IMG/VR virus record: IMGVR_UViG_3300031963_008656
Coordinates: 1-64,000 of that record
DNA from: a virus
Length of the DNA stretch: 64,000 nucleotides
Direction: 5' to 3' (one strand)
Of the stretch, positions 1 to 64,000 are shown one piece after another. Within the stretch, counting starts at the first letter, position 1. Every line of letters begins with the position of its first letter. The notes beneath the pieces are model-generated. The model was not told the DNA's origin. It did not search any database and saw only the letters and a program-made list of their open reading frames with translations. The position numbers were made by a program, and so were the translations under genes.

Positions 1-149
1 TTCTATAGTCAAGCACCGAGAGATGCTCAATTTATGCGTCCTCCGCTAAGAGTGCAATAGCCGATAGCAGTTATATTAGGATCCGTTCCCGGCCGGTTGG
101 ACCCGAATAGCGTAAGCGTCCTTACACGATACCTTTATCGGTGCTTGAC

Positions 150-560
150 TATAAAAACTAAAAGTTCGGATTTGAAAATCAAATCCTCCCACTGCTAACT
201 ACTGCTTCCCAATTTATCGTCCATCGGCACCCGTGGTAGGGCTTGCGATGCTCATCGGCCCTGAGTTCTGGCTCAGGTGATCCTTGGGATAGGACTGCTG
301 GGCCTTGTCCTGCCCAGCATCAGGAAAATTAGTTGCTCTGCATCCCCCGGCGGTAATTGTAGTGCATCATCTCTTGGGTTGCCCCGCAATTCTCACACAC
401 CTTCCACCCGCTTCCCGACAGGGACCGCTATCGTGTTGCTAACGGCCTTTCGGTAAGAAGACTACCACCCTTGAGAGTCACCTCACTTCTTATCCTGCGG
501 GTCACAGTATCCGCTAACCAAGCGGAACGTCGGGGAGAAGCCACGGTTGCAGGACCTAGT
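150..560 (-). ncRNA. highly structured RNA region of unknown class, directly downstream (minus strand) of the tRNA-like array
   Basis: No credible ORF. Many GC-rich local helices, e.g. tgctgggc...gcccagca, cctgag...ctcagg and ggatttga...tcaaatcc. Lies downstream of minus-strand promoters at 1482-1613. Could not be matched by eye to tmRNA, RNase P, 6S or SRP RNA. Confidence 0.25.
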
Positions 561-603
561 GCTCTTGCGAGGAAGTGTCCAGGCGATGTGGCTTCAAACT
601 TGA

Positions 604-693
604 GGCATCATGTGGGATTCGAACCCACGCAAGAAAACCTTGATGATCATTCAAGGTTGAAGCAAACCACACTCCGTTACATCCTATGACGCC
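604..693 (-). tRNA. atypical tRNA-like gene, about 89 nt, with no clean cloverleaf
   Basis: Minus-strand acceptor gcgtcat/atgatgc (one G.U pair), canonical T-arm gtggg-ttcgaat-cccac and discriminator C; CCA is not encoded. An internal 8-bp hairpin aaccttga-atgatca-tcaaggtt is the anticodon-arm candidate (GAT). There are about 8 extra nt between the acceptor and D region, and the D-stem pairing is poor. It is preceded by the same AGTTTAT spacer as the neighbouring tRNA genes. Confidence 0.35.
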
Positions 694-700
694 ATAAACT

Positions 701-791
701 TGGTGGACAACAATGGGAATCTAACCCACTTCTTCCTCGTATGCTATTACGAAGTTTCATACCAGCCTCAGGTAATTGACACATCATGTCC
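701..791 (-). tRNA. atypical tRNA-like gene, about 88 nt plus encoded CCA, possibly a degenerate class II tRNA or pseudo-tRNA
   Basis: Minus strand ends ...gggttagattcccattgttgtcc-A-CCA, a T-arm-like stem with loop TTAGATT. The 5' ggacatg pairs only 5 of 7 with the 3' strand. A central hairpin ttcgta-atagca-tacgag(g) is present. No satisfactory anticodon arm was found. Confidence 0.3.
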
Positions 792-798
792 ATAAACT

Positions 799-873
799 TG
801 GCGGTCCCAGGGGGTAACGATCCCCCTCCTCAGCAGTGACAGTGCTGTGTGCGTCCATGAACACCTTGAGACC
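799..873 (-). tRNA. tRNA-Asp (anticodon GTC) with a non-canonical T-loop
   Basis: Folded by hand on the minus strand. Acceptor ggtctca/tgggacc (one G.U). D-arm gtgt-tcatggac-gcac. Anticodon arm cagca-ctGTCac-tgctg. T-arm ggggg-ATCGTTA-ccccc, with A54/T58 swapped relative to the usual T54/A58. Discriminator G and encoded CCA. 75 nt. Confidence 0.7.
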
Positions 874-1076
874 AAATTAGGATAAGCTACTGGGTTCCAC
901 GCCAGCCCTTAATTGAGCAGTTACTCTGTCCATCTCATTTATTCAAAGTCTGTGTGCAGTGAGATTCTGCCTATCAGAGTCTGTAAGGGTAGTCTCCATC
1001 CTTACGCTTACGGTCTTCTGCCACCGGATCTCTATCGCTAATCAAACGCTACTTTAACGAAAGTAGTAACGGGATT

Positions 1077-1151
1077 TGGTAGAGCGTAGGGGAATCGAAC
1101 CCCTCTTACAGGCGTGAAAGGCTTGTGTCCTAACCGATAGACGAACGCTCC
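1077..1151 (-). tRNA. tRNA-Glu (anticodon TTC)
   Basis: Minus-strand cloverleaf. Acceptor ggagcgt/acgctct (G1.T71). D-arm gtct-atcggtta-ggac. Anticodon arm caagc-cTTTCac-gcctg with one A.C mismatch. T-arm agggg-ttcgatt-cccct. Discriminator A and encoded CCA. Confidence 0.8.
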
Positions 1152-1171
1152 ATAGTTCACTATATGAAAAC

Positions 1172-1420
1172 ACATTAGGGAAGTTCTTGACACGCATCAC
1201 CAACTTGCATCAAGACCTCATTACAGGCCCAGTAGTTCCGCCGCCTTCCTGGAGTTTGGTGTAGCCTTATCCCTCACGCTCGATGGTGTCTCGCGCTACT
1301 CTTAGGCCCTCCTGCTTCATGGGTATCCGGCTCGAATCAGCCTTTGTTCACCCCTAACGGACTAGGTAACCCTAATGTGTTTACATATAGTGCCCAGAAC
1401 TTAATCTGGGGCACTATACA
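1172..1420 (-). ncRNA. structured leader or spacer RNA with long-range inverted repeats, between the tRNA promoters and tRNA-Glu
   Basis: acacattaggg (1171-1181) is complementary to ccctaatgtgt (1369-1379). A local 12-bp hairpin tatagtgcccag...ctggggcactata sits at 1387-1419. There is no ORF. A gattcgag motif occurs inside. Confidence 0.25.
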
Positions 1421-1481
1421 AAATTAAATTTTTAACGAACTTCAAAGTAGTTTCGATCAACTGCCTTTGTTTTCTAACTAG

Positions 1482-1514
1482 TCTCTAGTATAGCATCTCC
1501 TGCTTTACTGGTCA
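1482..1514 (-). promoter_or_regulatory. sigma70-type promoter (TTGACC-17-TATACT) driving the minus-strand tRNA and ncRNA region
   Basis: Minus-strand reading: TTGACC, agtaaagcaggagatgc, TATACT. Confidence 0.5.
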
Positions 1515-1580
1515 ACTTGTTTTGTAAATGCCCCGCCTTGTTGCAGGGTCTTTACAAACTTCGCTGTTTTTCTAACTTGT

Positions 1581-1613
1581 GTCTAGTATAGCACCAATCC
1601 AATTATTGGTCTA
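1581..1613 (-). promoter_or_regulatory. second, weaker sigma70-like promoter (TAGACC-17-TATACT) in tandem
   Basis: Same -10 context as 1482-1514 (gtctagtatagca on plus); the -35 matches 4 of 6. Confidence 0.35.
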
Positions 1614-1620
1614 CTGCCAT

Positions 1621-1652
1621 AAAAAAACCCGCCTACTTGGCGGGTTTTTTGG
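1621..1652. terminator. bidirectional rho-independent terminator
   Basis: aaaaaaaCCCGCCtacttGGCGGGttttttgg. A GC stem is flanked by an A-run and a T-run. It lies immediately 3' of the porin gene on the minus strand. Confidence 0.7.
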
Positions 1653-1669
1653 TTTGTACTACTTCTGTT

Positions 1670-2560
1670 TTAGAACTGTACGACCAACCCGCCTGCTACT
1701 TGTTTGACATCAGTGGCTGCTGAGGTTCCCTCAACTGTACGATACAAAACTTGTGCATAGGTCTTTTTGCTGAAAGCATACTCAGCACCTACGTTGTAAC
1801 TCTTGATGCCATTTTCAATGCGACCATAGCTGGCCTTCACTGTGACTGGTCCACCAAGTTTGTGTGCCACGCCGACCAACTGAGCACGGTTGGTGTTGGC
1901 AGCAACGCCTTTGTTGTCGCTTGCGCTGGCAAACACAGTGGTTGCACCAAATTTAGCACGAGCAGCCAACACGTCACTGGTTTCTGCGCCAGCTTCGTAA
2001 CGAGCATAAGTCAACACAGCAGGTCCAACTGCGGCAATCACGGATGCGGCATAAGGATCAGCGGCAGTGCCAACAGCACCAGTGCTACGATCAAAGTTAG
2101 CAGAGACATTGCCAAAGTTCACAGAAGTGAAAGCGGCATTGCTCAAACGCAAACCACGCAGGTTATGCACGTCGGCAGCTGAGCTACCAATCAATGTGCC
2201 AAATGGATCATTGTCGCTGATGGCCAAGAAGTGAGTGTGAACATTGCGACCAAGATCAACGCTACCCATTTTGTGAGCAATACCCACGGTGCTTTGGCGA
2301 TCGCCAAGTCTAGTGTCAGTACCAGTGTCTGGGCTGTTGGCTTGGATGCCGGTCTCGTATGTGGCACGAGCTGTTAATCCGCCACCTAAGTTTTCAGTAG
2401 CACGAATGCCAAAGTGACTCAAGTCATTGGCCATGCCTTGCACGGTGGAAGCACCAGTTTTGGTGTTGTCAAGGTAAGTGCCAACACGACCATAGATACC
2501 AACTTGTGCGCTTGCAACACCAGCAACTGCCAGGGTCAACGCAATTAGAACTTTCTTCAT
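1670..2560 (-). CDS. outer-membrane porin (Gram-negative general porin family) with signal peptide
   Basis: N-terminal MKKVLIALTLAVAGVASAQV signal peptide. Gly/Ala/Thr/Tyr-rich alternating beta-strand pattern. C-terminal ...GGLVVQF with terminal Phe, typical of OMP beta-barrels. Has its own promoter and terminator. Confidence 0.6.
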   Translation of the reverse strand: MKKVLIALTLAVAGVASAQVGIYGRVGTYLDNTKTGASTVQGMANDLSHFGIRATENLGGGLTARATYETGIQANSPDTGTDTRLGDRQSTVGIAHKMGSVDLGRNVHTHFLAISDNDPFGTLIGSSAADVHNLRGLRLSNAAFTSVNFGNVSANFDRSTGAVGTAADPYAASVIAAVGPAVLTYARYEAGAETSDVLAARAKFGATTVFASASDNKGVAANTNRAQLVGVAHKLGGPVTVKASYGRIENGIKSYNVGAEYAFSKKTYAQVLYRTVEGTSAATDVKQVAGGLVVQF

Positions 2561-2604
2561 AAGTAATTTTTCCTTGTTAATGAAATGATCAAATGTCGAT
2601 CATA

Positions 2605-2638
2605 GAGTATTATATAGCACAAACACTGAGAATGTCAA
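2605..2638 (-). promoter_or_regulatory. sigma70 promoter for the porin gene (TTGACA-18-TATAAT)
   Basis: Minus-strand reading: TTGACA, ttctcagtgtttgtgcta, TATAAT. Lies 40-75 nt upstream of the porin start. Confidence 0.5.
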
Positions 2639-3042
2639 AGAAAATGGCTACTTTCGCAGCCATTTTGGTGGTTTCTGTTACGAGGTATTTCCTACCCTAG
2701 ACGACCTTAAGCGGCCATCAAGAATTTTTCATCATTTGCAGATAAAAGTTTTGCTTGATTTACGGTCATCGCCTACCGTGCTGTCCACTCTGTTACTCTT
2801 TGCCCTGTCGAATCTAGGTCAGGCCCATCATAAAGAAACTTAATCTACGCTTAATGTTGTTAACAACAAGCATAATATTGGAAAAACAATTAATAAAAAT
2901 TTTGCTAAATTTTCCATATTACCATAACTCACAGTTTTTTATTTTCTCTTCGTCCAATGTGGTATCACGTGTAAAATAAAATACACCAAACACTAACCAA
3001 AATAACAAAAATAAAACATAACCTATCATTAAACTTCCTTAT

Positions 3043-3075
3043 GGTGGACCTGGGGGGATTCGCACCCCCGTCCAG
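3043..3075 (-). other. orphan tRNA-like T-arm and acceptor minihelix ending ACCA
   Basis: Minus-strand reading: ggac-GGGGG-tgcgaat-CCCCC-cag-gtcc-ACCA. It is a local hairpin only. No complementary 5' acceptor strand exists within 400 nt. G at position 55 is non-canonical. Confidence 0.3.
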
Positions 3076-3291
3076 AACACTTTTCTCTCGGCTTCATACA
3101 GCAATAACTCGCAGTATATATTTATTCTTTGGGCTTGTCAACTGCTTTGGAGATGATGTCATACACTTGTGCGTATGCATCAGTAATTTTGTCTAGTTGT
3201 TGTTCCGACACCAAGTCTGTGTCCTCCAGACTGACCAAGTCTCGGGCTAGATTTTCTTGTAGTTTTTTTATGGGATTGAGCACATACCTAT

Positions 3292-3825
3292 TTATTCATC
3301 CCCGCTATCTACTGGGATCCAGCCCAACTTAAAAAAGTCTTCCTGGATTTCTTCTGTGACATGTCCTTCGGGTACATATCTTTTAACACCGTCAGCATCA
3401 CCATTGCCCAGTCCATCGCCTATGCCCGAACAGTACCAATCAATATAGTCACCTTGTTCACGCATGTCGGCAACAATACCCCCGGCATAGCGCCACGAAC
3501 AACTGTAGGTCTCTCCCTTTAGCAAAGGCCATACTTCGTTGCGTTGCCAGTCTTGATTGCACAAGGCTGCGTAGATGTTTTGAGCGTAGGTATCGCTGGC
3601 CTTGGCTTTGTCGCAAACCCACTTGGTGCTACGCAAATCATATTCAAGATTGTTTTCTCGCCACCGTTCGTCGGCTTCGCGTTGAGCCTGATGTTCGTTG
3701 ATCATGCGTTCAAGATCTAAAGCTCGTTGAACATCTTCGTCAGTGGCAGGATCTCCTCCTTCCGCAATGACATCTTCAATTCTGCATTGACTGTGAAAGG
3801 TTCCGCGAGTAGGACTTTTGTTCAT
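3292..3825 (-). CDS. hypothetical protein; start moved to the internal Met to avoid overlap with tRNA-Leu
   Basis: The ORF-track frame is 3292..3903, but its first 23 codons overlap tRNA-Leu. Met27 gives 3292..3825. Trp/Asp-rich; no motif recognised. Confidence 0.5.
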   Translation of the reverse strand: MNKSPTRGTFHSQCRIEDVIAEGGDPATDEDVQRALDLERMINEHQAQREADERWRENNLEYDLRSTKWVCDKAKASDTYAQNIYAALCNQDWQRNEVWPLLKGETYSCSWRYAGGIVADMREQGDYIDWYCSGIGDGLGNGDADGVKRYVPEGHVTEEIQEDFFKLGWIPVDSGDE

Positions 3826-3831
3826 AATGTT

Positions 3832-3917
3832 TGGTACCAGAGACGGGACTCGAACCCGTATGCCCTTGCAAGCGGCAGATTTTAAGTCTGCTGTGTATAC
3901 CATTCCACCACTCTGGC
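3832..3917 (-). tRNA. tRNA-Leu (anticodon TAA), class II with long variable arm
   Basis: Acceptor gccagag/ctctggt (G1.T). Anticodon arm gcaga-cTTAAaa-tctgc. Variable arm about 15 nt. T-arm acggg-ttcgagt-cccgt. Discriminator A and encoded CCA. 86 nt. Confidence 0.8.
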
Positions 3918-3935
3918 TTTGCGTTATTTAATACA

Positions 3936-4010
3936 TGGTCCGGCGTAGAGGAATCGAACCTCTATAATGACTTTAGAAGAATCATGTCCTATCCGTTGAA
4001 CGAACGCCAG
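3936..4010 (-). tRNA. tRNA-Arg (anticodon TCT)
   Basis: Acceptor ctggcgt/acgccgg. D-arm gttc/ggac. Anticodon arm tgatt-cTTCTaa-agtca. T-arm agagg-ttcgatt-cctct. Discriminator A and encoded CCA. Confidence 0.8.
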
Positions 4011-4015
4011 ATGTT

Positions 4016-4091
4016 TGGTGGGCCAACTTGGAATTGAACCAAGACTCGACCGATTATGAGTCGGTTGCTTTACCATTAAGCTATTGGCCCT
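4016..4091 (-). tRNA. tRNA-Met (anticodon CAT); could be elongator Met, initiator, or lysidine-modified Ile2
   Basis: Acceptor gggccaa/ttggccc. D-arm gctt-aatggta-aagc. Anticodon arm accga-cTCATaa-tcggt. T-arm cttgg-ttcaatt-ccaag. Discriminator A and encoded CCA. Confidence 0.8.
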
Positions 4092-4113
4092 GTGCTACAT
4101 TGTAGCAGGAAAA

Positions 4114-4494
4114 CTATTTAGTGTCAACTGTTCCGTCGGCCAGGTGGTCATGTTTGATTTCTTTTACAGGATGCCCTAAAATGCTGGCAACAGAATTTTT
4201 GTAAGCAATACGTTTGTTGTTATGATCTCTAATGGCAATGGCTCGGCGACCAATCTCCTGAAGGCTCAACATTTGCTCCACGCCTGATTTGAGCTGCCAT
4301 TCTAGATCCCAGATAGCATGATGGATGTCGGTCATTGCTTGAATGTCCTCATCTAGTTCTGCGCTTTGTGGTAGTTGTCGAAACTTGTCCTCGTACCAAT
4401 CAAGTTCAACTTGGTTGGCGCCTTTGGTTCGTGCATGTTTTACTCTGGCAATGCAGAGTCGATCAATTAGTTCTAATACTGGAAGAAATTCCAT
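4114..4494 (-). CDS. hypothetical protein
   Basis: 126-aa ORF in the minus-strand gene series; no motif recognised. Confidence 0.5.
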   Translation of the reverse strand: MEFLPVLELIDRLCIARVKHARTKGANQVELDWYEDKFRQLPQSAELDEDIQAMTDIHHAIWDLEWQLKSGVEQMLSLQEIGRRAIAIRDHNNKRIAYKNSVASILGHPVKEIKHDHLADGTVDTK

Positions 4495-4548
4495 AGCATA
4501 CCCTTTCTATTTTGTATAGAATTATTATACAAAAATGCTAAGTGTTTG

Positions 4549-5313
4549 TCAACGGTCTTTGTCAGTTCTTACCAATTGAATTAAGCGGTATCCAGGATCA
4601 AATTCCCACCATTTTTTGCCAAACTGTGGATCTGCGGCAGCGGCGTGATGATTGTTGTGCCAGCCCTCTCCACCAGTCAAATATCCTACCAGCAGGTTAT
4701 TTGAACTTTGATCACGTGTGTCAAAATTTCTATATCCTGATGGACTGTGAGTGAGAGAGTTGGTCAGTGAACTGGCATGTTGCAACAATAGTGACGGAAC
4801 CAAATAAGCATACACTACTGCATAAGGATCTATCATGTAAACTGCCACCCCGACCAAGATAGTGTACAACCAATGATTGTAGTACATGTGCATGTGAAAT
4901 TTGGATTTCACAATCTCTGGAGCATAACTTAATTTTGGAGTAGCAGGTGTGAGTCTAAATTGCACGGCTAGATAACCGTATACCGCAGGTGAGTGCGGAT
5001 CATCTTTTGTGTCAGAGTGTCTATGATGCGCTCGATGTATTGCTACCCAATACAACATTGGTAAAGTTGTGCCAGGAATAGCAATCAATGTTCCTAGATA
5101 TTCAAACCATTTTGGTGCTTGAAAAGAACGATGGGTGATCAGCCGATGAACTGTTACAGTTCCGACTACCATCTTGATATAGTAGACCAACAGACATATT
5201 GCCCACTGCCATGCTTCACTGTTGAAGATAAAGTAGACCAGGATCACATGTAGACAGGCACTGTATGCAATCATTTCGTTGTGCGAAGGCACAAACCAGT
5301 TTTTCTTTTTCAT
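4549..5313 (-). CDS. membrane fatty-acid desaturase (acyl-CoA/acyl-lipid delta-9 type, three His boxes)
   Basis: HRLITHRSF, HRAHHRHSD and GEGWHNNHH match the HRLWSH / HRxHH / HNYHH boxes of stearoyl-CoA-type desaturases. Hydrophobic N-terminus. Confidence 0.7.
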   Translation of the reverse strand: MKKKNWFVPSHNEMIAYSACLHVILVYFIFNSEAWQWAICLLVYYIKMVVGTVTVHRLITHRSFQAPKWFEYLGTLIAIPGTTLPMLYWVAIHRAHHRHSDTKDDPHSPAVYGYLAVQFRLTPATPKLSYAPEIVKSKFHMHMYYNHWLYTILVGVAVYMIDPYAVVYAYLVPSLLLQHASSLTNSLTHSPSGYRNFDTRDQSSNNLLVGYLTGGEGWHNNHHAAAADPQFGKKWWEFDPGYRLIQLVRTDKDR

Positions 5314-5476
5314 GCAGATACTTATGCATCTACTTGCAGTAGGTCAGCCTCTTGATCCATTTCCATTTCGGTAATCAGCAGGTCAGCAAATTGCTGACAG
5401 AAGATAGCAAACCAAAGTTGGTCCATCGCTTCTTCGGGTGCGCCAGCGGCCCGCACCAGGCGTTCAAGTTCAGTAT

Positions 5477-5773
5477 TCATAGCCTGGAATCATAAGTGAA
5501 GGCAGCAAGATATCGCATGCTGGCACGGCTGGGAATGTGCTGATTACAGAACCGTTGGTATGCCGCACGCCAACGCTTTTGGACAGGTGCTGGCGCATGG
5601 CAAGCAAGATAATGCAAGTGGCCAAATCTGCGCCCAATGCTGATGTGATTGGGCTTCCAGCCTGCAGGATACCATTTGTCGCGAGTTTGCCAATTGTAGT
5701 TTACCCAGACACCCATTCGGCGTTCTTGCATGATATACTTTTTAGATATATCTTGTGGTCTAAATCGGTTCAT
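5477..5773 (-). CDS. hypothetical protein
   Basis: 98-aa ORF, start overlaps the upstream gene's stop by 4 nt (ATGA type). Confidence 0.4.
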   Translation of the reverse strand: MNRFRPQDISKKYIMQERRMGVWVNYNWQTRDKWYPAGWKPNHISIGRRFGHLHYLACHAPAPVQKRWRAAYQRFCNQHIPSRASMRYLAAFTYDSRL

Positions 5774-6564
5774 TTTTGCATCATCAGCGCATTGAAGTTT
5801 GCAGGAACAACAATTGTTTGCACACGACCGTTCTTGATACCTTCTGAGATATTCATCATAGCCTGCGCTTGCATGTAAGCAATTGACTGAGCACCTTGAT
5901 TACTCAATGCTTGCATACGTTCTGCTTCCATCTTAGCAGTCTTAACTTCAACTTCTTTTTGTTTCAATTCATTCTTGGCACGAACCAACTCATTTGCACT
6001 CGCAACCACAGAATCTGCAGGTACAATATTCCGAATCAACACTTGACCAACAACCAAACTACCATCAAGTTTTTCATCAGCCAAACTCTTTTGAATTTGT
6101 TCTTTAATTGCTTGTTCCATCACTTGGCGATTATCAGCCATGTCTAGTGCCTCGTACTTTCGGGCTTCTTTGTAGATGGCATTACGAGTGGTTTGAACCA
6201 TATAGTTGTACATCAAGTAGATGTCGCCGTTGTGCCGAGCATGGAATGCTTGACTCTTTTGGCTATACAACTCGGCTACCTGTGCTTGATTGATGTTATA
6301 GATAACCACTGCATCAAAGTCTTTCATTGTTGAGTTATCTTTAGCAACAGGTGTCATGTCCTCCAGTTTGACATTAACGTCCTTGATTGGGAATGTAAGA
6401 ACATCACCCCAAAAGGTTTGATTAAACGAGCCAGGCATTAATTCACCTTGCTGGACTTGTTTATCAAAGCCAACACGTACACCAACTTCACCTGTTTCGA
6501 TACGAGTACAACCTGTTGCCAGCACAGCCGCGGCAAGAACGGAGAGAGTCAAAATACGTTTCAT
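5770..6564 (-). CDS. SPFH/band-7 (prohibitin/stomatin-like) domain lipoprotein
   Basis: Signal peptide with lipobox LATGC. The ETGEVGVRVGF...AVVIYNINQAQVAELY segment resembles an SPFH domain, followed by a coiled-coil tail. Confidence 0.6.
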   Translation of the reverse strand: MKRILTLSVLAAAVLATGCTRIETGEVGVRVGFDKQVQQGELMPGSFNQTFWGDVLTFPIKDVNVKLEDMTPVAKDNSTMKDFDAVVIYNINQAQVAELYSQKSQAFHARHNGDIYLMYNYMVQTTRNAIYKEARKYEALDMADNRQVMEQAIKEQIQKSLADEKLDGSLVVGQVLIRNIVPADSVVASANELVRAKNELKQKEVEVKTAKMEAERMQALSNQGAQSIAYMQAQAMMNISEGIKNGRVQTIVVPANFNALMMQK

Positions 6565-6573
6565 TTTATTTCC

Positions 6574-6762
6574 TTAAAAAAGTACCACAAGGGCAAGTAG
6601 ACTACCAAAAGTAAGTATAGCACAAAATGCACTGTAAGTCAAGAGTTTTACCAAACTCCACGATTCTTTTCCGGACATGTTCCGTAGGTACTGAATGCCG
6701 AAAAAGAACATGCCAAACACAACAACAAAAGCCAATAGGATTCTAATCATCACACTCTCCAA
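6574..6762 (-). CDS. small two-TM membrane protein
   Basis: 62 aa, two hydrophobic segments; possible NfeD-like partner of the SPFH protein (inference). Confidence 0.4.
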   Translation of the reverse strand: MESVMIRILLAFVVVFGMFFFGIQYLRNMSGKESWSLVKLLTYSAFCAILTFGSLLALVVLF

Positions 6763-7223
6763 ATTTCTTCAAAACCTTCCGACAAGTCTGGCTCTTCCCA
6801 GTCCCGAATCATGCGAGCAATCACCTCAGATGGGATTGTTTTGCCCGGACGGCCGGCCAATCGTCTAGCCAATTCTTCAGGCTCGGGCGTTCGAAATACC
6901 ACAGCAATGGCCGAGTATTCCGGCAACATGCGAAACTTTTTGGCCCGGCTTGCCCGTGTGGTGCTGGTCTGATCCCAGATGATGTCGTTGTTGTTAGCCT
7001 GTGCAGTCAACGCATGGTTGGTCATCAGGCGAACAGCAATAGGCATGTATTCTTCAAACACTTCTGAATAGGTCTTGCCTTGGCTCCGGGCATAATCTTC
7101 CACCCAGGGGTCTGTGCTGACCACACTCAAGCCCAAGGCCCAGACCTGGTCTTTGATCCAGGTGCTTTTGCCTGATCCTGGCACTCCTACCAACATGTAC
7201 AATTTAGGCACTTTCAACTCCAA
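6750..7223 (-). CDS. P-loop NTPase/kinase (AAA_33 / polynucleotide-kinase-like)
   Basis: Walker A LVGVPGSGKST near the N-terminus; 157 aa. Confidence 0.6.
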   Translation of the reverse strand: MELKVPKLYMLVGVPGSGKSTWIKDQVWALGLSVVSTDPWVEDYARSQGKTYSEVFEEYMPIAVRLMTNHALTAQANNNDIIWDQTSTTRASRAKKFRMLPEYSAIAVVFRTPEPEELARRLAGRPGKTIPSEVIARMIRDWEEPDLSEGFEEIWRV

Positions 7224-7431
7224 AATGTTCTTTGATATTCTTTGCAGAAAAGGTCAACGCTCTATCCCATTGATTATTACCGTGCCCGTTACCAATGCTT
7301 GCTTGTTCAATACATTCTCTCACAATCAACTCGGCGAATTTTTTACACTCTGGCATATCCCAGTGTCCAATGCCAAACATATCTTTTTCGTAGCCAGCCT
7401 GTTCAGCAAGTTGTCGAATTCGTTCGTTCAT
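7204..7431 (-). CDS. small protein, member of the HFGVE-tail paralog set
   Basis: Shares MNExI..LAEQAG, KFAELIVREC and C-terminal HFGVE with the ORF at 7798-8091. Confidence 0.45.
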   Translation of the reverse strand: MNERIRQLAEQAGYEKDMFGIGHWDMPECKKFAELIVRECIEQASIGNGHGNNQWDRALTFSAKNIKEHFGVESA

Positions 7432-7637
7432 ATCATACCCTCAAACAATTTTTTAACCGATATCGCCTGACCTGTAGTATAAACAATATCAAAACTATCA
7501 TTCTCAATGTGATACCGATTGCGGTTGCAATTTACATACTCACCCTTGTCATCAGTATACACTTGTCGCATCTGTGTATAGGTTTTATCCACAGCACCAT
7601 CAAAGATAACCCGTGTAGTGATTTTACGCTTGTTCAT
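7428..7637 (-). CDS. hypothetical protein
   Basis: 69 aa, ATGA start/stop coupling. Confidence 0.45.
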   Translation of the reverse strand: MNKRKITTRVIFDGAVDKTYTQMRQVYTDDKGEYVNCNRNRYHIENDSFDIVYTTGQAISVKKLFEGMI

Positions 7638-7801
7638 TCTTCAACCTCTGTTTCAAAAGTAGAAATTTCTTGATCTTCTGTCAGATCCAGACTTTCTAGT
7701 GCGTATTCTAAATTGTTCCTGGATGCAAACACACGGACACTCACATCGGGCACTTCACTGTCTTTGTCAAATGTTTGAACAGCATAGCCGTAGACTTTCA
7801 T
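7634..7801 (-). CDS. small hypothetical protein (55 aa, below the ORF-track threshold)
   Basis: Translated by hand: MKVYGYAVQTFDKDSEVPDVSVRVFASRNNLEYALESLDLTEDQEISTFETEVEE. It exactly fills the gap with ATGA overlaps at both ends. Confidence 0.3.
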   Translation of the reverse strand: MKVYGYAVQTFDKDSEVPDVSVRVFASRNNLEYALESLDLTEDQEISTFETEVEE

Positions 7802-8091
7802 TCTTCAACTCCAAATTTCTTTTTCGCTAATTCTTGTTCGCATTGAGCAATGGAGGCGTCAAGCATAGCAGTTGTGATTTCTTTGGGATTCATTCCAAAA
7901 TGCAATTTAATCAAATCTACTCCCTGACCGCGACTGATCATGTCACGCAACATGGGATTCAATGCTATGCAACATTCCCGCACAATCAACTCGGCGAACT
8001 TTTCAATTTCGTCATCTAACAATGAAACAGCATGGTCATTGCTGTATACTGCGCCAGCCTCAACCGCAAGTAGTTTAATTTGTTCGTTCAT
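7798..8091 (-). CDS. small protein, HFGVE-tail paralog
   Basis: KFAELIVREC and ...KKFGVEE tail shared with 7204-7431. Confidence 0.5.
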   Translation of the reverse strand: MNEQIKLLAVEAGAVYSNDHAVSLLDDEIEKFAELIVRECCIALNPMLRDMISRGQGVDLIKLHFGMNPKEITTAMLDASIAQCEQELAKKKFGVEE

Positions 8092-8191
8092 TTTACATCC
8101 TTATATAACCATCGGCGGAATCTTGTTGATACTGTTGTTAGCACATTTATGCCAATAATAACAACGACTGCAATAACAATAACAATTTCAA

Positions 8192-8302
8192 TCATTCTTT
8201 AACTCCAAAATGTTTTTTACATTTGTGAAATGGCATAATACGACCAAGCCATCCAATCAGTTCACCGCAATTTTGGCAACAGTATGATGGGTATTTCTTC
8301 AT
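8192..8302 (-). CDS. small Cys-containing protein (possible zinc ribbon), HFGV-E tail
   Basis: MKKYPSYCCQNCGEL...KKHFGVKE; start moved to the internal Met to remove overlap. Confidence 0.35.
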   Translation of the reverse strand: MKKYPSYCCQNCGELIGWLGRIMPFHKCKKHFGVKE

Positions 8303-8577
8303 TTCAAATCGCCACGCAGGGTGTGCCACATTTTGGGATCGGTGCCCAAGTAGATGCGATACTTTTGATAATTGCGCCACTGGCTCAGTCGGTTCACACC
8401 ACGCTCGACCCAGTCAAACATGGCACTGCGGAACCACAAGGGATTCACAATGGCCACAATCAGTGCTGCCGCCACAGGCACAATCAGCACAGCCACAACC
8501 ACCCAATGAAATGTCATGGCACGGTAGTAACGGCCACCACCAGGCACCAGTTCAATTTCTTTACTCATATTTGCCAT
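8299..8577 (-). CDS. membrane protein
   Basis: 92 aa with a strongly hydrophobic central segment. Confidence 0.45.
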   Translation of the reverse strand: MANMSKEIELVPGGGRYYRAMTFHWVVVAVLIVPVAAALIVAIVNPLWFRSAMFDWVERGVNRLSQWRNYQKYRIYLGTDPKMWHTLRGDLK

Positions 8578-8978
8578 TCCTTTTTTGTTTTGCGTTTGAA
8601 AGTTGTTGGGTCAATCACTGCCGACAGGGCTTGCGTGACATCTTCCGCAGTGTCTGGGTCAGTGCTCTTTTTGAGTCCTAGTGCAACCTTTTCTTCTGCT
8701 GTGAGTTTACGCAGGGCCGCACGCCGCAGGCGCAGACGCTCTTGTTTGCGTTCTTCCTTTTCGCGGGCCTTGCGGTCTGCTTCTTTGTGTTTAGCCCACC
8801 ATTCACGCACCTCGTCATCACGGAGCAACAACAGATCTTCAATCTTGTTGTTTTCCAGTTCAGTCATGGCCTTGCAGGCAATGCGAGCCAGCATGTCAGC
8901 ACGGTCTTTGAGATCGCGATACTGCCAACTGTCAGTGGGGCTGGAATAACTGTCTGATGCATAATCTCTACAGGGCAT
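8565..8978 (-). CDS. charged coiled-coil protein
   Basis: KE-rich repeats. Confidence 0.5.
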   Translation of the reverse strand: MPCRDYASDSYSSPTDSWQYRDLKDRADMLARIACKAMTELENNKIEDLLLLRDDEVREWWAKHKEADRKAREKEERKQERLRLRRAALRKLTAEEKVALGLKKSTDPDTAEDVTQALSAVIDPTTFKRKTKKEWQI

Positions 8979-8979
8979 G

Positions 8980-9372
8980 TTACTCTCCTTGTGTCTGCAG
9001 GGCTTTCAAAAACTCCACACATGCGGCCTCGGTGCGCTTGGTCACTACCACCCGGCCACCCCAGAAGCCCACATACAGACTGCGGTGCTCCACAAACTTC
9101 ACTTCACCGTCAGCACCAGTATGCTTTTGACGAGCCGCTGGCTTTGCAGGCACTGCCTTTTTTGCAGGTGCTTTAGGCACTGCGGCCACCACAGGCTTTG
9201 CTGTCACTGCCTTTGCAGGTGCAGGCACTGCAAGCGGACGATGCTCAAAGCCATGTTTCTTATCATACTTGGCAATGGCTTTTTCATCCATGCCCCATGT
9301 GGCCAGTAGTCGGCGAACTTCAGTGCCGGGCAGTTGATTCCAGTGTATGATAGGGTCAGTCCAGTTGGTCAT
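8980..9372 (-). CDS. hypothetical protein with basic PAK/PAAK repeats (histone-H1-like tail)
   Basis: AVPAPAKAVTAKPVVAAVPKAPAKKAVPAKPAARQK. Confidence 0.5.
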   Translation of the reverse strand: MTNWTDPIIHWNQLPGTEVRRLLATWGMDEKAIAKYDKKHGFEHRPLAVPAPAKAVTAKPVVAAVPKAPAKKAVPAKPAARQKHTGADGEVKFVEHRSLYVGFWGGRVVVTKRTEAACVEFLKALQTQGE

Positions 9373-9382
9373 GTTGGGCTCC

Positions 9383-9583
9383 TTAATAAGATTGATGTGA
9401 ATGTCCGATACGATACACGGGTGCGCCTGGCGTCAAATCATTTTCCGGAGTATACACTTCCGGCAACATGATATCCGCAAACTCACCGTAGGAGTAATAA
9501 CCAGACTCGGTCACTACCAAGCGAGCATCAGCGGGCAGGGCACGGAGTGCCTCAATCATTTGTGCTACAGTTATAGTGGTCAT
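9383..9583 (-). CDS. small hypothetical protein
   Basis: Start moved to Met56 (MTTITV...), so the gene lies downstream of the consensus promoter at 9605-9640 with an AAGGAG Shine-Dalgarno. Confidence 0.4.
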   Translation of the reverse strand: MTTITVAQMIEALRALPADARLVVTESGYYSYGEFADIMLPEVYTPENDLTPGAPVYRIGHSHQSY

Positions 9584-9604
9584 CTCAAGCTCCTTAGTGT
9601 CTAT

Positions 9605-9640
9605 GTGTGTATTATAGCAAATTGGGAATTTTTGGTCAAC
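9605..9640 (-). promoter_or_regulatory. consensus sigma70 promoter, repeat unit 1 (TTGACC-17-TATAAT)
   Basis: Minus-strand reading: TTGACC, aaaaattcccaatttgc, TATAAT, acacacatag. One of three copies of a roughly 50-bp unit of near-identical sequence. Confidence 0.55.
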
Positions 9641-9836
9641 CGTGCAGAGCAGTCCAGGTTTCCCAGGGCTGATCGCGAATGTATTGTATTGCCTTAACAC
9701 CACCTTTAACCCTGCAGGCATACTGCATGGCTGTGGCAAATTTGCCACGCTGACGATGTGTTTTGCGAGCTAATCCTACCGGATTGAGCTTCCATTTCCA
9801 CAGCGAGTCATATTTGCCGCGAATCATCTTGTGCAT
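9636..9836 (-). CDS. small basic protein
   Basis: 66 aa, GAGGAG Shine-Dalgarno upstream, driven by the promoter repeat unit 2. Confidence 0.4.
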   Translation of the reverse strand: MHKMIRGKYDSLWKWKLNPVGLARKTHRQRGKFATAMQYACRVKGGVKAIQYIRDQPWETWTALHG

Positions 9837-9857
9837 GGTGGCTCCTCTGTTGTCTAT

Positions 9858-9893
9858 GTGTGTATTATAGCAAAACGGTGATTTGGTGTCAAC
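9858..9893 (-). promoter_or_regulatory. consensus sigma70 promoter, repeat unit 2 (TTGACA-17-TATAAT), with the -35 inside a 9-bp hairpin
   Basis: Minus-strand reading: gcaaaacgg-TTGACA-ccaaatca-ccgttttgc-TATAAT. Confidence 0.55.
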
Positions 9894-10218
9894 CGTTTTG
9901 CTTCACGCGAACGTCCGTGTTCAGCGCAGGTGCATACTTTTGTATTAACTCGCGCTCCAACTTATGTGCGGCATCTTTGCCACGCACAATGTCCACGATA
10001 GCCACGTTCATTGCTTCAGTACCGTTTGCGCGAATTGCTTCGTACAAGTTCCAGCCTTTGTCTTCTGTGCGGCTACGGTAGATGTGCTTGTTCACACGGC
10101 TACGGAGCGACATGTTGATTGTGCGCTGGGTTTTTGCGGTAATACCAATGTAGTACTCAAATCCAATTTGGATCATGTACACTATGTGGCTGCGATCAGT
10201 ACGTTTCTTTCTCATCAT
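9889..10218 (-). CDS. GIY-YIG nuclease domain protein (homing-endonuclease-like)
   Basis: [17 protein letters not shown] matches the GIY...YIG spacing, with downstream R and E residues. 109 aa. Confidence 0.55.
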
Positions 10219-10255
10219 GTGTGTATTATAGCATTTTGGGCATTTTTGGTCAACC
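10219..10255 (-). promoter_or_regulatory. consensus sigma70 promoter, repeat unit 3 (TTGACC-17-TATAAT); the transcript may be leaderless
   Basis: Minus-strand reading: ggcatttcgg-TTGACC-aaaaatgcccaaaatgc-TATAAT. The -10 ends about 7 nt before the GIY-YIG ATG. Confidence 0.5.
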
Positions 10256-10280
10256 GAAATGCCTGTTGCAAAAATACAAC

Positions 10281-10322
10281 AAAAGTACTACTTTTTTTAG
10301 CCCTAAAAGTAGTACTTTTTTC
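10281..10322. repeat. 11-bp inverted repeat hairpin with T-run, between divergent genes
   Basis: aaaagtactac ... gtagtactttt followed by ttt. Candidate bidirectional terminator or operator. Confidence 0.4.
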
Positions 10323-10372
10323 AGCAAAAATTGAATATTTGGTCAACCAAAGTGTGGGCTATAAGTAACAGC

Positions 10373-11446
10373 ATGGACACTGATCTTTACCACGACATTT
10401 ACACTAGCGAAATTTTTGACACCAGCCAATGCATATGGCACGAAAATAATACCATGAATTTCTTTCACAGTTTGTTGATCAAACTGGGATATGAGCCTGT
10501 GCAAGATGGACACAAAACATGGCGCCGTGGAGACCGTACTGTGGTGCTGTGTCTGGTAGACGACTACATCTCTACCACATACGACTATGACACACCAGTG
10601 GCATATCGATTTGATCGCAATACCACAGTGATCACAGACAACTATGTTACCAGTCCAACCTTGTACAAGGTGTTTCAACTGCCATCCAGTTTCTTTGGCA
10701 TCTATCATTATGAACCCAAGCTGACCAATTTCAATCCCACACGCAGATTTAATTTTTCAGTCAATCGCATTGATTCCAAACGCATGTTGACCATGCTGGA
10801 AATTGCGTTGCGTTGTGAAAAGTATCCAGATGCTGAAACGTTGGACTTTATCAATTTCAACTGCTGGAGTTGGGAAGGTGACAATTCCACAGCTGAAGGA
10901 TGCAATCAAAATTTCAGAGATGCCTACGAAAAACTAGAGCCACAATACAAAGCAGTGTATGGTGACACTTTTGAACGCATTGCTCAAACCATGCCATTTA
11001 AAAATCATGACATGTCAGTTGAGCAGGCACACCTCAGTGCTTATGTGAACATGGTAATTGAAACCTACTCCAGTGACAGTTCAATTGCTCTCAGCGAGAA
11101 GATATTCCGTGCATTGGTCACTCCGGCACCCTGGCAAGTGTATGCTGGCCGCCATGCAGTGGCCTATCTGGAAAGTCTAGGATTTGACACACTCAAAGAC
11201 ATTGTCAATCACAGTTACGATGTCATGATGGAAAACAAAACTGCTGCCTATGGTGACAAACTGGTTGAATACATCTTTGCTGGCGCAGATACATTTACCA
11301 AACTCAGTGCTATGGATCGCACAGAACTGCGACATCGTTGCCTTACTGCCAGCAGACAAAATCAAAAGGTGCTCAAAGACATGAGTGCTCGTTGGCCTGC
11401 AGAGTTTGCCGCTTGGTTGCCGGCTGTTATAGACCATATCAAATAA
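10373..11446 (+). CDS. paralog-family protein A (C-terminal LGFDxF-DIV-HSYD motif); putative GT-B-like sugar transferase
   Basis: Shares ...SEK..(R/K)A.....P......LGFD.F.D(I/L)V..SYD with ORFs at 13634, 29316 and 50370. Start moved to Met15. Confidence 0.5.
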   Translation: MDTDLYHDIYTSEIFDTSQCIWHENNTMNFFHSLLIKLGYEPVQDGHKTWRRGDRTVVLCLVDDYISTTYDYDTPVAYRFDRNTTVITDNYVTSPTLYKVFQLPSSFFGIYHYEPKLTNFNPTRRFNFSVNRIDSKRMLTMLEIALRCEKYPDAETLDFINFNCWSWEGDNSTAEGCNQNFRDAYEKLEPQYKAVYGDTFERIAQTMPFKNHDMSVEQAHLSAYVNMVIETYSSDSSIALSEKIFRALVTPAPWQVYAGRHAVAYLESLGFDTLKDIVNHSYDVMMENKTAAYGDKLVEYIFAGADTFTKLSAMDRTELRHRCLTASRQNQKVLKDMSARWPAEFAAWLPAVIDHIK

Positions 11447-11447
11447 C

Positions 11448-12989
11448 ATGTGTGGTGTTCTATACGTAAAAAGCACCACTGATATACCGCTAGAAAAGCA
11501 CAACCAAGCTCTAGAAATTTTAAAAGATCGCGGTCCAGATTTTACCTGTTACCAACATCATGGTCGTGTGTTCTGTGCGCAAACAGTTCTGCACATCACT
11601 GGCAACACACAATTTTACAATCGACAGTCAGATGATTTTTTTGCATTCAATGGCGAAATCTACAACTATCGCTGGTTTGGTTCCTACAGCAACGACACTG
11701 AGCTGATGTATCGTGCTGTAAAAGACGCACCAGTAAAAAAACTCAAATACTTTGAAGGACCGTGGGCGTGGGTGTATGCTCAAGGCGACCAAGTGATATA
11801 TGCCACTGATCCACAAGGCGAAAGATGCCTGTACAGATATCAAGACAACAACATACTGATTGTGAGTTCTGAGGTGGCAGCTATTTTGGTATACATCCGA
11901 CCAAAATTACAAGACATTGATTACACAACCAAACACTATCCAATTTGGCAAAACACGCCTTGGCAAGGAATTGAACGATGTGTGCCAGGTGTGATGTATG
12001 ATCAGTCGGGCAACACCACAGTGATTGACAGTATCTTTTCATGGGCCAAACCCAGTAGTATTCAAACATTGGACCAGGCCTGGGAAGAATATCAACCCTT
12101 GTGGGAACGGGTAATCACTGACATGCGGCCAGAAACATCTTATGCCTGCACATTCAGTGGTGGGCTTGATTCTGGCGTGGTTGCAAAAAGTCTTCCACAA
12201 AGTCAGCACTATTATACCACCAACATGCTGGGCAAAGACCCAGTGAGTGAACAATCTCAACGTATGTTGGAAGGCAGTCAACGAGACAAAATCATCAACA
12301 TTGGTGTTACAGAACAGCAATGGGCCGATGCATTTGAGCAAGTGTGTCGTCGCACACTGATGCCAGTTCAAAGCTACAGTTTTGTTGGCCAGTGGATAAT
12401 TGCTCAACACTGCAAAGAACGTGTGTTGTTTACTGGTGTAGGCGCTGATGAACTGTTTGGTGGCTATGGCGTTTACTCACAGCTTGAATACACCACACAA
12501 ACAAGTGCAAGTCCTTACAGTTCATTTGGCAATGACACTCACGCTCAACAACTGTGGCAACAATGTTTGCATGCACATCAAGGTCAAGCAGAGCCAGCCA
12601 CTCTGTTGATGGATTATATCACTCAAATTTGTGCAATAGACATGCGTGGCATTGACGTTTGTACCATGGCACATGGCATTGAACCACGCTCGCCATTTGT
12701 GCATCCTAAGATCATTCGGTTTGCACTTGGCCTTCCCATGCACCTGAGGCGCGGCAAACCTTTGATTCGTCGACAGTTTTTGGCCTCCTGGCCTGAAGAA
12801 ATGATACTTCCCAAAAAAGGATTCACTGGACATTGCAATGATTCATTGCCTTGGATGAAATTCACTGTGCCAGATCAGGCTCGGGCACCACAGTGGAAGC
12901 AAATTGTCAAAACTGGATTTAGATATTATGCCAATCAATATCTTGATCAAACCACTCAGGACTTATCCGCACATGCGGATGTTGCTTGA
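11448..12989 (+). CDS. asparagine-synthase-like amidotransferase (N-terminal Ntn Cys glutaminase plus PP-loop ATP pyrophosphatase)
   Basis: Begins MCGV (Cys2 nucleophile of class II GATase). PP-loop TFSGGLDSGVV. About 513 aa, AsnB-like in length. Confidence 0.7.
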   Translation: MCGVLYVKSTTDIPLEKHNQALEILKDRGPDFTCYQHHGRVFCAQTVLHITGNTQFYNRQSDDFFAFNGEIYNYRWFGSYSNDTELMYRAVKDAPVKKLKYFEGPWAWVYAQGDQVIYATDPQGERCLYRYQDNNILIVSSEVAAILVYIRPKLQDIDYTTKHYPIWQNTPWQGIERCVPGVMYDQSGNTTVIDSIFSWAKPSSIQTLDQAWEEYQPLWERVITDMRPETSYACTFSGGLDSGVVAKSLPQSQHYYTTNMLGKDPVSEQSQRMLEGSQRDKIINIGVTEQQWADAFEQVCRRTLMPVQSYSFVGQWIIAQHCKERVLFTGVGADELFGGYGVYSQLEYTTQTSASPYSSFGNDTHAQQLWQQCLHAHQGQAEPATLLMDYITQICAIDMRGIDVCTMAHGIEPRSPFVHPKIIRFALGLPMHLRRGKPLIRRQFLASWPEEMILPKKGFTGHCNDSLPWMKFTVPDQARAPQWKQIVKTGFRYYANQYLDQTTQDLSAHADVA

Positions 12990-13635
12990 AATATTTTTCA
13001 ACCCAATCCAAGCATTGTGATTCGCTAGGAGTCACTGACCTAGTGCGAGAACTGTTGAATTCATACCAGTACAACCCGTATGGTGCCTGAGAATCTGTAA
13101 ATCTAAAAGTAAACAACTGTCCGGGATCTGCTCCGCACAGTTTGGCAAATCTATCAAAAGTTGTGATTGGTTCAAAGTCTGAATACAAGTGTGCTCGACT
13201 GTGATGTGTGGTAATAAATCCTGGCACAGTTTGTATTTCGGGCAATCGTTCTAGACATCGCAATCGTGAATCTCCATTGCCAGCAAGATATGTGCCATCA
13301 CCCTGATCTAACACCAAAAATGGTTTTATAATGCCCTGTGCTCGTATGTCTCGTATCCACATGTTGAGCTTGACAAGATTGGCAATGTCATAGTGATTGC
13401 GCGGCTCAGCTAGAAACCCTGCTGGCCCATCATGATCTAGCCACTGATTGGCCCATTCGCAAAGATCATTCAGTCGTTGGTTGGTTGAAAAGTGTCGAAA
13501 TTCGCAACTGGGATTCCAGAACAAGCAATGCATGCCTTGATTTGAACTGATCTGAATGGGATCTTGTTTGCTGGGCCAGTGAAATTCCACAAGAGGATTA
13601 TTCCAATACATAGATCTACTTAGTAAATAGGTCAT
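12919..13635 (-). CDS. hypothetical protein
   Basis: 238-aa ORF. Its 3' end overlaps the 3' end of the AsnB-like gene by 71 nt. Its ATG overlaps the ATG of the divergent gene at 13634 (CATG). Confidence 0.45.
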   Translation of the reverse strand: MTYLLSRSMYWNNPLVEFHWPSKQDPIQISSNQGMHCLFWNPSCEFRHFSTNQRLNDLCEWANQWLDHDGPAGFLAEPRNHYDIANLVKLNMWIRDIRAQGIIKPFLVLDQGDGTYLAGNGDSRLRCLERLPEIQTVPGFITTHHSRAHLYSDFEPITTFDRFAKLCGADPGQLFTFRFTDSQAPYGLYWYEFNSSRTRSVTPSESQCLDWVEKYFKQHPHVRISPEWFDQDIDWHNI

Positions 13636-14593
13636 GGACTATACATCTTTGTTTGCCAACACACTCTCTGGCTTGGGGTTTGATCTGCATGCAGTTTACA
13701 ACTGCTTTGATCCGCCATATCGTCCAGAAACTGGTTGGCCGTTAAAGTTGCCCAACATTGAATTCAAACACAACACACTGCTGTTGTTGCATTTTCAAGA
13801 TTTCATAACACCATGTCAGGGTCGCATACTTGAACTGGAACAAGTAGAACGCCACTATGGCGCCAATGCACATCGTGTGCTGGTAACTTATTGGAGTCAT
13901 AATTTACAAAAATACTATCAAGGACCAGTGAACCTTATCGAATTCAGCAATCACAACATGGCCACTGTGACTGCTATCCAAGCTCGTGAGTCACAATGGA
14001 CCAATTCAATAAATGCAAAAACTTCAGCATGGCAATGCCTCAATGGTCGCATGTGCTTGCATCGTCGACGTGCTGTGGACATCTTGCAACATTGGCCTAA
14101 TGGTGTGTTAAGTTACGGCAACGACATTCCACTTGATGCTTGGGCTTATGACACCTATCGCGGCACAGAAAACGAAGATAACTTCATGCGACTGTTGCCG
14201 GTATATGCAAAATGTCAAGTGAACATTGTGACTGAAACACAGTATGATGAGCCGCCAGGCATTGTGAGCGAAAAAACATTGATGGCGATGATTGCACAGC
14301 AGGTACCCATTGTGATTGGTCACCAAGGTATTGTGCAAGACTGTAGAGAGCTTGGGTTTGACATGTTTGACGACCTGGTGGACACCAGCTATGATAGCAT
14401 GTCCAATGACGTTCGAGTCGAACAAGCCATAATGAAAAATCAAGATCTCATACTGGGAAAAATTAACCTTGCGCCATACCAAGAGCGACTGCAAAAACAA
14501 AGAAGTTTTTTGCTTGATGAATTTATAACTGGCACACAACAACGGTACATTCAAGACGTTGAACAGTTGGCTAAAAAACTAAGTGCGATTTAA
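13634..14593 (+). CDS. paralog-family protein B (LGFDMFDDLVDTSYD)
   Basis: Same C-terminal motif block as 10373, 29316 and 50370. Confidence 0.55.
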   Translation: MDYTSLFANTLSGLGFDLHAVYNCFDPPYRPETGWPLKLPNIEFKHNTLLLLHFQDFITPCQGRILELEQVERHYGANAHRVLVTYWSHNLQKYYQGPVNLIEFSNHNMATVTAIQARESQWTNSINAKTSAWQCLNGRMCLHRRRAVDILQHWPNGVLSYGNDIPLDAWAYDTYRGTENEDNFMRLLPVYAKCQVNIVTETQYDEPPGIVSEKTLMAMIAQQVPIVIGHQGIVQDCRELGFDMFDDLVDTSYDSMSNDVRVEQAIMKNQDLILGKINLAPYQERLQKQRSFLLDEFITGTQQRYIQDVEQLAKKLSAI

Positions 14594-14944
14594 AAACTTC
14601 AACCACTTTTCTAGATCGCCGTACATGGCCAACATCACTGCCTGCTGACTGCCAAACAAAACAATTTGCGGATGCTTGCCAATTTTAATGTAGTAAGGGC
14701 AATCTAACTTTTTATCCAAGGTCAGTAAATGTTTGGGTTTAGCAACCAAGTCAGAAGGAGCATCAAATGCGTATGTTTCTAAGTCACAAGTACCAATTGC
14801 TGTATATCCAGCATTGGTCAGTCTGAATCCGCCGCCATCTCTAAAGTTCATCCACCATGACTTGCAGGCTTCGTCGTAGGTCAGTTGGTCTTCCGACGGA
14901 AGACCTGTCAGTATGCGTTCGGTAATCTGTTGTTTAGTTAACAT
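14579..14944 (-). CDS. hypothetical protein
   Basis: 121-aa ORF. Confidence 0.45.
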   Translation of the reverse strand: MLTKQQITERILTGLPSEDQLTYDEACKSWWMNFRDGGGFRLTNAGYTAIGTCDLETYAFDAPSDLVAKPKHLLTLDKKLDCPYYIKIGKHPQIVLFGSQQAVMLAMYGDLEKWLKFLNRT

Positions 14945-15242
14945 TGGGGTACACTTGTTCCCCTTGTGTTAACAGCATGACTGTGAATTTGTCAGTCTTG
15001 AACTGTGCATTTAATTTTTTTGCCAAATTTTTAGCATGCCCTGGATTTGAGAAACTGACTTTTTTGTACTTGGGTCCGGGGTATTGCGTAAGCATGTTAC
15101 CAGTCTTGAGATTGATTGGCTTTTGATCGTAAAAGACCGCCCACACACCTTCAGAGGCCAATACTTGTTCGGTCTTATAGGTTTGTTTCTCAGTGTGCTC
15201 AATTAGAACTAGCGGTTTGGGTCTACTCATATTTTCTCCCAA
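14934..15242 (-). CDS. hypothetical protein
   Basis: 102-aa ORF. Confidence 0.45.
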   Translation of the reverse strand: MGENMSRPKPLVLIEHTEKQTYKTEQVLASEGVWAVFYDQKPINLKTGNMLTQYPGPKYKKVSFSNPGHAKNLAKKLNAQFKTDKFTVMLLTQGEQVYPNVN

Positions 15243-15260
15243 GTTTATTTATCTAATAAA

Positions 15261-15476
15261 CTAGGTGTTTTTGAAGCTTCCGCCTGCGAGTTCTACCGTA
15301 ATCACTTCATTGGAATTTGTAGCAGTGTTTGACCGTAGTTCTTCCAAAGTTACCAATAGCTTGGTAATGTCTGCATGCAGATCCTTAGCGTCACGAAGTG
15401 TCATGATAAAATCACGTTGGTTGCGTGACTCATGCGCCTTGATAGAATCAACAAATCGGTGTATGTGTAAACTCAT
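15261..15476 (-). CDS. hypothetical protein
   Basis: 71-aa ORF. Confidence 0.4.
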   Translation of the reverse strand: MSLHIHRFVDSIKAHESRNQRDFIMTLRDAKDLHADITKLLVTLEELRSNTATNSNEVITVELAGGSFKNT

Positions 15477-15862
15477 TTTTTAAGATATGGGTTGAGATCA
15501 GGTGGCGTCCAGCCTACAGGTTTGAGTACCTTACCATCTTCGCGCTTGCGAACCTTGCCGGTGTCTCGATCAATCTTGGCAAAGTTAGTTTTCATGACTT
15601 CTTTCCAAGCACCTTCGGCATCTGCGCCCATACTGTGTAATGCACCAATAGTAACAACCAAAATGTCAATAAGTGCATCAACAGTTTCGACTTGGTCGTG
15701 TGCTGTGATTGCATCAGCCAATTCGTTGGCTTCTTCTTCAATCAATGTAACATACAAGTTAAATTGATCTTTGTTAAACTCGTTGACACTTTGGTCGCAA
15801 GCCTTCATAAATTTTTCTTGATCTCTAAACGGATTGGTCATAAGTTCTCCCGAAGTTCCCAA
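15473..15862 (-). CDS. mazG: MazG-like nucleotide pyrophosphohydrolase
   Basis: LIEEEANELADAI and DALIDILVV EExxE/D motifs; 129 aa, typical of phage MazG. Confidence 0.65.
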   Translation of the reverse strand: MGTSGELMTNPFRDQEKFMKACDQSVNEFNKDQFNLYVTLIEEEANELADAITAHDQVETVDALIDILVVTIGALHSMGADAEGAWKEVMKTNFAKIDRDTGKVRKREDGKVLKPVGWTPPDLNPYLKK

Positions 15863-16464
15863 AGTGCTACCCAGCCATTAGATTTTGGAAAATAACTGGT
15901 TTGTAATTTATGTGATATTTTTAAATCATATCCCATATTTGACAGTGATTGATTAATAATAAAGAAGGGAGTTTTAAAATTGACCCCACAATGCTTCCAA
16001 GATTTTCGAAGTTGTCTCGACCCGCTGATATTAATATCTTCTGGTAGATAAGCTAACGGATGCTCGGCAGTTACACAATCAAGCATTATGTATTTTGGTG
16101 TATTATAATTTACAAATAGTTCCAACAGATGCAATGAACTATGATGATGATACAACACACCAAAACAAATTACAACATCAAATGGTTTAGCATCTCTCAT
16201 AAGCCAAACATCATCAACCACAACTTTGTCTACTCCAGGAATATCTTCTAATGTAGATTGGTGAACTATATTCCCTTCAATGCATTCTAAGTAACATGGT
16301 GCATGTTTTGCAATTAATTTAGTGTGTTTTCCAACATGCGGCCCTACTTCAAGTACTCGAGCATTAGCACATACCTTCAAATAGTTTTCATCTATAAAAT
16401 TATAATATTCAGTCTCATTACCAGTAACAGTTTTTACATCTTCTTTAAAGTCATAAGGATGCAT
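15838..16464 (-). CDS. putative class I SAM-dependent methyltransferase
   Basis: VLEVGPHVGKHT resembles a glycine-rich motif I. Weak. Confidence 0.4.
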   Translation of the reverse strand: MHPYDFKEDVKTVTGNETEYYNFIDENYLKVCANARVLEVGPHVGKHTKLIAKHAPCYLECIEGNIVHQSTLEDIPGVDKVVVDDVWLMRDAKPFDVVICFGVLYHHHSSLHLLELFVNYNTPKYIMLDCVTAEHPLAYLPEDINISGSRQLRKSWKHCGVNFKTPFFIINQSLSNMGYDLKISHKLQTSYFPKSNGWVALWELRENL

Positions 16465-16894
16465 TTGCTTGCTCCTCGGTGTAAAATGGTCCTTGATAGG
16501 TATAACGTTCTAGCACAATTAGTTTGGGATTCTGTAGCACTTTCCAACTGCGATGTTGTTTGATCGAATACCATCCGGCAGCAAACCATGATTTGCTTTT
16601 GGTTGTTTTGGTAAACAACGGCAATTTTAACTGCACATTCCACATGCCATTGTGTGTTCGGCAACCTGTAGGATAACCATGCACACAATCTTTTGGAATA
16701 GGCGTGACATGTTCTGGTTCAGCAAATTCAATGTTGGCCTGTCGGCGCAACATTCGAATGGTTTTAAATTTAGCAACCTTGTTGCGGATGGTAAGAGCAA
16801 ACCCACCATCTACAGCTTGAACGTTGCCAATTTTTTCATCGTCTTGTTTGAGTATCCAGTATTGATTGTCAATTACCGGTTTTGCTACTATCAT
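16451..16894 (-). CDS. hypothetical protein
   Basis: 147-aa ORF. Confidence 0.45.
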   Translation of the reverse strand: MIVAKPVIDNQYWILKQDDEKIGNVQAVDGGFALTIRNKVAKFKTIRMLRRQANIEFAEPEHVTPIPKDCVHGYPTGCRTHNGMWNVQLKLPLFTKTTKSKSWFAAGWYSIKQHRSWKVLQNPKLIVLERYTYQGPFYTEEQANASL

Positions 16895-17925
16895 TTTAAC
16901 ACTCCTTGATATGTTTGATTCAGCCAGCGACCAATTGGTTCGGCTTGGTCACTCAGCTTGGTAAGCTCATACTTGCCACAGAACTTGAGAAAGTGTGCGC
17001 CCACCATCCCTATGTCTTTGTTACTGACTTGTTCACCAATCACAGCATCCACAGTATCTTTTACTTCTTGTGGTTGTGCAGTAAGGTCAATTAGTGTGAC
17101 ATTGCGTTCGTAGTCTTCGAGCACCTTGTGTTCTTTTTCTTCGTGGTCGGTCCAACGTTGCAACATGAGATTGTTCCAATTGTAGCCTTTTTTGTTGCGA
17201 TCTTCAAATGCTTCTGTAATGCCTACACGATTCTTTGTGCCTTTTACTGGTGCACCAGGGTATGCTGAGAACACATTGTCGCCGGGATCACCGCGCACAC
17301 ATTTCAAGAACAGCACCCATTTCTGATAGTCAGTTGGGGCCACAAAGCTCCGGTCGGCTTTGCCTACTTTGATCTTTGAATTGCTTTCGATTGTGAAACT
17401 CAATTTGTTGCCTTTGGCATCAGTTACGCCATCAATACTGAACAGGTGGTCGTTTATGCCATTGTACAATTGCACATTTGGTGCAACCAACTGAACGAAG
17501 TCTGAATCACTGCTGACAATAATATGTTCATCTTGGGGGTGTAGTGCAATCCAGCGGCCTATGATATCGTCCGCTTCTGCTGTTGCGCAACGAATCACGC
17601 TACAATTTGTTTTCTCAGACAAGTATTTAGTCAGCTCATCATAGGTTTCCCAAAACAACTTGTCCTCTTCTGCTTCAGTTTCACTCATGGCACCACGGGC
17701 CACAGCACGATTAGCTTTGTAGGGCTTGTAGTGATCTTTACGCCAGCTACGCCCTTCTAGTGCAAAAACCACATGGTCTACACCAAAACGCCTAGCTACT
17801 TTATTTGCACTCATCATGGTCAAGTGCAGTGCAAAGCCTAATTTAGTCCATGTGTCGCTGGCCCTGTGTGCTGAATGGCGGGCACGGAAAAACATGTTAG
17901 CAGTATCAATCAGTAGATATTTCAT
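16891..17925 (-). CDS. 5'-3' exonuclease / flap endonuclease (T4 RNase H / FEN-like, PIN fold)
   Basis: N-terminal MKYLLIDTANMFFRARH and acidic clusters (DSDF, GDPGDN). Confidence 0.7.
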   Translation of the reverse strand: MKYLLIDTANMFFRARHSAHRASDTWTKLGFALHLTMMSANKVARRFGVDHVVFALEGRSWRKDHYKPYKANRAVARGAMSETEAEEDKLFWETYDELTKYLSEKTNCSVIRCATAEADDIIGRWIALHPQDEHIIVSSDSDFVQLVAPNVQLYNGINDHLFSIDGVTDAKGNKLSFTIESNSKIKVGKADRSFVAPTDYQKWVLFLKCVRGDPGDNVFSAYPGAPVKGTKNRVGITEAFEDRNKKGYNWNNLMLQRWTDHEEKEHKVLEDYERNVTLIDLTAQPQEVKDTVDAVIGEQVSNKDIGMVGAHFLKFCGKYELTKLSDQAEPIGRWLNQTYQGVLK

Positions 17926-18634
17926 TAGGGCGGTCCAGAAGTTTGTGTTCCTTCAAGTATTGTAACACATATTCCGACCAAAATCTATGACCATCGGCTC
18001 CAAAGTGATAACTTTTGGGATTCACATGCTCAAATCCGTTGTTTTTTAGTATGGCATTCCAACTGTGGTCTCTTGAATATGGCTCAATGTAATGCCCTTG
18101 CCAATCTCTTAGATTAAATAAATCACTAAATGTACTGTTGCCACTGTAGAATAAATGTCGTACATTTAGATCTTTCAACCGACAATGCAGGTGCCATATT
18201 TTGTTATGCCATTCATCTGTTTTTTGAGTCCAGTTGACATCCAAAATGTACTGACGATACCTATCTTCAAGCTCTGGTGGTACCATGTCCACACCACTGG
18301 CGTTTACTTGATAGCATCGGCCTTCATACTCCCATTCTTCTCGTTCCCAAGTGGTCCATTGGATTACCATCACAGTGTCATACAAACGGCTATAGTTCTC
18401 ATGAATCCACTTGTTAGTGGTACGCAGTATGCGGTCATTGCTGGCTGCTGACTCAGCATCACAGTAAAATTCAGTGTTGAGCATTCGGCTCAATTGCTTG
18501 CCCCAGCTGGCTTCCAAGTTGATTGGATGAGGTCTACGGTCAATGCCATATCTACCATCATCCACAGCAAAGCAATCAGGCACCACTGCTTCGGCAGCCG
18601 CTGTATGGCTGCATCCATTTACATACAAGATCAT
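17906..18634 (-). CDS. GCS(H/F)(T/S) N-terminal-motif paralog 1 (SGNH-like fold with a Cys in the nucleophile position?)
   Basis: MILYVNGCSHTAA... N-terminus, similar to 20528 and 51474. Confidence 0.45.
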   Translation of the reverse strand: MILYVNGCSHTAAAEAVVPDCFAVDDGRYGIDRRPHPINLEASWGKQLSRMLNTEFYCDAESAASNDRILRTTNKWIHENYSRLYDTVMVIQWTTWEREEWEYEGRCYQVNASGVDMVPPELEDRYRQYILDVNWTQKTDEWHNKIWHLHCRLKDLNVRHLFYSGNSTFSDLFNLRDWQGHYIEPYSRDHSWNAILKNNGFEHVNPKSYHFGADGHRFWSEYVLQYLKEHKLLDRPNEISTD

Positions 18635-19107
18635 TTTTGTAGCAGTACTTTTTCGGTCTCTGCGGCAACCACACGCTTGCGCAGGCTACTGGATGAGAAT
18701 GAGTGATCTCGGCCGTTGAATACTAGTTCAATCCCGCGGTCATAGCATTCGTCGCGACCGGTAAAGTCTTTGTGTTCGTATTCTACTCCCAGTACTCGAA
18801 CATCTAATGGCAGAATTAGTAGAAGGTCACGTAGATCTTGTTCGGTTTGGTACACAACAACTTCATCAACGTAACGGCATGCAGCCAGCTGTATCTGTCT
18901 CTCCACAATACTTTGTATCGGACGATTCTTAGTCTCAGGCCTATCGATAGTTGGGTCCGTTTGGAGCCCACAGATGAGGTAGTCACAGTGATTTTTTGCT
19001 TCAGAAAGCATGGCAATGTGGCCTGCGTGGAGCATGTCAAAGGTTGAGAAAGTGATGCCAATTTTTTTGCCTTCTGCTTTGAGTTGTTTGATGTGATTGA
19101 ATATCAT
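18631..19107 (-). CDS. cytidylyl/adenylyltransferase (HxGH nucleotidyltransferase; TagD / RfaE-domain-II-like)
   Basis: GITFSTFDMLHAGHIAML matches G.FD.LH.GH. Start moved to Met41. Confidence 0.6.
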   Translation of the reverse strand: MIFNHIKQLKAEGKKIGITFSTFDMLHAGHIAMLSEAKNHCDYLICGLQTDPTIDRPETKNRPIQSIVERQIQLAACRYVDEVVVYQTEQDLRDLLLILPLDVRVLGVEYEHKDFTGRDECYDRGIELVFNGRDHSFSSSSLRKRVVAAETEKVLLQK

Positions 19108-19505
19108 GATACCTCGCTCCTGCCATCGCCAAGATCTCGCTTTTGAACATACATGCCGGAGTTCTTGATGGCTTGTTCTTGTTCCCATGTTTCCATCACA
19201 ACATGGCGGCATACATTTTGAAACCAACGGTCAACAATGTCCCCATCAGTGTCTGTAGGTTTCATCATATAGCCAGCCTTTACCAGTCGAGCCACAAAGA
19301 TTTCATTCCAATCCAACTCAAATGCACCTTGATGCAGATTGTCAGGATCCACATCCATACTGAGCACAGCCACGTAAGGTTCTCCCTTTTCAGTAGCAAG
19401 TTGTTTTTCAGTTTTAGCTGGTGGTTCGGCAACTCTAGGCTTAGTGACTTTTTCTACCACAGGTGGTGGTTTCTTTTGAGATTTTTTAAACCAATCAAAC
19501 ATCAA
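19104..19505 (-). CDS. hypothetical protein
   Basis: 133-aa ORF. Confidence 0.45.
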   Translation of the reverse strand: MMFDWFKKSQKKPPPVVEKVTKPRVAEPPAKTEKQLATEKGEPYVAVLSMDVDPDNLHQGAFELDWNEIFVARLVKAGYMMKPTDTDGDIVDRWFQNVCRHVVMETWEQEQAIKNSGMYVQKRDLGDGRSEVS

Positions 19506-19677
19506 TCCTACCCCATTTAATTTTTAACCAAATACGTTCCATACTGTATTGCAAGAATGCTAACACAATATGGATTGCAACTGCATCACCCAGTCCGGTC
19601 CACAATGCAGTAATCAGCAATGCAGCAATTCGATAAGTTAGAGTTCGGATCCATGTTCTTGTATGAGTTTCTGACAT
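19495..19677 (-). CDS. small membrane protein
   Basis: Hydrophobic stretch IAALLITALWTGLGDAVAIHIVLAFL. Start moved to the internal Met after the QueE stop. Confidence 0.35.
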   Translation of the reverse strand: MSETHTRTWIRTLTYRIAALLITALWTGLGDAVAIHIVLAFLQYSMERIWLKIKWGRIDV

Positions 19678-19678
19678 G

Positions 19679-20524
19679 TTATTTGCCCCATCCATTACCC
19701 CAGAGGTCCACATGCAATCGTGGGCTGTACCAATAACCTCGTTTGAGTGCTTCGTCGGCAACGTGAATTCTATTGCCATCATACACACTCACAACACCGC
19801 CAACAGGCATCACAAAAACTGGTCCGCTAAATCCACGGGTTCGATAGTCGTCAACTACTAGATCAAGCTCTTTGAAATCATCAATGTGACCAACAACAAA
19901 CTTCAAATAGGTAACACCGTGAGTTTCGTAATCCCAAATAATGTCAGGTTTGATAGCATCTTCATACTTTTCACCACTGACACTAAGTTTAGGACTTACT
20001 GAGAATGTGATCTCGCCAAACCATTCAGACAGATACTGTTTGAATTCTCTTGTGAGTTCTTGAGTACCATTGGTTTCAAATGTAATGTGTCGCAGTCCAC
20101 GTTCGTGCAACAGATTCAACAGTTCAGGATATGCACGTTGCCAACCTAGCAATGGCTCGCCACCTGTGATCACAAGATGCACTGAATTGCCGTTTGGTTG
20201 TTGCCAGTGGCCATTGGGCAACAGCGCAGCCATTTTGTCAACTAACTCTTGTGCTGTGTATGTGGGACTTAGATGTTTAAAGTCAGGATGCCAACTTGCA
20301 TACGAATCGCATCCTGTATTAACCAACGGGAGCTCTTCAAAAGTCTTGTAGAGATGAACGCTCTTTGCGACGTCATCTGCCTCAGTGCTCTTATCACCGG
20401 GTTGGCATCCAAATCCCGAACACGTAAAGTTGCAACCGAAGGTTCGTAAGAAGATAGAAGGAACTCCAATATAGCGTCCTTCGCCCTGAGCAGAATAAAA
20501 TAGTTCACTTACTTTTAATTTCAT
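19679..20524 (-). CDS. queE: 7-carboxy-7-deazaguanine synthase (radical SAM)
   Basis: FYSAQGEGRYIGVPSIFLRTFGCNFTCSGFGC aligns to E. coli QueE F.TLQGEG..GVP.IF.R..GC...C..C. Confidence 0.8.
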   Translation of the reverse strand: MKLKVSELFYSAQGEGRYIGVPSIFLRTFGCNFTCSGFGCQPGDKSTEADDVAKSVHLYKTFEELPLVNTGCDSYASWHPDFKHLSPTYTAQELVDKMAALLPNGHWQQPNGNSVHLVITGGEPLLGWQRAYPELLNLLHERGLRHITFETNGTQELTREFKQYLSEWFGEITFSVSPKLSVSGEKYEDAIKPDIIWDYETHGVTYLKFVVGHIDDFKELDLVVDDYRTRGFSGPVFVMPVGGVVSVYDGNRIHVADEALKRGYWYSPRLHVDLWGNGWGK

Positions 20525-20527
20525 TGT

Positions 20528-21238
20528 TTATAACCTTGTTACCTTTGACATTCCCGACTTGCGGGGATTCTTATTTAGATTGATACTTTCATCATGCATT
20601 TTAACACGAGTAGATTGTTTTGTCACCCAACCCGGTAATACTGCATCTAAATAGGCCAAATGTTCTTCGGGGCTGGGATGTGGGTCACCGTTTCTATTAG
20701 GATATCCAGTGTTTTTAAATACAGTTTTGTCATACCCTGGTTTGATACTTAAAACCACATTTTCGTACAATCGCATGACATCTCTGTGTTTGCTAACATT
20801 GTCGGACGGAAATGGCATGGCCATTAATTCTACCATACTCAAAAATTCCCATTTTAGATTGTGTCGAGATTCCAGTAGAGTTTTAACTGCTTTGATGCAT
20901 GCCAGATCTCTAATTAGGAATCCTCTTTCATCCATGTGTGTTTTAAGGTATTCTTTGTTAAACACATTGGTTGCGAAGTGTGCATTTCCGGGTGTGTGCC
21001 ATCGACCGTCAACATATCGATCCTCTCGATCTAAACTGGTCCAGCATACAACAACAGTATCTCCGTCACCAAAACAATGCCTTTGATCAGCCTCCATGAC
21101 TGAATTGAAAATATATTGATTTCCTCCTCCTGCCTGGCCCCAATTTTCAAAGTGATCAAATTCTGGAGCAAGACAATCTGCCCAGGTGCTCCAGCGATAG
21201 TTTGTAAAACTACAACCAAACGTAAACAGTCGGCGCAT
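20528..21238 (-). CDS. GCS(F)(T) N-terminal-motif paralog 2
   Basis: MRRLFTFGCSFTNY... Confidence 0.45.
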   Translation of the reverse strand: MRRLFTFGCSFTNYRWSTWADCLAPEFDHFENWGQAGGGNQYIFNSVMEADQRHCFGDGDTVVVCWTSLDREDRYVDGRWHTPGNAHFATNVFNKEYLKTHMDERGFLIRDLACIKAVKTLLESRHNLKWEFLSMVELMAMPFPSDNVSKHRDVMRLYENVVLSIKPGYDKTVFKNTGYPNRNGDPHPSPEEHLAYLDAVLPGWVTKQSTRVKMHDESINLNKNPRKSGMSKVTRL

Positions 21239-21240
21239 TG

Positions 21241-23223
21241 TTAGGCTGCTAGTTTTGCCCTGGCGCCAGCATCTCCGCGTTTGGCAACGTCTACCTGCGT
21301 GTCAGCGTTCAAGCATTCAACTGTGGCTTTTCCAAAATTTCTACGTCTAGCAAAATAAAATAGTTCTAAGAAACGTGGAAAGCTCATAGTTTTATCTTCT
21401 GGAAACTCCAGTTGATATTCTCTTGGCGCATGTACAAGTTTGTGATCAAAGCTGAGATATTCCCAGATGTTGTAGTCTAATTCTAAAACCTCAGGATAAG
21501 TGTTCATAGCATCGTAAGCCACATGGTATCTGCGTTGGAATCGCATGATGTTCTCCAACAACACAGGCGGTAAATCATAACGACTCATGAACTTTTCTAA
21601 CATGTCAAAGATATTGTGATTTTGTTTTTCCACATGCATGTTCAACACAGTTCTGTGTATGAGGTTCCATCCGTGAATTTCAATGCCAATCTTGGGATGA
21701 TTGATTCGGCCATTGGTCATCCAACTGCGATAGTACTCGCGAACTTCTTCTTGTTCGCGGTGGATCCATTCATGACCTTGCACGTATTCAAACAGGTCTG
21801 CATAAAACTCGCTGTAGGGCACACCCTGATACTTGAACACCAATCGACTCAACAGTGTGCTGATGCCATTGATGTGGAAGGTATTGATAAACCATGAAAA
21901 AATATGTGCTTCCATCATGACATCAAACGGCATGTCTTTGGTGCCAGTGATAATGTCAATGGCTTCTTCAATGTGTTCGTTGGAGTATGATCCAGAAAAA
22001 TAGTCTGTTACACTTTGATTGGTAATCTTAAACAACTTCTTCTGCAACAGGTTCATTTCGGCATTTTCCAACAACTGAGCCTGGAACACCGTGAGACCAG
22101 TATGATTGCCCATTTCAAACAAAGTCCAAAAGTTTTTCTTCCAAGACTCAAGACTTTCACCAGGTAGGCCCAAGATAAGTTCAGTGTAGGTTGGAATGTT
22201 ACGTTGCTCACACAGCTCAAATACTTCGTTGAGCTTGTTCATTTCCATGTTTTTGCGACGAATGTTTTCCAATACATCCAAGTCAAGACTTTGCACACTC
22301 AGCGTTAGACCTTGATTGAAGCCTCGGGCATCCAGCAATTTTTTAACAATGTCCACAACTTCTTTCTTTTGATTCTTGGCCCAGGCCACAGAGAAAGTTC
22401 TCGGAGAACCATACTTTTCTTGACATTCAATAATCTTGTCTGCAATCAAACTGTCACGTTCGGCAAACATGCCAAAGTTAGCGTCAGTAATTGATATGAA
22501 ATCAAAGTTGTGCTTAGCCATCCATTCCAACTCATGGTACACACGTTCTAAACCAAACTTCTTGACCTTGTTGTATGTCAAGCTACCCCAGTCACAAAAC
22601 GTACAAGCAAATGGGCAACCACGAGAAGTTTCTAGTGTGCCTTGCCACATGATGTCAGGATTTGCAGCCATTAGGTCATCAAATACACCTGCCAGATACG
22701 GGCTAGGAATATCTTCAAGAGTTTCAATGCGCTTGGCATCACCTGTGCTTATAGCTTCGCCGTCTCGATTGATCAGCAAGCCAGGTATTGACTCCCAGTC
22801 TTTGCTGTCATATGCCAGCATGAGATTTCTAAATGTGATTTCACCTTCGTAGCAAATCACAATGTCCATGAATGGTTCTTTGCGAAACAGATCTTTGTCT
22901 GTGATTGCAGGTTCGGGACCGCCAAATATGGTCAACACGCCAGGATTGATCTCCTTGAGCCTGCGAGCCAATGCATAGTTGAAATTGTGATTCCACACAT
23001 AAGTGCTAAAAGTCACAACATCATTTTCAGCCAGTCGTTGTGCAATTGGCTCTATGTTGTCCCGGCGCCACACCCATTCAGTCACTTGCCATGCATCACG
23101 TATGCTGGGTTCCGCAACTGCATAACTCCAAATCACACCTGCTGAGTATGGCAGGTAGTAGGCATTGAGTTCTTTAGGACCTTGTTGGAAGTTTGGTTGT
23201 ACCCAGGCAATTTTTCTTTTCAT
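21241..23223 (-). CDS. B12-binding radical SAM enzyme (class B; putative C-methyltransferase or related)
   Basis: 660 aa. The N-terminal about 150 aa is B12-binding-like. Radical SAM cluster ETSRGCPFACTFCDW. Confidence 0.7.
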   Translation of the reverse strand: MKRKIAWVQPNFQQGPKELNAYYLPYSAGVIWSYAVAEPSIRDAWQVTEWVWRRDNIEPIAQRLAENDVVTFSTYVWNHNFNYALARRLKEINPGVLTIFGGPEPAITDKDLFRKEPFMDIVICYEGEITFRNLMLAYDSKDWESIPGLLINRDGEAISTGDAKRIETLEDIPSPYLAGVFDDLMAANPDIMWQGTLETSRGCPFACTFCDWGSLTYNKVKKFGLERVYHELEWMAKHNFDFISITDANFGMFAERDSLIADKIIECQEKYGSPRTFSVAWAKNQKKEVVDIVKKLLDARGFNQGLTLSVQSLDLDVLENIRRKNMEMNKLNEVFELCEQRNIPTYTELILGLPGESLESWKKNFWTLFEMGNHTGLTVFQAQLLENAEMNLLQKKLFKITNQSVTDYFSGSYSNEHIEEAIDIITGTKDMPFDVMMEAHIFSWFINTFHINGISTLLSRLVFKYQGVPYSEFYADLFEYVQGHEWIHREQEEVREYYRSWMTNGRINHPKIGIEIHGWNLIHRTVLNMHVEKQNHNIFDMLEKFMSRYDLPPVLLENIMRFQRRYHVAYDAMNTYPEVLELDYNIWEYLSFDHKLVHAPREYQLEFPEDKTMSFPRFLELFYFARRRNFGKATVECLNADTQVDVAKRGDAGARAKLAA

Positions 23224-24089
23224 GCATTATTTACTTGTTTTTGATCAGTATCTTTTTTTGCAAAATGTGTATGCGGGTTGGCAAATTGAACCATTTGACT
23301 GTTTACATCATTCTGTGCTAGTTTTTCCCAGGGATCTTGACTGCCGTTGAACACGTTGGTAAAGAATGAAAGATCCATACCTAATTCACTGCGCATGTAT
23401 GTGGCCAATTTTGCACAGTCTCGGTGTCGCAGGTCCATTTGCTGAACGCTGTGAAAGTCCAACGGATCATCGGGGCGACCTTCTAGCATGGCACGATTTT
23501 TAAATGTTTCATCGCCGTTGTTGCCAGTCAAGTCGTGGCGATCATGTTCTACCCATACTGGAATTCTTTCCCAAATGTCCAGCATGTATGCCTGTTGACT
23601 CAACCACCCATCTTGTGTGGGATGGGGACTGATGTATCCCAACAGTTCATACCATTTGCGTGGAACTATTGGAAAAATTGAGTAGGGGTGGTCGTTGTGA
23701 GTATGGAATGCCAGCAATCTAAACTTGCCATTGTATTTCAAAATCTCACTGTCCCACCCCTGGGTTTGCATGATGGCATCATCATTCCAAATAACAAACC
23801 AAGGAGCCAGGGCTTTCTCAGCCATCTTGTTGTTGTAGATATGCAATCTGATATATCCCAATGGGTCAAACAACATGGCGGTATAGTGATAACCGTGTGA
23901 GTCTAACCAAGGCTGCAATTCAGTTTGGAAGTACGTTTTGCCTTTGTCATCGTCTTTGTCAAATCCAAACATGATTTGCAAACGATGAGGATTGTCAGCC
24001 AGTTCAAACAAACTGCGAACACTTTTGCCCAACGCTTCTGTACGACCTCGAGTGGCCAACAGTAAAGATATATCAAATTCTTGTGCCAT
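23220..24089 (-). CDS. putative GT-A-fold glycosyltransferase
   Basis: N-terminal DISLLLATRGRTEAL (GT2-like) and WNDD DxD-like motif. Confidence 0.5.
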   Translation of the reverse strand: MAQEFDISLLLATRGRTEALGKSVRSLFELADNPHRLQIMFGFDKDDDKGKTYFQTELQPWLDSHGYHYTAMLFDPLGYIRLHIYNNKMAEKALAPWFVIWNDDAIMQTQGWDSEILKYNGKFRLLAFHTHNDHPYSIFPIVPRKWYELLGYISPHPTQDGWLSQQAYMLDIWERIPVWVEHDRHDLTGNNGDETFKNRAMLEGRPDDPLDFHSVQQMDLRHRDCAKLATYMRSELGMDLSFFTNVFNGSQDPWEKLAQNDVNSQMVQFANPHTHFAKKDTDQKQVNNA

Positions 24090-24112
24090 AAATTCCTACC
24101 AATTTGATGTAA

Positions 24113-24733
24113 TTATGCTTGATTGTCTGCAGCCAGCTTTTTCTGCAAGTGATTCAACAAGAAACCATACGCAGGCAGAATAACCAACAGACTCACAATG
24201 ATCTTACTGATTGAATTGTTGGTTGCAACAATGTGCCAGTTAGCAGCCATGAACTCATTTGCGCCACCAGCAAAGGCAGTAAAGAAGAACACATAGGTAT
24301 CAAAGAATGTGCTCACAATTGAACTCAATGCAGGAGCAATCCACCAAGTGGCGTACTTTTCACGAATGTATTGGAACACGTACACATCAAGCAAGTTGCT
24401 CACAAAGTATGCAACACCCGAGCCAAGACCAATGCGGAAAGCAACTGAGTCAGGAGCACCGCCCAGTTTGACCACTGCCATTGACACAATGATAGCAGGG
24501 ATGAATGCCAATGCAATCACCGCACGACCAGTTTGTTTGCCTAACATTCGCACAGTCAAGTCGGTCAACACAACCACTAGTGGGAATGTGAATGCGGCTG
24601 CTGCCAATGGTGCACCAAACACTGAGAATTTGAATTGCACAATGTAGTTGCTGATAGCAATGATAATGATATGTGCCAGCATGAGCTTGTAGGCCAATGC
24701 ACGGTCAACGCCACTTAAGATTCGATCTAACAT
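24113..24733 (-). CDS. yhhQ: queuosine-precursor transporter (YhhQ/VUT family, DUF165)
   Basis: 206-aa polytopic membrane protein; ...VYFVSNLLDVYVFQYIR... resembles YhhQ. Confidence 0.65.
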   Translation of the reverse strand: MLDRILSGVDRALAYKLMLAHIIIIAISNYIVQFKFSVFGAPLAAAAFTFPLVVVLTDLTVRMLGKQTGRAVIALAFIPAIIVSMAVVKLGGAPDSVAFRIGLGSGVAYFVSNLLDVYVFQYIREKYATWWIAPALSSIVSTFFDTYVFFFTAFAGGANEFMAANWHIVATNNSISKIIVSLLVILPAYGFLLNHLQKKLAADNQA

Positions 24734-24750
24734 GATTTTTCCTTGTTATA

Positions 24751-25257
24751 TTAAACGAATAGATCTTCCATCCACTCGCGATGGCCTTCTCTAAAAGCCA
24801 TATTGCTCTGTGTTTCGCGCACTTCCACACGATAGCACCAGAGACGCTCTGCTTCACCCGGTCCCCACAGGTCCGGAATGTAAACACCGTTCACATACTT
24901 GTACAGCATGTCTGCCAAGCCTTCACACCCTAAGCGTGGCAGGATTGTGAGTTTGGCCATTTTTTTCTCTTGCAAGAGCTTGTATGTCGCCAGCTCTGGA
25001 TCATCTGCAGACACCAGCAAGGTATGATCAAATTGATCTTCTAATGTCTTTTTAAGTTCTTTGAGACCGCCATAGTCAGCGGCCCAGTTACGCACATCCA
25101 GGTTGTCTGTGCCAAAGTAGAACTTCATTGAGAATGAGTAACCGTGAATTAGATTGCAGTGGCTGTCGGCACGCCATTGACGGTATGCGCAGGGAAAAGC
25201 ATCATGATACTCTTTGGTGCTGGTGTACTTGTATTGTACTGGTTGATTTGTTGCCAT
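24751..25257 (-). CDS. queD: 6-carboxy-5,6,7,8-tetrahydropterin synthase
   Basis: CxxxHGH zinc motif (HCNLIHGYSF), about 168 aa. TATAAT and AGGAGG sit immediately upstream. Confidence 0.8.
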   Translation of the reverse strand: MATNQPVQYKYTSTKEYHDAFPCAYRQWRADSHCNLIHGYSFSMKFYFGTDNLDVRNWAADYGGLKELKKTLEDQFDHTLLVSADDPELATYKLLQEKKMAKLTILPRLGCEGLADMLYKYVNGVYIPDLWGPGEAERLWCYRVEVRETQSNMAFREGHREWMEDLFV

Positions 25258-25359
25258 ATTGTCCTCCTATGTATTATAGCATAGGCAGCAGAGTTTGTAT
25301 AGCGGGATGATGCCGGACAGGCCGCTTAGAGAAATACTTATATTAAATATCAACAGAGG

Positions 25360-26016
25360 TTAAGGTTCACGCCAGGTTTCTATTGAAAGAAACTCTTTAG
25401 ACCAAGTTTCTCGATCATATGTGACATCGCCCCATTGGCACGATCCGTGCCATTGGAAACTTTCAAACGCAATTAGATCACCAGGTGACTCCCATTTTAT
25501 GATTTTTCTTACACTGAAATTTCTTGCTTCTTCAGTGTATTGGTCAGAATACGCTGGCAAGATGTTTGGCATATCTGTATATAATGGTTCATTCAAATTG
25601 GCTGGACAACTATAAAATGCAGTACCAGGAGTATGACCGTCTTTCCACCACAAAGGAATTAAAAAAGTAAGACCTTCTTTGAAACCTTTGCTTTTATTTT
25701 CTTTGAGCCAATCGACTCCTCTAATGTCGCTATGTGGCAAAATTGGTGCTGACAAATATCGGATACTGGAATCGTGGATGATAAACTCACCAAAGTCTGT
25801 TTTTAACTGGTTGACTATTTTATGAATAGGACTTCGGGGCAGTTCATAGTGCAACTGACGATCCCAACAACTTGCCCATCCCAGTTTAGATTTTGGATTA
25901 GGATAAGGTCCAGCTGAGTCTAACAATGAATCATTTATTTTTTCATAGTATGATTTTATATCATTGACAACGCTCAATGAAATATACTTTTTTTTGTATA
26001 TAATTTTTTTTTGCAT
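25360..26016 (-). CDS. hypothetical protein
   Basis: 218-aa ORF; a possible His/Asp metal site, not assigned. Confidence 0.45.
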   Translation of the reverse strand: MQKKIIYKKKYISLSVVNDIKSYYEKINDSLLDSAGPYPNPKSKLGWASCWDRQLHYELPRSPIHKIVNQLKTDFGEFIIHDSSIRYLSAPILPHSDIRGVDWLKENKSKGFKEGLTFLIPLWWKDGHTPGTAFYSCPANLNEPLYTDMPNILPAYSDQYTEEARNFSVRKIIKWESPGDLIAFESFQWHGSCQWGDVTYDRETWSKEFLSIETWREP

Positions 26017-26021
26017 GTTAA

Positions 26022-26426
26022 TTATGGTTTTTGGTAACTACCTGTTTTGTAGTTAGCTTGTCCAATAATAACCCCACGTACTCCGCCCACTGGGTCAGCA
26101 CAGTCACCTGCTCGGCGTGGAATCAAATGCACATGTGGATACATCACAGTTTGACCTGCTTCACGACCCATGTTGATGCCGATATTAAATGCATCACATT
26201 CGCCATTGACAACCATTCTGCGACCATGCAGCATGGCTGATTCAAAACAGTCCATGATTACCGCATCGTTATTGTACTGTGGCACAAACAACAAATGACC
26301 GGGTGTGACAGGATAACGATCACGAAACACAGCCACGTGATAGTCTGACAGTTCTGTCACACGGTCGTCCCAGGGTGCAATATCTTGTTGATATGCAATT
26401 TCTAAATCAGTCATAATAGTTTTCAT
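26022..26426 (-). CDS. HIT-like (histidine-triad-related) nucleotide-binding protein
   Basis: YPVTPGHLLFVP and the YPHVHLIPR core partially match a HIT fold and motif; the third His is absent. Confidence 0.4.
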   Translation of the reverse strand: MKTIMTDLEIAYQQDIAPWDDRVTELSDYHVAVFRDRYPVTPGHLLFVPQYNNDAVIMDCFESAMLHGRRMVVNGECDAFNIGINMGREAGQTVMYPHVHLIPRRAGDCADPVGGVRGVIIGQANYKTGSYQKP

Positions 26427-26869
26427 TCAATTGGTAACGGAAAAACTCTTCCAGTCAAGCTGAATCTAGTATGTCCAGATTCTATGCCTTCTACACTATG
26501 ATATCTGCTGGCATGCAATATGTGCCATTGATGTGTTGGAATAACAAAACTGTGTGTTATGGTAGTTTTATCATCTTCAAAAAAATTGGTCCTAACATTG
26601 CTTCCACCAGCGTCAATCAAATACGTTAATTTTACTTCAGTACCAACATCTTTGTGTGCAATGATATCGTTGTTCATAAACTGAAATCCCCAATGCATAG
26701 TGTCACAAATATTTTGCTTGCACCATGTATCTATCTGTTGGGTAAAATCGTCTGACCACTTGTAAGCACCGTTAAGATAGTTGGCCTTAAACGAGTATTG
26801 ATCAAAATTGTAATTGAGGCTGTCTAAAATCTCAACTGGAATTTTAGGCAGATTCAGATATCTAATCAC
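26423..26869 (-). CDS. hypothetical protein (GTG start in the ORF track)
   Basis: 148-aa ORF. Confidence 0.45.
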   Translation of the reverse strand: MIRYLNLPKIPVEILDSLNYNFDQYSFKANYLNGAYKWSDDFTQQIDTWCKQNICDTMHWGFQFMNNDIIAHKDVGTEVKLTYLIDAGGSNVRTNFFEDDKTTITHSFVIPTHQWHILHASRYHSVEGIESGHTRFSLTGRVFPLPIE

Positions 26870-27039
26870 TCTTGATCCAAGGCCTCAATAGCATTGTCAT
26901 ATCCACGTTGGAAGTCGTCAGCATCTGCTTCGGCATCTTCCAGTTTCAAATAGGGGTTGAGGCATTTTTCGCCGGCCTTGGCCTGCTCATAGCCTTGTTG
27001 ATAAGGCGCTTGTTCATAAGGAGTGATTTTCTTAGCCAT
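26866..27039 (-). CDS. small ORF with a ribosome-modulation-factor (Rmf)-like motif, 57 aa, below the track threshold
   Basis: Hand translation: MAKKITPYEQAPYQQGYEQAKAGEKCLNPYLKLEDAEADADDFQRGYDNAIEALDQE. Compare E. coli Rmf ...QRGYQAGIAGRSKEMCPY... It exactly fills the gap with TAATG and GTGA overlaps. Confidence 0.35.
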   Translation of the reverse strand: MAKKITPYEQAPYQQGYEQAKAGEKCLNPYLKLEDAEADADDFQRGYDNAIEALDQE

Positions 27040-27377
27040 TATTCTGCCCTTTCAATTTCAGTTGCTTCACGAACCAACACCAACAGTTCGTCTACAGTGT
27101 CAACGATGATCTTGGAAGTTTTCCAGTTGTCTTCATCGTCCCTACCGCTTACTTCAATCATGTAGCCATTGTCATACATGTTGATGCTAAAGTTTTCGTT
27201 AACTTTGACCAGCTTGTCGCTGAGTTTTTTTACAGACCCTTCAGTCTTTGTTTTTGCTTTTGATTTTGCCATTTGATTTTCCTCTGTAGTAAATGTAGTT
27301 AGTGCTTCAAATTCCAGTTTTAACTCTTCAAGAGCTAATAGTTCTGCTTTGGACACCATTGGTTTTCGTCCGGCCAT
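27039..27377 (-). CDS. hypothetical protein
   Basis: 112-aa ORF. Confidence 0.45.
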   Translation of the reverse strand: MAGRKPMVSKAELLALEELKLEFEALTTFTTEENQMAKSKAKTKTEGSVKKLSDKLVKVNENFSINMYDNGYMIEVSGRDDEDNWKTSKIIVDTVDELLVLVREATEIERAE

Positions 27378-27487
27378 TTAGATCTCCTCCAAATGGTATT
27401 GTGAGTAGGGATAGTTCGCTTGCAACCATTCCAACAATCCTTCTTCAACTGGAAATTGAATGTTGCCAGTATAATTAGTAATAATTA

Positions 27488-27898
27488 TCATACGCAAACT
27501 TCCTCTTTGAGATATCGTTTGAGTTCTTTGTCATTGGGTTCTACAGTATAGTTCTTCTTGAAAAAAATTTCATAACTATCACTGCCGTATTTGCCAATGC
27601 CGTACAAATCGGTAGCATCATCACCATTCCAAGTCATGTAGTCTTGACTCATTTTTTTCAATCTGGTGTATCTTACATTAGCCATACCTAATGGTGCAAT
27701 AATGCTTTTTACAAAATCTTCATCGGCTGCGATCAATGCTTCCGGCGTTGGGAACCAGTATAAAAATTCTGGCAAGGTTGTTTTTACAGATTTGCGGCCT
27801 GTTTGATTCAACATGATCACTCCAACCATGTGTTCCCATGAGTTAGAGATTTGTTGTTGAACCATCAGATCATCTCGTAATGCATGAAAAAATATCAT
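27488..27898 (-). CDS. hypothetical protein
   Basis: 136-aa ORF. Confidence 0.45.
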   Translation of the reverse strand: MIFFHALRDDLMVQQQISNSWEHMVGVIMLNQTGRKSVKTTLPEFLYWFPTPEALIAADEDFVKSIIAPLGMANVRYTRLKKMSQDYMTWNGDDATDLYGIGKYGSDSYEIFFKKNYTVEPNDKELKRYLKEEVCV

Positions 27899-28587
27899 CG
27901 TGGTGCAAAGTCCTGTTGTAGTTTGATGTTGTCAAAGAATTCTTTTTTTACACTTTGGTCTGATTTAAACGCACCGTGTAAAACTGTTGTTTGGGTGAGA
28001 CTAGAGTGAGCCATGATACCGCGATTCTCACAACAACCATGGGTAGCTTGTATATAAACTGCAACATCCTTGGACCCGGTCGCGAATTCAATTTCGCGAG
28101 CAATATCCATACATAGCTCTTCTTGGAGAGTGCCTCGACGGGCACACCATTGCGCAATCCTGGTATACTTGGATAGACCAATAAGTTTGGGGCCAGCAAT
28201 GATTCCAATATAAGCCACACCCGTAACAGGCTGGTGATGATGCGAACACATGCTCTTAAGCTCTGAACGCACCACAAGCATACCTTCGTATGCTCCGTCC
28301 GTATCGTTTGGGAAAGCCGTAGCATTAGGGCTCGTCTCATAGCGACCAGCCATAATTTCATTGAAGTACATTTTTGCAAGGCGTTGCGCCGTGCCTTGTG
28401 AGTTAGGATCATTTTCCCTGTCAATTAGTAGTGTATCGAGAACTTGTTCAAATGCTTGAGTGGCCTCCATAATCAAATGTTCACGATCTGACTCAGCAAC
28501 ATAATCACTGATGTTGTCACCAGCCCAGAATCTCTTGCCGTCTGCCTTCATGCGTTCGCGAAGGACTTGTGATAGATTTTTTTCCAA
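27895..28587 (-). CDS. folE: GTP cyclohydrolase I
   Basis: SMCSHHHQPV (compare CEHH) and ATHGCCENRG (compare HMCMxxRG). TTG start in the track. Confidence 0.8.
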   Translation of the reverse strand: MEKNLSQVLRERMKADGKRFWAGDNISDYVAESDREHLIMEATQAFEQVLDTLLIDRENDPNSQGTAQRLAKMYFNEIMAGRYETSPNATAFPNDTDGAYEGMLVVRSELKSMCSHHHQPVTGVAYIGIIAGPKLIGLSKYTRIAQWCARRGTLQEELCMDIAREIEFATGSKDVAVYIQATHGCCENRGIMAHSSLTQTTVLHGAFKSDQSVKKEFFDNIKLQQDFAPR

Positions 28588-28625
28588 TTGTTATTCTCCG
28601 AGTTATAAGACGTGGATGTCTATGT

Positions 28626-28658
28626 GTTAATTGTAAACTATTTAGATTGACTTGTCAA
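28626..28658 (-). promoter_or_regulatory. sigma70-like promoter upstream of folE (TTGACA-17-TACAAT)
   Basis: Minus-strand reading: TTGACA, agtcaatctaaatagtt, TACAAT. Confidence 0.4.
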
Positions 28659-29326
28659 TAGATTAATTGATTTGTGACCCATCTAATTAACCTATCTGCT
28701 ATAACTTGATGGCCCAGTTGATTGGGATGGCCACCACTACTGCTAAACAATTCATGTCCTCGTTCCATACTGGTAAATTTCACTCCCAGTATGTCAGCAC
28801 AAGTTACCTTGCCATTCTCATACATGTATCTAGTGTCTACTTCAGACCAAAATTTTATCTTTTGCCAGCCAGCAACAAATAGTGCATTTACCCTGGCTTC
28901 TCTGCAAATTCCTTGCACAGTCAAGATAGCAGTGTTCACAGCATAATCGTGTGCGGCATCGCTAGAAAAATACTTGTAATACAATTCGTTTAGATTGTGT
29001 TCTGTGGGATTGGCATTGGGCACAGCCACTCCGTTGGGTTGCAAATGTACCAGCCGATCATGCCAGGTCATGTGACGTTGTTGAGAAGTCAAAAACACCA
29101 ATACAGTGTACCTATTGTCTGGATTTTCTCTTTCAGTGCGGTACTTGTCTAAAAAGCCTTTGAGTTGCAACACTGTGTGAGGAATGCTGGATCCAGGTAC
29201 TGCAACATTATCCACACTGGTCACATTCAAACGGTCACCAATGATCTGGCCAAATGATTTTTCGCCTGGCTCAAGTTCTGCACCATATGCCCAACTGTCT
29301 CCTAAAATAGCAAGTCTATGAATCAT
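28655..29326 (-). CDS. GDSL/SGNH-family hydrolase
   Basis: ILGDSWAYGAE block I with Ser nucleophile. Confidence 0.55.
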   Translation of the reverse strand: MIHRLAILGDSWAYGAELEPGEKSFGQIIGDRLNVTSVDNVAVPGSSIPHTVLQLKGFLDKYRTERENPDNRYTVLVFLTSQQRHMTWHDRLVHLQPNGVAVPNANPTEHNLNELYYKYFSSDAAHDYAVNTAILTVQGICREARVNALFVAGWQKIKFWSEVDTRYMYENGKVTCADILGVKFTSMERGHELFSSSGGHPNQLGHQVIADRLIRWVTNQLIY

Positions 29327-30317
29327 TCTTATCAAACTCTGTTTCCACGCGGCTGTACCAAGCATCTACGTCTCGTGCATATTCTCTCAACAGATTATAG
29401 TTGTTTTCAATGCGTGTGGACAACTGTTGTTTTAACTCACAACATTGTCCCACAGTCAATTGATCTAGCCTGTGTATTTCTTTCAGCACAGCATGTAATC
29501 TCTGATCTTCATCTGTGATGTTGTCATAACTGTGTGTGACAATGTCATCAAACACATCAAACCCCAGTTTACGCACTTCAGCAACCAGACCAGGAACTGC
29601 AAACCAAATTGGAATTTGTCTCAAGCCAAATGCCTTGAATGTTTTTTCACTGATAAAATGACTGCGCCACACGCCAACATCAGACTGACTGCCAGACTCT
29701 GCAACAATATTGAACATGCAGGTTTTGAACATGCTGTTGGTTTGGTCATGTTCTAGCCCAGTTGATCGTTCCACAATCCCATCCAACAACAGCGGCAATT
29801 CTCTTGGTATAATTTCTCGGTATTCGTTGGTAATGTTATTGGCACCCATGCTACCAAAGCTGAGTCTGACACTAGAGATGTCCGTCAACCCAGCAGCAAG
29901 TCTAGCACGACTTATACTGGGCCTACGAATCAAACACAAAAACTTTGTGTCAATGCCAGTAGCGGCACCAGACGCATCAAGACGATCAAACCAACCGGCA
30001 AAATTTGTTAGAAAAGTAGGTTGCGACAGTGCTTTGTACGAAAGGCCATCAACGTCAACCACAGCGTTGAATACCACCAGGATATCTTCAACTGGTAGTG
30101 TTTGCAAATACGTAATTAGATTGCCGATCACTTTGTCACACTGGCCTTCGGCTCTAAAATCTACTATGAGTTTTTTGCCGTGCAAGTCGGCTCGTGACAT
30201 TCCGCTGGTTGCTAAATCTTGTTCTACTCTAGGACCAGGGTTATCAAGATACCATTGTGCCATGTGCAATGCACCATAATGCACAAGATTGCGTCTTGAA
30301 AAACTAAACCACTTCAT
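29316..30317 (-). CDS. paralog-family protein C (LGFDVFDDIVTHSYD)
   Basis: Same C-terminal motif block as 10373, 13634 and 50370. Confidence 0.55.
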   Translation of the reverse strand: MKWFSFSRRNLVHYGALHMAQWYLDNPGPRVEQDLATSGMSRADLHGKKLIVDFRAEGQCDKVIGNLITYLQTLPVEDILVVFNAVVDVDGLSYKALSQPTFLTNFAGWFDRLDASGAATGIDTKFLCLIRRPSISRARLAAGLTDISSVRLSFGSMGANNITNEYREIIPRELPLLLDGIVERSTGLEHDQTNSMFKTCMFNIVAESGSQSDVGVWRSHFISEKTFKAFGLRQIPIWFAVPGLVAEVRKLGFDVFDDIVTHSYDNITDEDQRLHAVLKEIHRLDQLTVGQCCELKQQLSTRIENNYNLLREYARDVDAWYSRVETEFDKNDS

Positions 30318-30910
30318 TCAACAATCTTGATATTTCTTAGATCAGGATATGGCACATACACAGGTTTAGGATTGTGTTCCTTGACACCTTGTAGCAATGC
30401 CACACCTTGAATGGCATCTTCAATACTGGGCTTGTAGTGATAGCCCACATGAAATGTCTTTTGGTCCTGCCAAGGTGCCACAGTCAAGTCTCTGCCATCA
30501 TAGCGTTGGCGCAATATGGTTTCATATGCTTTTTTATCATCCAACAATATAGCACCACCATGCCCAATAGCCAATGGCTTTGTATGTCCAAAACTCAAAC
30601 ACTGCATGGTGCCTGGCCGATACATATCCTGTTCCAATCTGCGAGCTGAGTCCCAAATTCTAGTGTAAGTGAATTCATACTCGCCTTCCCAATGCTGCCA
30701 GTCAATATCGTGATAGACATAGTGAATGCCTAACTTGTGCATGGTCATAGGAATGCTCAAATAAGTGTAAGGTGTAAACTTACAAGCTCGTACTCGATCA
30801 TATCGCAAGCAAAGTTCAATGGCATGTGTACAGCAATCAGTCATGATTGCATACGGTGCTCCTGTGAACTCTGCTAGTTCTTCTTCAAACTTTTTTATCT
30901 TGTCGAACAT
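30314..30910 (-). CDS. short DegT/DnrJ/EryC1/StrS-like PLP aminotransferase domain protein
   Basis: TDCCTHAIELCLRY and SFGHTKPLAIGHGGAIL (compare SFHxxK...GEGG); only 198 aa. Confidence 0.5.
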   Translation of the reverse strand: MFDKIKKFEEELAEFTGAPYAIMTDCCTHAIELCLRYDRVRACKFTPYTYLSIPMTMHKLGIHYVYHDIDWQHWEGEYEFTYTRIWDSARRLEQDMYRPGTMQCLSFGHTKPLAIGHGGAILLDDKKAYETILRQRYDGRDLTVAPWQDQKTFHVGYHYKPSIEDAIQGVALLQGVKEHNPKPVYVPYPDLRNIKIVE

Positions 30911-31847
30911 ACCAGTTCCATGCGTGTTGAATCATGTCATCTAGCTCATAATGACGCCATGCTCCTGCTATCAAATTAAACTTTTCTGAACTGGCAGTAA
31001 GTACAGGAGGGTCACCGGCTCTACGCTTGCCAACAACAACATTCAATGGTTGTTGTGTTTCATCAAGTGCGGCTTCAATAATGCCGTGATTGCTTGTGCC
31101 CATGCTGGAGCCAAGATTGTAAACGCCCGCAGGGATTTTGTGATATAACGCCAGAACGTGGGCCCGGGCAATATCATCCACATGCACGTAATCACGCACA
31201 CATGTACCATCCTCAGTGGGGAAATCGTTTCCGTTTAACACAAAATCTTTTTGATCCCTTATGCTTTCAAGCACTCTAGCAATAATATGTGTGGCACCAG
31301 GCTCTTGACCATGCCTGCCTTTGGGGTCTGCACCACATGCATTGAAATAGCGAAAACTAACATAGTCAAGACCGTATGCCCGGTGATAGCTTTCCAGCAT
31401 CATGTCAATCATCAGTTTAGATTCGCCATAAGGACTAACAGGTTCGTTGGGATCCACTTCATGTATGGGATTCATGACGGGCTCACCGTATGTGGCTGCT
31501 GAACTTGAAAACACCAATCTACAACGAGGCATGCTTTGTTTAACAATATCCAACAACTTCAATGTTTTGGCCACATTGTTGTTGTAGTATTCTGAAGGGT
31601 TCTGTACTGAAGGCCCCACAAGGCTGGTGCCAGCACAATGAATGATAGCATTGGGTTGCTTTTGTATGATCCAACTCAGTGCTACATCACTTGCAAAGTC
31701 CTGATACAAGAATCCATCGGGCACACCTCTAAGATGTTCAGGAGGCTGTCTGCGATCAATGCCGTATACTTCATGCCCGGCATCTTTCAATGCCAGCATG
31801 GTCTGACCACCAATGTACCCGGCTGATCCAGTTACAATTACAATCAT
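30885..31847 (-). CDS. NAD-dependent sugar epimerase/dehydratase (UDP-glucose 4-epimerase-like)
   Basis: VTGSAGYIG Rossmann motif and YGESK (YxxxK). Confidence 0.75.
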   Translation of the reverse strand: MIVIVTGSAGYIGGQTMLALKDAGHEVYGIDRRQPPEHLRGVPDGFLYQDFASDVALSWIIQKQPNAIIHCAGTSLVGPSVQNPSEYYNNNVAKTLKLLDIVKQSMPRCRLVFSSSAATYGEPVMNPIHEVDPNEPVSPYGESKLMIDMMLESYHRAYGLDYVSFRYFNACGADPKGRHGQEPGATHIIARVLESIRDQKDFVLNGNDFPTEDGTCVRDYVHVDDIARAHVLALYHKIPAGVYNLGSSMGTSNHGIIEAALDETQQPLNVVVGKRRAGDPPVLTASSEKFNLIAGAWRHYELDDMIQHAWNWYVRQDKKV

Positions 31848-33058
31848 TTTTCAATCTTTACAACTTGATATTTTTCGTGAGAAGCGTGGTCACGATAGCG
31901 GTTGCCCGCTCTATTCCATTGCTCACCGCTACCACTAATAATATCAATAACGCGATCCACAGTGGCATTGTTCCAATCTGAAATAAGTCCCATGTTGTGG
32001 TGCGGCTCGCGAAGTAGGTTTTGCATTTTGTGATAAGCATCATCTATGCTCCAGGGAATATACAGTCTATTGGGATCGTTCGCGAAGGTTTCAGGAAAAC
32101 TGCGATACGCTGGATATAGCACATTGCATCCAACAGTATCGGCCTCTGATACGGTGTTTGAAACCCAATCTTGTAAAGCACAATTAAACAACACACGAGT
32201 ATTGTTGAGATGACTATAGTATTCATTCTTGCTTATATTGTCGTAGATCTTGAGCTTGCCTTCTGCCTCCATACGGAGGGCACGTTCAATATAGTCTGGA
32301 TTGTTGGATCGGAGAGGTCCGCCACTGTATATTGCAAACTCACACGGTTCGGAGGTAAGCTCACCATACATCTCAATAAGGTCCATGAAGAATCCAGGTT
32401 GTTTTTCCTGATCGAAACGGGCTGCAAAACCCACTCGTCTCGGTCTTTCAGCAAACGGCGTGATATTCTCTGTACCGCCAATTCTTTCCAGAACCTCTGA
32501 TTTTCCAAATGCCAGACCGGAAATGTTGTAGATTGGAGCAGTCCATCCAGCGATGCGCATGTGCGCGACCATTTCTTCATTGGTAGCCAATACTGCACCC
32601 CCCGAGAAAGCCACCATCTCATTGACCATTTGTTCATACAAGTTCATCCACTTTGCCATACCCCACACATGCACAAAGTCATCAGGATCAATGGCCTGTG
32701 CCAAACAACGAACATAAATCTTTGGACATTGTTCTTGTGGAATCTGATTCATGATGTAACCAAGGCTTTCAAAGCCCGGCTGGAACATGTCTTCAAAGTA
32801 GATCACATCGTCACCGGTAACATCGCCGTTCTTCATGAGCTGAACCAAGTTCATCATTTGGCTCATGGCAAAGAAACTGCGTCCGTGTGCGTCTAACACT
32901 TGACCTACTGAGATAGCTTGTGTGTTGTCAATTGTAGTGCCAGGCACATACACAACATCAAGACCTCTGCGGTCAAACACACGTCGATTCCACTCTGTGA
33001 GTTGTAGTGTGTAGCGGGCTTCATAACTTTCCAAGCCCATGTAAAATAGTTTTCTCAT
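31844..33058 (-). CDS. hypothetical protein (possible sugar-modifying enzyme)
   Basis: 404 aa, lies within the glycan-gene block. Confidence 0.5.
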   Translation of the reverse strand: MRKLFYMGLESYEARYTLQLTEWNRRVFDRRGLDVVYVPGTTIDNTQAISVGQVLDAHGRSFFAMSQMMNLVQLMKNGDVTGDDVIYFEDMFQPGFESLGYIMNQIPQEQCPKIYVRCLAQAIDPDDFVHVWGMAKWMNLYEQMVNEMVAFSGGAVLATNEEMVAHMRIAGWTAPIYNISGLAFGKSEVLERIGGTENITPFAERPRRVGFAARFDQEKQPGFFMDLIEMYGELTSEPCEFAIYSGGPLRSNNPDYIERALRMEAEGKLKIYDNISKNEYYSHLNNTRVLFNCALQDWVSNTVSEADTVGCNVLYPAYRSFPETFANDPNRLYIPWSIDDAYHKMQNLLREPHHNMGLISDWNNATVDRVIDIISGSGEQWNRAGNRYRDHASHEKYQVVKIEK

Positions 33059-33762
33059 TGATGTTCCTGTAAAAATTTTATCACTGTGGGTTTTAAATGT
33101 TCTGCAAACAGTACATTGCCTTTGAAGTTTGGATGAACATTGTTGAACAAATCTTGTGTTTCAAGTTGTTTCCAAAAAAAGAATGTGTCCCACACACTGT
33201 CTACCAAACTTGGTTCTGGATCGATGTTAGGGGTTTCGTGCATGAACCTGTGTATAACTTCAGCACCCCAACAATGATGCATATCAAATTCTGTGCCATC
33301 GTTTAGTATAACACAAACCGACCCATTATTAATAGTCATTCCGGCTTTGTCTGCTAGAAATTTTTGCCAGGAAAGATGTCCTATAGTAATGTTTGGATAA
33401 TTGCAATTAACAATGTCACTGTGTGCTCCAATTAACAACACAGGTTTATTTAAACTGTTGATTTTGTTCAGACAAAATTGATTGCATTCTTCCCAAATAT
33501 CTTTCCAGTCTGAACGCTGAATAAATTCTTTGAAAGTTAACTTAGTTGCATCTTGTAAACACAAAATAGGTTCATTATAGATCCAAATTACAGGTACATT
33601 AGGCGATCGTACCAATCTAATATAACTTCCCAACACACTAGTTCCAGATTGAGCATGGTCATAGAACTCAAACCCCCATTCCTTGGCAAGATTAGTTGTT
33701 GGTACATCCAGCGGCCAACTAGATGCCGCCCAACTTGGTCCAGTGTATGTAAATTTTTTCAT
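33055..33762 (-). CDS. hypothetical protein
   Basis: Start moved to Met69 to remove overlap with the 75-aa gene upstream. Confidence 0.45.
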   Translation of the reverse strand: MKKFTYTGPSWAASSWPLDVPTTNLAKEWGFEFYDHAQSGTSVLGSYIRLVRSPNVPVIWIYNEPILCLQDATKLTFKEFIQRSDWKDIWEECNQFCLNKINSLNKPVLLIGAHSDIVNCNYPNITIGHLSWQKFLADKAGMTINNGSVCVILNDGTEFDMHHCWGAEVIHRFMHETPNIDPEPSLVDSVWDTFFFWKQLETQDLFNNVHPNFKGNVLFAEHLKPTVIKFLQEHQ

Positions 33763-33769
33763 CAGCCAC

Positions 33770-33997
33770 TTAGTTACGAAATGCTCCGGCAAAGCGACGA
33801 GTGTCTTCGTCCCACATGTTCTTGGCATTCTTGCCTTGTGAAAACTTGTTGAACTGCTGCCAGGCATAACTCTTAAAGTTATACAAATCGGCTTCGTTGT
33901 AACGATAACCGTAGTCTTGGCAGAACTCCTGGAAGTGCTCAAGATGCTCAAAGAGCTCGGCCACACGTGGGTTAGATTTAATAGCGATTTTTGCCAT
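33770..33997 (-). CDS. hypothetical protein
   Basis: 75-aa ORF. Confidence 0.4.
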   Translation of the reverse strand: MAKIAIKSNPRVAELFEHLEHFQEFCQDYGYRYNEADLYNFKSYAWQQFNKFSQGKNAKNMWDEDTRRFAGAFRN

Positions 33998-34008
33998 TTT
34001 GTTTCCTA

Positions 34009-34452
34009 TTAGATAGCAATGTTAATACTAGGGCGGTGAGTTTCATACTTAATAAGAGCTCCGTTTTCACCATCTTCGGAGACCTCAATCCAGACTGAGC
34101 GTTCTGGATACCGTGCGGCAATTTGCAAATACAAATCGTCTGACATCATTTCACATGACTTGTAGTCGAGTTGGACGGTTCCTGACTCGTAGAGTTTTTG
34201 TAGCCATCGTTTGAACTGGATGAATTCAATGTCTCGATCATTGTGTACAACATCAATCCACACCCGGAAGTGGAAGATATGACGGTGAGGAGTACCAAGG
34301 AAACTAACATCATACTCATCGCCCGTCTTAAGGGCTGGATCTGTTGCGGCTGCGGGGTAGAAGTGGATGCCTTCTTTTTGGAAGGTAACCCAGATTCTTC
34401 TTTGTGCGGCATATTTGATTCTTTCAATTTGTTCACGTTCATCTTGTATCAT
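34009..34452 (-). CDS. hypothetical protein
   Basis: 147-aa ORF. Confidence 0.45.
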   Translation of the reverse strand: MIQDEREQIERIKYAAQRRIWVTFQKEGIHFYPAAATDPALKTGDEYDVSFLGTPHRHIFHFRVWIDVVHNDRDIEFIQFKRWLQKLYESGTVQLDYKSCEMMSDDLYLQIAARYPERSVWIEVSEDGENGALIKYETHRPSINIAI

Positions 34453-34982
34453 TTGATTACTTCATCCTTTGTGTATTGGTCCCAAGAGGTAAATGTTTTT
34501 CTATCCAGCAAGTCATGCAGGCTGTGACACCATACTCCTGGGTTGGTTGCTTTGAAATCTTTGTCGTCTAGCTTGATAGTGGCATTGTAGCCTAGCAGTT
34601 TAATATAAGGCAGTTTCACTGAAATCATAGGAACAAATTGTGCTTGTTCGCACAAGCTACCTTCGCACAATCCTTCCACAGCACTTGAATCAAGATCCAA
34701 GGTACACCAGTATCCTCGATCCAGCCACGGTTGAATCATCTGTTCCCAGGCAGTCCAGACTCCAGCATCGTTCATAGTGGGGTTTGGAAAACTTTGATTG
34801 GCGCCAAAGTAGATGTGTGTGATTGGATTTTTACTCTTGTGGTCTGACTCACCCAGTTGCCACATGATTTGATCTGCATCTTGCAGTCCGACCACAAACA
34901 ATGTACGGTGACCGGCTACAGGACTGGCCTCAACTTCTGTACCTACAAAGAAATTGGTATCTTCGTGTCCGGGTCTATTCAT
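34449..34982 (-). CDS. hypothetical protein
   Basis: 177-aa ORF. Confidence 0.45.
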   Translation of the reverse strand: MNRPGHEDTNFFVGTEVEASPVAGHRTLFVVGLQDADQIMWQLGESDHKSKNPITHIYFGANQSFPNPTMNDAGVWTAWEQMIQPWLDRGYWCTLDLDSSAVEGLCEGSLCEQAQFVPMISVKLPYIKLLGYNATIKLDDKDFKATNPGVWCHSLHDLLDRKTFTSWDQYTKDEVIK

Positions 34983-35956
34983 AATGTAATCTCAAATAAG
35001 TTAGATAAATGTTTGTTGTTTGCTTTTTTGTCTGTCTTAGTTTTTTTCATGCCAGGGTGTACCTTTTTATTTTTAAATTCAGTAGCATCAAAAATTGATC
35101 TTGGCACAAAGAAACGATCCATAACTCCAGATACTTTGGTATAACTTTTACCAAGGTCATTGCCGTTAAAATCACACATCACATAATCACCTAACCCCAT
35201 CATAAGATTGATAATATCATTGCAAGTGTACCCAAATCGTTTACAATGTGTATCTCGCAGTTCGACCTGAACCACGGGTTGATACTTAGCAATGGTTTGT
35301 GTTGCACCTTCTAATGCAAACAGTTCAGAACCTTCAATATCAATCTTAATAAGATCAACATTTTCAAACCCAAAACTGTCAAGTGTGCGTTGCTCTGCAG
35401 TCTGTGTGGGATTGTTGGTAGTTTTGCCATCAAGTAACACAGCATCACCGCGACTGCACTCGTTGGTTTTTTGTTCCATGGTAATAATTCCAGCGACTTT
35501 ACCTAATGCATATTCAAAAAACTCAATCTCTCCTATCAAGTCAAGACTGGCAAATGTGCCATTGGGGAACTTGAACCAGCCATCTGGACGATCCGGCTGA
35601 TGTCTTACTTGTTGCAGTTTGCTATCCCAATAACGACCTTGAAGTTTTGCATTTTTTGCAATGTCTACATTGAGTTTCATTAGTTCCATGCTAGACTGCA
35701 TGGGCTCAAAGGTTTTTACATGTTGGCACCAGGTGGCATATTCAATTGCGTTCATGCCAATGTTGCCACCAATGTCAATTACAGTTCTTGCATTAGGTAG
35801 CAAGCGACGATTCATTACCAAATTGCGAGCCTGGTATGGACCGTTTTCTCTTGCCATACGCTGTTCATAAAGTTTGTCATTGTCCCAGATCCAATATTGC
35901 CTGCCTATGCGGTTTGTTACTAGTTTTTTGTTGTTGATATCAAATAGTTGTGCCAT
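34979..35956 (-). CDS. FkbM-family methyltransferase
   Basis: VIDIGGNIGMNAIEY (compare DIGANIG). Confidence 0.6.
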   Translation of the reverse strand: MAQLFDINNKKLVTNRIGRQYWIWDNDKLYEQRMARENGPYQARNLVMNRRLLPNARTVIDIGGNIGMNAIEYATWCQHVKTFEPMQSSMELMKLNVDIAKNAKLQGRYWDSKLQQVRHQPDRPDGWFKFPNGTFASLDLIGEIEFFEYALGKVAGIITMEQKTNECSRGDAVLLDGKTTNNPTQTAEQRTLDSFGFENVDLIKIDIEGSELFALEGATQTIAKYQPVVQVELRDTHCKRFGYTCNDIINLMMGLGDYVMCDFNGNDLGKSYTKVSGVMDRFFVPRSIFDATEFKNKKVHPGMKKTKTDKKANNKHLSNLFEITL

Positions 35957-36027
35957 GTTGTTGCCTTATAAAGAAATCCTGCATACATATTTAACAGTAT
36001 ACAGGATCACGAGAGAGAAAGCAAGAG

Positions 36028-36951
36028 TTACTTCTTCTTTTTCCAACGATCTTTGAAGGCATCAGGGCACCATCTGGTTGCAATTTCCATTGGATCATTT
36101 TGAGCCAATACATCTAATGCTTCAGGAGTCAAATCGATTAACTTGCGTTCTGTCGAACCAGGAGTTATATTGTAGAGACTCTGCTTTGTTTCTTCCCTAA
36201 CATCTTCAAAATTTGAATCAGGAAGATCTTCAAACAAGCAAATAAATTCCTTGTAGTAAGAATTACGATTCCATCTATTATAGGTTACTTCTTGTATTGT
36301 TGCATTGGTTACGTCAATGAATCTTCCGTCAACATACTGTAACACTCCGTCGTTATATTTTTCAAACGGACGTAAATTTTCGTTAGTAGTGGGACCACCG
36401 TGTGTTCTTTCTGACGTATGAACGGTCGTTGCTAAAGCATGATTCATTGCATATCTAGCCATGTCTTTAGGGCTGACTCTCCTGCTGTTTTCGATCACTT
36501 CTCGAATTAAATCTTTTTCAATTTGTTTAATAGGATATGTGTGCTCGCAATGCCATTCATTGGCAAAGTTATCACCTGATAAACCGGCCAACCCTAGCTC
36601 ATGCATTCTTCCAATGGCCTTGCCAGTGATTAGATCTGTACCGCTATTGCCGGTAGCATGTTGTAATCCCATAACATCTGAATGAAATTTTCTGATACCG
36701 CCATTACTCCAATGCACAGTGTCACCAGAAATGCTCGCCTGGTTATATTCAGGTCCTGCGGCAAAACCACCATTGAAAAATCTTTTGTAATAGCAATATT
36801 CTTTGAGTTCTTCGATTGTGCGGGCTTTAACATGATTAGCAAATTTTCGCAAGTCGCCGGCCATAAATGCTAATCTTACACCGGCCGTTATAGCCTTTAG
36901 AACGGCTTTGTTGGGATCTTGTGCAAGTAGTTTCTGAATATTCAAAACCAA
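36028..36951 (-). CDS. hypothetical protein
   Basis: 307-aa ORF with AGGAG Shine-Dalgarno and a consensus promoter upstream. Confidence 0.5.
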   Translation of the reverse strand: MVLNIQKLLAQDPNKAVLKAITAGVRLAFMAGDLRKFANHVKARTIEELKEYCYYKRFFNGGFAAGPEYNQASISGDTVHWSNGGIRKFHSDVMGLQHATGNSGTDLITGKAIGRMHELGLAGLSGDNFANEWHCEHTYPIKQIEKDLIREVIENSRRVSPKDMARYAMNHALATTVHTSERTHGGPTTNENLRPFEKYNDGVLQYVDGRFIDVTNATIQEVTYNRWNRNSYYKEFICLFEDLPDSNFEDVREETKQSLYNITPGSTERKLIDLTPEALDVLAQNDPMEIATRWCPDAFKDRWKKKK

Positions 36952-36971
36952 CTCCTAAGTTGTTACAATGC

Positions 36972-37004
36972 ACACACTATAACACAAGAACAATTTTGAG
37001 TCAA
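36972..37004 (-). promoter_or_regulatory. sigma70 promoter (TTGACT-17-TATAGT)
   Basis: Minus-strand reading: TTGACT, caaaattgttcttgtgt, TATAGT. Confidence 0.5.
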
Positions 37005-37026
37005 TCAAATTGTTAAAATAAAAGTA

Positions 37027-38565
37027 TTATATTTCTGTGCTCAGGTTGTCCAATTTGTCACTGTCCAAATCTACTTCGTCGGGCTCCGACTCACTGTCCT
37101 CATATTCAAACAATGCATTGAATTGAGTAGTAGCATTCACAGTCTTCTTGCCCTTAAAGCCTCGTGTGCCCACAATCTCCATCCAATATGTACTGTATTT
37201 CTCAACAATAGATTCGGCTTGTTCTCTTGTGGGTGCAGTGAAAATATCTTCCACAATGTCTTCAAAGTAAGCATAGTCACCAGTGCTACGACGCATCATG
37301 GCAGGATGTTCTCCTGCATCAAAACGTCTATTGGCTTCTTGTACTGCGGTCAAGTGCATCCAGACATTATGGCCCATGAGTAAAGCATATGAGAAACTGT
37401 CCCACGATGTCTTGCCTTCTTTACCATTTTTATTTAGGTCGCCTGGCTTGTAGATACAGATGTCTTTCATCTTGAGAAGTTTGCTTATGGGGCTATCTTC
37501 CCAACGTGGTACTACTCCATCGGCAACTATACTTGTACCCCAGGCACGTGTGTCAGTGGCGTACTTTTTGTCGTCGGCTGTAGGAGCCATGCGATACGAC
37601 CATTTTGAGTTGTTTTCAAAGACATTTTCAAAGTAGACCTGTCCGTTTGCTGTTGCAAGGAACGGACTGGCGCAGTCAAACGAGATTGTGAAGTTTGGAT
37701 TGACATATTTTCTCACGGCCCTTTGGATTACAGTTAATAAAACAGCCCACTCCAGTTTGGAGGTTCCCAAGAAGTGCATCCAATCATGGACACCTTCTTG
37801 AAGTAAATTGTCATAGCGCAATGCCACAATACGTTTGAGTACCAAGTGAACATCACACATGTTTTGTCCGCCCATGGCCCAGCCATTGAAATGCGTATCT
37901 GGATATTTTTGTGGATCGCAATAATCCTTCATCATCTGATACCATTCTTCTGCATGAGTATGGTTACCACCTTGCAACACATTCAAGAACTTGGTACCAC
38001 CGTTTGCCACACCCTTGCGATGTTTCATGAAGTATTCGTTGTTGTAATGTGTTGCCTTGACTGCCTCATCCAAAGTGCTAATGCCAGACTTCCATCCATT
38101 CTTTTCATTGATAACAAAACTTGGAATATCAAGTGTCATAGCATAGTCTGCTATACCATCTAACCAGGCTAGTGCTTGTTCTCGTTTGGCCTGAGCCTTG
38201 GCACAACCTGAGTTGGCTCGCCAATCACCTTCCCACACACCTTTAGCAATCTGGAAACCACCAGAGTCGCCCAGCATGATTGTGCCAGGCTCTCTGTTCC
38301 GTACCATGTCTTCTGACCAGTCTTGTTTAGCAAGATCGAGATTTGCATGCCCTCCAGAGTATAGGGACCAACGGTAAGGGAAAAGTGCTTTGGTAGAGTT
38401 AAGCCAATTAAGTTGCTCCATGTCACTAAGGCCCTGAGGCAATCTCGCCGGATCCACATATGGTTCATTCCTTTGCTTGCCTATGAACGTGGCATAGAAC
38501 CCGCTGATGGCCGGAAGGAACACAGCGTAGTCCGATTGCTTGGCAGTTAAGTCGTCTTGGGTCAT
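37027..38565 (-). CDS. dpdA: DpdA-like DNA-guanine transglycosylase (TGT family)
   Basis: IMLGDSGGFQIAKG catalytic motif (compare TGT ...DSGGFQ...); 512 aa. Confidence 0.7.
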   Translation of the reverse strand: MTQDDLTAKQSDYAVFLPAISGFYATFIGKQRNEPYVDPARLPQGLSDMEQLNWLNSTKALFPYRWSLYSGGHANLDLAKQDWSEDMVRNREPGTIMLGDSGGFQIAKGVWEGDWRANSGCAKAQAKREQALAWLDGIADYAMTLDIPSFVINEKNGWKSGISTLDEAVKATHYNNEYFMKHRKGVANGGTKFLNVLQGGNHTHAEEWYQMMKDYCDPQKYPDTHFNGWAMGGQNMCDVHLVLKRIVALRYDNLLQEGVHDWMHFLGTSKLEWAVLLTVIQRAVRKYVNPNFTISFDCASPFLATANGQVYFENVFENNSKWSYRMAPTADDKKYATDTRAWGTSIVADGVVPRWEDSPISKLLKMKDICIYKPGDLNKNGKEGKTSWDSFSYALLMGHNVWMHLTAVQEANRRFDAGEHPAMMRRSTGDYAYFEDIVEDIFTAPTREQAESIVEKYSTYWMEIVGTRGFKGKKTVNATTQFNALFEYEDSESEPDEVDLDSDKLDNLSTEI

Positions 38566-39320
38566 GCTTGGTAAAAGTTTACTGTTTCAAATAGTTCACA
38601 GTCCTCTTTATAGAAACTGCGAAGTCTATTTAGATAGTCTGGATTGCTTGAAAGTTTTTCATTGATACGATCTACTATATTTTGTTGTAACTCTGTAGTG
38701 AACAATTCTGTCACTGTGGGGTTGATCTTTTTAGTAATATTAAACACATTGGTAGGATCTTGATCTTCTGTTGTGAGATTAAACGGTGTACCAGTAAACT
38801 GTTCCATCATCTTGCCAAAGTTTTTGGCCAGCTCATCATCACACCGTAACCAAGTGATCTTAGAATGATCGATACCTTTAATAAAATCACATTGTGGTTG
38901 AGTGTGACTGTCGAACATTACAGTATCGAATATCATATCCCAATCAACATTGTTTATATGCAATGGATGTTCTGGATCCCATCCTTGCAGATACTGTGCT
39001 AGTCCAGTCACCCACCGATTGATAGGATCTCTAAGTATCACAGCATACTGGGCATTCTGTAAATGTTCTGACCATGTTGAAACGTTGATATTGTATTGTG
39101 TTGGAATATCTTCGTAAAATTTTTGTGTACGGTAGTTAAACAAATATCCCGGTGTATGATGCTTGGTCCAGCTGCTGGCATTTTTAGGAATGTGAACGTA
39201 AATCAAACATCTTGATGGATTATCTTTGACAATGCAATAGCTTTGTCCATTCCCAGCTTGGTTAGGTCCTGCCGGATCACCATCATCAACAAATTTAGGT
39301 CCTGTTGGTTTTTTAAACAT
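38562..39320 (-). CDS. sulfotransferase-family-like protein
   Basis: YVHIPKNASSW resembles the HIPKtGGT 5'-PSB motif of carbohydrate sulfotransferases. Start moved to Met28. Confidence 0.45.
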   Translation of the reverse strand: MFKKPTGPKFVDDGDPAGPNQAGNGQSYCIVKDNPSRCLIYVHIPKNASSWTKHHTPGYLFNYRTQKFYEDIPTQYNINVSTWSEHLQNAQYAVILRDPINRWVTGLAQYLQGWDPEHPLHINNVDWDMIFDTVMFDSHTQPQCDFIKGIDHSKITWLRCDDELAKNFGKMMEQFTGTPFNLTTEDQDPTNVFNITKKINPTVTELFTTELQQNIVDRINEKLSSNPDYLNRLRSFYKEDCELFETVNFYQA

Positions 39321-39321
39321 A

Positions 39322-40044
39322 TCACTTGCTTTGTGCTGGTAAGATATAATTGTAAACAGCAATGCCACTATCCACCGTGATCTTGGCAGCACCATCATCA
39401 CTGATACGAACGGTCTTGTCCCCAGTCAATGACAGGATACTCATGACTTGTTGAGCAGGCCACGACCAAGCACGTTTCAATTGACCATTTACACCTGGGT
39501 GGAACACAAAGTTACCAGCATGTGTGCTATGATCACCAAAGAAAAACTTCAAGTCTCCGTTTTCAGTCTTGGCCTGGAAATGTGGTTCTTCAGCATTGGC
39601 CTGTGCTTGCATACGCAGGCGTTGGATGGCAGCCACAGTGGGTTCAAATTCAATGTGCCAGTTTACACCTTTGAACTTGGGCGTCTTGAGTTTTTCAGTC
39701 ACAATGGCTTCGGCCATGAAACGATAGTTGTTTTGAAAATCGCCTGCGGCATTTTCAAACTTGATGCCATCTGGCTCGCCGCCTGCTCGGCGACTCAAGC
39801 TGAGTTTGGCGTTTTCTTTGTACTCCTGCAAGTTCAACAGAATTTTGATCTTGGCCAAGTTTGGCATGCCAAATGTGCCCACAAAGTCTGGATGTGGATT
39901 TTTGAATTCACCTTCCACAACCACGCTCATGTCTTCAGCAAGGCCTACAATTTGTGTGGCTTTGTCATCGCCTACAATCTTGATCAAATCAATGCAGCCA
40001 AGATCGTGTGTGTGTTGTACTAAGTCTAATAGATAATCTCTCAT
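39322..40044 (-). CDS. hypothetical protein (length fits a sliding clamp, but unsupported)
   Basis: 240-aa ORF. Confidence 0.5.
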   Translation of the reverse strand: MRDYLLDLVQHTHDLGCIDLIKIVGDDKATQIVGLAEDMSVVVEGEFKNPHPDFVGTFGMPNLAKIKILLNLQEYKENAKLSLSRRAGGEPDGIKFENAAGDFQNNYRFMAEAIVTEKLKTPKFKGVNWHIEFEPTVAAIQRLRMQAQANAEEPHFQAKTENGDLKFFFGDHSTHAGNFVFHPGVNGQLKRAWSWPAQQVMSILSLTGDKTVRISDDGAAKITVDSGIAVYNYILPAQSK

Positions 40045-40077
40045 TTTGTATACTCCTAATGTTTAAGTTTAACAGGT

Positions 40078-41022
40078 TTATTTAGAATTTGCAACTATTC
40101 TGGCTAATGTTTGTCCGCCTCTAAGCGAATCTATTTCTCCAGGTTTTTGGAACTCAAACCATGCAACGTCAGCAGGGCCATTGTGACGATGCATGAGCTC
40201 AAATCCCAATGTTTCAGCATGTTCTTGAATCAACGATCCTGGAGTGTAGCACATGTAACTGCGCTCGGCCAATGCAACTCCGTGAGCACGATCACAGTCG
40301 TTGTAGGTAAAAAACACCACTCCGCCAGGCCGAAGTTTTTTCCACAGCTCATCCAAGTACTGACATATCAATTCCAATGGTTTGTAATTGAAGTAATTGT
40401 AAGCAAAGCAATATCCAAACTGAGCATCTGGCAACAGTGCAAGTATTGGTTTGCCTAGAATCTCTTCAGCTGTGTATAATCTCAGTCTACGTCGATATTC
40501 TTCAGTAAATCCTTGACAGGCAGGTTCTAGCAATTCAAGATTGTTGTCAATCATGTACAACGGGTCCAATGGTACCAATTGCTCCACGTGTTGTTCCAGT
40601 GCTGGTCTGAAAATCAATCCAGGCACACGCCAATCTGTGTAGCGTAAAATTCTACCTTGTAGTAGTTCAGCACTTTCGGGATCGCAACGTAGCCTACGAT
40701 TAAGAATGTGTTCGGTAGTGTCATAACACATTTCATGCTGGAACAATCTCAAACTTTCACGCAAGTATTCTGGATGCTGTGCAGTCATAGCGTCAATCAC
40801 GTGACTGCGTATAGCGTCAATGGTATGATTGAATTGCTGGAAACTTTCATTAATTTTGTTACCATTGGCAATGATGCCTTGTGTAAATTTGTTAAATTGC
40901 ACATTGTGGTTGGCAATTTTGTGTATCACAGCATCAAGTCTGTGACGGGCTTCTTGATGAATTTGACCTAACTCAAATTCATCAATGTGGTTCAAGTAAT
41001 CAACAAGTTCGCTCAGTTTCAT
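40078..41022 (-). CDS. putative SAM-dependent methyltransferase
   Basis: LRPGGVVFFTYND post-motif-II-like segment. Start moved to the Met overlapping the polymerase stop. Confidence 0.4.
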   Translation of the reverse strand: MKLSELVDYLNHIDEFELGQIHQEARHRLDAVIHKIANHNVQFNKFTQGIIANGNKINESFQQFNHTIDAIRSHVIDAMTAQHPEYLRESLRLFQHEMCYDTTEHILNRRLRCDPESAELLQGRILRYTDWRVPGLIFRPALEQHVEQLVPLDPLYMIDNNLELLEPACQGFTEEYRRRLRLYTAEEILGKPILALLPDAQFGYCFAYNYFNYKPLELICQYLDELWKKLRPGGVVFFTYNDCDRAHGVALAERSYMCYTPGSLIQEHAETLGFELMHRHNGPADVAWFEFQKPGEIDSLRGGQTLARIVANSK

Positions 41023-43679
41023 TCGAATGAAAATAGTGATGTAAAAGTATTTTCTGTGTTGGTAGCAGACGCAAGGTCCCATTCCAACACACCCAGCAAG
41101 TTGTCGACCTTTTGATCCACAACAGTTGCTTCCATTAGCCCATCGTCAAACGGCAGTTCAGTAAACCATGCAGGCAATCTTTGCTCATCTGTAGGATAGC
41201 CAATTGATGTCCATCCAAGTGCATTTGATTTGAGTTTGCACACAATGGTTTTCATACCATCCACAACCTGCATTGAGTAGTTGTCTGAATTCATTCTACG
41301 CATTTGATTCCAATTCATTGCGGCACGAACGTGTCCTGGCATGTTTGCTTTGCCCAGGCGTGCTTCCTCTGCCGCATATTTGGTCAAGTTGTTCACACGC
41401 TTAGGCGATCCTTTTTCCCAGCCTGGACGCTCTTTAAACTCATACTTGAATTCTCTAATGCGTTCAATGATCTCATCTCGTTGTGTACCTGCCAGTACTT
41501 TATTTAGAATTTCTAACAGGAAGTCTTGAATTACTTTGGGGGTATCTGAACGCTTGAGATCCAAGCCCATGGCCTTGGTCTTGCCAATCTTGCCGTCTAC
41601 ATCCAGTCGCTTGCCTTCCAAGTCAATGATGTTCACAGCATAACGCTTCTTGGTAATGAACAAACTGCGGTCAGCAACCAGTTCACGACCTGCTTTGATC
41701 AACGCACCCATGTCTCGGGGACAATGGAACGCCTGTTCCATAAACGCTGGAAAGCTCTCATTCACTTGATCAGCAATTGAGTCGTACAGTTGGATGCAGA
41801 TTTCTTTTGACCATTCCATCCGTCCTTCTGCAACTTCTTTTTCCAGTATGGGCCACGCAGAAAAATAGCATGAGTCTGTATCACCATAGATGATGGCCTT
41901 GCCTGTGTGATCATATTCGCCTGTGATGCACTCATTGATGTGAGCATCCATGTGCTTGGCAATACTTCGACCTGCCAGTGTGGTTGACTGCCCAATACGC
42001 TTGTCAAAGAATCTACAGCCTGGATTCAAAATAGCACCATACAAGCTATTCAAGTTAATCTTCTTGACCAATTGACGTTTGTCCCAGAACGCAATCTCTT
42101 TGGGATCCTTGGTCTGCTTCTTCTTGGCTTGCAGTTCTTGTCGTTCACGATACCAGCGTTCCAGCAGGCCAGGGATGATACCTTTCTTCTCGTAAGTGAG
42201 AATGGTACCATTGGCAGTAAGGATCCAAGGTTGATTTGAGTCAAAGATCATGTGCCAGATTTCCATAGCAGAGTGTACTGACTCTTCGCCACCTTCCCAG
42301 TCAATGGTAATTTCTGTACCACGTTGCTGTTCCATCACAGCAGTATACTCTAAACTGGCAAACAAGCCTTCCCATGCAGCCGCAAAACTTTGTCCCTTGG
42401 CCATGTTGGATTTGATCAACTGATCAGTCATGGTTTGCCGCAATTGGCCCACCACAGTTTCTGGACCCATGTTCATGGCACGAATTGCAGATGGATATAG
42501 ACTGTTGATGTCCACTGACCCAATCCACATGTGCAGGCCCTTTTTAGGATATGCCACATAAGCACCTGCGGCCTGGGTGTCATCATCTGTAAGGCGTTGC
42601 TTACGATTGGGCACAACCATTCCACGCTCGTGTGCTTCATTGATAATGGCCTGTTCAGTCACTGCCACAGCACCCATTGTGGTTTGTAGCAACACAGTAT
42701 TGGCGTGTGCCAGTTCATTGGCTAGGTCCAAGAAACGCAATTTCTTGTCTAACTTGGCAATGATCATGGTGTCTTGGCGGTTGTACTCAATAAACTTTTT
42801 GAAGTGCTGGTTGTACAACTGATCCAGTGTGCCTTCAAATTGTGTTTTGCGTTCACCCAGCTCGTACTCGCCGATAGCATCCAAACTATATGAGTGGCGT
42901 TCCTCGTATGTGTACTTGCGATACAACTGCATGTAGTCCATATGCACACGACCGACTAAGTCGTAAGTTTGATTCTCTGCGCCAAAGCGTTCAAACATTC
43001 TTTGCTTGGGAAACTGTCCCCACAAACAAAAGCGTCGTGTGTCATCCTTGCTGAGTATTCTTGTGGTACGATTTACTGTGTAAGGAATGTCGTAACCTTC
43101 TGAGTTCCAACCTGTAAGTACATCCGCACCTTCAATCACATCCAAGAACATTTTGATCATGTCTTCTTCACGCTCAAACAAGATGGTATTTTCAAACTCG
43201 GCCACCAGCTCTTGTGCAGTATCCCAGCTTAGATGTTTAGGCGGCACCGCCAGTGTGATCATCTGATCCAGCCAATCTAAATATACAGATATAGCAGTGA
43301 TAGGATTGAAGGGATCTGCCACAGGCGAGAATCCACGCTCTGCATCAAACGCAACTTCGATGTCAAAAAATGCTGTGTGCAGTTCTGGAGCATCTTGGTC
43401 TTTGTAGTTCTCTTCCAAACATCTAAAGATAGGATTGATGTCTGATTCATACAACTGCTTGCCCGACTGGCTGCGAACTTCCTTGCGAAATTCTTTGTTG
43501 TTGCGCGATGAGAATCTATTTACAGGTGTGCCGTAGATGCTTTGAAACTTGCCTCTAGGATCGTCATAATAGAAAATGTAGTTGGCAGGATATTCCTTGT
43601 AGACTCGTTCGCCATCGCGGCGTTCTACTACATGTATGCGATCGTGTTCACGATCAAAAAGTGCGTCGATATAACTCAT
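41019..43679 (-). CDS. family B DNA polymerase (T4 gp43-like) with 3'-5' exonuclease domain
   Basis: IIYGDTDS motif C, Exo I FDIEV, KINLNSLYG motif A region; 886 aa. Confidence 0.85.
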   Translation of the reverse strand: MSYIDALFDREHDRIHVVERRDGERVYKEYPANYIFYYDDPRGKFQSIYGTPVNRFSSRNNKEFRKEVRSQSGKQLYESDINPIFRCLEENYKDQDAPELHTAFFDIEVAFDAERGFSPVADPFNPITAISVYLDWLDQMITLAVPPKHLSWDTAQELVAEFENTILFEREEDMIKMFLDVIEGADVLTGWNSEGYDIPYTVNRTTRILSKDDTRRFCLWGQFPKQRMFERFGAENQTYDLVGRVHMDYMQLYRKYTYEERHSYSLDAIGEYELGERKTQFEGTLDQLYNQHFKKFIEYNRQDTMIIAKLDKKLRFLDLANELAHANTVLLQTTMGAVAVTEQAIINEAHERGMVVPNRKQRLTDDDTQAAGAYVAYPKKGLHMWIGSVDINSLYPSAIRAMNMGPETVVGQLRQTMTDQLIKSNMAKGQSFAAAWEGLFASLEYTAVMEQQRGTEITIDWEGGEESVHSAMEIWHMIFDSNQPWILTANGTILTYEKKGIIPGLLERWYRERQELQAKKKQTKDPKEIAFWDKRQLVKKINLNSLYGAILNPGCRFFDKRIGQSTTLAGRSIAKHMDAHINECITGEYDHTGKAIIYGDTDSCYFSAWPILEKEVAEGRMEWSKEICIQLYDSIADQVNESFPAFMEQAFHCPRDMGALIKAGRELVADRSLFITKKRYAVNIIDLEGKRLDVDGKIGKTKAMGLDLKRSDTPKVIQDFLLEILNKVLAGTQRDEIIERIREFKYEFKERPGWEKGSPKRVNNLTKYAAEEARLGKANMPGHVRAAMNWNQMRRMNSDNYSMQVVDGMKTIVCKLKSNALGWTSIGYPTDEQRLPAWFTELPFDDGLMEATVVDQKVDNLLGVLEWDLASATNTENTFTSLFSFE

Positions 43680-43775
43680 TGTTCTCCGTTTGTGGCCGGT
43701 AAGCCATGATTCATGCTCGTAACGAGAGCGACTCGCAGATATTTATATTAGACAGTGTGTTGACAGGAAATCTTA

Positions 43776-44840
43776 TCATGCTCGACTCAAGTCGTTTGTG
43801 ATACAGTGTATACCAGCGTCCCAAAAATAACGATGCCTAAACGGCGACACATGAACTTCAATACCGTGTCTAGCACAGGCTTTTTCAACTTGATCATTGT
43901 GGCTGGATACCACAATGTTCTTTTGATCTATCACAAGTATGTTGACATCAAACACAGTTTCACTAGCATTGCCTACCCAAGACTCAAAGTAATGTTCAAC
44001 CATGTGTACAAGATTAGGATCTGATTCAAAGCCCGGAATGTTCCAGCGGCCTCGATTGTGCTTCATGCTGGCTCGAAATTCCGCAGTGTCTGCATAATCA
44101 CTTGGTGGCAAGTACACCACTTCCCATCCAGGAAAAGTGTCTGCGTAAGTTGGCACATCTCGTAGGCTAATGATCAATCCAGGAGTAACTGGGCAATAGG
44201 TAGCATCTCCGTGACCGCCAGCATTCACAATGCGATTGCGTGTGCGCGGGAACAGTTGATTGACTTTGGCCAACAGTTGTGTTTGATCTTCATCATAACT
44301 TTGAGTGGCAAAATACAAGTCTTGACCAATGCGACTCACAAAGCATCCTGACACTACATCAAGATCTGTATGTCGTACTGTGTTGCCTTGTGACAACACA
44401 TGCTCAACGACGTTTTGATAACAACTCAATTTAGCACGATGTTGTGCAAGATCTCTATGTTGAAATTCTGTCCAAGTCAGTTCAGTTTGATTGGCGTATG
44501 CTCTTTGAGCATGTGAGCTGTTTGGCTGTTGCGGAACCCACAGTTCATCATGAATCATGATGAAATAATCTCTTGGAGTTACAGGCGGTGGCACCCAATG
44601 ATCATGAATTTTCAAAGCACTGAGATCCTCAGGCAGTTGAGGCCGCAACACACGGATTCCGAACCGGCTTTGCAATAGTGCAATAAGGGCTTGATAATCT
44701 TGTTCAGTTTCTTCTGCCAACGTTTGGAAACGTTGGCGTGTGTTGCGATCTTGGATCCAATAGTAATAATCCGGCGGGTACGTCATACCGACCACGCATA
44801 CCTGTAATGGATCCCAGTGTTGAAAAACTTGATAGCTCAA
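43776..44840 (-). CDS. hypothetical protein
   Basis: 354-aa ORF. Confidence 0.5.
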   Translation of the reverse strand: MSYQVFQHWDPLQVCVVGMTYPPDYYYWIQDRNTRQRFQTLAEETEQDYQALIALLQSRFGIRVLRPQLPEDLSALKIHDHWVPPPVTPRDYFIMIHDELWVPQQPNSSHAQRAYANQTELTWTEFQHRDLAQHRAKLSCYQNVVEHVLSQGNTVRHTDLDVVSGCFVSRIGQDLYFATQSYDEDQTQLLAKVNQLFPRTRNRIVNAGGHGDATYCPVTPGLIISLRDVPTYADTFPGWEVVYLPPSDYADTAEFRASMKHNRGRWNIPGFESDPNLVHMVEHYFESWVGNASETVFDVNILVIDQKNIVVSSHNDQVEKACARHGIEVHVSPFRHRYFWDAGIHCITNDLSRA

Positions 44841-45097
44841 AGAGTTTTACCAACTGTTTCTAAAATAGTTTCCAGGGTTTCGTGATCCTGTTTGGCTTTG
44901 CCAAATTCAGCTTTGTGTGCCAGCTTGATTGCTTTTTTAAGTACAGCAGGCTTGATTTCCAGTTCTTCAGCCACAGCCTTGATGGTGTCAGTAAGTCCGC
45001 CGTTGAGAGTTTCAATTTCGTGCATGACTTGCATGCCTTCGTTGATGATCTGAGTGAGTTTGAGTTTTTGCTCGCCGTTAAATGTTTTGCCGCTCAT
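44837..45097 (-). CDS. hypothetical protein
   Basis: 86-aa ORF with AGGAGG Shine-Dalgarno and a consensus promoter upstream. Confidence 0.45.
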   Translation of the reverse strand: MSGKTFNGEQKLKLTQIINEGMQVMHEIETLNGGLTDTIKAVAEELEIKPAVLKKAIKLAHKAEFGKAKQDHETLETILETVGKTL

Positions 45098-45111
45098 AGA
45101 GCCTCCTAAAA

Positions 45112-45144
45112 CAATAGTATATAGATTTATTTAAAGAAAGTCAA
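45112..45144 (-). promoter_or_regulatory. sigma70 promoter (TTGACT-17-TATACT)
   Basis: Minus-strand reading: TTGACT, ttctttaaataaatcta, TATACT. Confidence 0.5.
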
Positions 45145-45149
45145 TGTAT

Positions 45150-45230
45150 GGTTGCTCGTTTTGGATCATTGGGTAGCGAATCCAATGACCCGGGCAGAAG
45201 CCGCCCACTCGGTCCTAAGGCCAGAGTTCT
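45150..45230 (-). other. GC-rich hairpin cluster 3' of the 514-aa gene (putative terminator or processing site)
   Basis: Contains tcattgg-gtagcgaat-ccaatga and gggcgg-cttc-tgccc stems. Confidence 0.3.
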
Positions 45231-46774
45231 TATGTACGACGGATTTGTTTGATTAGGTGGCGGCTTGGATCAAAGTTTTTGCTCCAAGTCAAAGTTTCTG
45301 CAACAATCTTCTCTCTTAGTTTTTTCTTTTTAGTCTTTGTGGGCAGAGTTTTTGTTTGCTTTGTAGGCAGTTTGACCTTGCGACCTGTGTATCCAGGAAC
45401 CTTGCCGGCTGCTCCTGAGCCAGAGGCGTCTGCTGGAGCAGGTGCGGGTGGTCTACTAGCTCTTTTTGCTATCTCAGCATCAAGAACTGCTTTCATTTTT
45501 GGATGTAAATCTGTTCTTGCGGCAAATCTGGATAATACTTCATCAGGTCCTTTCTGAACATCTCTAACTAAATTAGCTATTTGAACATCACTTGGTTCAT
45601 GTGCTGTCGCTCCTGGTGCTGGCGCTGGTGCTGGAGCAGGCTCTGCTGCTGTGACTCCCAGTTGATTTACAAAACTCAACAATGCTTTGGCATCTTCTAC
45701 TGACAGATTGGCCAATTCAACTTGTATATCGTCCCAGCTCAATTCGCCTTGCCCTACATACTTGGTACCAGCTTGTTTGCCTTTAGCGTATGCTTGTGAC
45801 ATTCCAGTGAATGCACCTCTTGTGGCACCAGCAGCAGTTGAAAGCGCACGTGGTGTTGCAGCAATTGCTGAACCTGTGGTTTTTAGAGCTTGTTTGCCCA
45901 TGTCGTATGCTTGGCTCATTCTGCTTTTGTTTGGTACCACAGGTGCGACTGTAGGAGGCAAACGTTCTTCCAATGCACCAGCGGCCTTTTTAGACAATAT
46001 CTGTTTGACTATTTCCAACTGCTTGGCGTCAAGAGCTTGAATGGATTGCACTAGAGGTTTGTTTTGCATCACTTGTGATGCGGCAATTTTGGCATACAAC
46101 GGATCGCTTGGAGAAATCTTTTGTCCACCAATGCTGACTGTTTCAGGCTTGCCACCAGTTGGGGTTCCTGCAATTGCTGATCCCAATGCACCGGTTGCGG
46201 GTTCTGCAGTAGGTTCTGTGCCAGCATCACCAGCAGGTGTTGATGACAGTGCTTCAAGTTCTTTGTTTAGCGCATTGCGTCTTGTTTTGTAGGCTGCATC
46301 TAAATTGCGCAGTTCTGTTTTGACTGTGTCAGCATCTCGTGTGGCTGCTGCGCCACCGCCACCGCCAGAAGCAGCAGGTGCAGGTGTTGCTGTTGCACTA
46401 CCACCTGACGGCCCAGAAAAATCACTAGGCACATAGGGCTTGCCGGTACGAGGATTAATCGTATTAGATCCAATTGGCATTTCTGCTTTACCGCCGGCCT
46501 TGGCGCCAGATGTGTCACCATAGGCTGCGCCGGGCACTGTGCTGCCAGCATCATCTTCGCCACCAATGCCTTTTACTGATCCACGATAACCTTTTTTAAT
46601 TGCTCGACCCAGGCCTTGCGGAATACCTGCCACAGCGCCTGCTGTTTTACCAATGCCGCCGACAAGGCCGCCAATGCCTCGACCAACCTGGTCCAGGCTA
46701 ATTTCGTCAAGCTGTTGCTCGTTGATTGTGGTAGTTGGTTTGATTAGATCAGTGTATATCATTTTAGCGTTCAT
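45230..46774 (-). CDS. Ala/Gly/Pro-rich protein (possible structural or scaffold-like component)
   Basis: 514 aa. PAPAPAPAP and GGGGAA tracts. Conserved-looking N-terminal 100 aa. Confidence 0.5.
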   Translation of the reverse strand: MNAKMIYTDLIKPTTTINEQQLDEISLDQVGRGIGGLVGGIGKTAGAVAGIPQGLGRAIKKGYRGSVKGIGGEDDAGSTVPGAAYGDTSGAKAGGKAEMPIGSNTINPRTGKPYVPSDFSGPSGGSATATPAPAASGGGGGAAATRDADTVKTELRNLDAAYKTRRNALNKELEALSSTPAGDAGTEPTAEPATGALGSAIAGTPTGGKPETVSIGGQKISPSDPLYAKIAASQVMQNKPLVQSIQALDAKQLEIVKQILSKKAAGALEERLPPTVAPVVPNKSRMSQAYDMGKQALKTTGSAIAATPRALSTAAGATRGAFTGMSQAYAKGKQAGTKYVGQGELSWDDIQVELANLSVEDAKALLSFVNQLGVTAAEPAPAPAPAPGATAHEPSDVQIANLVRDVQKGPDEVLSRFAARTDLHPKMKAVLDAEIAKRASRPPAPAPADASGSGAAGKVPGYTGRKVKLPTKQTKTLPTKTKKKKLREKIVAETLTWSKNFDPSRHLIKQIRRT

Positions 46775-47489
46775 CCAAATAATCTTGTTGGCTTGTTTGT
46801 TGAGCCTGTTGTTTCATTGCTCTGCGTTTTTGAAACAACTTTACTGCCATGTCAGCATGGTCTAGGTTTTTAAATTTGCTGGGCATGGATCTATTACCTT
46901 GCCGCAGTTCAAATCCATCCTTTTCGTTGCCATAACATTCAAAGGTAACACCATATTCCATGGCGTAACTTTTTACCGGAGCAGATGATGTTTCTGACAT
47001 GTCATTGATAGGCTGTTGTGGGTTGCCTAGCTGAGTGTCTACTTTGTCCTCGATGCCATGCACTGTGCTGGGATCTGTCAACTCGTAGTCATCTTCTTCA
47101 ATTTCTTCTTCGGCTTGACCTTTTTCCACAGCGTCAACTGCTTTGTCTTTGAGTTCACGATCAACTCGAACTTTTTGTTCCAACTGATCAAGATATTGTG
47201 TAAGGTCCTTCTTGACCTTGCTCAACATATCTTCTTCAACTTCTTGCATGGCTTCTTCTAGTGCGGATTTTCTGGGCTCTACAGAATCACCCACCATGTA
47301 TCCATCCATTGGATGTGCTGGATCTTTTTTGGCACGCAACGCAGGACTGGCTGATTTAGGCTTGAACAGCGCAGGCAACTGTGGCACACCTTTTTGTTGT
47401 GTGTTAAGCCCATGCTTGACGCCTACTGGCGTAAGTTTACCTTCTACCGCCGCAAGGCGTTCCAGTATTGATCTAATGTCCGAACTCAT
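46764..47489 (-). CDS. acidic coiled-coil protein (scaffold-like)
   Basis: EE/KD-rich heptad-like central region. Confidence 0.5.
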   Translation of the reverse strand: MSSDIRSILERLAAVEGKLTPVGVKHGLNTQQKGVPQLPALFKPKSASPALRAKKDPAHPMDGYMVGDSVEPRKSALEEAMQEVEEDMLSKVKKDLTQYLDQLEQKVRVDRELKDKAVDAVEKGQAEEEIEEDDYELTDPSTVHGIEDKVDTQLGNPQQPINDMSETSSAPVKSYAMEYGVTFECYGNEKDGFELRQGNRSMPSKFKNLDHADMAVKLFQKRRAMKQQAQQTSQQDYLDER

Positions 47490-47926
47490 GCTCTTTCTTC
47501 TTTCAGGTAACTTCTCAGCATCCAGCCATGCTTTTGATGAGCATCGATGCGTTCAGCAATGAAGTTAGCAATACCTTGTTGGTTTTCTTCAGTTGCTACT
47601 TGGAAGACTTGATTGAGAAGATCCAACATTTGGCCGTTGTTGGCCAAGAGTTCTTCTAGCATGAGTCGGGCACGTGGAATTTTTGTTTGGCCCTGTATTT
47701 TTGTTAATTCTACAAATCGTTCAAAACTACCAGGAGCATAGTCGCCCAGGGCACGTATGTATTCTGCTGTGGGATCTGTAGCACCATAAACATCGTCATG
47801 GATTGCGTCAAAGAAAGCGTGAAGCTGGCCAAAGTCTGGGCCTTCAACGTTCCAGTGGAACTGTTTGGCTTTGAGAGCAAAAGCCTCCTCAGTTGCCAGG
47901 AGTGTTTTTAAAGCGTCCGCTAACAT
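47486..47926 (-). CDS. dps: Dps-family ferritin-like protein
   Basis: KQFHWNVEGPDFGQLHAFFDAIHDDV matches the Dps ferroxidase signature FHWN..G..F..(L/V)HE..D. Confidence 0.65.
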   Translation of the reverse strand: MLADALKTLLATEEAFALKAKQFHWNVEGPDFGQLHAFFDAIHDDVYGATDPTAEYIRALGDYAPGSFERFVELTKIQGQTKIPRARLMLEELLANNGQMLDLLNQVFQVATEENQQGIANFIAERIDAHQKHGWMLRSYLKEERA

Positions 47927-48100
47927 TCTTATTCCTTTTGTATTCCTTGGGCGTGTTAGGCGTAGGATCAGTTGTATATTTACCACTCAACAAGGATCCG
48001 CCTGATCTTGACACCATGCCTAAGGCCTGGCTCACAGGTGCTATACTACCAGCACTGGTGCCGCCCACTGACGCATTTTCCATGATTTCTTGAATTTTCA

Positions 48101-48400
48101 TTATAGTATTTCCAACTCGCCGCCGCTGTCTATCATGCCCGGGCCATCAACCACACGCCAATTCAGCTGCTGTATTGACGCTAATGTTCCAGGCAATAAT
48201 TCATAGCGCAACTTGTACTTACCTGGTTCTGCGGCAATTTGAAAAGACTCTTCCAAATGCTGATCACGCCAAACCCAGGTGCGTTCGGTAAACAATTCAT
48301 TATTGACATAAGCTCGGTAGGTTGGAGGGTCAGTCCAACCTTGGCAATAAACTTCGCAAATTACCTTGACAAACTTTTTGTTCATAAAGATATTTATCAT
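48101..48400 (-). CDS. hypothetical protein
   Basis: 99-aa ORF. Confidence 0.45.
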   Translation of the reverse strand: MINIFMNKKFVKVICEVYCQGWTDPPTYRAYVNNELFTERTWVWRDQHLEESFQIAAEPGKYKLRYELLPGTLASIQQLNWRVVDGPGMIDSGGELEIL

Positions 48401-48422
48401 TAAGTGGGTCTATAAATATTGC

Positions 48423-49469
48423 ATGCTAAAATTGAATGATATACGCAAAGTGCATGTGGAATTGACCACTAGATGCAATGCCAGATGCCCCATGTGCATG
48501 AGAAACTATCGAGGGTATGATTACAATAGTGGATATCCGCTGTGTGAACTCAGTGTTGGAGATTTCAAGAAAATTCTAACTCCTAACGTTTTAGCACAAC
48601 TAATTCAGCCCGATCCGCCCATTGGAGATCGTGTGCCAATCATATATGAATTTAGAGGTGTGGCATTCAATGGAAATCTGGGTGATTTTGCTTCTGCACG
48701 TGATGCTGTTGAAATAGTAGAATACCTGGTAGAGCATCAGGTACCTGTTATTATCAATACCAATGGTTCTGTGCGCAGTCCAGAATGGTGGGCAAGACTG
48801 GCTCTACCCAAAGTTACAGTGGGTTTTGCCATTGATGGCCTAGCAGACACGCATCATTTGTATCGCCAAGACACAGACTGGCATAGAATAATTTCACATG
48901 CTCAAGCACTGATCAACGCTGGTGGACAAGCTGTATGGAGGTTTGTGCCGTTTGATCATAACCGTCATCAGGAACAGGCCTGCAGAGATATGGCTGCCCA
49001 AATGGGCTTTGCAAAGTTTGAAAATATCTATGATGGAAGAGATCGCACGTCGGTATACAATCGAGACGGCACATTCAGTCACAAGATTGGTCCAGACCCT
49101 GGCGGTCTTACCAATCAAACAGTGCATCCTTTTTTGGAAAGTCATATCACTTGGTACGATGCCAAAACAATCACACATCACAAAGATACTCCTGTGCTAG
49201 ACATGCAGTGTCATCACAAACGCAATCGAGAAATATACATAGCTGCCGACGGCTCTGTTTATCCCTGCTGCTTTTTGGGGTTTTATCCGCATACCATGAA
49301 TCATCCCGGCAATCAAGAACTGGCTCCATTAGTAACAGAAAACAATGCATTGGAATATCCTCTTGAACACTGTCTTGAATGGTTTGAACGTGTGGAACAA
49401 ACCTGGAATGAGTCTAGCATTGCGGCTGGCAGAACTTATCAATGTGTAGTAACTTGTAATCGAACATGA
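48423..49469 (+). CDS. radical SAM enzyme with Cys-rich C-terminal (SPASM/twitch-like) domain
   Basis: VELTTRCNARCPMC CxxxCxxC motif. C-terminal CHHKRNREIYIAADGSVYPCCF...C...C. Start moved to Met20. Confidence 0.65.
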   Translation: MLKLNDIRKVHVELTTRCNARCPMCMRNYRGYDYNSGYPLCELSVGDFKKILTPNVLAQLIQPDPPIGDRVPIIYEFRGVAFNGNLGDFASARDAVEIVEYLVEHQVPVIINTNGSVRSPEWWARLALPKVTVGFAIDGLADTHHLYRQDTDWHRIISHAQALINAGGQAVWRFVPFDHNRHQEQACRDMAAQMGFAKFENIYDGRDRTSVYNRDGTFSHKIGPDPGGLTNQTVHPFLESHITWYDAKTITHHKDTPVLDMQCHHKRNREIYIAADGSVYPCCFLGFYPHTMNHPGNQELAPLVTENNALEYPLEHCLEWFERVEQTWNESSIAAGRTYQCVVTCNRT

Positions 49470-49512
49470 ATAAAGATCTACAACAATTCATGAATCAAAT
49501 TGTCAACTTGTT

Positions 49513-50382
49513 ATGACTGTAGCAAGAGTATTGTTCCTAGCAAGATATCGTGTGCCACATGCATGTTTTGCCATGCAGTGGGACCATAATTTACTGGGCA
49601 TAGATTACACCATAATAGCTTCGCCAGTGCCACAGCATGAACTATGGCCAGTGTTTGAACGCTATGGTATTGATACTTCACAGCTAAAGTACATGAATGA
49701 CAGTGTGATATACCAACGCTATCCTGAAGTCAACAACTGGGTGTTTGACCATGACTATCGGGGCTGGTGGTTGCGACAACAAGCAATCAAACTGGCCTAC
49801 CGAGACCTGTTGGAAGAAGATGTCATACTCATGCATGACTGTGACACTTTTATGATTGAACCTTATAGATGCTGGGATGGTGAACAACTGAATTATCTTG
49901 TGATACCTGACACCAAGCACGGCAGTTATCATGGGGTATTTGAAAGCATTACTGGATTGCCAGAGGCCAGCCCGCATTGTTTTGTGTCAGAGCTTGTGCC
50001 TGTACTGCGCACACACTGGCTTGAATTGCGCAAACTGCTGGCCCAACGTTGGCCCAACAAACTGTGGCTGGACGCTATTATTGACGCTGTTCCTGGCATG
50101 CCCACAATACCTCCCTGGGGCACAGGCGAAATAATCAAATGGTTTTCAGAATATGAATTGATAGGAAACTGGGCAGCATGTTGTGATCCCATCAACTACA
50201 CTTTTCAGAAACGTTTTGAATACAATCAATTGGAGCTGTTGTCTACATTGAATGCCAAAGAGTTCAATGCAGTATGTGATGCTGTGCCGGACCTAAGTCA
50301 AAGCATGCAACTTGATTGGGACACATTGGACATACCTAATTTTGAACATTATCAACACATGGTGAAGCAATGTACACAATAA
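49513..50382 (+). CDS. putative GT-A-like glycosyltransferase (DxD)
   Basis: ILMHDCDTF DxD-like motif. The N-terminal segment resembles the ORF at 52795. Confidence 0.45.
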   Translation: MTVARVLFLARYRVPHACFAMQWDHNLLGIDYTIIASPVPQHELWPVFERYGIDTSQLKYMNDSVIYQRYPEVNNWVFDHDYRGWWLRQQAIKLAYRDLLEEDVILMHDCDTFMIEPYRCWDGEQLNYLVIPDTKHGSYHGVFESITGLPEASPHCFVSELVPVLRTHWLELRKLLAQRWPNKLWLDAIIDAVPGMPTIPPWGTGEIIKWFSEYELIGNWAACCDPINYTFQKRFEYNQLELLSTLNAKEFNAVCDAVPDLSQSMQLDWDTLDIPNFEHYQHMVKQCTQ

Positions 50383-51497
50383 CATACCCAGCAAAGTTCC
50401 GATATCCTGTGTATCAACCTGCATCACAAAGTATTGATGTCACAGCTGATTGGGGTCTGGGCAGATTTGAAACTACCAACGATCCTGCACTGGCGCTGAG
50501 TCAACCGTGGTCTGTAGCAGCATTTCGTGTGCTGTGCAACGAGCCCGGCGTGTTTGATTATGATCCAGCACTGGCTGACATGGATCTCAGTCAGTTTGAT
50601 TTGGTACTGCTGAGTGACATTGAATACTACAGTGTTAAAGAAATACGTGCCTGGATTGAAAAAAACAAAATTCAACGTTATGTGTTGGCAGTAGGCGGTC
50701 TTGTGCAAGGAGAAGAATTGGATCAATCCTGCATGGTGTATCGCCCTTGGTGGGCTTACAATCTCTTGCGACACAACGAATACCAAGACACCTACCAAGA
50801 TCAAAAACCCTACATGTTTGAAGCACTGTTAGGAGCACGTAGACCGCACCGTGACTATGTGATGATGGCCATGGACAAAACTGGGCTGTTGGATCGTAGC
50901 ATTGTGACCTACAGAGATTGCTTTGAAGGCAAATTGATTGACAGAAACTGTGATCAATTTCAGCAGACTTTTTATGACACTCCGCTAAAGTGGCCTTACG
51001 TGAGTGCAAACTTAAATCCTGCATGGGAAGTCACGGACAACATCACTCGCAGTATCAGTCCATATGTGCCCTGGAACATCTATCAACGCAGTCATTACAG
51101 CATTGTGTGTGAAACACTGGGCACTGGCACAACATTTTTCTGGAGTGAAAAAGTTACCAAGTGTTTGTTAGCCAGAAGAATTTTTGTGTTTTTTGGCGCA
51201 CAAGGATTTCTTGCTCGCATGCGCGAACTAGGGTTTGAAACATTTAGCAGTATCCTTGACGAAAGCTACGATGAACATCCTGTGGACAGCATACGATTTG
51301 AACGGGCCATGCATCAGGTATTGCAGTTGGCATATTTTGAAAATCCCAAAGTGTTGTATGAACGCATACAAGCCATACTGGATCACAACCAAGCTAGATT
51401 GCGCAGTTACCAGATTCAGTTTCAAGCCACAATGTCTGATCTACTGCATCAACACATTGAAGGTGGCCATTGGTTATGGGATGACGAAGTGGGTTGA
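50370..51497 (+). CDS. paralog-family protein D (LGFETFSSILDESYD)
   Basis: Same C-terminal motif block as 10373, 13634 and 29316. Confidence 0.55.
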   Translation: MYTITYPAKFRYPVYQPASQSIDVTADWGLGRFETTNDPALALSQPWSVAAFRVLCNEPGVFDYDPALADMDLSQFDLVLLSDIEYYSVKEIRAWIEKNKIQRYVLAVGGLVQGEELDQSCMVYRPWWAYNLLRHNEYQDTYQDQKPYMFEALLGARRPHRDYVMMAMDKTGLLDRSIVTYRDCFEGKLIDRNCDQFQQTFYDTPLKWPYVSANLNPAWEVTDNITRSISPYVPWNIYQRSHYSIVCETLGTGTTFFWSEKVTKCLLARRIFVFFGAQGFLARMRELGFETFSSILDESYDEHPVDSIRFERAMHQVLQLAYFENPKVLYERIQAILDHNQARLRSYQIQFQATMSDLLHQHIEGGHWLWDDEVG

Positions 51498-52289
51498 AAT
51501 GTGCTGATAGAAGTTTTCAGCAATTTTTTCCTGTCCTTCGGGACCAGAATGATATCCAGGGTCGTCTCCTGAAAATGGGTAACTGCCACATATGGCTTGA
51601 GGACTTTTAGTTGTGTCCAATTGTATGTAGTGATCAGGGATAAGTTTAGGAAACGCATCACGCCATAAGGTATGATTGTCAGGATCGAATGGCCACAGCA
51701 AGTTGGGTAGCACTAAAAACTTGATGTCATCCAAGAACATGGTAATCACACCTTCTCGGATCATCCACTCGTCCTGTTGCTTTTTCCAAGCATTGTCATA
51801 GATTGAATCAATCCAGTGACGTATGCCGTTCTGCGCTTGTTTGGTAATGCGGCCCTGTCTGTACGGATGATCAAAGTTTTCTGCAAGAGTAAAAATAGTT
51901 TCGCAGATCATGTTTGATGGCTCCCGACCATAATTTACATTGCGTATGCCATCTTGTCTGTTGTAGCCATTGCCCAGTTTTCTATTTTGTAGGTGTCGTT
52001 CTAGTGGAGGATTTTCCCCGGCGCTGGGTGCCTGTGACCAATCATATGGCACAGAGTTTGCAGGTATTTCCATACGATCCCAGAAGGTAGGACCAATCAC
52101 AGCAAAGTCTGGACGCTGTCTGCGTATCTCGTCTATTTGTATACGGATGCCGCCGTTTGAACAACCTTGGCGTGCTAGGTTAACCAACTCCCAGCCACCT
52201 AGTTTTTCGGCCAAGCGTTCACTCCAAGCAGTGCCTGGCAAAGTTTGACTCACTGCCGAAAACGAGCAGCCTGCTACCATTAATTTCAT
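51474..52289 (-). CDS. GCS(F)(S) N-terminal-motif paralog 3 (SGNH-like)
   Basis: MKLMVAGCSFSAV...NLARQGCSNGGI resembles SGNH blocks I and II with Cys in place of Ser. Confidence 0.45.
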   Translation of the reverse strand: MKLMVAGCSFSAVSQTLPGTAWSERLAEKLGGWELVNLARQGCSNGGIRIQIDEIRRQRPDFAVIGPTFWDRMEIPANSVPYDWSQAPSAGENPPLERHLQNRKLGNGYNRQDGIRNVNYGREPSNMICETIFTLAENFDHPYRQGRITKQAQNGIRHWIDSIYDNAWKKQQDEWMIREGVITMFLDDIKFLVLPNLLWPFDPDNHTLWRDAFPKLIPDHYIQLDTTKSPQAICGSYPFSGDDPGYHSGPEGQEKIAENFYQHISTHFVIP

Positions 52290-52798
52290 AGTGTTTCCTT
52301 GTAACTGTTTCGGTGTTCTTCGCTGTGAAAACTAGCAATAATTTCTTTGTGCATGGGCAATTCGTCTAAGTTGTATGTGCCAGGTGGAATTGTATGTGTA
52401 ACTCCTTCACCAGGCCGTGCAAAAGTTACCAGTCTAGGATGCCACTGCACTGCACGATGTACCAGCACATGATGTATGTGTCCATAGTCTCCTAGTTCGT
52501 CATGGGTGAGCACTAGATCATAATCACGAGCAAGGTGCCAGCAGGCACGGTCGGCAGATTCTTCAGCCCAGCGTGTGAATACTTTTTGCTCGTTGTCATG
52601 CCAGTGGTCTTCAAAGCCCAAAAACACACAGTCGATTCCCCGACGTTTCCAAAACGCCAAAAGTTCTTGGCCTCGGGGATCATGCTCAGTGTACGTTAAA
52701 TAGCCAATGGTCCATTTGTGCTCAGGGTGCGCATGAATATAACTGTAACCAAATATCACACAGTCATCTGGATGCGCTACCATACACAATGCGTTCAT
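52286..52798 (-). CDS. PIG-L/LmbE-family N-acetylglucosaminyl deacetylase-like protein
   Basis: VAHPDDCVIFG (compare AHPDDE) and a downstream HxxH. Confidence 0.6.
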   Translation of the reverse strand: MNALCMVAHPDDCVIFGYSYIHAHPEHKWTIGYLTYTEHDPRGQELLAFWKRRGIDCVFLGFEDHWHDNEQKVFTRWAEESADRACWHLARDYDLVLTHDELGDYGHIHHVLVHRAVQWHPRLVTFARPGEGVTHTIPPGTYNLDELPMHKEIIASFHSEEHRNSYKETL

Positions 52799-53640
52799 TC
52801 AAGTTCCCAAGCAGCAAAATGGCCGCGATCAATCAACAACATCTTAAATGCAGTTTTTTGTTCTGGTAACATTTTTGACCAAGCATTTCGATGAATACTC
52901 ACTGTGAGAGCATTTTTATCACGCATGAGTTCAAGTTTCTTATCAAACTGGTCAACTTCGCTATGACAAACATTTACCACACCGCCAAGTGTGTTTTGTT
53001 TGGTATAAAAATGATCCAAATGTCCATACTTGTATTGACAAAATCCTGAGTACAACATGAATTCTGTCAGCATGCCTTGGCGCTGAAACCATGTGGGAAA
53101 ACTTTCATGTGTTTTGATTGTGGTATCAGCAATCATAAAGCGTACAGTGTCATTGTGGAAGAAAAATGGCACACCGCCAGGGCCAGCTTGTTTGGTCATG
53201 TTGATGTCAAACAGCTGATCCACAATGTTCTTACTGGGTTTAAAAACATCAAATATATCCAATTGTCCCACAGTAAGCTGACCTTGTTCGTTAACCAATT
53301 TGGATATTTCCAAGGGTCTAACAAATATAGTCTTGGCGTCTAATACCATGGTGTAGACATTGTAACTTATAGACGCGGTGAGAAGTTTTAGAATCTGCTG
53401 GCTTACCCAGCCGTTTGCTATCCAAGCACTGCTGAATGCTGTGCGCGGCACTACCAAGACAGAGCTTGCTAGATCACCCCACCATGCTGGATCAATTTTT
53501 TCCGCTAGGGTTTCGTAATCATTGAGCACCACATAGATATTTCTTATGCCTATGTTGCGACAATAATTGTTTATGCTTTGTGCCTGAATTTTAAGGATCG
53601 GCAGTTCCTGTTCAAATACTACTGTGCAGATATCAATCAT
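52795..53640 (-). CDS. hypothetical protein (possible glycosyltransferase, weak)
   Basis: 281 aa; the N-terminal segment resembles the ORF at 49513. Confidence 0.45.
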   Translation of the reverse strand: MIDICTVVFEQELPILKIQAQSINNYCRNIGIRNIYVVLNDYETLAEKIDPAWWGDLASSVLVVPRTAFSSAWIANGWVSQQILKLLTASISYNVYTMVLDAKTIFVRPLEISKLVNEQGQLTVGQLDIFDVFKPSKNIVDQLFDINMTKQAGPGGVPFFFHNDTVRFMIADTTIKTHESFPTWFQRQGMLTEFMLYSGFCQYKYGHLDHFYTKQNTLGGVVNVCHSEVDQFDKKLELMRDKNALTVSIHRNAWSKMLPEQKTAFKMLLIDRGHFAAWELE

Positions 53641-53673
53641 GCAGTTATGTATTTGGGTTTTGGGGTGGCCTAA

Positions 53674-54030
53674 TTATTTTCCTGCTGCAAACAGTGCGGC
53701 ACCGCGATTGAAACTGTCGCTCCAACTTGCAGGTTGTCGGCCACCGCGCTTTTGACTCCAGGCATATCCTGCTCTGTGACCAGAACAGTCTTTGGTGCAT
53801 TGTGAACCTAGAAAACTTAATTCACGCAGTTGCTCGCGGGTCCACTTGTCTGGAATTGTGCCGTGTTTTTTCACAAACTCGTCGTGCAGTTGTTTGCCAG
53901 TAATGCCGTAGTCACGAGCAATGGTTTGCATCATGTGATCAATTGCGCTGTAGCTCTTGGGATCATCTAGATCTTTTTCCAAATCTTCTACAGCGCCTTC
54001 TTTCAACTGTGCAAACTCGTATGCTCTCAT
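53674..54030 (-). CDS. hypothetical protein
   Basis: 118-aa ORF. Confidence 0.45.
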   Translation of the reverse strand: MRAYEFAQLKEGAVEDLEKDLDDPKSYSAIDHMMQTIARDYGITGKQLHDEFVKKHGTIPDKWTREQLRELSFLGSQCTKDCSGHRAGYAWSQKRGGRQPASWSDSFNRGAALFAAGK

Positions 54031-55862
54031 TTTTTAGGTTGCACCGCTGTGGGCATGTTGCGATACACACGCTTTTGGGGATCATACACAGTTTTAAGTG
54101 GGCCCAAGCCAGCCAGTTTCTTTACTCTAGCAATCATGTCTTGATAATCATCACCGTAGTCGGCTTCTTTTTCTTTGGGAGTTGATTTGCTTTCGTCAGC
54201 CTTTTTAGGCAAGTCTGCATAGTCCTGCTTGCGATCAGCACCGTGGAACTCTTGAGCAACGTCTTGGCTGATGCCAACTTTTTTTGCAAATTCAGGATTG
54301 TGTGCGGCTGCTGCCATGGTGCGGAATTGTGCTTGGCTGGTTGACTTTTCATTCAAGTCACCTTCTTGCATGTTCTTTAATAGTTCTTTTGCTTTTTCAA
54401 CACTAACCATTGGTCTTGGGTGCTTGCCGTCTATTACACTTTGTAAATATTCTTTGCTAAAGCCTTTTGGTGCTTCTGCAGCCGGTTTATTATCAGCAGG
54501 TGATGTCATTGTTGCACTTGGCTTGAATCCGCCAGTGAAACCGCCTTGGCCATCAGGAGTAACTCTAGCATTGGCACCACCTGCGCCCAGTGCCATTGCA
54601 CCTGCCAATGCCGCGCCACCTAATTTTTCTTTCCAGCCTTCGTCAAGATCACCTTCCGCTACACCTTGTTCTCTTACACTACTGCGGAAATGTCTGGCAT
54701 CATTTGCATCGTGTTTGCCGCGTTCTAATCCTTTGGCCCATTCGTCATTTTTACGGGCTTCTCTTGTGGCACTATATGGATTGTCTCTGATGGTCATACC
54801 TTGTTTGTATGCTCGACGACCCAGTTCGTATGCTACGCCAACACCTGCTAGTTCATACTCTTCCGCCATGCCTTTCTTCTTCAATGCTTCCTTATTTCTC
54901 ACCCAGCCTTTGCCACCGCATTCTGGGCACTCATCATCGTGTGTATCTATTCCAGTGCCATCGCAAGAACCACATTCATGCTTTTCACCAGTGTTACCGT
55001 AAGCATCTGACTCCGAGCCTTCCGCCATGCCTTGTCCTAGATTGGCTATGTAACCATCAGGGCCAGTCCATTGATCTTTATAGTCTTGCCATTCTTTTAG
55101 ACCCCAAGCTATAGGAAACTGATGCCAAGCCCACATTCCGTGGGTATTAAACTCGCTAGAAAATTCCTGTATGTCAGCCTGTGTAATGCCTGAGGTATTG
55201 GATTGTTTGGCGACCTCAATCAACCAGTGCGCCATAGTTTCGCCACCGTCGTCAAGATTACCTACTTTTTCTAATTTATTAAACCTATCTACACCTTGCC
55301 TTTCAAAGTTGCGGCAAATTTTTTCAAGCCAATTTATAAATTCCTGGCCCCATTTGGCCAATGCTGTTTCTGGGTCGCTGCCTGTTCTTGCAGTGAGAGA
55401 CTTATTCAAACTATCTACACTTTGCCTAGCAGTAGCACCACCTGTGATCTGACCCATCATTGAGTCAAACTTTTGATCGCCAGTTGCTTCCGCCACACCT
55501 TGCTTCTTGTTTAACTCTTTGTTTAGAATCTTTTCAGCATCCTTGGCTACTTTTTTAGCAGTGGTTGCTTTAGCAGTGTATTCTTTTTTGCCGCCTTCAT
55601 CGTTACTACCATCACGCCCTGGAGGTGTTTGTGATTTGTCCATTTCCATCACACCTTCAGACTTGTTGCCATAATTGCCAGCGCCTTTTTTGCGACACTG
55701 AACCAAGCGTCCAGATGCATAGGCTGATGGCCATACTTTTGCTGACGCTTTTACTTTGTAGTAGCAGGCGTCTTTCTTTTCCATCATCAGCATTTCACTG
55801 AACATGGGACCACCACAGTGTGGGCATGACTGTGAGGCTTCAAATAAGTCGTCTATAATCAT
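54027..55862 (-). CDS. large zinc-ribbon protein with internal Rmf-like motif
   Basis: CPHCGG...C and CGSCDGTG...CPECGGKGW zinc ribbons. YELGRRAYKQGMTIRDNPYS...EWAKGLERG resembles the Rmf signature. Lys/Glu-rich low-complexity regions. Confidence 0.5.
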   Translation of the reverse strand: MIIDDLFEASQSCPHCGGPMFSEMLMMEKKDACYYKVKASAKVWPSAYASGRLVQCRKKGAGNYGNKSEGVMEMDKSQTPPGRDGSNDEGGKKEYTAKATTAKKVAKDAEKILNKELNKKQGVAEATGDQKFDSMMGQITGGATARQSVDSLNKSLTARTGSDPETALAKWGQEFINWLEKICRNFERQGVDRFNKLEKVGNLDDGGETMAHWLIEVAKQSNTSGITQADIQEFSSEFNTHGMWAWHQFPIAWGLKEWQDYKDQWTGPDGYIANLGQGMAEGSESDAYGNTGEKHECGSCDGTGIDTHDDECPECGGKGWVRNKEALKKKGMAEEYELAGVGVAYELGRRAYKQGMTIRDNPYSATREARKNDEWAKGLERGKHDANDARHFRSSVREQGVAEGDLDEGWKEKLGGAALAGAMALGAGGANARVTPDGQGGFTGGFKPSATMTSPADNKPAAEAPKGFSKEYLQSVIDGKHPRPMVSVEKAKELLKNMQEGDLNEKSTSQAQFRTMAAAAHNPEFAKKVGISQDVAQEFHGADRKQDYADLPKKADESKSTPKEKEADYGDDYQDMIARVKKLAGLGPLKTVYDPQKRVYRNMPTAVQPKK

Positions 55863-56212
55863 TTCTTTTTAGTGGCCACGTTGATGGCCTTTCCTGTGCG
55901 GTTGGGGTTGGGATCTTGTCTGCGTTTTCTTGCGGCTGCTGACGCACGACCTTTTTTGCCCAGGGCATGTGCTTTGGCTTGCGGCAAACACTTGGGCTTG
56001 CCTTCTTTTGAACTGCCTCTAGCACAATCACCACGGATCTTGCCGTCGGGCCCAAAGCGTACCCACTTGTCTTTGAACCAATCACGGAGATTTTCTTCCA
56101 ACTCGGTTTCGCTCACAGGCACACAATTGGGCACCTGACGACCACCTTTGTTTTTCATGCCTGCTTGGCGATAACCAGTCCAGCAGGCTTCAAGAATTTC
56201 TTTATATCTCAT
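55859..56212 (-). CDS. basic hypothetical protein
   Basis: 117 aa, Lys/Arg-rich C-terminus. Confidence 0.45.
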   Translation of the reverse strand: MRYKEILEACWTGYRQAGMKNKGGRQVPNCVPVSETELEENLRDWFKDKWVRFGPDGKIRGDCARGSSKEGKPKCLPQAKAHALGKKGRASAAARKRRQDPNPNRTGKAINVATKKK

Positions 56213-56218
56213 GATGGG

Positions 56219-59200
56219 TTATTTATTGCGTTTGGCTCGAGCCCGTCCAGCCTTCATGTTGGCCATCCAGTGTGCCAATTGTCCTTTGCGACCGCCTTGT
56301 TTGGCCACTTTACGCAGGGTGCTTACTGATGCTTTGGTGGGCACGCCGTGTCGCTTTGAATCGCCTTTGTCTTGGGGATTCCGACCGTCAGCAAAGTTTT
56401 CACCTACGTTGTATGTGGGATCAGTTTTTTGACGCTTGATGCCAGCAGGTTGATTGGGATCTACAGGATCAATGTCAGTGGTGGTTAACCCTAGTTTTTC
56501 CAACTGCTTGATGTATTCATGTTCAAGATCTTCGTCGCCAAAACTCACAATAGTACTGGGTGGTCCTTTGCCAAAATCGTCAGTGTTATCTCTGTCTAAG
56601 TTAGCAATGTTCTTGCCCAACTTGTACCAGTCATACATGTCTGACACATCCACTCGCACAGTGCCCGCTGGCATTGTGGGTCGGCTTTCAGGACCAGGAG
56701 GATCAAAGTTTCCGTAGCGATCCTTGCCTTCGGCTACACCTTCTGTCATGATTGGCACAACTTCAAAGCCTTCGCCTGACACTCCCCGACCATTGTTTCG
56801 CAACCATTGAGCCGCTACACGGTTAGCATCGCCTTGATTGTTGCCCACGCCTGAAAATCTATGAACTTCTTCACCATTGACCAACACCTTCCATGCACCA
56901 GAGAATGTGCCTGGCGTGGCTCGCTGTTGTGCCAAGGCTGCTGTGCTTCCAGGGTAGACCACCTCTATATCTGGTTCAATGTCAATGATACCACCCGATG
57001 CTGCATCTGCAGGCCGATCCCATTGTTCAGTATCCACCACCATGTAGTCAGCAGCAACCACATTGTTTCTAGCAGCCCAGGCTTGGAGAACATATCTGCC
57101 TTGTGCCTGTTCCGCTGGATTGCCCATGTTAAATCTAAACTGATAGTCAGGTGCTGGGCCAGTAAAACTGCCATACAGGCCTGGATCCGAGCGTAGCACA
57201 ATGGCATAGCGACCGTTGGGGTCATTGGGGCGGCCACCACCTTGAGAACCTGGCGGTGCAGTAAAGGCACTAGCTGTGTCGTCGTCTTGTGTAGATTGTG
57301 CATCCAAATTATACGGACGCACAGGTTCAGCCACAATAGATTGTCGTGTGTTGGCCCAAGACGGATAGCCATCATCCCCCAAGGCTTTTTCAATGGCTTC
57401 TTCTCGAGAGGTGGCAACAACTTCTACACTGGCATAACTATTGCCAGGATTGGAAACGTTCCACCACATCTTTTCACCGCTTGTTTTATTACGCTCCGTC
57501 TTGCGTTGTAGTTGTGCTTGCTTGACAAAACTACGCAAGGCAGCCTTGGGAATCTTGCCAGCCACATAGTCAGCAAAGTATCGGATTGTGTCTGACCCTT
57601 TTTGATCCTGAGTCAACAGTTTGTATAGTTTCTTTTGATACTCTTCTCGATAGGCTTCAGGGTTAAGTGCTGCACTCATGGCCACTGTGAAACGCAACAG
57701 AGTGTTTTCAATCTTGTCAAAGTTGTCATCCAGCCAGTCACCACCCGGCGAACGGAATTCAATGTGTCCGCTCTTGGTGTTGATTGATGTGTACTTGTCT
57801 GTGCTGCCTGAATGGATGGCCTTGGAAGCCAGTTCACCCATTTGACCTTTCATCTTGTCCAGCAAACGCTGTGCGTCTTCGGGGTTGGACCGCACACGAT
57901 CACGCACCTTGCCTAGTGCTGATTTGGTGTAGGTATTGGAACTGCGACCAAATTGTTTGAGCACATACTCGTCGCCCAACAGCAAGGCCAGTTTTACATA
58001 GTCCAAACGATCTAAACTGTAGTCAGGCACTGATATGTTGATGTGCAGGCCAGTCGAACTGTTGGTATAAACGCCCATGCGTCCAGCCCAGGCCTTCACG
58101 GCATTTAAATCTTTCAGCAGTTCATCTATGGGCATGGGCGGGCTCACAAACTCCAAGCCTTCGTCGCCGTCATTGTCGCCTTCCAAACTGGCGTCTGGTT
58201 CTACTACATAGAATTGATTGTTGGGTCCAGGTCTGTCGCCGGACTGATGATATCTTGTGTTCACTCGCACTTCACGACCCACAGCCTGACTGAATTCGTC
58301 AGCCACTTGATCTGCGTCAATCTCGCCGCTGTTCATGCTAGTCCAGTAGGGCCAATTCATTCCATACATTTGCTCAACCTCACTCATTCTGTCAAGGTCT
58401 GTGGCGTCTAACCAGTCGCTTTCGTCATAATTTTCTTGGAATTCTTCCCGCCATTCATCAAAGGCTTCATTGTAGTAAGTACTCGAAGGATCAGCGTCTA
58501 CATTGGCTGCAAATTCATCAAATGCTTCGTTTCGTTCATCACCAGTTAACTCGTTAGGATTCCATTCATCTTCATTTACATTATTCCGAAGCCAGTCACG
58601 AATGTAATCTTGGCTTTCACCGCCCCAGTCATCGCGAAGTTTTTCATCCAGCCATTCCTGGAAATCGTCCTGCATTCTTTCACGCAGGCGTTCAACATCT
58701 CTACGGCCGTTGTAGTCGCCATCATGAAAGAATCGCACAGCATCATCAATGCTAACACAGCGTTCATCCTGATCATAGTCTGGTTCCATTTCAGGATCTT
58801 CGGATTCCATACCAGGCACAATCATTTCAAATTCCATGCCAGCAATGGCACCTGTTTTGGCAGCTTCCCTGCGCAAATTTTTGCTGCCCATGTTTATTTC
58901 AAACAGGTCTTGTTCTTCAAACAGTTCAAATTCTTGTGCTAGACTTTCTGCTAACTTTACCTTGCCATCTGCTCGCAACAGTTGTGGATGGCCTTGCGAA
59001 TCAGTGGCCAGTCGCATCTTGTTGGCTTCTGTGCCAGTTTGTCCTGGATGCACATCCACACTCAGTGCCATTTCAAATCGAGGATCGTTGCGTTCGGCCC
59101 AGGTGGGAATGTATCCAGATGACTCACGAATGTCTTCATGGTCAAACAGTTCTGGGTGTGCATCAGCAAAGTCTCGCATGATAATGCCAGCCACAGCGTT

Positions 59201-60388
59201 TGCTTCGTTCTCCACAGGAGAGCCTGTGTTGCCAGATGTGTGATCCAATTGTTCTAATTCCTGTTGGCGGCAGTGTGCCAGTTCGTGTGCCACAGTGCGA
59301 AGAATATCCATCACATGTCGATCGCGCAGATTCACATGCAAAACATGCAGCTCTGGTTGGTACATGCCAAATGAACGATTTTGTTCACTCCATCCGTCAT
59401 TGTCATGTAGTACAATTTCAGGCATGCGTTCAATGCCCAAGCGTTCAGCAGTGTCTTGAATAAACTGTTGCACCATGCTCTCAGTGTCATCTTCATTCAA
59501 GAACATTTGTGTGCTGGCAGCAACACCATCTTCTGAACTGTAGGGTTGTCCTTGATGGCCTTCGCGCATGCTTTCGCCACCACCACCGTCACCACCTTCG
59601 CCTGATTCTCCTCCGTAGCCAAATCCAGGAGACCAATAGCTGCCAAATCCATAACGCACTCGGGATTTCTTTTTTCGGCGTTCTTGTAGACTCAGCTCGT
59701 GATCTTGTGCGGCTGTTCTAGCTGTGCGCAAATCCTTGATGCAACCTTTGTTACGCAGGATTTTGAACACAATGTTTTCACACCCAAACTCGCCGTGAGC
59801 ATCCAAGCCACTTTGGCGCATGGCCTTGATCTTGTCCCACAGTCTGCTCATGGATTCAGCGTTGCCAGATTCAATTGCTGAATGTATTCTAGCATCCAAA
59901 TCTTCGACCTTGGCTCGCACACAGGTGTCGTCAATTCTGGCACGTTTTCTGCGTGGCACTTGAATCCATTCGTCACGTGGGATAGAATACTCACCTTGAC
60001 TCACAGGAGACTCGGCTGCATTTTGCACATACAGTTCCACAGGCACGCCGCCGATGCTCAACTTGTGTTCATCGTTATATTGGTATTTTTTGGCATTGAA
60101 CAGTTCCTGATAAACTTCGTCGTCAGCAGGAAACTCCACCACAAGGTGTAGATCAATGTCGGAATATGGGGTATAGCTGTAGGCAGCATTACTGCCTGAG
60201 ATGGTTATGTCACGGACGTCAAGGTCACCTACGCCAAGAAATTCGCGAAAATTGTCAGCAATGGCCAACAGCTTTTCGCGTACTTCGGGTAACAATTGCT
60301 CGTCCCTGCCCCAGATTTTAGGGTTGAGACGATTGTGAAACTTTACAGCATCACTCAGCTTGAAGGAATCCAGTTCGTTGATGTTCAT
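56219..60388 (-). CDS. giant multi-domain polyvalent-type protein (N-terminal pol-beta nucleotidyltransferase plus zincin HExxH metallopeptidase-like domain)
   Basis: 1389 aa. ISGSNAAYSYTPYSDIDLHLVV ([GS]x9-13DxD nucleotidyltransferase). Gly-rich linker. HELAHCRQQ HExxH motif. Long C-terminal region with a basic tail. Confidence 0.6.
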   Translation of the reverse strand: MNINELDSFKLSDAVKFHNRLNPKIWGRDEQLLPEVREKLLAIADNFREFLGVGDLDVRDITISGSNAAYSYTPYSDIDLHLVVEFPADDEVYQELFNAKKYQYNDEHKLSIGGVPVELYVQNAAESPVSQGEYSIPRDEWIQVPRRKRARIDDTCVRAKVEDLDARIHSAIESGNAESMSRLWDKIKAMRQSGLDAHGEFGCENIVFKILRNKGCIKDLRTARTAAQDHELSLQERRKKKSRVRYGFGSYWSPGFGYGGESGEGGDGGGGESMREGHQGQPYSSEDGVAASTQMFLNEDDTESMVQQFIQDTAERLGIERMPEIVLHDNDGWSEQNRSFGMYQPELHVLHVNLRDRHVMDILRTVAHELAHCRQQELEQLDHTSGNTGSPVENEANAVAGIIMRDFADAHPELFDHEDIRESSGYIPTWAERNDPRFEMALSVDVHPGQTGTEANKMRLATDSQGHPQLLRADGKVKLAESLAQEFELFEEQDLFEINMGSKNLRREAAKTGAIAGMEFEMIVPGMESEDPEMEPDYDQDERCVSIDDAVRFFHDGDYNGRRDVERLRERMQDDFQEWLDEKLRDDWGGESQDYIRDWLRNNVNEDEWNPNELTGDERNEAFDEFAANVDADPSSTYYNEAFDEWREEFQENYDESDWLDATDLDRMSEVEQMYGMNWPYWTSMNSGEIDADQVADEFSQAVGREVRVNTRYHQSGDRPGPNNQFYVVEPDASLEGDNDGDEGLEFVSPPMPIDELLKDLNAVKAWAGRMGVYTNSSTGLHINISVPDYSLDRLDYVKLALLLGDEYVLKQFGRSSNTYTKSALGKVRDRVRSNPEDAQRLLDKMKGQMGELASKAIHSGSTDKYTSINTKSGHIEFRSPGGDWLDDNFDKIENTLLRFTVAMSAALNPEAYREEYQKKLYKLLTQDQKGSDTIRYFADYVAGKIPKAALRSFVKQAQLQRKTERNKTSGEKMWWNVSNPGNSYASVEVVATSREEAIEKALGDDGYPSWANTRQSIVAEPVRPYNLDAQSTQDDDTASAFTAPPGSQGGGRPNDPNGRYAIVLRSDPGLYGSFTGPAPDYQFRFNMGNPAEQAQGRYVLQAWAARNNVVAADYMVVDTEQWDRPADAASGGIIDIEPDIEVVYPGSTAALAQQRATPGTFSGAWKVLVNGEEVHRFSGVGNNQGDANRVAAQWLRNNGRGVSGEGFEVVPIMTEGVAEGKDRYGNFDPPGPESRPTMPAGTVRVDVSDMYDWYKLGKNIANLDRDNTDDFGKGPPSTIVSFGDEDLEHEYIKQLEKLGLTTTDIDPVDPNQPAGIKRQKTDPTYNVGENFADGRNPQDKGDSKRHGVPTKASVSTLRKVAKQGGRKGQLAHWMANMKAGRARAKRNK

Positions 60389-60405
60389 ACGAACTGTATT
60401 TACCG

Positions 60406-61266
60406 TTACTTGGCTGTAGCTGGTTCTTCCACGGGCACAACATCCACAGGGGTGCTGGATGCCATGATTTCAGGCTCAGTTATATCAACTGGTTGCTTGG
60501 CTGCATCATGTGCATTGGCAATCTTAGGAGCAGCAATAGCATGCAAGTCTTGGTACAACTTGTCCTGTGTTTGCGCATCAAACACATAGGTGCCCACGTG
60601 TTTCAACAACACACGTTTGTCGATATACACTTTGCCGCCTAGATCACGCCAGTTTTCGCAGAATGTCCAGTCTTCTGAATAGTAGCGGTTTTCACGCACA
60701 GCAGTGTCAAAGTAGGTTTTCATGTACTTGTCCAGCGCAGGATCTAGACCAATGTCATTGTTGAAATGACGCACAGCAGGGTGTGCATTCAGTTTGTCAA
60801 ACACATCTTTCTTGATCAACAAGAATCCTGTGCCAGTCTTGGTAACTTCTACCAAGTTGTCCACGCCTTCTTCTTGACCTGGAATGCCATTCACACACCA
60901 TTTAACTGGCAGTGATTTCATGGGATACAATCCACCAATCACATCCACTTGGCGATTTAGCAACACCAACAAATGCCAGGGTTCCCAGCCAATGTCCGCG
61001 TCAATAAACATCAAGTGTGTTGAACCTTCTGTATTCAAAAACTTTGCAGTCAGAGTGTTTCTAGCACGACTAATCAAACTTTCATTAGTCATGGTTTCTA
61101 CAGTCCAATCAATGCCTAGTTGTCGGCAGGTATTGCCCCATTTGATAAAACTCATGAATGTTGCTTCTGTCAGCTGGCCCCCATAACAGGGCATACAGAT
61201 GTGAACACGAGTGGTTTTTAGATATTCAAGGTCGACTTGAATTTGAACTTGTTGTGGCTCTGCCAT
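60406..61266 (-). CDS. putative GT-A-like glycosyltransferase
   Basis: VHICMPCYGGQ (GT2-like N-terminus) and LMFIDADIGW DxD. Confidence 0.45.
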   Translation of the reverse strand: MAEPQQVQIQVDLEYLKTTRVHICMPCYGGQLTEATFMSFIKWGNTCRQLGIDWTVETMTNESLISRARNTLTAKFLNTEGSTHLMFIDADIGWEPWHLLVLLNRQVDVIGGLYPMKSLPVKWCVNGIPGQEEGVDNLVEVTKTGTGFLLIKKDVFDKLNAHPAVRHFNNDIGLDPALDKYMKTYFDTAVRENRYYSEDWTFCENWRDLGGKVYIDKRVLLKHVGTYVFDAQTQDKLYQDLHAIAAPKIANAHDAAKQPVDITEPEIMASSTPVDVVPVEEPATAK

Positions 61267-61322
61267 TTAGATCTCCGTAAAAAAGTGTAGTATTTACGGA
61301 TTATACAGCCAAGGCAAAATTT

Positions 61323-62039
61323 TTACGACCTAGACTCTTCCATGTAGTCAATAACGGGCTGATTTTCTCTAGCTTGATAGCCTGCCTTCATGCCACCCAC
61401 ACTCAGTTGATTCTCGCTGGTAAATGTCGCGGCCCAGCCTTGATTCTCAGCCACAGTACCAATGGCAGTGTCCAACAGTTTGACAACATTAGCAGCCAAT
61501 TTGGGATTCTTTTGTGTTGCTGGATACAAGCTCATCACAAGAGCTGTTTTGCGTTTTTCGTTTAGTGTGGGCCATGCGCCACGAATCTCTGTGGCCGACG
61601 TCATGCCTGGACCAAACTCCACTGTGGGTAGGTAGGCCATGTAGGCATGTTTTGCAAATGGCTCTAATCGCTTTGCACCTATCAGTGGTTGCAAGTATGC
61701 AGGATTGCCATCTTTCTTTATGCCGCCTGCTTGTGGAGGTTTGTTGGCGTCTTTATCAGAACGCACAAAAATTAATGTGTCTGTAGCAGGGTTAAATTGC
61801 GCAGTAATTTCTTCAGCACGAAACGGTGATTTGACCTGCACAAAATGTCCAGCATCTACTCCAGCCAGCTTGGCCAACTTTTCTTTTACTGCAAATGGAA
61901 ATGGTCTAGCTGAGGTATCGTTTGTGGCCGCAACAAAAACTTCAGCATCAGGGAATGCCCGTTGTGCGGATTGATAAAGTGCTAGGTGCCCTGCATGGAA
62001 AGGATGAAATCCCCCGGGCATGATTACTACAGTGCTCAT
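61323..62039 (-). CDS. nucleotidyltransferase of the NMN/NaMN adenylyltransferase (cytidylyltransferase-like) family
   Basis: MPGGFHPFHAGHLAL matches GG.F.P.H.GH. Confidence 0.6.
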   Translation of the reverse strand: MSTVVIMPGGFHPFHAGHLALYQSAQRAFPDAEVFVAATNDTSARPFPFAVKEKLAKLAGVDAGHFVQVKSPFRAEEITAQFNPATDTLIFVRSDKDANKPPQAGGIKKDGNPAYLQPLIGAKRLEPFAKHAYMAYLPTVEFGPGMTSATEIRGAWPTLNEKRKTALVMSLYPATQKNPKLAANVVKLLDTAIGTVAENQGWAATFTSENQLSVGGMKAGYQARENQPVIDYMEESRS

Positions 62040-62055
62040 ACACTGTATTTAGTGC

Positions 62056-62496
62056 TTACATGTGTTCCAGCAACCACAGATAAAATGGTGTGGTAAATTC
62101 AAGTGTTATTGAGCCGTTACAGCCCATGGCTCCATAGAACTTGTCTTTTATGGGATCTTGTGTGCCATTGAAATCGTGTGCATAATCTGCTGTTTCATTC
62201 AACAACTGAGTGATATCAACTCCGTCAATTGACACAGTATCAATGGTCAACATGGCATCAGCAGTGATATTGCCCTGATCATCAACTTGTGTGTGTTCTG
62301 TAGTTTTGCCTGACATCACCAGTTGTAGTTTTTGTTCAGTGTCATCTGTATCTGGAATGTCAAATGTTACCTGACAGTTATCAGTCACATGATCTAACTT
62401 AAAAACACTTTGGCCATTTAGTAAAGCTTCAAAACTCAGTGGTGCAGCGGACGAGGTGGTGCCTAACGTACACTGAAATTTAACAACTTCTGACAT
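62056..62496 (-). CDS. hypothetical protein
   Basis: 146-aa ORF. Confidence 0.45.
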   Translation of the reverse strand: MSEVVKFQCTLGTTSSAAPLSFEALLNGQSVFKLDHVTDNCQVTFDIPDTDDTEQKLQLVMSGKTTEHTQVDDQGNITADAMLTIDTVSIDGVDITQLLNETADYAHDFNGTQDPIKDKFYGAMGCNGSITLEFTTPFYLWLLEHM

Positions 62497-62504
62497 GGAT
62501 TTCC

Positions 62505-62867
62505 TTAGTAAGTGGCGGTGACAGAATTTATAGTGCCACCAGAAAAGTTTTCAATTCTGCAACGCAGCCACACAAAATTACCAGTTATTGTTGCAGGATG
62601 GTAATCAGTTATTGGTATAGTAGACCCATCATCAAAAATAAATGTGTTAAACCAAGTGGCTGATTCTGGTAGTGTATCCAGCGTGGCGTCAAGATAAATG
62701 GTACCTTCAAAATTTTCAACACTAAAAGTCACAGTTTGCAAGCCGCCACGGCCGCGATAATAACTGGCTGCTGGCACAGCGTCTGATGCCCAGTCTTGAC
62801 TTGACCCGTCGTAGTTGCCCGAAGGTTCTCCGTAAACTGTGGTGCCAAGAATGATTTCAGTGGTCAT
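62505..62867 (-). CDS. hypothetical protein
   Basis: 120-aa ORF. Confidence 0.45.
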   Translation of the reverse strand: MTTEIILGTTVYGEPSGNYDGSSQDWASDAVPAASYYRGRGGLQTVTFSVENFEGTIYLDATLDTLPESATWFNTFIFDDGSTIPITDYHPATITGNFVWLRCRIENFSGGTINSVTATY

Positions 62868-63041
62868 TATGCGCGATCAGCTTCCACAACAACACCGCTG
62901 CCGGCTAGTTCTTCTGCAACTGATTGCAGGGCTGCCACAATGTCATCAGTGGCAATTGCTTCTGCTGTTGCATCGTCTTTGACCAATTTTGATAGTTTGA
63001 TCACAACTATTTCTTCATGTATTTTTGCCATAGTGTGTTAT

Positions 63042-63737
63042 TTATTGTTTTTTCACTATGGGCAGAGTTTTCCTAACCATGCCCGGGCATACCATACTCA
63101 GCATGGTTTCATATTGTAGGCTATTGTGCTCGATGTAGTAATAGCTTTCAGTAACATCATTGCGCCACCAATACACCCGTGTTGGCCTAATTTCAATATC
63201 TAAAAATTCTCGCAAACTCTTGCTGGCTGCAACGTCATTGCCCTGGGTGGTTATCCATGCAGCCAGTCGAGACTTTTGTGTTTTGCCAAGTGATCGCCCA
63301 CGGAAATAAGTGCGGTATTGATACTGTGGATTTTTTAATAAAATTGTATCAGGTGGCAAATTGAGTTCTGCTCGTTTGAGATCTACAGACTCAATCCAAT
63401 CGCATGCCATCAATCGACCATGCAAGCCAAGATTGTTTGTGTACACTGTGAGATAATTGTTGAAAAACACCATTTTCTTTGGGGGAGTTTCTGCTGCCAA
63501 CAGTGCTCGCATGCCTTCTAAATTGTCACAACAGCGTGTGGTAAATTTGCTTATAAATTTTTCGCCATAGCGTTGGTAATGAGAATTTCTACTAGCTTCG
63601 TACTCCATTCTCACGCGAATGTGTGACTGCATTTTCTTTTGATCAAGACTGCGAATACACCCAATTTCGTCCTGCTGCCAGGTCATGGCATATTCATATG
63701 CGTTGTAGTACAACGAACTACGCGATTCACTTCTCAT
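63042..63737 (-). CDS. hypothetical protein
   Basis: 231-aa ORF. Confidence 0.45.
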   Translation of the reverse strand: MRSESRSSLYYNAYEYAMTWQQDEIGCIRSLDQKKMQSHIRVRMEYEASRNSHYQRYGEKFISKFTTRCCDNLEGMRALLAAETPPKKMVFFNNYLTVYTNNLGLHGRLMACDWIESVDLKRAELNLPPDTILLKNPQYQYRTYFRGRSLGKTQKSRLAAWITTQGNDVAASKSLREFLDIEIRPTRVYWWRNDVTESYYYIEHNSLQYETMLSMVCPGMVRKTLPIVKKQ

Positions 63738-64000
63738 TGTCCACCACTATAATTCCATCAACATTTACACTTGCAATCACTTCCACAGGTGCGTCCGCTT
63801 GAACATCAAACACAATTTTGTCCGCCACAACATCCGCAGTGATAGTACAATCACGCAAGCGATCAAACAGGATCTTCTTGCTCAACGGCACACGAATCAG
63901 TTCATCAATCTTCCTCGAGAGTGGTCGCGCACCCAGCTTCGAATCATAGCCCTTGTCAGCAAGCAGGTCAACTGCGCCTTCGGATAAGTTGAGACGTATA
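63727..64000 (-). CDS. Clp/Hsp100-family AAA+ ATPase, C-terminal domain (partial, continues beyond window)
   Basis: Hand translation of the minus strand: ...GYDSKLGARPLSRKIDELIRVPLSKKILFDRL... matches the ClpA/B/X C-terminal GARPL(R/K)R.I motif. The ORF runs off the window edge. Confidence 0.5.
   Translation of the reverse strand, partial: IRLNLSEGAVDLLADKGYDSKLGARPLSRKIDELIRVPLSKKILFDRLRDCTITADVVADKIVFDVQADAPVEVIASVNVDGIIVVDNEK

Follow-up and report, generated by a model that had tools for sequence, protein, structure and literature searches.

Separate envelope-directed cargo genes, including a mobile compact porin cassette, in the accessory region of a large uncultured tailed phage

Phage genes directed at the host envelope

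Phage genes of all three types considered here, encoding porins, fatty-acid desaturases and SPFH proteins, have been reported previously. Complete, exported 16-strand porins are carried as cargo by lambdoid phages (Lc of PA-2; NmpC of the DLP12/qsr' prophage; 'OmpD/OmpC' in Escherichia and Salmonella phage records), and E. coli OmpC has matches of 60-80% identity in 42 phage records. These records are 35-50 kb long, and we take them to be temperate lambdoid phages. Further, an OmpL-like porin lies beside glnK-amtB in viruses of oxygen-minimum zones (PMC8115048), and oprP occurs in amoC-phages (bioRxiv 10.64898/2026.06.18.733297); these genes, found on environmental phage contigs, have been read as aiding uptake during infection. 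Among desaturases, experiments with the lipid desaturases of cyanophages (vFAD; Roitman et al. 2017, PMC5776448) showed that they act at delta-9 of C16 chains.

The window studied here, meaning the whole 64-kb stretch of DNA that was analyzed, derives from a tailed phage that is large and uncultured; it has a PHROG DNA polymerase match (E 3.9e-193) and, elsewhere, virion-protein families. The family-B polymerase it encodes shares 51% identity with the enzyme of Sinorhizobium phage Phosso and 47% with the enzyme of Atu_ph07, and the nearest polymerases are those of jumbo phages, 350-490 kb in size. A betaproteobacterial host is probable, given that the tmRNA matches Rfam beta_tmRNA (111.5 bits, cut-off 84) and that, of named bacterial porins, the nearest is from a Burkholderiales MAG. 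Between 1.6 and 7.2 kb, on the minus strand, lies a changeable accessory-gene region carrying three separate envelope-directed cargo items, namely a porin, a desaturase and an SPFH module:

1622-1650, strand not assigned: porin hairpin terminator, 12-bp stem, A-run upstream and T-run downstream
1670-2560, minus: porin gene, 296 aa; signal peptide 1-18, predicted 16-strand barrel, L2 at 72-88, L3 at 108-137, C-terminal Phe
2609-2638, minus: sigma70-type porin promoter, TTGACA-18-TATAAT, 12 of 12 consensus positions
2639-3155, minus: two-piece (permuted) tmRNA gene, tag ANDEKFLMAA; a neighboring unit outside the envelope genes
3113-3141, minus: near-consensus tmRNA promoter, 11 of 12
3292-3825, minus: 177-aa ORF (as listed, to 3903, it overlaps tRNA-Leu)
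3832-4090, minus: tRNA cluster, tRNA-Leu(taa), tRNA-Arg(tct) and tRNA-Met(cat)
4099-4127, minus: near-consensus promoter upstream of the tRNA cluster, 11 of 12
4114-4494, minus: 126-aa ORF (p126), kept in relatives L005, L075 and L077
4524-4552, minus: perfect sigma70-type promoter; its -35 hexamer includes the desaturase stop codon
4549-5313, minus: compact delta-9-type membrane fatty-acid desaturase, 254 aa; FA_desaturase match, His boxes
5322-5480 and 5477-5773, minus: two small ORFs, 52 aa and 98 aa, that accompany the desaturase in relatives
5770-6564, minus: SPFH/Band 7 lipoprotein, 264 aa; lipobox Cys19, SPFH core at about 55-182, long helix 183-221
6574-6750, minus: SPFH partner, 58 aa, two hydrophobic (putative transmembrane) segments
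6750-7223, minus: AAA_33 P-loop kinase-like gene, the upstream neighbor in the same tightly packed gene run

The two-piece tmRNA, the three tRNAs and four further ORFs were absent from the preliminary description of this interval; the tmRNA gene also contains a terminator-like hairpin (2641-2666).

A compact porin in a self-contained cassette

Profile searches bore out the identities and positions that the preliminary description had given to the porin, the desaturase and the SPFH protein (Porin_4, FA_desaturase and Band_7, respectively). For the porin, the Porin_4 match (E 2.8e-25; 90.2 bits, cut-off 27) aligned residues 7-278 with profile positions 4-307 of 310, and the N-terminus (MKKVLIALTLAVAGVASA, with Q following the cleavage point) aligned to the PorB signal peptide, while the C-terminal end reads VVQF. 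The AlphaFold2 model (pLDDT 91.5, pTM 0.85) gave 17 strand segments by DSSP, which amount to 16 strands once 38-45 and 49-59 are counted as a single bulged strand. The closest PDB fold was Omp32 (E 4e-17, TM 0.77), followed by BpsOmp38 and PorB, and both F296 and R138 are invariant across 36 diverse relatives. Hence the 296-aa product is a predicted exported beta-barrel, rather than a non-barrel cytoplasmic protein, of the compact general-diffusion type in the Omp32/PorB/BpsOmp38 class, with surface loops L1, L5, L6, L7 and L8 of just 2-7 residues each in the model.

The gene forms a monocistronic unit of promoter, gene and terminator. Its promoter is a perfect sigma70 consensus, an AAGGA ribosome-binding site lies 9 nt ahead of the ATG, and the terminator (AAAAAACCCGCC-TACTT-GGCGGGTTTTTT) lies 20 nt past the stop codon and is flanked by U/A runs on both sides, so that it could act bidirectionally. 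Consensus or near-consensus promoters are not specific to the porin, as they also occur at the p126 ORF, the tRNA cluster and the tmRNA gene. Specifically, the window holds three perfect sigma70 consensus promoters (0.04 expected), all on the minus strand and within its first 10 kb, and six relaxed-consensus promoters (0.24 expected). This excess would be in keeping with early, host-type transcription, and the region is apparently transcribed by the host sigma70 RNA polymerase.

Our searches place the porin in a new compact clade of 285-312 aa with trimmed extracellular loops L5-L8. All 38 full-library clusters with E < 1e-30 fall in this size range where full length, full-length porins of at least 320 aa first appear at about E 1e-12, and in the alignment porins named as bacterial carry insertions at L5, L6, L7 and L8. 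Clade members occur at 63 IMG/VR loci, on contigs of up to 524 kb, and every full-length copy keeps the signal peptide and the C-terminal F. Among 20 clusters none had an organism-named member of the clade, no named bacterial member was found, and the identity of the window porin to those tied to a bacterium does not exceed about 35%, over partial alignments. Short exact peptide patterns, run in two scans against 185,579 species genomes of bacteria and archaea, returned no relatives; such patterns would overlook any relative without the L3 motif that falls under roughly 80% identity, and a compact host porin could exist in an unsampled lineage. The suggestion that a phage-encoded general porin is unusual thus holds for this family, which gave zero tblastn matches in 50,697 phage records, but not for phage porins at large, given the 42 lambdoid records and the published OmpL-like and OprP genes.

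The clade occurs in several unrelated gene neighborhoods and travels between phage genomes as a cassette. Only the porin is common to the window and four other loci (L001-L004), at 87-90% nucleotide identity and with unrelated flanks, which, with its own promoter and terminator, upholds the proposal of a moron-like autonomous cassette. The neighborhoods inspected were of five kinds, all phage-like (L003, L005-7, L008, L079/80 and L082-85, the last being syntenic with L005-7), and no companion gene family was present at more than 25 of the 71 loci; homologues of the 177-aa ORF were found close to porins in several other viral loci. Purifying selection acts on the clade (dN/dS 0.11-0.18, for copies whose dS reaches 0.46), with L3 the least variable loop and residual variation among close copies concentrated in L4, L6 and L8.

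Possible roles of the porin during infection

Taken as a whole, the region is best explained, on a slight balance of probability, by three independent cargo items: a porin cassette that would add channels, a desaturase and an SPFH module. Most likely, the porin would raise outer-membrane permeability early in infection. The protein would be exported through Sec, cleaved after Ala18 and, through its C-terminal Phe signal, inserted by BAM into the outer membrane of the host. With its latching (L2) and constriction (L3) loops retained but almost no surface loops, it would then provide further channels through which small hydrophilic solutes could diffuse during phage replication. The connection with nutrient uptake is a weak one: relatives do have TctC genes near porins, but at a frequency (5 per 895 kb) no higher than around desaturases (3 per 893 kb) or SPFH genes (2 per 559 kb). 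Further, an extra porin would be of no obvious help if outer-membrane diffusion does not limit the host.

The main rival to the permeability reading, which we regard as possible but distinctly less probable, is receptor replacement or superinfection exclusion, a model reportedly put forward for the Lc porin of lambdoid phage PA-2. Here, the loop-trimmed porin would take the sites of host porins and keep solutes flowing, and with the phage receptor loops absent, infected cells, and later their debris, would adsorb fewer phages, whether this one or its competitors. The short L1 and L5-L8, set against the L5-L8 insertions of bacterial relatives, accord with this model, and the variation in L4, L6 and L8 fits surfaces selected from outside. 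The OmpC/NmpC-type porins in lambdoid records supply a receptor-biology precedent for phage porins, and the shifting of the cassette among differing genomic neighborhoods is likewise consistent with this model. However, a single lytic cycle does not allow new porin to displace host porins already in place, the surroundings of the cassette showed no integrase or lysogeny function, and the closest polymerase relatives are jumbo phages. The conserved internal L3 and low dN/dS point to selection on the channel itself, although this is compatible with the model.

Desaturase and SPFH module as separate cargo

The desaturase matches Pfam FA_desaturase (E 8.5e-18) and carries the boxes HRLITH (residue 56), HRAHH (93) and HNNHH (219), plus NSLTH (185-189). 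These align with desaturase profiles and with mouse SCD1 (E 5.9e-11), and the nine metal-binding histidines (H56, H61, H93, H96, H97, H189, H219, H222 and H223) are all invariant in 118 homologues. The match to NCBIfam DesA (E 4.6e-28) scores 98 bits against an equivalog cut-off of 400, and the protein is about 130 aa shorter than the 385-position model. Relatives are encoded on at least 204 IMG/VR stretches, while the only matches in phage records were Pelagibacter phage Mosig (32%) and Acinetobacter phage MD-2021a (26%), with no tblastn match in cyanophage records at E 1e-3. Using oxygen and a host electron donor, this di-iron enzyme would place cis double bonds in existing acyl chains, which would make the membrane more fluid.

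The SPFH protein matches Pfam Band_7 (E 7.3e-18) and phrog_200 (E 3e-31), has relatives in 193 phage records and bears a lipobox, LATG followed by the invariant Cys19. Its structure model is of moderate confidence (pLDDT 64), and fold searches matched HflK/C, prohibitin, stomatin and QmcA-YbbJ. The small membrane partner proposed earlier is real, being conserved 12-154 nt upstream of the SPFH gene in 59 of 76 viral loci, but it starts at the ATG at 6750 and is 58 rather than 62 aa long; this ATG shares one base with the stop codon of the upstream AAA_33 gene. Scans of Pfam, NCBIfam and PHROG returned no NfeD match for the partner. The two-helix protein and the SPFH lipoprotein, which would face the periplasm, may together make up a two-gene module that, by analogy with HflK/C and QmcA-YbbJ, could build a cage or microdomain on a membrane surface.

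We consider it unlikely that the porin, desaturase and SPFH pair form one co-selected program that remodels membrane fluidity and organization, as the preliminary description had proposed. All three products would act on the envelope, and their families do recur near one another on further viral contigs: in L013 the gene immediately upstream of the porin encodes a desaturase, in L057 a desaturase gene is found within 3 kb of the porin, desaturase and SPFH genes share a 5-kb contig (L086), and porin and SPFH genes both occur on L071. In the window, however, they belong to different transcription units, with the tmRNA, the tRNAs and three promoters between them, and among close relatives they are gained and lost independently. 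Specifically, L076 has the AAA_33, p98, p52 and desaturase genes but lacks the SPFH pair, a radical SAM gene adjoins the desaturase in L075 and L077, and other insertions sit beside the porin in L005-7 and L082-85. Further, in the majority of porin loci neither of the other two gene types lies within 10 kb, and the same absence of any widespread porin companion noted above argues against a single module. Far less probable still, and largely refuted, is that the porin is a recently captured host gene of no use to the phage or a bacterial/phage assembly chimera, since, although it is host-like in kind and its GC (0.506) slightly exceeds the window mean (0.442), its GC3 (0.44) is like that of other phage genes, the cassette is flanked by phage genes in many independent assemblies (ENA, JGI, Logan), selection has persisted across diverged copies, and neither the peptide-pattern scans nor the cluster names gave a close bacterial source.

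Relation to known systems

In fold and sequence, the best PDB matches to the phage porin are Omp32 of Delftia/Comamonas acidovorans (1e54), BpsOmp38 (8jto) and PorB (4aui), with fold E values of 4e-17 to 7e-16 and TM scores of 0.76-0.79. Strand order, L2, L3 and the C-terminal Phe are common to all, whereas the phage protein is only 20-22% identical to them and 30-50 residues shorter, mainly in the extracellular loops. The lambdoid porins, in contrast, are of the Porin_1/OmpC type, about 340-365 aa long, with full surface loops and near to host porins, while the window porin is of the Porin_4 type with trimmed loops, in a phage with a jumbo-phage-like polymerase. Viral OmpL and the phosphate-selective OprP belong to other porin families and are closely host-like; the OmpL-like gene adjoins its cognate transporter gene, whereas the window porin stands alone, in a clade for which no host counterpart was found.

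Cyanophage vFAD and the window desaturase are both phage-borne membrane desaturases with three His boxes, but the photoprotection rationale for vFAD is not transferable because the host here is probably a heterotroph. The window SPFH protein, in turn, has the fold of bacterial SPFH-NfeD pairs (HflK/C; QmcA-YbbJ, 8z5g) and, like them, a small membrane protein gene immediately upstream. However, a lipobox Cys takes the place of the N-terminal transmembrane helix as anchor, and the partner, unlike theirs, is a 58-aa two-helix hairpin; among phage proteins, its match is to the 'lipoprotein' family phrog_200.

The compact porin and its viral relatives

The gene that the preliminary description took for a porin (1670-2560, minus strand) encodes a 296-aa protein matching Pfam Porin_4 over nearly its full length (E 2.8e-25; 90.2 bits, cut-off 27; residues 7-278 of 296). 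Its N-terminus (MKK...ASA/Q, with cleavage predicted after ASA) aligns residue by residue with the signal peptide of PorB, and its C-terminus reads GGLVVQF, of which F296 is invariant among 36 relatives. An AlphaFold2 model, for which 36 diverse relatives served as input (pLDDT 91.5, pTM 0.85), contains 16 strands if residues 38-59 are taken as a single bulged strand, as in PorB. Loops L2 (72-88) and L3 (108-137) are full-sized in this model; L3, the inward-folded constriction loop, contains a DPFG motif as well as two short helices. L4 has 10 residues, and L1, L5, L6, L7, and L8 have only 2, 2, 5, 3, and 7, respectively. General porins of Betaproteobacteria led the Foldseek matches: Omp32 (Comamonas/Delftia acidovorans) ranked best (E 4e-17, TM 0.77), with BpsOmp38 of Burkholderia and PorB of Neisseria next; the best 50 PDB fold matches were, without exception, 16-strand porins or engineered OmpF derivatives. 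A cytoplasmic, non-barrel protein is thus not what the predicted signal peptide, 16-strand barrel, and fold matches describe. Rather, profile, terminal signals, and predicted barrel place the product in the Gram-negative general porin class (Porin_4; Omp32/PorB).

Beyond this general assignment, the protein appears to belong to a distinct, loop-trimmed clade. Searched against 1.84 billion cluster representatives, the porin returned 805 matches; the full-length members of the 38 clusters with E < 1e-30 span 285-312 aa, and full-length porins of at least 320 aa first appear at about E 1e-12. Of these longer matches, two bear the names "porin [Burkholderiales bacterium]" and "porin [Pseudomonadota bacterium]", and another sits beside a second porin gene on a 2.25-Mb bacterial contig. 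In a joint alignment, loops L5 to L8 are precisely where the bacterial porins bear insertions (as many as 26 residues in L8), so the compactness is seen in the sequences and not in the model alone. Scanning IMG/VR with an 8-sequence alignment as the query recovered the compact clade at 63 viral loci (29-88% identity), on contigs of up to 524, 352, and 233 kb. All full-length viral copies have the MKK signal peptide, and every full-length copy at the loci examined ends in Phe. The inspected neighborhoods were phage-like in each case (three-digit L numbers denote loci, as distinct from loops L1-L8):

L003: RNR, PAAR, ClpX, S21, and HSP20 genes
L005-L007 and L082-L085: syntenic relatives of the window
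L008: homing endonucleases and a ligase
L079/L080: Phage_DsbA and PolB

None of the 20 compact-porin clusters that were looked up carried an organism name or isolate genome, and the porin had no tblastn match among 50,697 phage records. Neither of two pattern scans of 185,579 species genomes (Bacteria and Archaea) detected a relative; since such scans require exact short peptides, this suggests, at that strength, that compact porins are absent from bacteria. No conserved partner gene accompanies the porin, the commonest neighbor family occurring at 25 of 71 loci and at variable distance. The apparent novelty lies in the clade: its members are compact, diversified, and cassette-like, reside on large phages, and have no bacterial counterpart among our search results.

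A PHROG scan of the window, whose genes lie mostly on the minus strand, identified a DNA polymerase of family B (phrog_262, E 3.9e-193) as well as an exonuclease and families of virion proteins. The polymerase is closest to those of Sinorhizobium phage Phosso (469 kb; 51% identity) and Agrobacterium phage Atu_ph07 (490 kb; 47%), with further jumbo phages ranking below them, and megablast of positions 1500-7300 against the 50,697 phage records gave zero nucleotide matches. Together, this kinship and the lack of nucleotide matches over that span point to an uncultured, probably large, tailed phage. As to its host, the window's tmRNA scores 111.5 bits against Rfam beta_tmRNA (cut-off 84) and 115 bits against tmRNA_permuted, and both the nearest structural relatives of the porin and its nearest named sequence relative are betaproteobacterial. 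Further, TctC/Bug proteins, which recur near porins in relatives (see below), are expanded in Burkholderiales. A Burkholderiales-type host is likely.

Transcription, mobility, and possible role of the porin

The preliminary description had likened the porin gene, with its own promoter and terminator, to a moron. Both elements are present in the predicted transcription map, which was derived from the sequence and reads as follows on the minus strand:

7223 to 4549: packed gene run of AAA_33 (P-loop kinase-like, 6750-7223), 58-aa protein, SPFH gene, p98, p52 (ORFs named by their length in aa), and desaturase
4524-4552: promoter, leading to p126
4099-4127: promoter, leading to tRNA-Met, tRNA-Arg, tRNA-Leu, and p177
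3113-3141: near-consensus promoter, leading to the tmRNA and a terminator-like hairpin at 2641-2666
2639-3155: two-piece (circularly permuted) tmRNA with tag peptide ANDEKFLMAA
2609-2638: promoter TTGACA-18-TATAAT (12/12 consensus), leading to the porin and its terminator
1622-1650: porin terminator, a GC-rich hairpin of 12 bp with A and T runs on its flanks, 20 nt past the stop codon

With a promoter and a terminator of its own, the porin would form a clean one-gene unit. The 64 kb contain three exact-consensus promoters where shuffles predict 0.04; all three lie on the minus strand and within the first 10 kb. A slightly relaxed pattern matches six times against 0.24 expected. Predicted strong host-type promoters are the norm across this region rather than a peculiarity of the porin. 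The third perfect promoter (TTGACA-17-TATAAT, 9864-9892, minus strand) is located upstream of the gene run whose last member is the desaturase and is a candidate promoter for that run; the desaturase stop codon sits within the -35 hexamer of promoter 4524-4552. A match of positions 1619-1692 to the Rfam Trp_leader was rejected (26 bits, cut-off 41), as it represents the terminator hairpin. Two-piece tmRNAs of phages have been described previously (PMC9004378); here, the intervening stretch of ~194 nt is not conserved in the relatives L005-L007. In all, the minus strand has tRNA genes for Asp, Glu, Leu, Arg, and Met, located at 799-873, 1077-1151, and 3832-4090. Because the listed ORF 3292-3903 overlaps tRNA-Leu, the true start of p177 is probably the ATG at 3825, giving 177 aa. 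Homologues of p177 recur near porins at L014, L031, L036, L038, and L044.

Morons are independent transcription units distributed among phage genomes (PMC3594210), and the porin gene, with its predicted signals and its recurrence in differing phage contexts, fits that description on both counts. Specifically, four loci (L001-L004) share with the window only positions 1640-2509, at 87-90% nucleotide identity, a span that comprises the mature-protein coding region and half of the terminator. No other ORF of L001-L003 matches the 64-kb window, and L004, a 4.5-kb contig, has flanking genes as in L003. With only the porin in common, the gene occupies at least two unrelated neighborhoods, as judged from the loci compared. 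The similarity to L001-L004 ends at codon 18, which leaves signal peptide and promoter outside the shared span; this boundary could reflect recombination or just faster drift. L005-L007, by comparison, are syntenic with the window over the porin, tmRNA, p177, tRNAs, and p126, with ~5.6 kb of additional genes separating p177 from the tmRNA (TctC twice, one 2OG-Fe(II) oxygenase, and unknowns) and four additional genes past the porin. Two TctC solute-binding proteins, TauD, and 2OG-Fe(II) oxygenases are found in this p177-tmRNA interval at L005 2863-9196 and in L082-L085, close relatives of this phage; the insertion is absent from the window.

Comparison of porin copies gives dN/dS values of 0.11-0.18 (dS up to 0.46), and the GC3 of the gene (0.44) falls within the 0.38 to 0.59 of other phage genes. 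Across 120 close homologues, variability peaks in the signal peptide, L4, and L8, is slightly raised in L6, and is lowest in L3. This pattern looks like that of a functional gene long resident in phages, and not like that of a fresh capture or a chimera.

The role we favor is that the porin would add outer-membrane diffusion capacity early in infection. In support of this, the predicted promoter matches the host-type consensus, the pore-lining L3 is conserved, L2 is retained, and the gene bears the signature of purifying selection. That TctC/TctA transport genes are common cargo of the same phages also argues for it, more weakly, given that TctC is no commoner by porins than by the other two families. 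A dedicated porin-TctC/TctA uptake pathway is rejected on the same count, the frequency of TctC being no different around desaturase and SPFH loci. In L079/L080, a porin of 33% identity is followed, ~880 nt downstream and past one opposite-strand ORF, by a TctA membrane transporter gene (L079 9836-11290).

Alternatively, the porin may serve by presenting no receptor surface, an idea reportedly put forward for the lambdoid porin Lc. The trimmed surface loops suit this explanation better than they do added diffusion; the two are compatible. There is also a broader scenario that we regard as improbable, in which large phages of an uncultured betaproteobacterial host keep and swap their own lineage of minimal "stealth" porins, evolved in phages until the host counterpart became unrecognizable. 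With the pore and the trimer-latching loop kept and the surface loops gone, such porins would feed the infected cell and give competing phages nothing to bind. PADLOC anti-phage defense models returned nothing meaningful for the five proteins tested. Should the compact porins prove functional, large phages of the virulent type would directly change outer-membrane permeability, a little-studied step in infected-cell metabolism, and would offer natural minimal, loop-less 16-strand porins as an aid to studying which role porin loops play, be it that of receptor, antigen, or gate.

The desaturase and the SPFH pair

The desaturase annotated at 4549-5313 (minus strand) also held up, its 254-aa product matching Pfam FA_desaturase (E 8.5e-18; 65.5 bits, cut-off 29.7). 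The three His boxes previously described are in register with those of mouse SCD1 (E 5.9e-11) as HRLITH, HRAHH, and HNNHH, together with NSxxH, and fit HX4H, HX2HH, and HX2HH plus a ninth His. Each of the nine (H56, H61, H93, H96, H97, H189, H219, H222, and H223) is invariant across 118 homologues, and these nine correspond to the SCD1 metal ligands. By profile and His boxes, the protein is a predicted delta-9 membrane desaturase. It is related to NCBIfam DesA (NF049918; E 4.6e-28) without belonging to that equivalog, its 98.4 bits lying far under the cut-off of 400 and its length ~130 aa below the 385-position model. Homologues are mostly 245-255 aa (median 250), and relatives are encoded in at least 204 IMG/VR stretches; among phage records, matches were restricted to Pelagibacter phage Mosig and Acinetobacter phage MD-2021a. 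One viral contig, L013, carries two desaturase paralogues (466-1218 and 9180-9899), one of them directly upstream of a porin.

Similarly, the ORF at 5770-6564 (minus strand; 264 aa) is, as had been proposed, an SPFH protein, matching Pfam Band_7 (E 7.3e-18; 65.7 bits, cut-off 23.6) and phrog_200 "lipoprotein" (E 3e-31), with relatives in 193 phage records. Its predicted lipobox (LATG/C), in which C19 is invariant and G18 nearly so among 12 relatives down to 47% identity, points to lipoprotein anchoring. A PDB sequence search with the protein found nothing. The AlphaFold2 model is of moderate confidence (pLDDT 64 overall, 75-90 in the core), and all 50 of its 50 best PDB fold matches were cage-forming SPFH-family proteins or vault protein, including HflK/C, prohibitin, stomatin, erlin, and QmcA-YbbJ; the stomatin SPFH domain superposes on it at an rmsd of 2.5-3.3 Å. 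Metagenomes hold 5,364 homologues, the top 120 all at least 84% identical, and copies occur in 75 IMG/VR loci at 46-98% identity. Within the pair (window 5770-6750; L166-L239), the SPFH protein stays 84-97% identical across more than 100 metagenome clusters with many different flanks.

The small membrane partner exists as described, with its extent corrected: it is 58 aa long and starts at the ATG at 6750, which shares one base with the stop codon of the preceding gene, AAA_33. Two hydrophobic helices enclose a conserved R-x-[LM]-[ST]-G-K-E-x-W loop, and a homologue lies 12-154 nt upstream of the SPFH gene in 59 of 76 loci; of the remaining 17, several are truncated on that side. The partner drifts to 31-60% identity, far faster than the SPFH protein. 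The layout is that of an SPFH-NfeD operon and in that respect the 58-aa protein resembles a paired membrane partner; the phage partner, however, has 58 aa and is not NfeD, no NfeD domain being matched in Pfam, NCBIfam, or PHROGs. The pair is a very widespread, highly conserved phage module that seems experimentally tractable.

Joint occurrence and relation to known systems

The suggestion that porin, desaturase, and SPFH lipoprotein act together as one membrane-remodeling unit did not survive comparison with relatives, which carry the desaturase without the SPFH pair and beside other neighbors. At L076, the order is AAA_33, three other ORFs, p98, p52, and desaturase, with the SPFH pair absent; at L075 and L077, a radical SAM gene follows the desaturase. 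The three families do recur close together at L013, L057, L086, and L071, as would be expected if all were common cargo of one changeable region. The radical SAM protein of L075/L077 shares its domain pair with a B12-binding radical SAM protein of the window, where further metabolic cargo lies at 11448-12989 (plus), 18631-19227 (minus), and 21241-23223 (minus) and comprises asparagine synthase-like, cytidylyltransferase-like, and B12-binding radical SAM proteins.

Phage-borne porins have precedents. General porins are found in 42 lambdoid phage records; viral OmpL-like (PMC8115048) and OprP (bioRxiv 10.64898/2026.06.18.733297) porin genes have already been published, and UniProt entries named "OmpC porin [uncultured Caudovirales phage]" resemble the porin fold at 17-19% identity. 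Delta-9 desaturases have been experimentally established in cyanophages (PMC5776448), and the desaturase described here would be an example, from a phage infecting a heterotroph, of a function whose demonstrations have until now come from cyanophages. Like the SPFH pair, the desaturase adds a new member to a family already known from phages. Our results overturn no current ideas and, set beside these known systems, widen the list of envelope-directed phage accessory genes.

Follow-up and report, generated by a model that had tools for sequence, protein, structure and literature searches.

AsnB-like amidotransferases of the WbpS type, found in polysaccharide clusters, amidate sugar acids, and the products of AsnB-like folds further include beta-lactams, hydroxamates and the isopeptide bonds of lasso peptides. 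In phage DNA, AsnB-like ligases (CmoY) amidate 5-carboxymethylcytosine; for a glutamine-hydrolysing subgroup of these ligases, the cluster around A0A7T0Q3R0, ammonia is the predicted nitrogen donor, and ParB-domain (PF02195) proteins co-occur with CmoX and CmoY (PMC12783734). In 7-deazaguanine pathways, QueC and QueC* (Campylobacter phage CP220) lead from 7-carboxy-7-deazaguanine (CDG) through 7-amido-7-deazaguanine (ADG) to preQ0 by PP-loop activation of a carboxylate with ATP, followed by ammonia attack. Gat-QueC, represented by gp06 of phage 9g and by archaeal homologs, joins a class II amidotransferase to a PP-loop and converts preQ0 to archaeosine, an amidine, rather than a carboxylate to an amide. 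DpdC hydrates the nitrile of preQ0 in DNA. In a bacterial deazaguanine system, DpdA acts together with DpdB, a ParB-fold ATPase (PMC10164549). QueC-less phages with DpdA, FolE, QueD and QueE are known and are accounted for by DpdL, with no amidotransferase; dADG has been described as a base of phage DNA, and the published LC-MS/MS transitions are 311.1 to 177.1 for dCDG and 310.1 to 194.1 for dADG (PMC10516641). No paper tying an AsnB-like enzyme to 7-deazaguanine was found in the literature.

The DNA compared with these systems, referred to as the window, is positions 1-64,000 of IMG/VR record IMGVR_UViG_3300031963_008656 (one strand, 5' to 3'). Flanks of about 10 kb per side were taken from contigs with proteins identical to window proteins, so that the sequence covered is the 64-kb window plus about 20 kb (10 kb past each end); public contigs bearing such identical proteins measure 0.2-1 Mb. 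The source is an uncultured jumbo phage whose whole genome probably exceeds 200-300 kb. Its PolB matches that of Phosso at 51%, and its genome backbone is shared with PA5oct; window positions 9000-15000 gave no megablast match among cultured phages.

Domain structure and catalytic residues of AsnBL

The AsnB-like amidoligase AsnBL is encoded at 11448..12989 on the plus strand, starts with ATG and has 513 aa with the N-terminus MCGVLYVK. A sequence-only reading of this DNA had described a Cys2 nucleophile, an SGGLDS PP-loop and an AsnB-like architecture, and each of these holds. The open reading frame is real, and its N-terminal domain of about 200 residues is a class II (Ntn, Cys2) glutamine amidotransferase matching Pfam GATase_7 over residues 60-147 (3.8e-8). 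The C-terminal, PP-loop adenylating domain matches Asn_synthase over residues 224-459 (2.6e-23). The PP-loop motif itself, S237-G-G-L-D-S242 (12156..12173, plus strand), is the sole [ST]GGxD[ST] within a real open reading frame in six frames of the 64-kb window. A profile of 30 AsnBL sequences aligns with E. coli AsnB (hhalign) over 399 columns and both domains at 99.3% probability (E 4e-20), far above chance. To judge from its sequence, AsnBL is thus an amidoligase with two domains, a member of the asparagine-synthetase-B superfamily that shares with E. coli AsnB and human ASNS, its nearest solved structures, the domain layout, the Ntn residues and the SGGxDS loop.

Conservation across 120 AsnBL homologs covers both active sites. 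The S, G, G and D of the PP-loop are invariant, and the equivalents of Cys1, Arg30, Asn74-Gly75-Glu76 and Asp98 are kept in 119-120 of 120 (Cys1 in 119), as are those of Gly347, Asp351, Glu352, Tyr357, Arg400, Lys429 and Lys449; among the AMP/PPi-binding positions, Gly347, Asp351, Glu352, Lys429 and Lys449 have invariant equivalents. These conserved residues suggest a mechanism in three steps. The Ntn domain, with its Cys2 nucleophile, Asn-Gly oxyanion hole and Asp83, would free ammonia, most likely from glutamine; the PP-loop domain would convert a carboxylate and ATP to an acyl-adenylate; and ammonia would then attack the acyl-adenylate to yield a carboxamide.

Homologs of AsnBL in source databases are annotated as "asparagine synthase (glutamine-hydrolysing)". 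This annotation and the nearest structures favour an ordinary asparagine synthetase whose gene, an auxiliary metabolic one, would raise the asparagine supply during infection, but the residues that set the acceptor argue the other way. In E. coli AsnB, Glu348, Asp384 and Arg387 serve aspartate binding and adenylation commitment, and Glu348 is the residue that commits the enzyme to beta-aspartyl-AMP formation. Across the 120 homologs the Glu348 equivalent is V, L, I or A (E. coli numbering), while position 384 is D, H, N or Q and position 387 is Q, P, S or A, in a part of the alignment that is less certain past residue ~360. Since the residue at 348 is hydrophobic or small throughout the family, the acceptor is predicted not to be aspartate, and the next shell of relatives, of about 590 aa, retains E or D there. 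The model scores agree: with the equivalog TIGR01536 AsnBL reaches 137.7 bits, half of the family cut-off (267.1), and with the AsnB model NF006949 it reaches 77.2 bits of a required 499. Identity to asparagine synthetase B is about 25% over aligned columns, and AsnBL lies in a phage island, read below as a modification island, where it is tightly paired with ParB-fold and GT-B genes, instead of among genes of amino-acid metabolism. Orthology to a bona fide asparagine synthetase, which the sequence-only reading had named as evidence against its own proposal, was not found; judged from these residues and scores AsnBL is not such an enzyme, and an asparagine-supplying role is hardly likely at all. 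AsnBL probably amidates a carboxylic acid other than aspartate, and the databases mislabel its family.

One further substitution is not diagnostic. The Arg49 equivalent is Val in AsnBL, and this change was considered as the mark of a dead or retargeted glutaminase; it was set aside as family-specific evidence because the ~590-aa relatives with E or D at 348 also lack Arg49.

Homologs at E <= 1e-5 number 1439 and were found here only in uncultured-phage contexts. In cultured phages, tblastn with AsnBL recovers only the "ASNS" of cyanophage S-SCSM2R, at 26% identity, and fragments; the neighbourhood of that homolog is uninformative. A search of 1.84 billion representatives for "Rosetta stone" fusions gave none that is informative, one 854-aa protein being left out.

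The profile also matches the hydroxyamidotransferase 7ylz (1.1e-12) and CarA (7.5e-5), with weak NCBIfam matches to lasso and macrolactam cyclases. Together with the many neighbouring genes that have no assigned function, these matches leave room for another acceptor, such as a peptide or protein carboxylate or a metabolite of island radical-SAM or oxygenase enzymes, or for a reaction that is not an amidation. Cyclases and beta-lactam synthetase are not known to have a conserved Cys1 nucleophile, however, whereas AsnBL homologs keep it in 119 of 120, and no precursor-peptide or RiPP genes were noticed near AsnBL. Another acceptor or reaction of this kind is unlikely.

The chemistry proposed for AsnBL on CDG is the same as that of QueC and QueC*. 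AsnBL and QueC belong to different families of the PP-loop superfamily, and only AsnBL has a fused Ntn amidase. The QueC profile PF06508 does not match AsnBL at E <= 0.01. The QueC zinc motif is C(x)8CxxCxxC (PMC13329287); CxxCxxC was not found in the AsnBL sequence, which has only SGGxDS in common with QueC. The parallel to Gat-QueC drawn in the sequence-only reading survives for the architecture, a class II amidotransferase and a PP-loop in a deazaguanine setting, and fails as kinship: the family profile compared with 9g gp06 (hhalign) gives 0.15% (E 0.39), against the 99.3% for AsnB, and the C-terminal domain of AsnBL is AsnB-type.

The ParB-fold partner and the GT-B genes

AsnBL is convergent with ParBL, a ParB/Srx-fold gene at 12919..13635 on the minus strand that shares 71 nt with its 3' end. 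The open reading frame has 238 aa, and the start common to the family, Met9, gives a protein of about 230 aa from nt 13611. ParBL matches Pfam ParB_N at 0.003, and its structure model (pLDDT 90.6) finds Noc, PadC, KorB, ParB, sulfiredoxin and SbnI as best Foldseek matches, with E >= 2.4e-3; ParBL is probably NTP-binding. A ParB-fold gene adjoins AsnBL in every related locus examined. Copies beside AsnBL score 300-429 bits with the ParBL model in hmmsearch, versus 15-72 bits for copies elsewhere, and by these scores the AsnBL-adjacent proteins form a distinct subfamily. AsnBL and ParBL are an accessory two-gene module. Its base composition shows no anomaly, and scans for promoters and terminators gave counts equal to the shuffled expectation.

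A comparison of this pair with the CmoY-type ligases reveals several common features. Like SpCmoY of S-B43, AsnBL is a phage-encoded PP-loop ligase of the AsnB superfamily, has a hydrophobic residue at position 348 and is accompanied by a ParB-domain protein, and the SGIGAD of SpCmoY corresponds to TGVGADE in AsnBL and SGEGSDE in E. coli AsnB. The two-domain layout is that of the glutamine-hydrolysing CmoY subgroup. AsnBL could accordingly correspond to the cluster of glutamine-hydrolysing ligases predicted alongside CmoX and CmoY (PMC12783734) and amidate another carboxylated DNA base, for example 5-carboxymethylcytosine, with glutamine-derived ammonia. SpCmoY itself, in contrast to AsnBL, lacks an amidase domain and works with glycine, and its BLASTP similarity to AsnBL (E 0.035-0.059) is at noise level. 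The genes expected for a cytosine pathway are also missing from the sequence covered: no C5-cytosine methyltransferase motif (SPPC or PCQ-type) occurs in six frames of the window, tblastn with SpCmoX and SpCmoA finds no match in the window, the flanks or ~100 related loci, and no close CmoX homolog (E <= 1e-30) was found in the genome of S-SCSM2R, which carries the closest cultured-phage homolog of AsnBL. Action on such a base is very unlikely. A methyltransferase just outside the window (L101) was tried as CmoA and rejected as a generic methyltransferase. Isoelectric points were likewise discarded as a sign of DNA binding: SpCmoY is a DNA-acting enzyme and is acidic too.

The second constant feature of AsnBL loci, besides the ParB-fold gene, is the presence of GT-B genes. 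Paralog X (10373..11446, plus strand) has 357 aa according to identical contigs, its mechanical open reading frame starting at a TTG at 10331, and its stop codon lies 1 nt before the AsnBL ATG. Paralog Y (13634..14593, plus strand; 319 aa) is head-to-head with ParBL and paralogous to X. Paralog Z (29316..30317, minus strand; 333 aa) belongs to the same family, is 25% identical to Y in alignment with a C-terminal motif in common, and stands beside FolE and sugar-nucleotide genes. In structure models X, Y and Z have a GT-B fold; by Pfam, no glycosyltransferase family was found among 30 members of the Y family. We read the module region amid these paralogs as a modification island. Many genes neighbouring AsnBL have no assigned function.

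These surroundings fit sugar chemistry too. Like the WbpS-type enzymes, AsnBL may amidate the carboxylate of an acidic sugar, uronic or other, either nucleotide-linked or already part of a glycan under construction, and the flanking GT-B enzymes would use the product to decorate virion proteins, the host envelope or a DNA-linked sugar. AsnBL resembles WbpS as an AsnB-like, probably glutamine-dependent enzyme near glycosyltransferase and nucleotide-sugar genes, and the establishment of such amidotransferases in glycan clusters counts for this reading, as do the GT-B folds of X, Y and Z and the translational coupling of X to AsnBL. Nucleotide-sugar genes are abundant in the window (DegT aminotransferase, epimerase/dehydratase, RfaE-domain-II-like nucleotidyltransferase, FkbM methyltransferase, sulfotransferase and PIG-L deacetylase). 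Among the related loci, moreover, genes for UDP-glucose/ManNAc dehydrogenase occur only where AsnBL is present (L007, L104, L106/107 and probably L003) and in none of the QueE-anchored loci that lack it. These dehydrogenase-bearing loci are confined to one subclade, however, and the association may be phylogenetic; the 64-kb window has no UDP-sugar dehydrogenase. With 45 bits, AsnBL is far below the cut-off (817) of the glycan-type model TIGR03108 and scores less than with the generic AsnB model; TIGR03104 gives 61 bits, where 570 is required. A ParB-fold partner, finally, is atypical for glycan pathways and sets AsnBL apart from the WbpS type. A sugar acceptor, the main rival to amidation of CDG, is possible, if somewhat unlikely.

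The deazaguanine gene set of the window

The sequence-only reading counted on QueD and QueE and assumed a DpdA; genes for the first two are present along with FolE, and a putative TGT-superfamily gene stands for the third. FolE (GTP cyclohydrolase I; 27895..28587, minus strand) matches Pfam at 2.8e-39. The QueE-like radical SAM enzyme, responsible for the CDG-making step (19679..20524, minus strand), matches phrog_2076 at 5.3e-55 and is 36% identical to the QueE-like protein of nt-1/KVP40; all its best NCBIfam matches are QueE, each below cut-off. The QueD/PTPS-like T-fold protein (24751..25257, minus strand) matches Pfam PTPS at 5.2e-16 and TIGR03367 at 4.2e-9, the latter below cut-off. Its motif CNLIHGY replaces CxxxHGH, as it does in relatives, and the protein retains one zinc histidine of the expected three, which is why CDG production itself is something we only infer. 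A YhhQ-type preQ0/preQ1 (queuosine precursor) transporter is encoded at 24113..24733 on the minus strand (Pfam Vut_1 2e-21; NF008406 4.7e-49; TIGR00697 102 bits, above the cut-off of 51).

The TGT-superfamily, DpdA-like candidate (37027..38565, minus strand; 512 aa) escapes the profile libraries. It has no match in Pfam, PHROGs, NCBIfam or PDB sequences, and none to 9g DpdA. Its GDSGGFQ, LQGG, GWAMGG, FLGTSK and SFDCASP nevertheless present DSGGFQ, QGG, GxAxGG, LGxxK and FDCxxP in TGT order, and an alignment with E. coli Tgt (hhalign) places the motifs in register at a weak E of 0.0019 and 14.5% probability. A homolog, at 36% identity, is gp168 of PA5oct, which shares both its TGT-like and its QueE gene with the window phage. 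The DNA of PA5oct is resistant at G-containing restriction sites (PMC12191111), which lends indirect support to a modified deoxynucleoside in the DNA of the window phage. The window phage seems to insert CDG into its own DNA.

AsnBL is outside the que operon. The que genes lie 7 kb away on the opposite strand, with replication genes, a 5'-3' exonuclease and other genes in between.

Distribution among relatives and the acceptor of AsnBL

The claim that QueC is absent stands for the 64-kb window and about 10 kb beyond each end, where none was found; for the whole genome, given its probable size, it cannot be asserted, and QueC, CmoX/CmoA or a sugar dehydrogenase could be encoded elsewhere in it. 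That AsnBL fills a necessary place left by QueC does not agree with the relatives. Of 80 relatives, none has a QueC-like PP-loop ORF at up to 10 kb from QueE, and AsnBL occupies its usual position in only 4 of the 24 QueE-anchored relatives that cover it. Because the remaining 20 carry QueE without AsnBL at that position, the deazaguanine pathway does not need this protein, and the two counts together make a QueC-less pathway without AsnBL normal for the clade. AsnBL is accessory and not an obligatory QueC replacement.

What remains of the original proposal is the reaction itself, a plausible glutamine-dependent conversion of CDG to ADG. The acceptor may be the C7 carboxylate of CDG, as the free base or after its insertion into DNA, and the product would be 7-amido-7-deazaguanine, made by optional tailoring that adds variety to the modification. 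FolE, the QueD-like and QueE-like proteins, YhhQ, the TGT-motif protein and the lack of a second PP-loop ORF in the window or near QueE in the 80 relatives favour this reading; the distance and opposite strand of the que genes and the GT-like neighbours, which suit sugar chemistry too, weigh against it. Optional amidation of CDG or dCDG to ADG or dADG is the reading we prefer, and we hold it tentatively.

An acceptor within DNA is considered on the analogy with CmoY and with DpdA, DpdB and DpdC. The DpdA/DpdB/DpdC system and the one proposed here would each combine a TGT-like protein or candidate, a ParB-fold protein and an enzyme for dADG in DNA. There is overlap between the fold matches of ParBL (Noc, PadC, ParB, Srx) and the ones published for DpdB, and it is through these published matches that the two are likened; ParBL differs in having GDSR versus DGQQR and a length of ~230 aa. 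In contrast to the product of DpdC, the amide here would derive from a carboxylate. That AsnBL and ParBL act together as a DNA-level amidotransferase, turning 7-carboxy-7-deazaguanine inserted by the TGT-like candidate into 7-amido-7-deazaguanine, is fairly unlikely. In a bolder version X, Y and Z would go on to glycosylate the deazaguanine, giving a modification so far undescribed.

Should CDG or dCDG prove to be the substrate of AsnBL, a family outside current genome screens for QueC and DpdA would complete or diversify the 7-deazaguanine pathways of phages, and an AsnB-like ligase with a ParB-fold protein would be a general signature of DNA hypermodification through a carboxylate handle. 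Action at the DNA level would join QueC* and DpdC as a third route to dADG, unrelated by orthology, and would be the second AsnB-superfamily case, after CmoY, in which a carboxylated DNA base serves as the handle. Whatever the substrate, the analysis defines an abundant family that databases wrongly label asparagine synthase, a clade of jumbo phages whose set of deazaguanine genes is QueC-less, and a TGT-like candidate enzyme missed by profile libraries and previously unflagged in the window.

Also in favour of the CDG reading, QueE is present in every AsnBL locus that reaches its site beside the cytidylyltransferase gene. The association of AsnBL with the YhhQ transporter is weak, at 3 of 6 versus 0 of 13 (p = 0.02, uncorrected for phylogeny).

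Enzyme class of the AsnB-like protein

The AsnB-like gene (11448–12989, plus strand) is the longest open reading frame in its neighbourhood and encodes, from an ATG, a protein of 513 residues with the N-terminus MCGVLYVK. Pfam finds Asn_synthase (2.6e-23, residues 224–459) and GATase_7 (3.8e-8) domains, and PHROGs places the protein in phrog_16728 (6.4e-32), a family of unknown function. The PP-loop S237-GGLDS242, located by motif scan at nt 12156–12173 (plus strand), is the sole such match within a real ORF in six frames of the whole window. A family profile of 30 sequences aligns with E. coli AsnB through both domains, over 399 columns, with a probability of 99.3% and an E of 4e-20. Among solved structures, human ASNS and E. 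coli AsnB come closest, ahead of the hydroxyamidotransferase 7ylz and CarA. Together, the MCGV start, GATase_7, SGGLDS and the AsnB match establish, at the level of sequence, the Cys-start class II amidotransferase with a PP-loop that the sequence-only reading had recognized.

An alignment of 120 homologs with E. coli AsnB (AsnB numbering) reveals conserved catalytic residues in both domains. The glutaminase retains the nucleophile Cys1, Arg30, Asn74-Gly75-Glu76 and Asp98, and the nucleotide site retains SGGxDS, Gly347, Asp351, Glu352, Tyr357, Arg400, Lys429 and Lys449. Four positions that we take to bind aspartate and commit AsnB to β-aspartyl-AMP formation vary: V/L/I/A stands in place of Glu348, Q/P/S/A in place of Arg387, D/H/N/Q at Asp384 and Q/R in place of Lys376. 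A small core family of about 460–520 residues, surrounded by a shell of ~590-residue proteins at 30–34% identity, emerges from a search across 1.84 billion cluster representatives; the shell retains E/D at position 348, and the aspartate-site glutamate is lost from the aligned sequences of the core family only. Arg49, the AsnB contact for the glutamine carboxylate, is Val in the AsnB-like protein; the shell shares this change, which is thus not read as a loss of glutaminase function.

The protein scores 137.7 bits against TIGR01536 (cut-off 267.1) and 77 bits against the NCBIfam AsnB model (cut-off 499). These scores and the loss of Glu348 speak against a bona fide asparagine synthetase, clear orthology to which, coupled with no deazaguanine phenotype, would have refuted the proposed role in deazaguanine chemistry, and make true asparagine synthesis most improbable. 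The protein has neither a QueC profile match nor the QueC zinc motif. The suggested parallel to Gat-QueC is one of architecture only, the family profile matching Gat-QueC of phage 9g with a probability of only 0.15%. Judged by its sequence, the protein is neither asparagine synthetase nor QueC nor Gat-QueC. The family, here found only in uncultured phage contigs, is a mis-annotated amidoligase family and is ranked with the AsnB-superfamily ligases of phage nucleic-acid or glycan tailoring, an already known kind.

Deazaguanine genes of an uncultured jumbo phage

PolB (41019–43679) is 51% identical to that of Sinorhizobium jumbo phage Phosso and 42–47% identical to those of Atu_ph07, Vibrio phage 2.275.O and the GAP32/CBB group, and no cultured phage matches at the nucleotide level. 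The metagenomic contigs that carry AsnB-like homologs reach 347 kb, and contigs of the 0.2–1 Mb class hold proteins identical to those of the window. The source is an abundant uncultured jumbo phage.

Its que genes lie on the minus strand. They comprise FolE (27895–28587, by profile search), a QueD/PTPS-like protein (24751–25257) and a QueE-like radical SAM protein (19679–20524; phrog_2076, 5.3e-55; best NCBIfam matches all to QueE models, under the cut-off). A YhhQ-type preQ0/preQ1 transporter (24113–24733, minus strand; TIGR00697 above cut-off, NF008406 4.7e-49), present in only some lineages, sits between a GT2-like gene and the QueD-like gene. The QueD-like protein carries SHCNLIHGYSF where QueD has CxxxHGH and Tyr in place of E. 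coli QueD His16, so that substitutions affect two of the three histidines expected to bind zinc. This variant, conserved across the clade (30+ related loci, among them L015, L036 and L088), is neither a canonical QueD nor DpdL (LxxxHRHxF).

A 512-residue TGT-like protein (37027–38565, minus strand) was recognized by motif scan (GDSGGFQ, LQGG, GWAMGG, FLGTSK, SFDCASP) and escaped searches of Pfam, PHROGs, NCBIfam and PDB sequences. In an hhalign comparison with E. coli Tgt, the last four motifs fall in register, including the FDC aspartate, the catalytic nucleophile of Tgt; the statistics are weak (E 0.0019, probability 14.5%) because the profiles are shallow. Its homolog in Pseudomonas jumbo phage PA5oct, gp168 (36% identity), has the same place as here, between QueE and PolB, and the homologs in PA5oct, Phosso and Vibrio 2.275.O are all labelled hypothetical. 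PA5oct DNA resists cleavage at several G-containing restriction sites, and a modified G has been proposed (PMC12191111). The motifs, the PA5oct homolog and this resistance make transglycosylase-dependent deazaguanine DNA modification likely in the clade; the TGT-like protein is a candidate for a new DpdA-like subfamily, and the phage would make 7-carboxy-7-deazaguanine (CDG) and insert a deazaguanine in its DNA.

The reported absence of QueC holds for the window, ~10 kb past either end, and 10 kb around QueE in 80 related viral contigs. Phages that combine DpdA, FolE, QueD and QueE without a QueC have been described before and were accounted for by a decarboxylase candidate, DpdL, while dADG, the DNA form of 7-amido-7-deazaguanine (ADG), is a known phage base produced elsewhere by QueC* (PMC10516641). 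No DpdL-type T-fold protein was seen here. Two related loci encode further PP-loop proteins (WSGGTDSH, YSGGADSH) beside TctC-like genes (L005 6840–7970 and 19529–20815; L007 17815–18984), which at 377–429 residues are not QueC-like in length.

The que genes are interleaved with B12-radical-SAM C-methyltransferase-like, SGNH-like, GT2-like, HIT, small HhH-GPD and nucleotide-sugar genes. A 660-residue B12-binding radical SAM protein (21241–23223, minus strand; best match KedN5-type C-methyltransferases, 1.8e-76, below cut-off) adjoins QueE, beside a 236-residue protein with an SGNH-like N-terminus, FGCSFT (20528–21238, minus strand); these genes suggest additional tailoring chemistry. At its 5' end, the gene for the HhH-GPD (EndoIII/Ogg-like) protein (27488–27898, minus strand) shares 4 nt with the FolE stop. 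With 136 residues, the protein falls short of a complete glycosylase; it could be related to base exchange or to a defence against END-type nucleases that recognize modified bases. Two unassigned proteins encoded between FolE and the QueD-like gene (25360–26016 and 26423–26869, minus strand) contain HxD...H-like segments (PHSDIRG...WHG; AHKDVG...H) that, read by eye, recall cupin/2-oxoglutarate oxygenases. In many relatives (L107 1323–2966, L079–L084, L003, L007) and in cultured Synechococcus phage BUCT-ZZ01 (L093 9855–10316), QueE is directly adjoined by a phosphoribosyltransferase gene, often accompanied by MazG; the window has no such gene. By analogy with 7-deazapurine nucleoside antibiotics, this hints at a nucleotide-level route from CDG plus PRPP, instead of or besides base exchange.

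The ParB-fold partner and the CmoX/CmoY precedent

The convergent neighbour of the AsnB-like gene (12919–13635, minus strand) encodes a ParB-like protein of about 230 residues, modelled with a pLDDT of 90.6. Its core weakly matches Noc, PadC, KorB, ParB, sulfiredoxin and SbnI (E ≥ 2.4e-3, TM about 0.25), and an invariant GxGDSRLRC segment stands where ParB has its GxxR nucleotide-binding box. ParB-fold proteins are found repeatedly in DNA modification. DpdB, an ATPase required by DpdA for preQ0 insertion into DNA, has PadC, Noc, ParB and Srx as structural neighbours (PMC10164549), and ParB-domain proteins accompany the phage CmoX/CmoY system (PMC12783734). By this analogy, the partner would imply a reaction at the DNA level.

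In that system SpCmoY, a 271-residue AsnB-like ligase without an amidase domain, ligates glycine to 5-carboxymethylcytosine (5cxmC) in DNA, and a large ligase cluster with a glutamine-hydrolysing domain was predicted to use ammonia (PMC12783734). As there, an AsnB-type ligase and a ParB-fold protein share a presumed phage modification island, and the present island is read as a modification or hypermodification island of a jumbo phage. Membership in the 5cxmC pathway, however, failed: CmoX and CmoA counterparts are absent from the window, its flanks and related loci. Similarity to SpCmoY (phage S-B43) is not significant (E 0.035). A 5cxmC-type handle is a very unlikely acceptor.

Distribution and acceptor

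In every locus retrieved with the AsnB-like protein itself (L001–L011, L101–L107), the gene is followed by the convergent, slightly overlapping ~230-residue gene and one to three ~320-residue GT-B-like paralogs. The upstream paralog X (10373–11446, plus strand) occurs in some lineages, its place being taken elsewhere by porin or other genes. The 80 QueE-anchored loci, sampled independently of the AsnB-like gene, broadly conserve FolE, QueD-like, QueE and sugar genes. Twenty-four of them reach at least 3.5 kb past g121 (14579–14944), the gene flanking the X–Y locus, and only four of these carry the AsnB-like gene. In seven loci X lies next to paralog Y (13634–14593, plus strand in the window) across a ~630-bp gap encoding a distant relative of the ParB-like gene (E 1e-10 to 1e-20 by hmmsearch in six loci, 0.004 in the seventh); for copies beside the AsnB-like gene the values are 1e-90 to 1e-129. 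X and Y, with a ParB-like gene between them, make up the conserved core, and the AsnB-like gene has been inserted as an accessory, travelling with its own ParB-like variant.

The proposal of a QueC substitute converting CDG to ADG survives in part. Most relatives have the QueC-less que set without the AsnB-like gene, which, with its sporadic presence, argues against an obligatory substitute and would fit an optional tailoring step. Among carboxylated bases and metabolites, CDG alone has its synthesis encoded in the visible sequence, and amidation of CDG or dCDG, its DNA form, is the single most likely substrate assignment, if a tentative one.

Sugar-acid amidation, a somewhat unlikely alternative, would fit the coupling to GT-B genes and the nucleotide-sugar genes, but the ParB-fold partner speaks against it, as does the lack of the dehydrogenase in the window. 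UDP-glucose/ManNAc dehydrogenase genes do lie between QueE and a cytidylyltransferase gene, but only in one AsnB-like-bearing subclade (L007 3168–4406, L104 1–2896, L106 359–1591, L107 3148–4380), a phylogenetically uncorrected association, and are absent from QueE-anchored loci without the AsnB-like gene. YhhQ occurs in 3/6 AsnB-like-bearing versus 0/13 AsnB-like-less loci with both positions covered (p = 0.02, phylogenetically uncorrected). These two weak associations point in different directions. QueE is present in every AsnB-like-bearing locus that covers the position next to the cytidylyltransferase gene, which is little informative, QueE belonging to the core genes of the clade. Other acceptors are unlikely.

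A 1389-residue protein (56219–60388, minus strand), kept on identical contigs, combines an Amidoligase_2 domain (3.3e-8) with a weak match to nucleotidyltransferases; it is a further candidate carboxylate-amine ligase. Just before the AsnB-like module, upstream of small minus-strand ORFs, lie three near-consensus sigma-70 promoter-like sites, all with an extended −10 TG (9611–10253, minus strand; matching at 12/12, 11/12 and 11/12 positions), the regional total equalling shuffled expectation. Genes unusual for a phage encode a Gram-negative porin (1670–2560), a fatty-acid desaturase (4549–5313), an SPFH/Band 7 protein (5770–6564) and a ferritin-like protein (47486–47986), all on the minus strand, and ClpB- and DnaJ-like genes follow directly past the window end (L098).

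Follow-up and report, generated by a model that had tools for sequence, protein, structure and literature searches.

The phage described here carries many genuine sugar-handling genes, and the conserved ones lie within a 7-deazaguanine DNA operon. The window that was analysed is a stretch of 64,000 nucleotides from the ~350 kb genome of an uncultured freshwater jumbo phage, whose kin are Phosso, Atu_ph07, and PA5oct. We propose, with a probability of about one half, that the lineage-core sugar genes are part of an operon for 7-deazaguanine hypermodification of DNA, with glycosylated 7-deazaguanine in DNA as the best reading of the gene content. The sugar-bearing purine suggested in this way would be of a kind not yet described; the literature searched contains no report of a sugar-modified purine in DNA.

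An earlier note on positions 17906-61266 had offered three options and chosen none. The first of these, glycosylated deazaguanine in DNA, is supported for the lineage-core subset only (GalE, short DegT, the GT-B at 31844-33058, nucleotidyltransferase, GT-A-like, and HIT). In phages that differ greatly from one another, this GT-B family is fixed beside DpdL, DpdA, FolE, and QueE. The other two, virion glycosylation and host-surface remodelling, are possible for the strain-variable cassettes.

Core sugar genes in the deazaguanine operon

The sugar toolkit is not a single unit but a core set plus variable genes. In 317 related contigs, the core set consists of the six genes or gene products named above. 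Between FEN and PolB they share a single compact operon with FolE, QueD, QueE, DpdL, an orphan domain, and DpdA and, as the earlier note had correctly seen, are interleaved with them. The PolB-to-FEN array is co-directional, and 4-nt stop/start overlaps join sugar and deazaguanine genes (g63/DpdA, FkbM/g58, g58/DpdL, g56/GT-B, GT-B/GalE, and DegT/g52). Each of g34, g35, QueE, g40, QueD, HIT, FolE, DegT, GalE, GT-B, DpdL, g58, and DpdA is present in at least 90% of the 317 contigs. Core status in one lineage partly reflects shared ancestry. The deazaguanine genes and the two module anchors are:

16891..17925, minus strand: 5'-3' exonuclease/FEN, one anchor (PF02739, E 3e-19)
19679..20524, minus strand: QueE, 7-carboxy-7-deazaguanine synthase, radical SAM (g37; five QueE equivalog models)
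24751..25257, minus strand: QueD/6-carboxytetrahydropterin synthase (g42; PF01242, E 7e-15; 100% of lineage)
27895..28587, minus strand: GTP cyclohydrolase I FolE (g50; PF01227, E 2e-38; 100% of lineage)
34009..34452, minus strand: DpdL, a QueD paralog and proposed 7-carboxy-7-deazaguanine decarboxylase (g57; LxxxHRHxF signature)
34449..34982, minus strand: orphan DpdL-associated domain protein (g58; core, 97% of contigs)
37027..38565, minus strand: DpdA-type DNA guanine transglycosylase (g62; DSGGFQ motif; core, 95% of contigs)
41019..43679, minus strand: Family B DNA polymerase PolB, the other anchor (51% identical to Phosso, 47% to Atu_ph07)

Profile matches confirm FolE, QueD, and the TGT-like DpdA as deazaguanine genes. 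All five equivalog matches of QueE are fragmentary and below cut-off, and the protein is 46% identical to the annotated QueE of BUCT-ZZ01. DpdL carries the signature defined for this family (PMC10516641) and is 55% identical to ACP17 DpdL and 32.5% to phiST DpdL (phrog_17812, E 7e-36). The g58 protein has no match in Pfam or the PDB. Other phages have it either as a separate protein next to the GT-B or as a C-terminal fusion to DpdL, and ACP17 has a homolog (E 3e-12). The lineage-core sugar genes are:

17906..18634, minus strand: DUF6071 protein, SGNH-like (g34; PF19547, 29.2 bits, cut-off 27; N-terminal G-C-S-H-T motif; 97% of lineage)
18631..19227, minus strand: sugar-phosphate adenylyl/cytidylyltransferase, RfaE domain II-like (g35; PF01467, 44.9 bits; TIGR02199, E 2e-24)
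23220..24089, minus strand: putative GT-A-like glycosyltransferase (g40; phrog_14945 'glycosyltransferase', E 3e-9; WNDDA (DxD-like) motif; 96% of lineage)
26022..26426, minus strand: HIT-family nucleotide hydrolase/transferase, HinT-like (g44; PF01230, 35.1 bits; 90% of lineage)
30314..30910, minus strand: short DegT/PLP aminotransferase-like protein (g53; PF01041, 55.7 bits)
30885..31847, minus strand: UDP-glucose 4-epimerase GalE (g54; TIGR01179, 282.7 bits, cut-off 262.3; Pfam Epimerase, E 1e-53; overlaps g55 by 4 nt)
31844..33058, minus strand: GT4-like GT-B glycosyltransferase, the key gene (g55; AF2 model and family)
60406..61266, minus strand: putative GT-A-like protein (g83; phrog_1574, unknown function, E 4e-36)

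Most enzyme calls of the earlier note hold: GalE, the short DegT, FkbM, PIG-L, the sugar-phosphate nucleotidyltransferase, three radical SAM enzymes (QueE, a B12-dependent KedN5-like enzyme, and a SPASM type), and five GT-B fold proteins, with the sulfotransferase borderline. The DegT-like protein matches PF01041 in two stretches and has the SFGHTKP lysine motif, but at 198 aa it is about half a normal enzyme; it has the same short length in 97% of the lineage. Of the HxGH nucleotidyltransferases, g35 stands, while 61323-62039 is generic and falls just outside the range of the note. The four GT-A-like calls are weak: g40 has a PHROG match only (Pfam and PDB searches gave no support), 52795-53640 belongs to DUF6492, 49513-50382 matches DUF6492 below threshold, and g83 otherwise shows weak profile matches to Anp1 (E 0.05) and the STIV A197 chain (E 0.023). 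The GDSL/SGNH calls are below threshold or motif only. As for two other methyltransferases, nothing supports 40078-41082, and 15838-16464 is a weak call beyond that range.

A phage-specific glycosyltransferase beside DpdL

The g55 protein is a fifth GT-B, unrelated to the other four, and had not been singled out before. Its AF2 model, of moderate quality (pLDDT 67.6), matches LmbT, BshA, MshA, WaaG, and PimA with E down to 4e-8; the T4 DNA glucosyltransferases are absent from the top 50 structural matches of this model. PF00534 is matched by 40/62 distant homologs, and g55 retains the nucleotide-sugar binding residues R214, K219, and D297-x7-E305. The N-terminal acceptor domain has many invariant residues. 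Across the 317 contigs the GT-B is as conserved as PolB (mean identity 86% vs 88%).

The family is phage-specific. A search of 185,579 species genomes gives only five loci, each on a MAG contig; the module is the same in the three long loci, and in the two short ones DpdL adjoins the GT-B. Its linkage has been followed in 80 distant phage contigs picked by GT-B similarity only (32-47% identity). By tblastn, DpdL is found in 73/80, FolE in 65/80, and QueE in 42/80; by ORF clustering, DpdA-like genes are found in 64-66/80, QueE in 56/80, and GalE in 18/80. Wherever found, these five genes share the strand of the GT-B, and the median gap from the latter is 2 bp to DpdL, 545 bp to DpdA, and -8 bp to GalE, which abuts the GT-B in those 18 loci and in four MAG loci. 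The background frequency of DpdL is only 28 in 50,697 phage records. Among 12 cultured DpdL phage groups, six have the GT-B adjoining DpdL (Phosso, ACP17, the PA5oct group, X1/BUDD, BCSR5, and BUCT-ZZ01), and the other six have none within 9 kb. Beyond its own lineage only the GT-B, g58, and sometimes GalE accompany the module; DegT, g40, g35, and HIT do not.

Strain-variable genes and cassettes

Strains differ in their sulfotransferase, FkbM, extra GT-B, and SGNH-like genes, and the tailoring genes occur in 1-12% of the 317 contigs. The variable genes and cassettes are:

10331..14593: second cassette, outside the range of the earlier note (g23-g26; ~40-57% of lineage)
21241..23223, minus strand: B12-binding radical SAM, KedN5-like C-methyltransferase (g39; PF02310 and PF04055; ~56% of lineage)
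28655..29365, minus strand: GDSL-like protein (g51; sub-threshold GDSL matches only, at block I; rare, 1%)
29316..30317, minus strand: GT-B paralog (g52; paralog of g75, g26, and g23; family fold GT-B; rare, 9%)
33055..33966, minus strand: possibly SGNH-like insert between DpdL and the GT-B (g56; rare, 4%)
34979..35956, minus strand: FkbM-family methyltransferase (g59; PF05050, 60 bits; TIGR01444, 58.8 bits; rare, 3%)
38562..39401, minus strand: sulfotransferase-like protein (g63; PF03567, 22.1 bits, cut-off 22; 12%)
48366..53640: semi-conserved cassette (g73-g78; ~55% of lineage)
48366-49469: radical SAM, SPASM type (g73)
52286-52798: PIG-L deacetylase (g77; 33.6 bits, cut-off 28.2)

The NF033712 match of g39 (257.7 bits) is below that model's cut-off. 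The g63 alignment spans profile positions 7-250 of 252, and PF03567 is matched by 12/68 homologs. The g63 stop overlaps the DpdA start, and g59 overlaps the g58 start; both genes are missing from the sister contig L004. No family was matched by g56 in profile searches, and in L003 and L004, which have no g56, DpdL and the GT-B are nearly adjacent. The cassette at 48366-53640 also holds a DUF6492-like protein (g74), a GT-B paralog (g75), an SGNH-like protein (g76), and a DUF6492 protein (g78), and that at 10331-14593 holds GT-B paralogs g23 and g26, an Asn-synthase-like amidotransferase (g24), and g25. The four GT-B paralogs of the earlier note have the GT-B fold, but two of them lie outside the range it had given.

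Proposed pathway and its alternatives

In the proposed pathway, FolE, QueD, and QueE would produce 7-carboxy-7-deazaguanine, DpdL, probably with the g58 domain, would strip the carboxyl group, and DpdA would exchange 7-deazaguanine into phage DNA. The g55 GT-B would add a hexose, either to the base before its insertion or to the DNA afterwards; the hexose is probably galactose or GalNAc and would come from a UDP-sugar that the neighbouring GalE provides. The nucleotidyltransferase, GT-A-like, HIT, and short DegT-like proteins may extend or alter the sugar in this lineage, and the sulfotransferase-like, FkbM, SGNH-like, and extra GT-B genes inserted in this operon would decorate it strain by strain, as expected under pressure from modification-dependent nucleases.

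The earlier comparison with mannosyl- or galactosyl-queuosine is chemically inexact. In vertebrates a dedicated glycosyltransferase adds the sugar to a 7-deazaguanine derivative, on the cyclopentenediol of queuosine in RNA, whereas the present cluster has a DNA-type transglycosylase (DpdA) and no queuosine branch. QueC was not found in the 64 kb window and could lie elsewhere in the ~350 kb genome. With DpdL present and QueC absent, the cluster should yield plain 7-deazaguanine rather than a base of queuosine type that offers a diol handle; the lack of a hydroxyl handle on 7-deazaguanine counts against its glycosylation.

The DpdL-type system of phiST (Cui et al. 2023, PMC10516641) shares FolE, QueD, QueE, DpdL with LxxxHRHxF, and DpdA, likewise has no QueC in the region, and adjoins replication genes. 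It lacks the GT-B, orphan domain, and GalE, and its DNA contains plain 2'-deoxy-7-deazaguanosine, whereas here and in about half of the cultured DpdL phages a GT4-like glycosyltransferase stands beside DpdL/DpdA, often with the orphan domain and GalE. The DpdA family profile used here does not match phiST DpdA3. From phiST and the six DpdL groups with no GT-B within 9 kb it follows that the sugar step is not obligatory. In E. coli, dpdL and dpdA of ACP17 on their own gave no 7-deazaguanine, and additional enzymes may be required, as the authors proposed (PMC10516641). On 5hmC in DNA, mono- to trisaccharides are known to be built by phage clusters that hold several glycosyltransferases (bioRxiv 10.1101/2023.12.21.572611). 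Such systems (T4 alpha/beta-glucosyltransferases; Pyle et al.) resemble the present one in having GT-B/GT-A enzymes akin to LPS and small-molecule enzymes, in clusters that may encode more than one of them and that vary between phages. They depend on a hydroxymethyl pyrimidine produced either by a hydroxymethylase or through a methyltransferase and a TET-like oxygenase, none of which was found in this window, whereas the partner pathway here is that of a purine, 7-deazaguanine.

It is possible, if unlikely, that the sugar genes are auxiliary glycan genes for host LPS/capsule remodelling or virion protein glycosylation, placed accidentally among the deazaguanine genes. The lytic T4-superfamily cyanomyovirus P-SSM2 has about two dozen clustered sugar genes that a sister phage lacks (Sullivan et al. 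2005, PMC1079782). These 24 epimerase, transferase, and synthase genes, which make the earlier phrase "exceptionally large for a phage" an overstatement, were interpreted as LPS genes acting at the cell surface, but no genes of a DNA base-modification pathway are mixed in with them. The window also encodes envelope-type accessory genes (porin, fatty-acid desaturase, SPFH protein), many tailoring genes are strain-variable like surface-glycan loci, the opposite strand carries the two outlying cassettes in whole or in part, as with inserted accessory genes ('morons'), and the LPS/capsule enzymes WaaG, WlaC, and PglA are among the nearest structural matches to the GT-Bs. On the other hand, Pfam scans of the window find no Wzx/flippase, Wzy/polymerase, WaaL/ligase, initiating phosphoglycosyltransferase, or Gtr-type membrane protein, although surface-glycan export genes could lie elsewhere in the genome. 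The genes lie between PolB and FEN, amid replication and not structural genes, and in unrelated phage lineages g55 stays linked to DpdL and DpdA with gaps of 0-50 bp, which rules out chance insertion as the explanation. Linkage, position, and the absence of export genes from the window leave the auxiliary role viable mainly for 10331-14593, 48366-53640, and 60406-61266.

The GT-B could also act on the free base or nucleotide, giving a transient glycosylated intermediate or a soluble antimetabolite-like glycoside while the packaged DNA holds only 7-deazaguanine. N2-glycosylated 7-deazaguanine natural products exist (dapiramicin, huimycin), g55 finds its best structural matches among small-molecule glycosyltransferases (LmbT, BshA, MshA, and a tetrahydrobiopterin glucosyltransferase), and its acceptor domain is highly conserved. 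A small XGPRT-like phosphoribosyltransferase gene accompanies the module in 16/80 loci and in BUCT-ZZ01, showing that free-base chemistry occurs in such clusters. We nevertheless find this doubtful, as the GT-B is linked about as tightly to the DNA-inserting DpdA as to the biosynthetic genes, and a soluble product offers no obvious reason for its PolB-like conservation. In addition, PA5oct is targeted by END nucleases that sense hypermodified DNA (PMC12191111), though plain deazaguanine might suffice for targeting.

Modification of tRNA, either the phage tRNA-Asp(GUC) or host tRNAs, to a glycosylated queuosine-like wobble base is very improbable. A queuosine-class tRNA-Asp(GTC) is encoded in the window, and a GT4-type protein makes mannosyl-queuosine in vertebrates. 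The only PDB relatives of the DpdA profile are tRNA-guanine transglycosylases, but this match is weak (E 2e-4, ~200 residues), and the protein is 36% identical to PA5oct EST35_0316 and groups with the DpdA of PA5oct, X1, and ACP17. Moreover, PA5oct virion DNA is itself resistant to restriction enzymes with G-containing sites (PMC12191111), the DpdL-type cluster of phiST yields 7-deazaguanine in DNA, and QueA, QueG, and QueF genes were not seen in the 64 kb window. That the motif matches are spurious and the toolkit not genuine is scarcely credible: some calls are weak or unsupported (the 40078-41082 methyltransferase, the GDSL motifs, 49513-50382, and 60406-61266), but profile and structure searches largely refute the idea, with at least 13 genes passing curated thresholds or supported by structure or family.

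Deazaguanine genes and a linked glycosyltransferase

The window encodes FolE (PF01227, E 2e-38), QueD (PF01242, E 7e-15) and a QueE that matches five QueE models with E-values from 1e-10 to 3e-14, the matches being fragmented and under cut-off. The g57 protein reads L-GTP-HRH-I-F, carrying LxxxHRHxF in place of the CxxxHGH of QueD, and is homologous to the DpdL of phages phiST (32.5%, E 3e-9) and ACP17 (55%). The LxxxHRHxF signature defines DpdL, a proposed 7-carboxy-7-deazaguanine (CDG) decarboxylase (Cui et al. 2023, PMC10516641), which is present in just 28 of 50,697 phage records. The DpdA protein has a DSGGFQ motif, and its profile matches the TGTs of the PDB with an E-value of 2e-4. Together these genes form a DpdL-type set, with FolE, QueD and QueE, the DpdL signature and a DpdA of the TGT superfamily. 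Neither Pfam nor searches with a QueC sequence of E. coli (phmmer, tblastn) found QueC in the window, in the lineage loci or in 80 distant loci. Rfam found no riboswitch (e.g. preQ1) in the window.

The gene at 31844-33058, g55, encodes a protein whose structural model (pTM 0.71, moderate confidence) has two Rossmann-like domains, as in the GT-B fold. Foldseek aligns the model with LmbT, SPS, BshA, GlgM, WaaG, PimA and MshA (E 4e-8 to 1e-6) and gives no specific structural similarity to the T4 glucosyltransferases BGT or AGT. While g55 itself has no Pfam match, Glycos_transf_1 is matched by 40 of the 62 members of its family, which share 27-56% identity. In these 62 homologs the nucleotide-sugar residues R214 and K219 are invariant, and conservation at D297 and E305 is 90% or higher. 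By its modelled fold and its C-terminal motif (a basic pair and E/D-x7-E), g55 is predicted to be a GT4-like GT-B. A word-indexed protein search with g55 returned only near-identical, unannotated relatives (85-96% identity), and the distant members were reached by a search of representatives. The single long member of the family, P0156 (655 aa), has an extension that is uninformative. One of the structural matches, a tetrahydrobiopterin glucosyltransferase, raised the possibility that FolE and a PTPS-like protein work with the GT-B to make a pterin glycoside; since the GT-B occurs together with QueE and DpdA, this reading was rejected.

The genomic surroundings of the family were surveyed in 80 viral contigs, selected solely for a distant g55 homolog (32-47% identity), within 10 kb on either side. 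Searches by tblastn with the window proteins identified 73 contigs with a g57 homolog, 65 with FolE and 42 with QueE, and clustering of the ORFs gave a DpdA-like gene in 64-66, QueE in 56, QueD in 46 and GalE in 18. All partner genes share the strand of the GT-B, and their median distance from it is 2 bp for the g57 homolog, 545 bp for DpdA and -8 bp for GalE. The family is essentially phage-specific: a search of 185,579 species genomes yielded just five of its loci, each on a MAG contig. The three long ones contain the DpdA-DpdL-GT-B-GalE-FolE-QueE module, joined in two cases by a phosphoribosyltransferase, and on the two short contigs the GT-B directly adjoins DpdL.

According to family HMMs, the GT-B adjoins DpdL in six cultured phage groups, namely Phosso, ACP17, the PA5oct group, X1/BUDD, BCSR5 and BUCT-ZZ01. 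In Phosso, the gene overlaps the DpdL stop codon and is already annotated as a glycosyltransferase; in ACP17, the order is DpdA, GT-B, DpdL, with a g58-like gene upstream, the GT-B protein being ASD50404 and the g58-like protein ASD50402. The GT-B of PA5oct is EST35_0317. In phiST, RHph_I1_18, MA9V-3, Bakedbeans, D479 and Ahp1, no GT-B lies within 9 kb of DpdL. A small XGPRT-like phosphoribosyltransferase accompanies the FolE/QueE/DpdL/GT-B module in 16 of the 80 distant loci and in BUCT-ZZ01 (9093-9554 of its fetched locus, L166), which suggests that some phages may also turn a deazapurine base into a nucleotide. In the same BUCT-ZZ01 locus, a 447-aa protein encoded between FolE and DpdA (11010-12353) gives a very weak GT-B profile match (E 4e-5) and may be another divergent glycosyltransferase.

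The lineage-core gene g58 (34449-34982) encodes an orphan domain that elsewhere is either free-standing beside the GT-B or fused to the C-terminus of DpdL. Domains of this type also occur at the distant phage loci L092, L096, L099, L122, L123 and L163, and the free-standing copies lie immediately upstream of the GT-B. A profile search of PDB sequences gave no match for the domain, and Pfam gave none for 17 g58-type sequences. The g58 protein is a candidate for a missing component of the DpdL pathway.

Core and variable genes of the lineage

To define the stable part of the gene set, 317 contigs of the same lineage were fetched via four different anchor genes, and the presence of each gene was scored only in contigs spanning its position. 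At least 90% of contigs carry QueE, QueD, FolE, g57, g58, DpdA, PolB and FEN, together with g34 (DUF6071), g35 (a nucleotidyltransferase), the GT-A-like g40 and g83, HIT, the short DegT, GalE and the GT-B at 31844-33058. This core status partly reflects common descent. The cassettes g23-g26 and g73-g78 are found in about half of the lineage, and the sulfotransferase-like gene, FkbM, g56, g61, g52, g51 and YhhQ in 1-12%. When the variable genes are set aside, the core genes form a single co-directional array from PolB to FEN, in which sugar genes alternate with deazaguanine genes and 4-nt stop/start overlaps are frequent. The sugar toolkit described in the earlier note is not a single unit.

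The sister contig L004, whose polymerase is 100% identical, is without the sulfotransferase-like gene, g61, FkbM and g56 (compared with 33055-39401 of the window), and its DpdA allele is just 77% identical to that of the window. The absent genes and the divergent allele indicate that cassettes were recently exchanged within the modification operon.

Most of the enzyme families named from the sequence alone were recovered by profile scans. The GalE-like epimerase scores 282.7 bits against TIGR01179, for which the equivalog cut-off is 262.3, and scans of Pfam, NCBIfam and PHROGs confirm the FkbM and PIG-L assignments. The three radical SAM enzymes are supported as QueE, a B12-dependent KedN5-like protein and a SPASM type; a HIT protein and a YhhQ-type transporter were confirmed as well. 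The sulfotransferase, proposed from a HIPK motif, holds marginally, with 22.1 bits against a threshold of 22 for PF03567; the match spans positions 7-250 of the 252 in the profile, and the family is annotated in 12 of 68 homologs. Of the HxGH nucleotidyltransferases that had been proposed, one, RfaE-domain-II-like, was confirmed. The DegT-like PLP enzyme has the family match and the lysine motif but is not full-length, having 198 aa compared with ~360-380 aa and covering profile segments of about 22-98 and 170-200. This "half" DegT (30314-30910) is kept at 198 aa in 97% of the lineage.

For the proteins called GT-A-like, GDSL/SGNH and "other methyltransferase", profile support is weak or nil. 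Among the GT-A-like proteins, g40 matches a PHROG only, g78 and g74 match DUF6492 (41 bits and E 0.008, respectively), and g83 weakly matches Anp1 (E 0.05) and STIV A197 (E 0.023); we take A197 and DUF6492 to be of the GT-A fold. The family of GT-B paralogs (g23, g26, g52 and g75) is unrelated in sequence to the g55 family by hhalign, and none of 41 members scanned has a Pfam match. Profile searches of PDB sequences found no match for this family, g40 or g74/g78, and PHROGs gave none for most window proteins that lack a Pfam match. A specific kinship of the paralogs with T4 beta-glucosyltransferase was considered and rejected, the ranking being marginal. Between two of these paralogs lies g24 (11448-12989), an asparagine-synthase-like glutamine amidotransferase; its use as a QueC substitute was dropped because it sits in this separate variable cassette, shared by about half of the lineage. 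The statement that the toolkit is exceptionally large for a phage goes too far, as P-SSM2, with 24 genes, provides a precedent (PMC1079782).

Proposed pathway and alternatives

In the proposed pathway, FolE, QueD and QueE would produce CDG, DpdL with g58 would convert CDG to 7-deazaguanine, and DpdA would place this base in DNA. The GT-B would then attach a hexose from a UDP-sugar donor interconvertible by GalE, and the lineage-core extras and strain-variable tailoring genes of the same operon would elaborate the sugar. The identities, linkage and conservation of the genes are shown; which acceptor and which sugar are involved, when the sugar is added and what adduct the DNA finally carries are inferred. 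We assign the whole pathway, in which a deazaguanine operon adds a sugar and then elaborates it, a probability of about 0.5. Somewhat short of even odds is the broader reading that widespread phages (this abundant freshwater jumbo lineage, PA5oct, ACP17, Phosso, X1, BCSR5 and BUCT-ZZ01) replace guanine with a sugar-bearing 7-deazaguanine installed by the phage-specific GT4-like enzyme with DpdL and DpdA, the sugar being further methylated, sulfated, acylated or extended in the window's lineage.

One of the main rivals has a soluble deazapurine, in place of DNA, as the substrate of the GT-B; dapiramicin and huimycin are natural products containing N2-glycosylated 7-deazaguanine. Alternatively, the sugar genes may serve surface or virion glycans. 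In the window, however, Pfam detects no initiating phosphoglycosyltransferase, flippase or ABC exporter, polymerase or ligase, and because no such export or assembly genes are seen, this explanation is plausible chiefly where the outlying cassettes (10331-14593 and 48366-53640) are concerned. A tRNA target is unlikely, even though the vertebrate queuosine mannosyltransferase is a GT4-type protein.

To our knowledge, the bases of DNA known to bear a sugar are without exception pyrimidines, and the substituents of all known 7-deazaguanines of DNA are small (cyano, amido, aminomethyl and its derivatives, carboxy or hydrogen). A sugar-bearing 7-deazaguanine, if true, would be the first glycosylated purine in DNA. 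In the literature searched, neither a glycosyltransferase belonging to these clusters nor a DNA deazaguanine bearing a sugar is described. The closest functional parallel is with the 5hmC clusters that have multiple glycosyltransferases and make mono- to trisaccharides (bioRxiv 10.1101/2023.12.21.572611), to which the window system would be a purine counterpart. Whereas T4-type 5hmC systems need a hydroxymethyl-pyrimidine enzyme, Pfam finds neither a thymidylate-synthase-like hydroxymethylase nor a TET/JBP-like oxygenase in the window.

The DNA of phiST, which is without the GT-B, contains plain 2'-deoxy-7-deazaguanosine (PMC10516641). When dpdL and dpdA alone, from phiST and ACP17, were co-expressed, nothing was detected, and the authors considered that other enzymes are perhaps required (Cui et al. 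2023, PMC10516641). A sugar-bearing 7-deazaguanine would account for this failed reconstitution, and two candidates for missing components of the pathway are the GT-B and the orphan domain of g58. The DNA of PA5oct, a phage-therapy candidate, resists restriction enzymes with G-containing sites, and the phage is targeted by nucleases sensing hypermodified DNA; the 2025 preprint stops short of naming the base (PMC12191111).

A glycosyltransferase inside a deazaguanine operon would unite the DNA-sugar and deazaguanine chemistries in a new class of DNA base, with relevance to the evasion of restriction, CRISPR, type IV and END nucleases, to phage DNA sequencing and to enzyme tools. The turnover of tailoring genes between strains in one operon would amount to a natural experiment in DNA-glycan diversification. 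The presence of the module in six cultured phage groups makes the question open to immediate test.

Source phage and accessory genes

Ninety ORFs were called in the window, the majority on the minus strand. The family B polymerase (41019-43679) is related to the polymerases of Sinorhizobium phage Phosso (51% identity), Atu_ph07 (47%) and Vibrio 2.275.O, XbC2, CBB and GAP32 (42-45%). With 20 kb of the window as query, megablast found no nucleotide-level match in cultured phages. An identical polymerase is present on at least 23 metagenome contigs (ENA; JGI 3300008116), and the IMG/VR relatives of the window include contigs of up to 343-353 kb, pointing to an abundant uncultured jumbo phage of ~350 kb, of which the window is less than one fifth. 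The RNA genes of the window are as follows:

799-4090, tRNA/tmRNA block
2664-3145, minus strand, permuted alphaproteobacterial-type tmRNA (Rfam RF04321 115 bits, RF01849 57 bits; tag ANDEKFLMAA)

The tmRNA adjoins tRNA-Asp(GTC), Glu, Leu, Arg and Met. Its permuted type hints at an alphaproteobacterial host, consistent with the rhizobial and agrobacterial phage relatives.

A Gram-negative porin (1670-2560, Porin_4 E 3e-25), a fatty-acid desaturase (4549-5313) and an SPFH/Band 7 protein (5770-6564) look like envelope-directed accessory genes; the desaturase and SPFH genes are absent from all 10-11 lineage contigs spanning their positions, and no lineage contig extends across the porin position. 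Directly downstream of PolB, an amidinotransferase-like protein (43776-44840; HsvA E 2.8e-4, StrB1 E 0.15) is shared by 23% of the lineage. A 514-aa low-complexity protein rich in Ala, Gly and Pro (45230-46774) is present in just 11% of the lineage and has no family match. A 1389-aa protein (56219-60388) combines an Amidoligase_2 domain with a weak nucleotidyltransferase match; across the lineage, its homologs diverge strongly and differ in length. A short HhH-GPD DNA-glycosylase-like gene (27488-27898), which overlaps the FolE stop codon and occurs in 10% of the lineage, is of interest since inactivated EndoIII/HhH domains serve in defence nucleases that detect modified bases.
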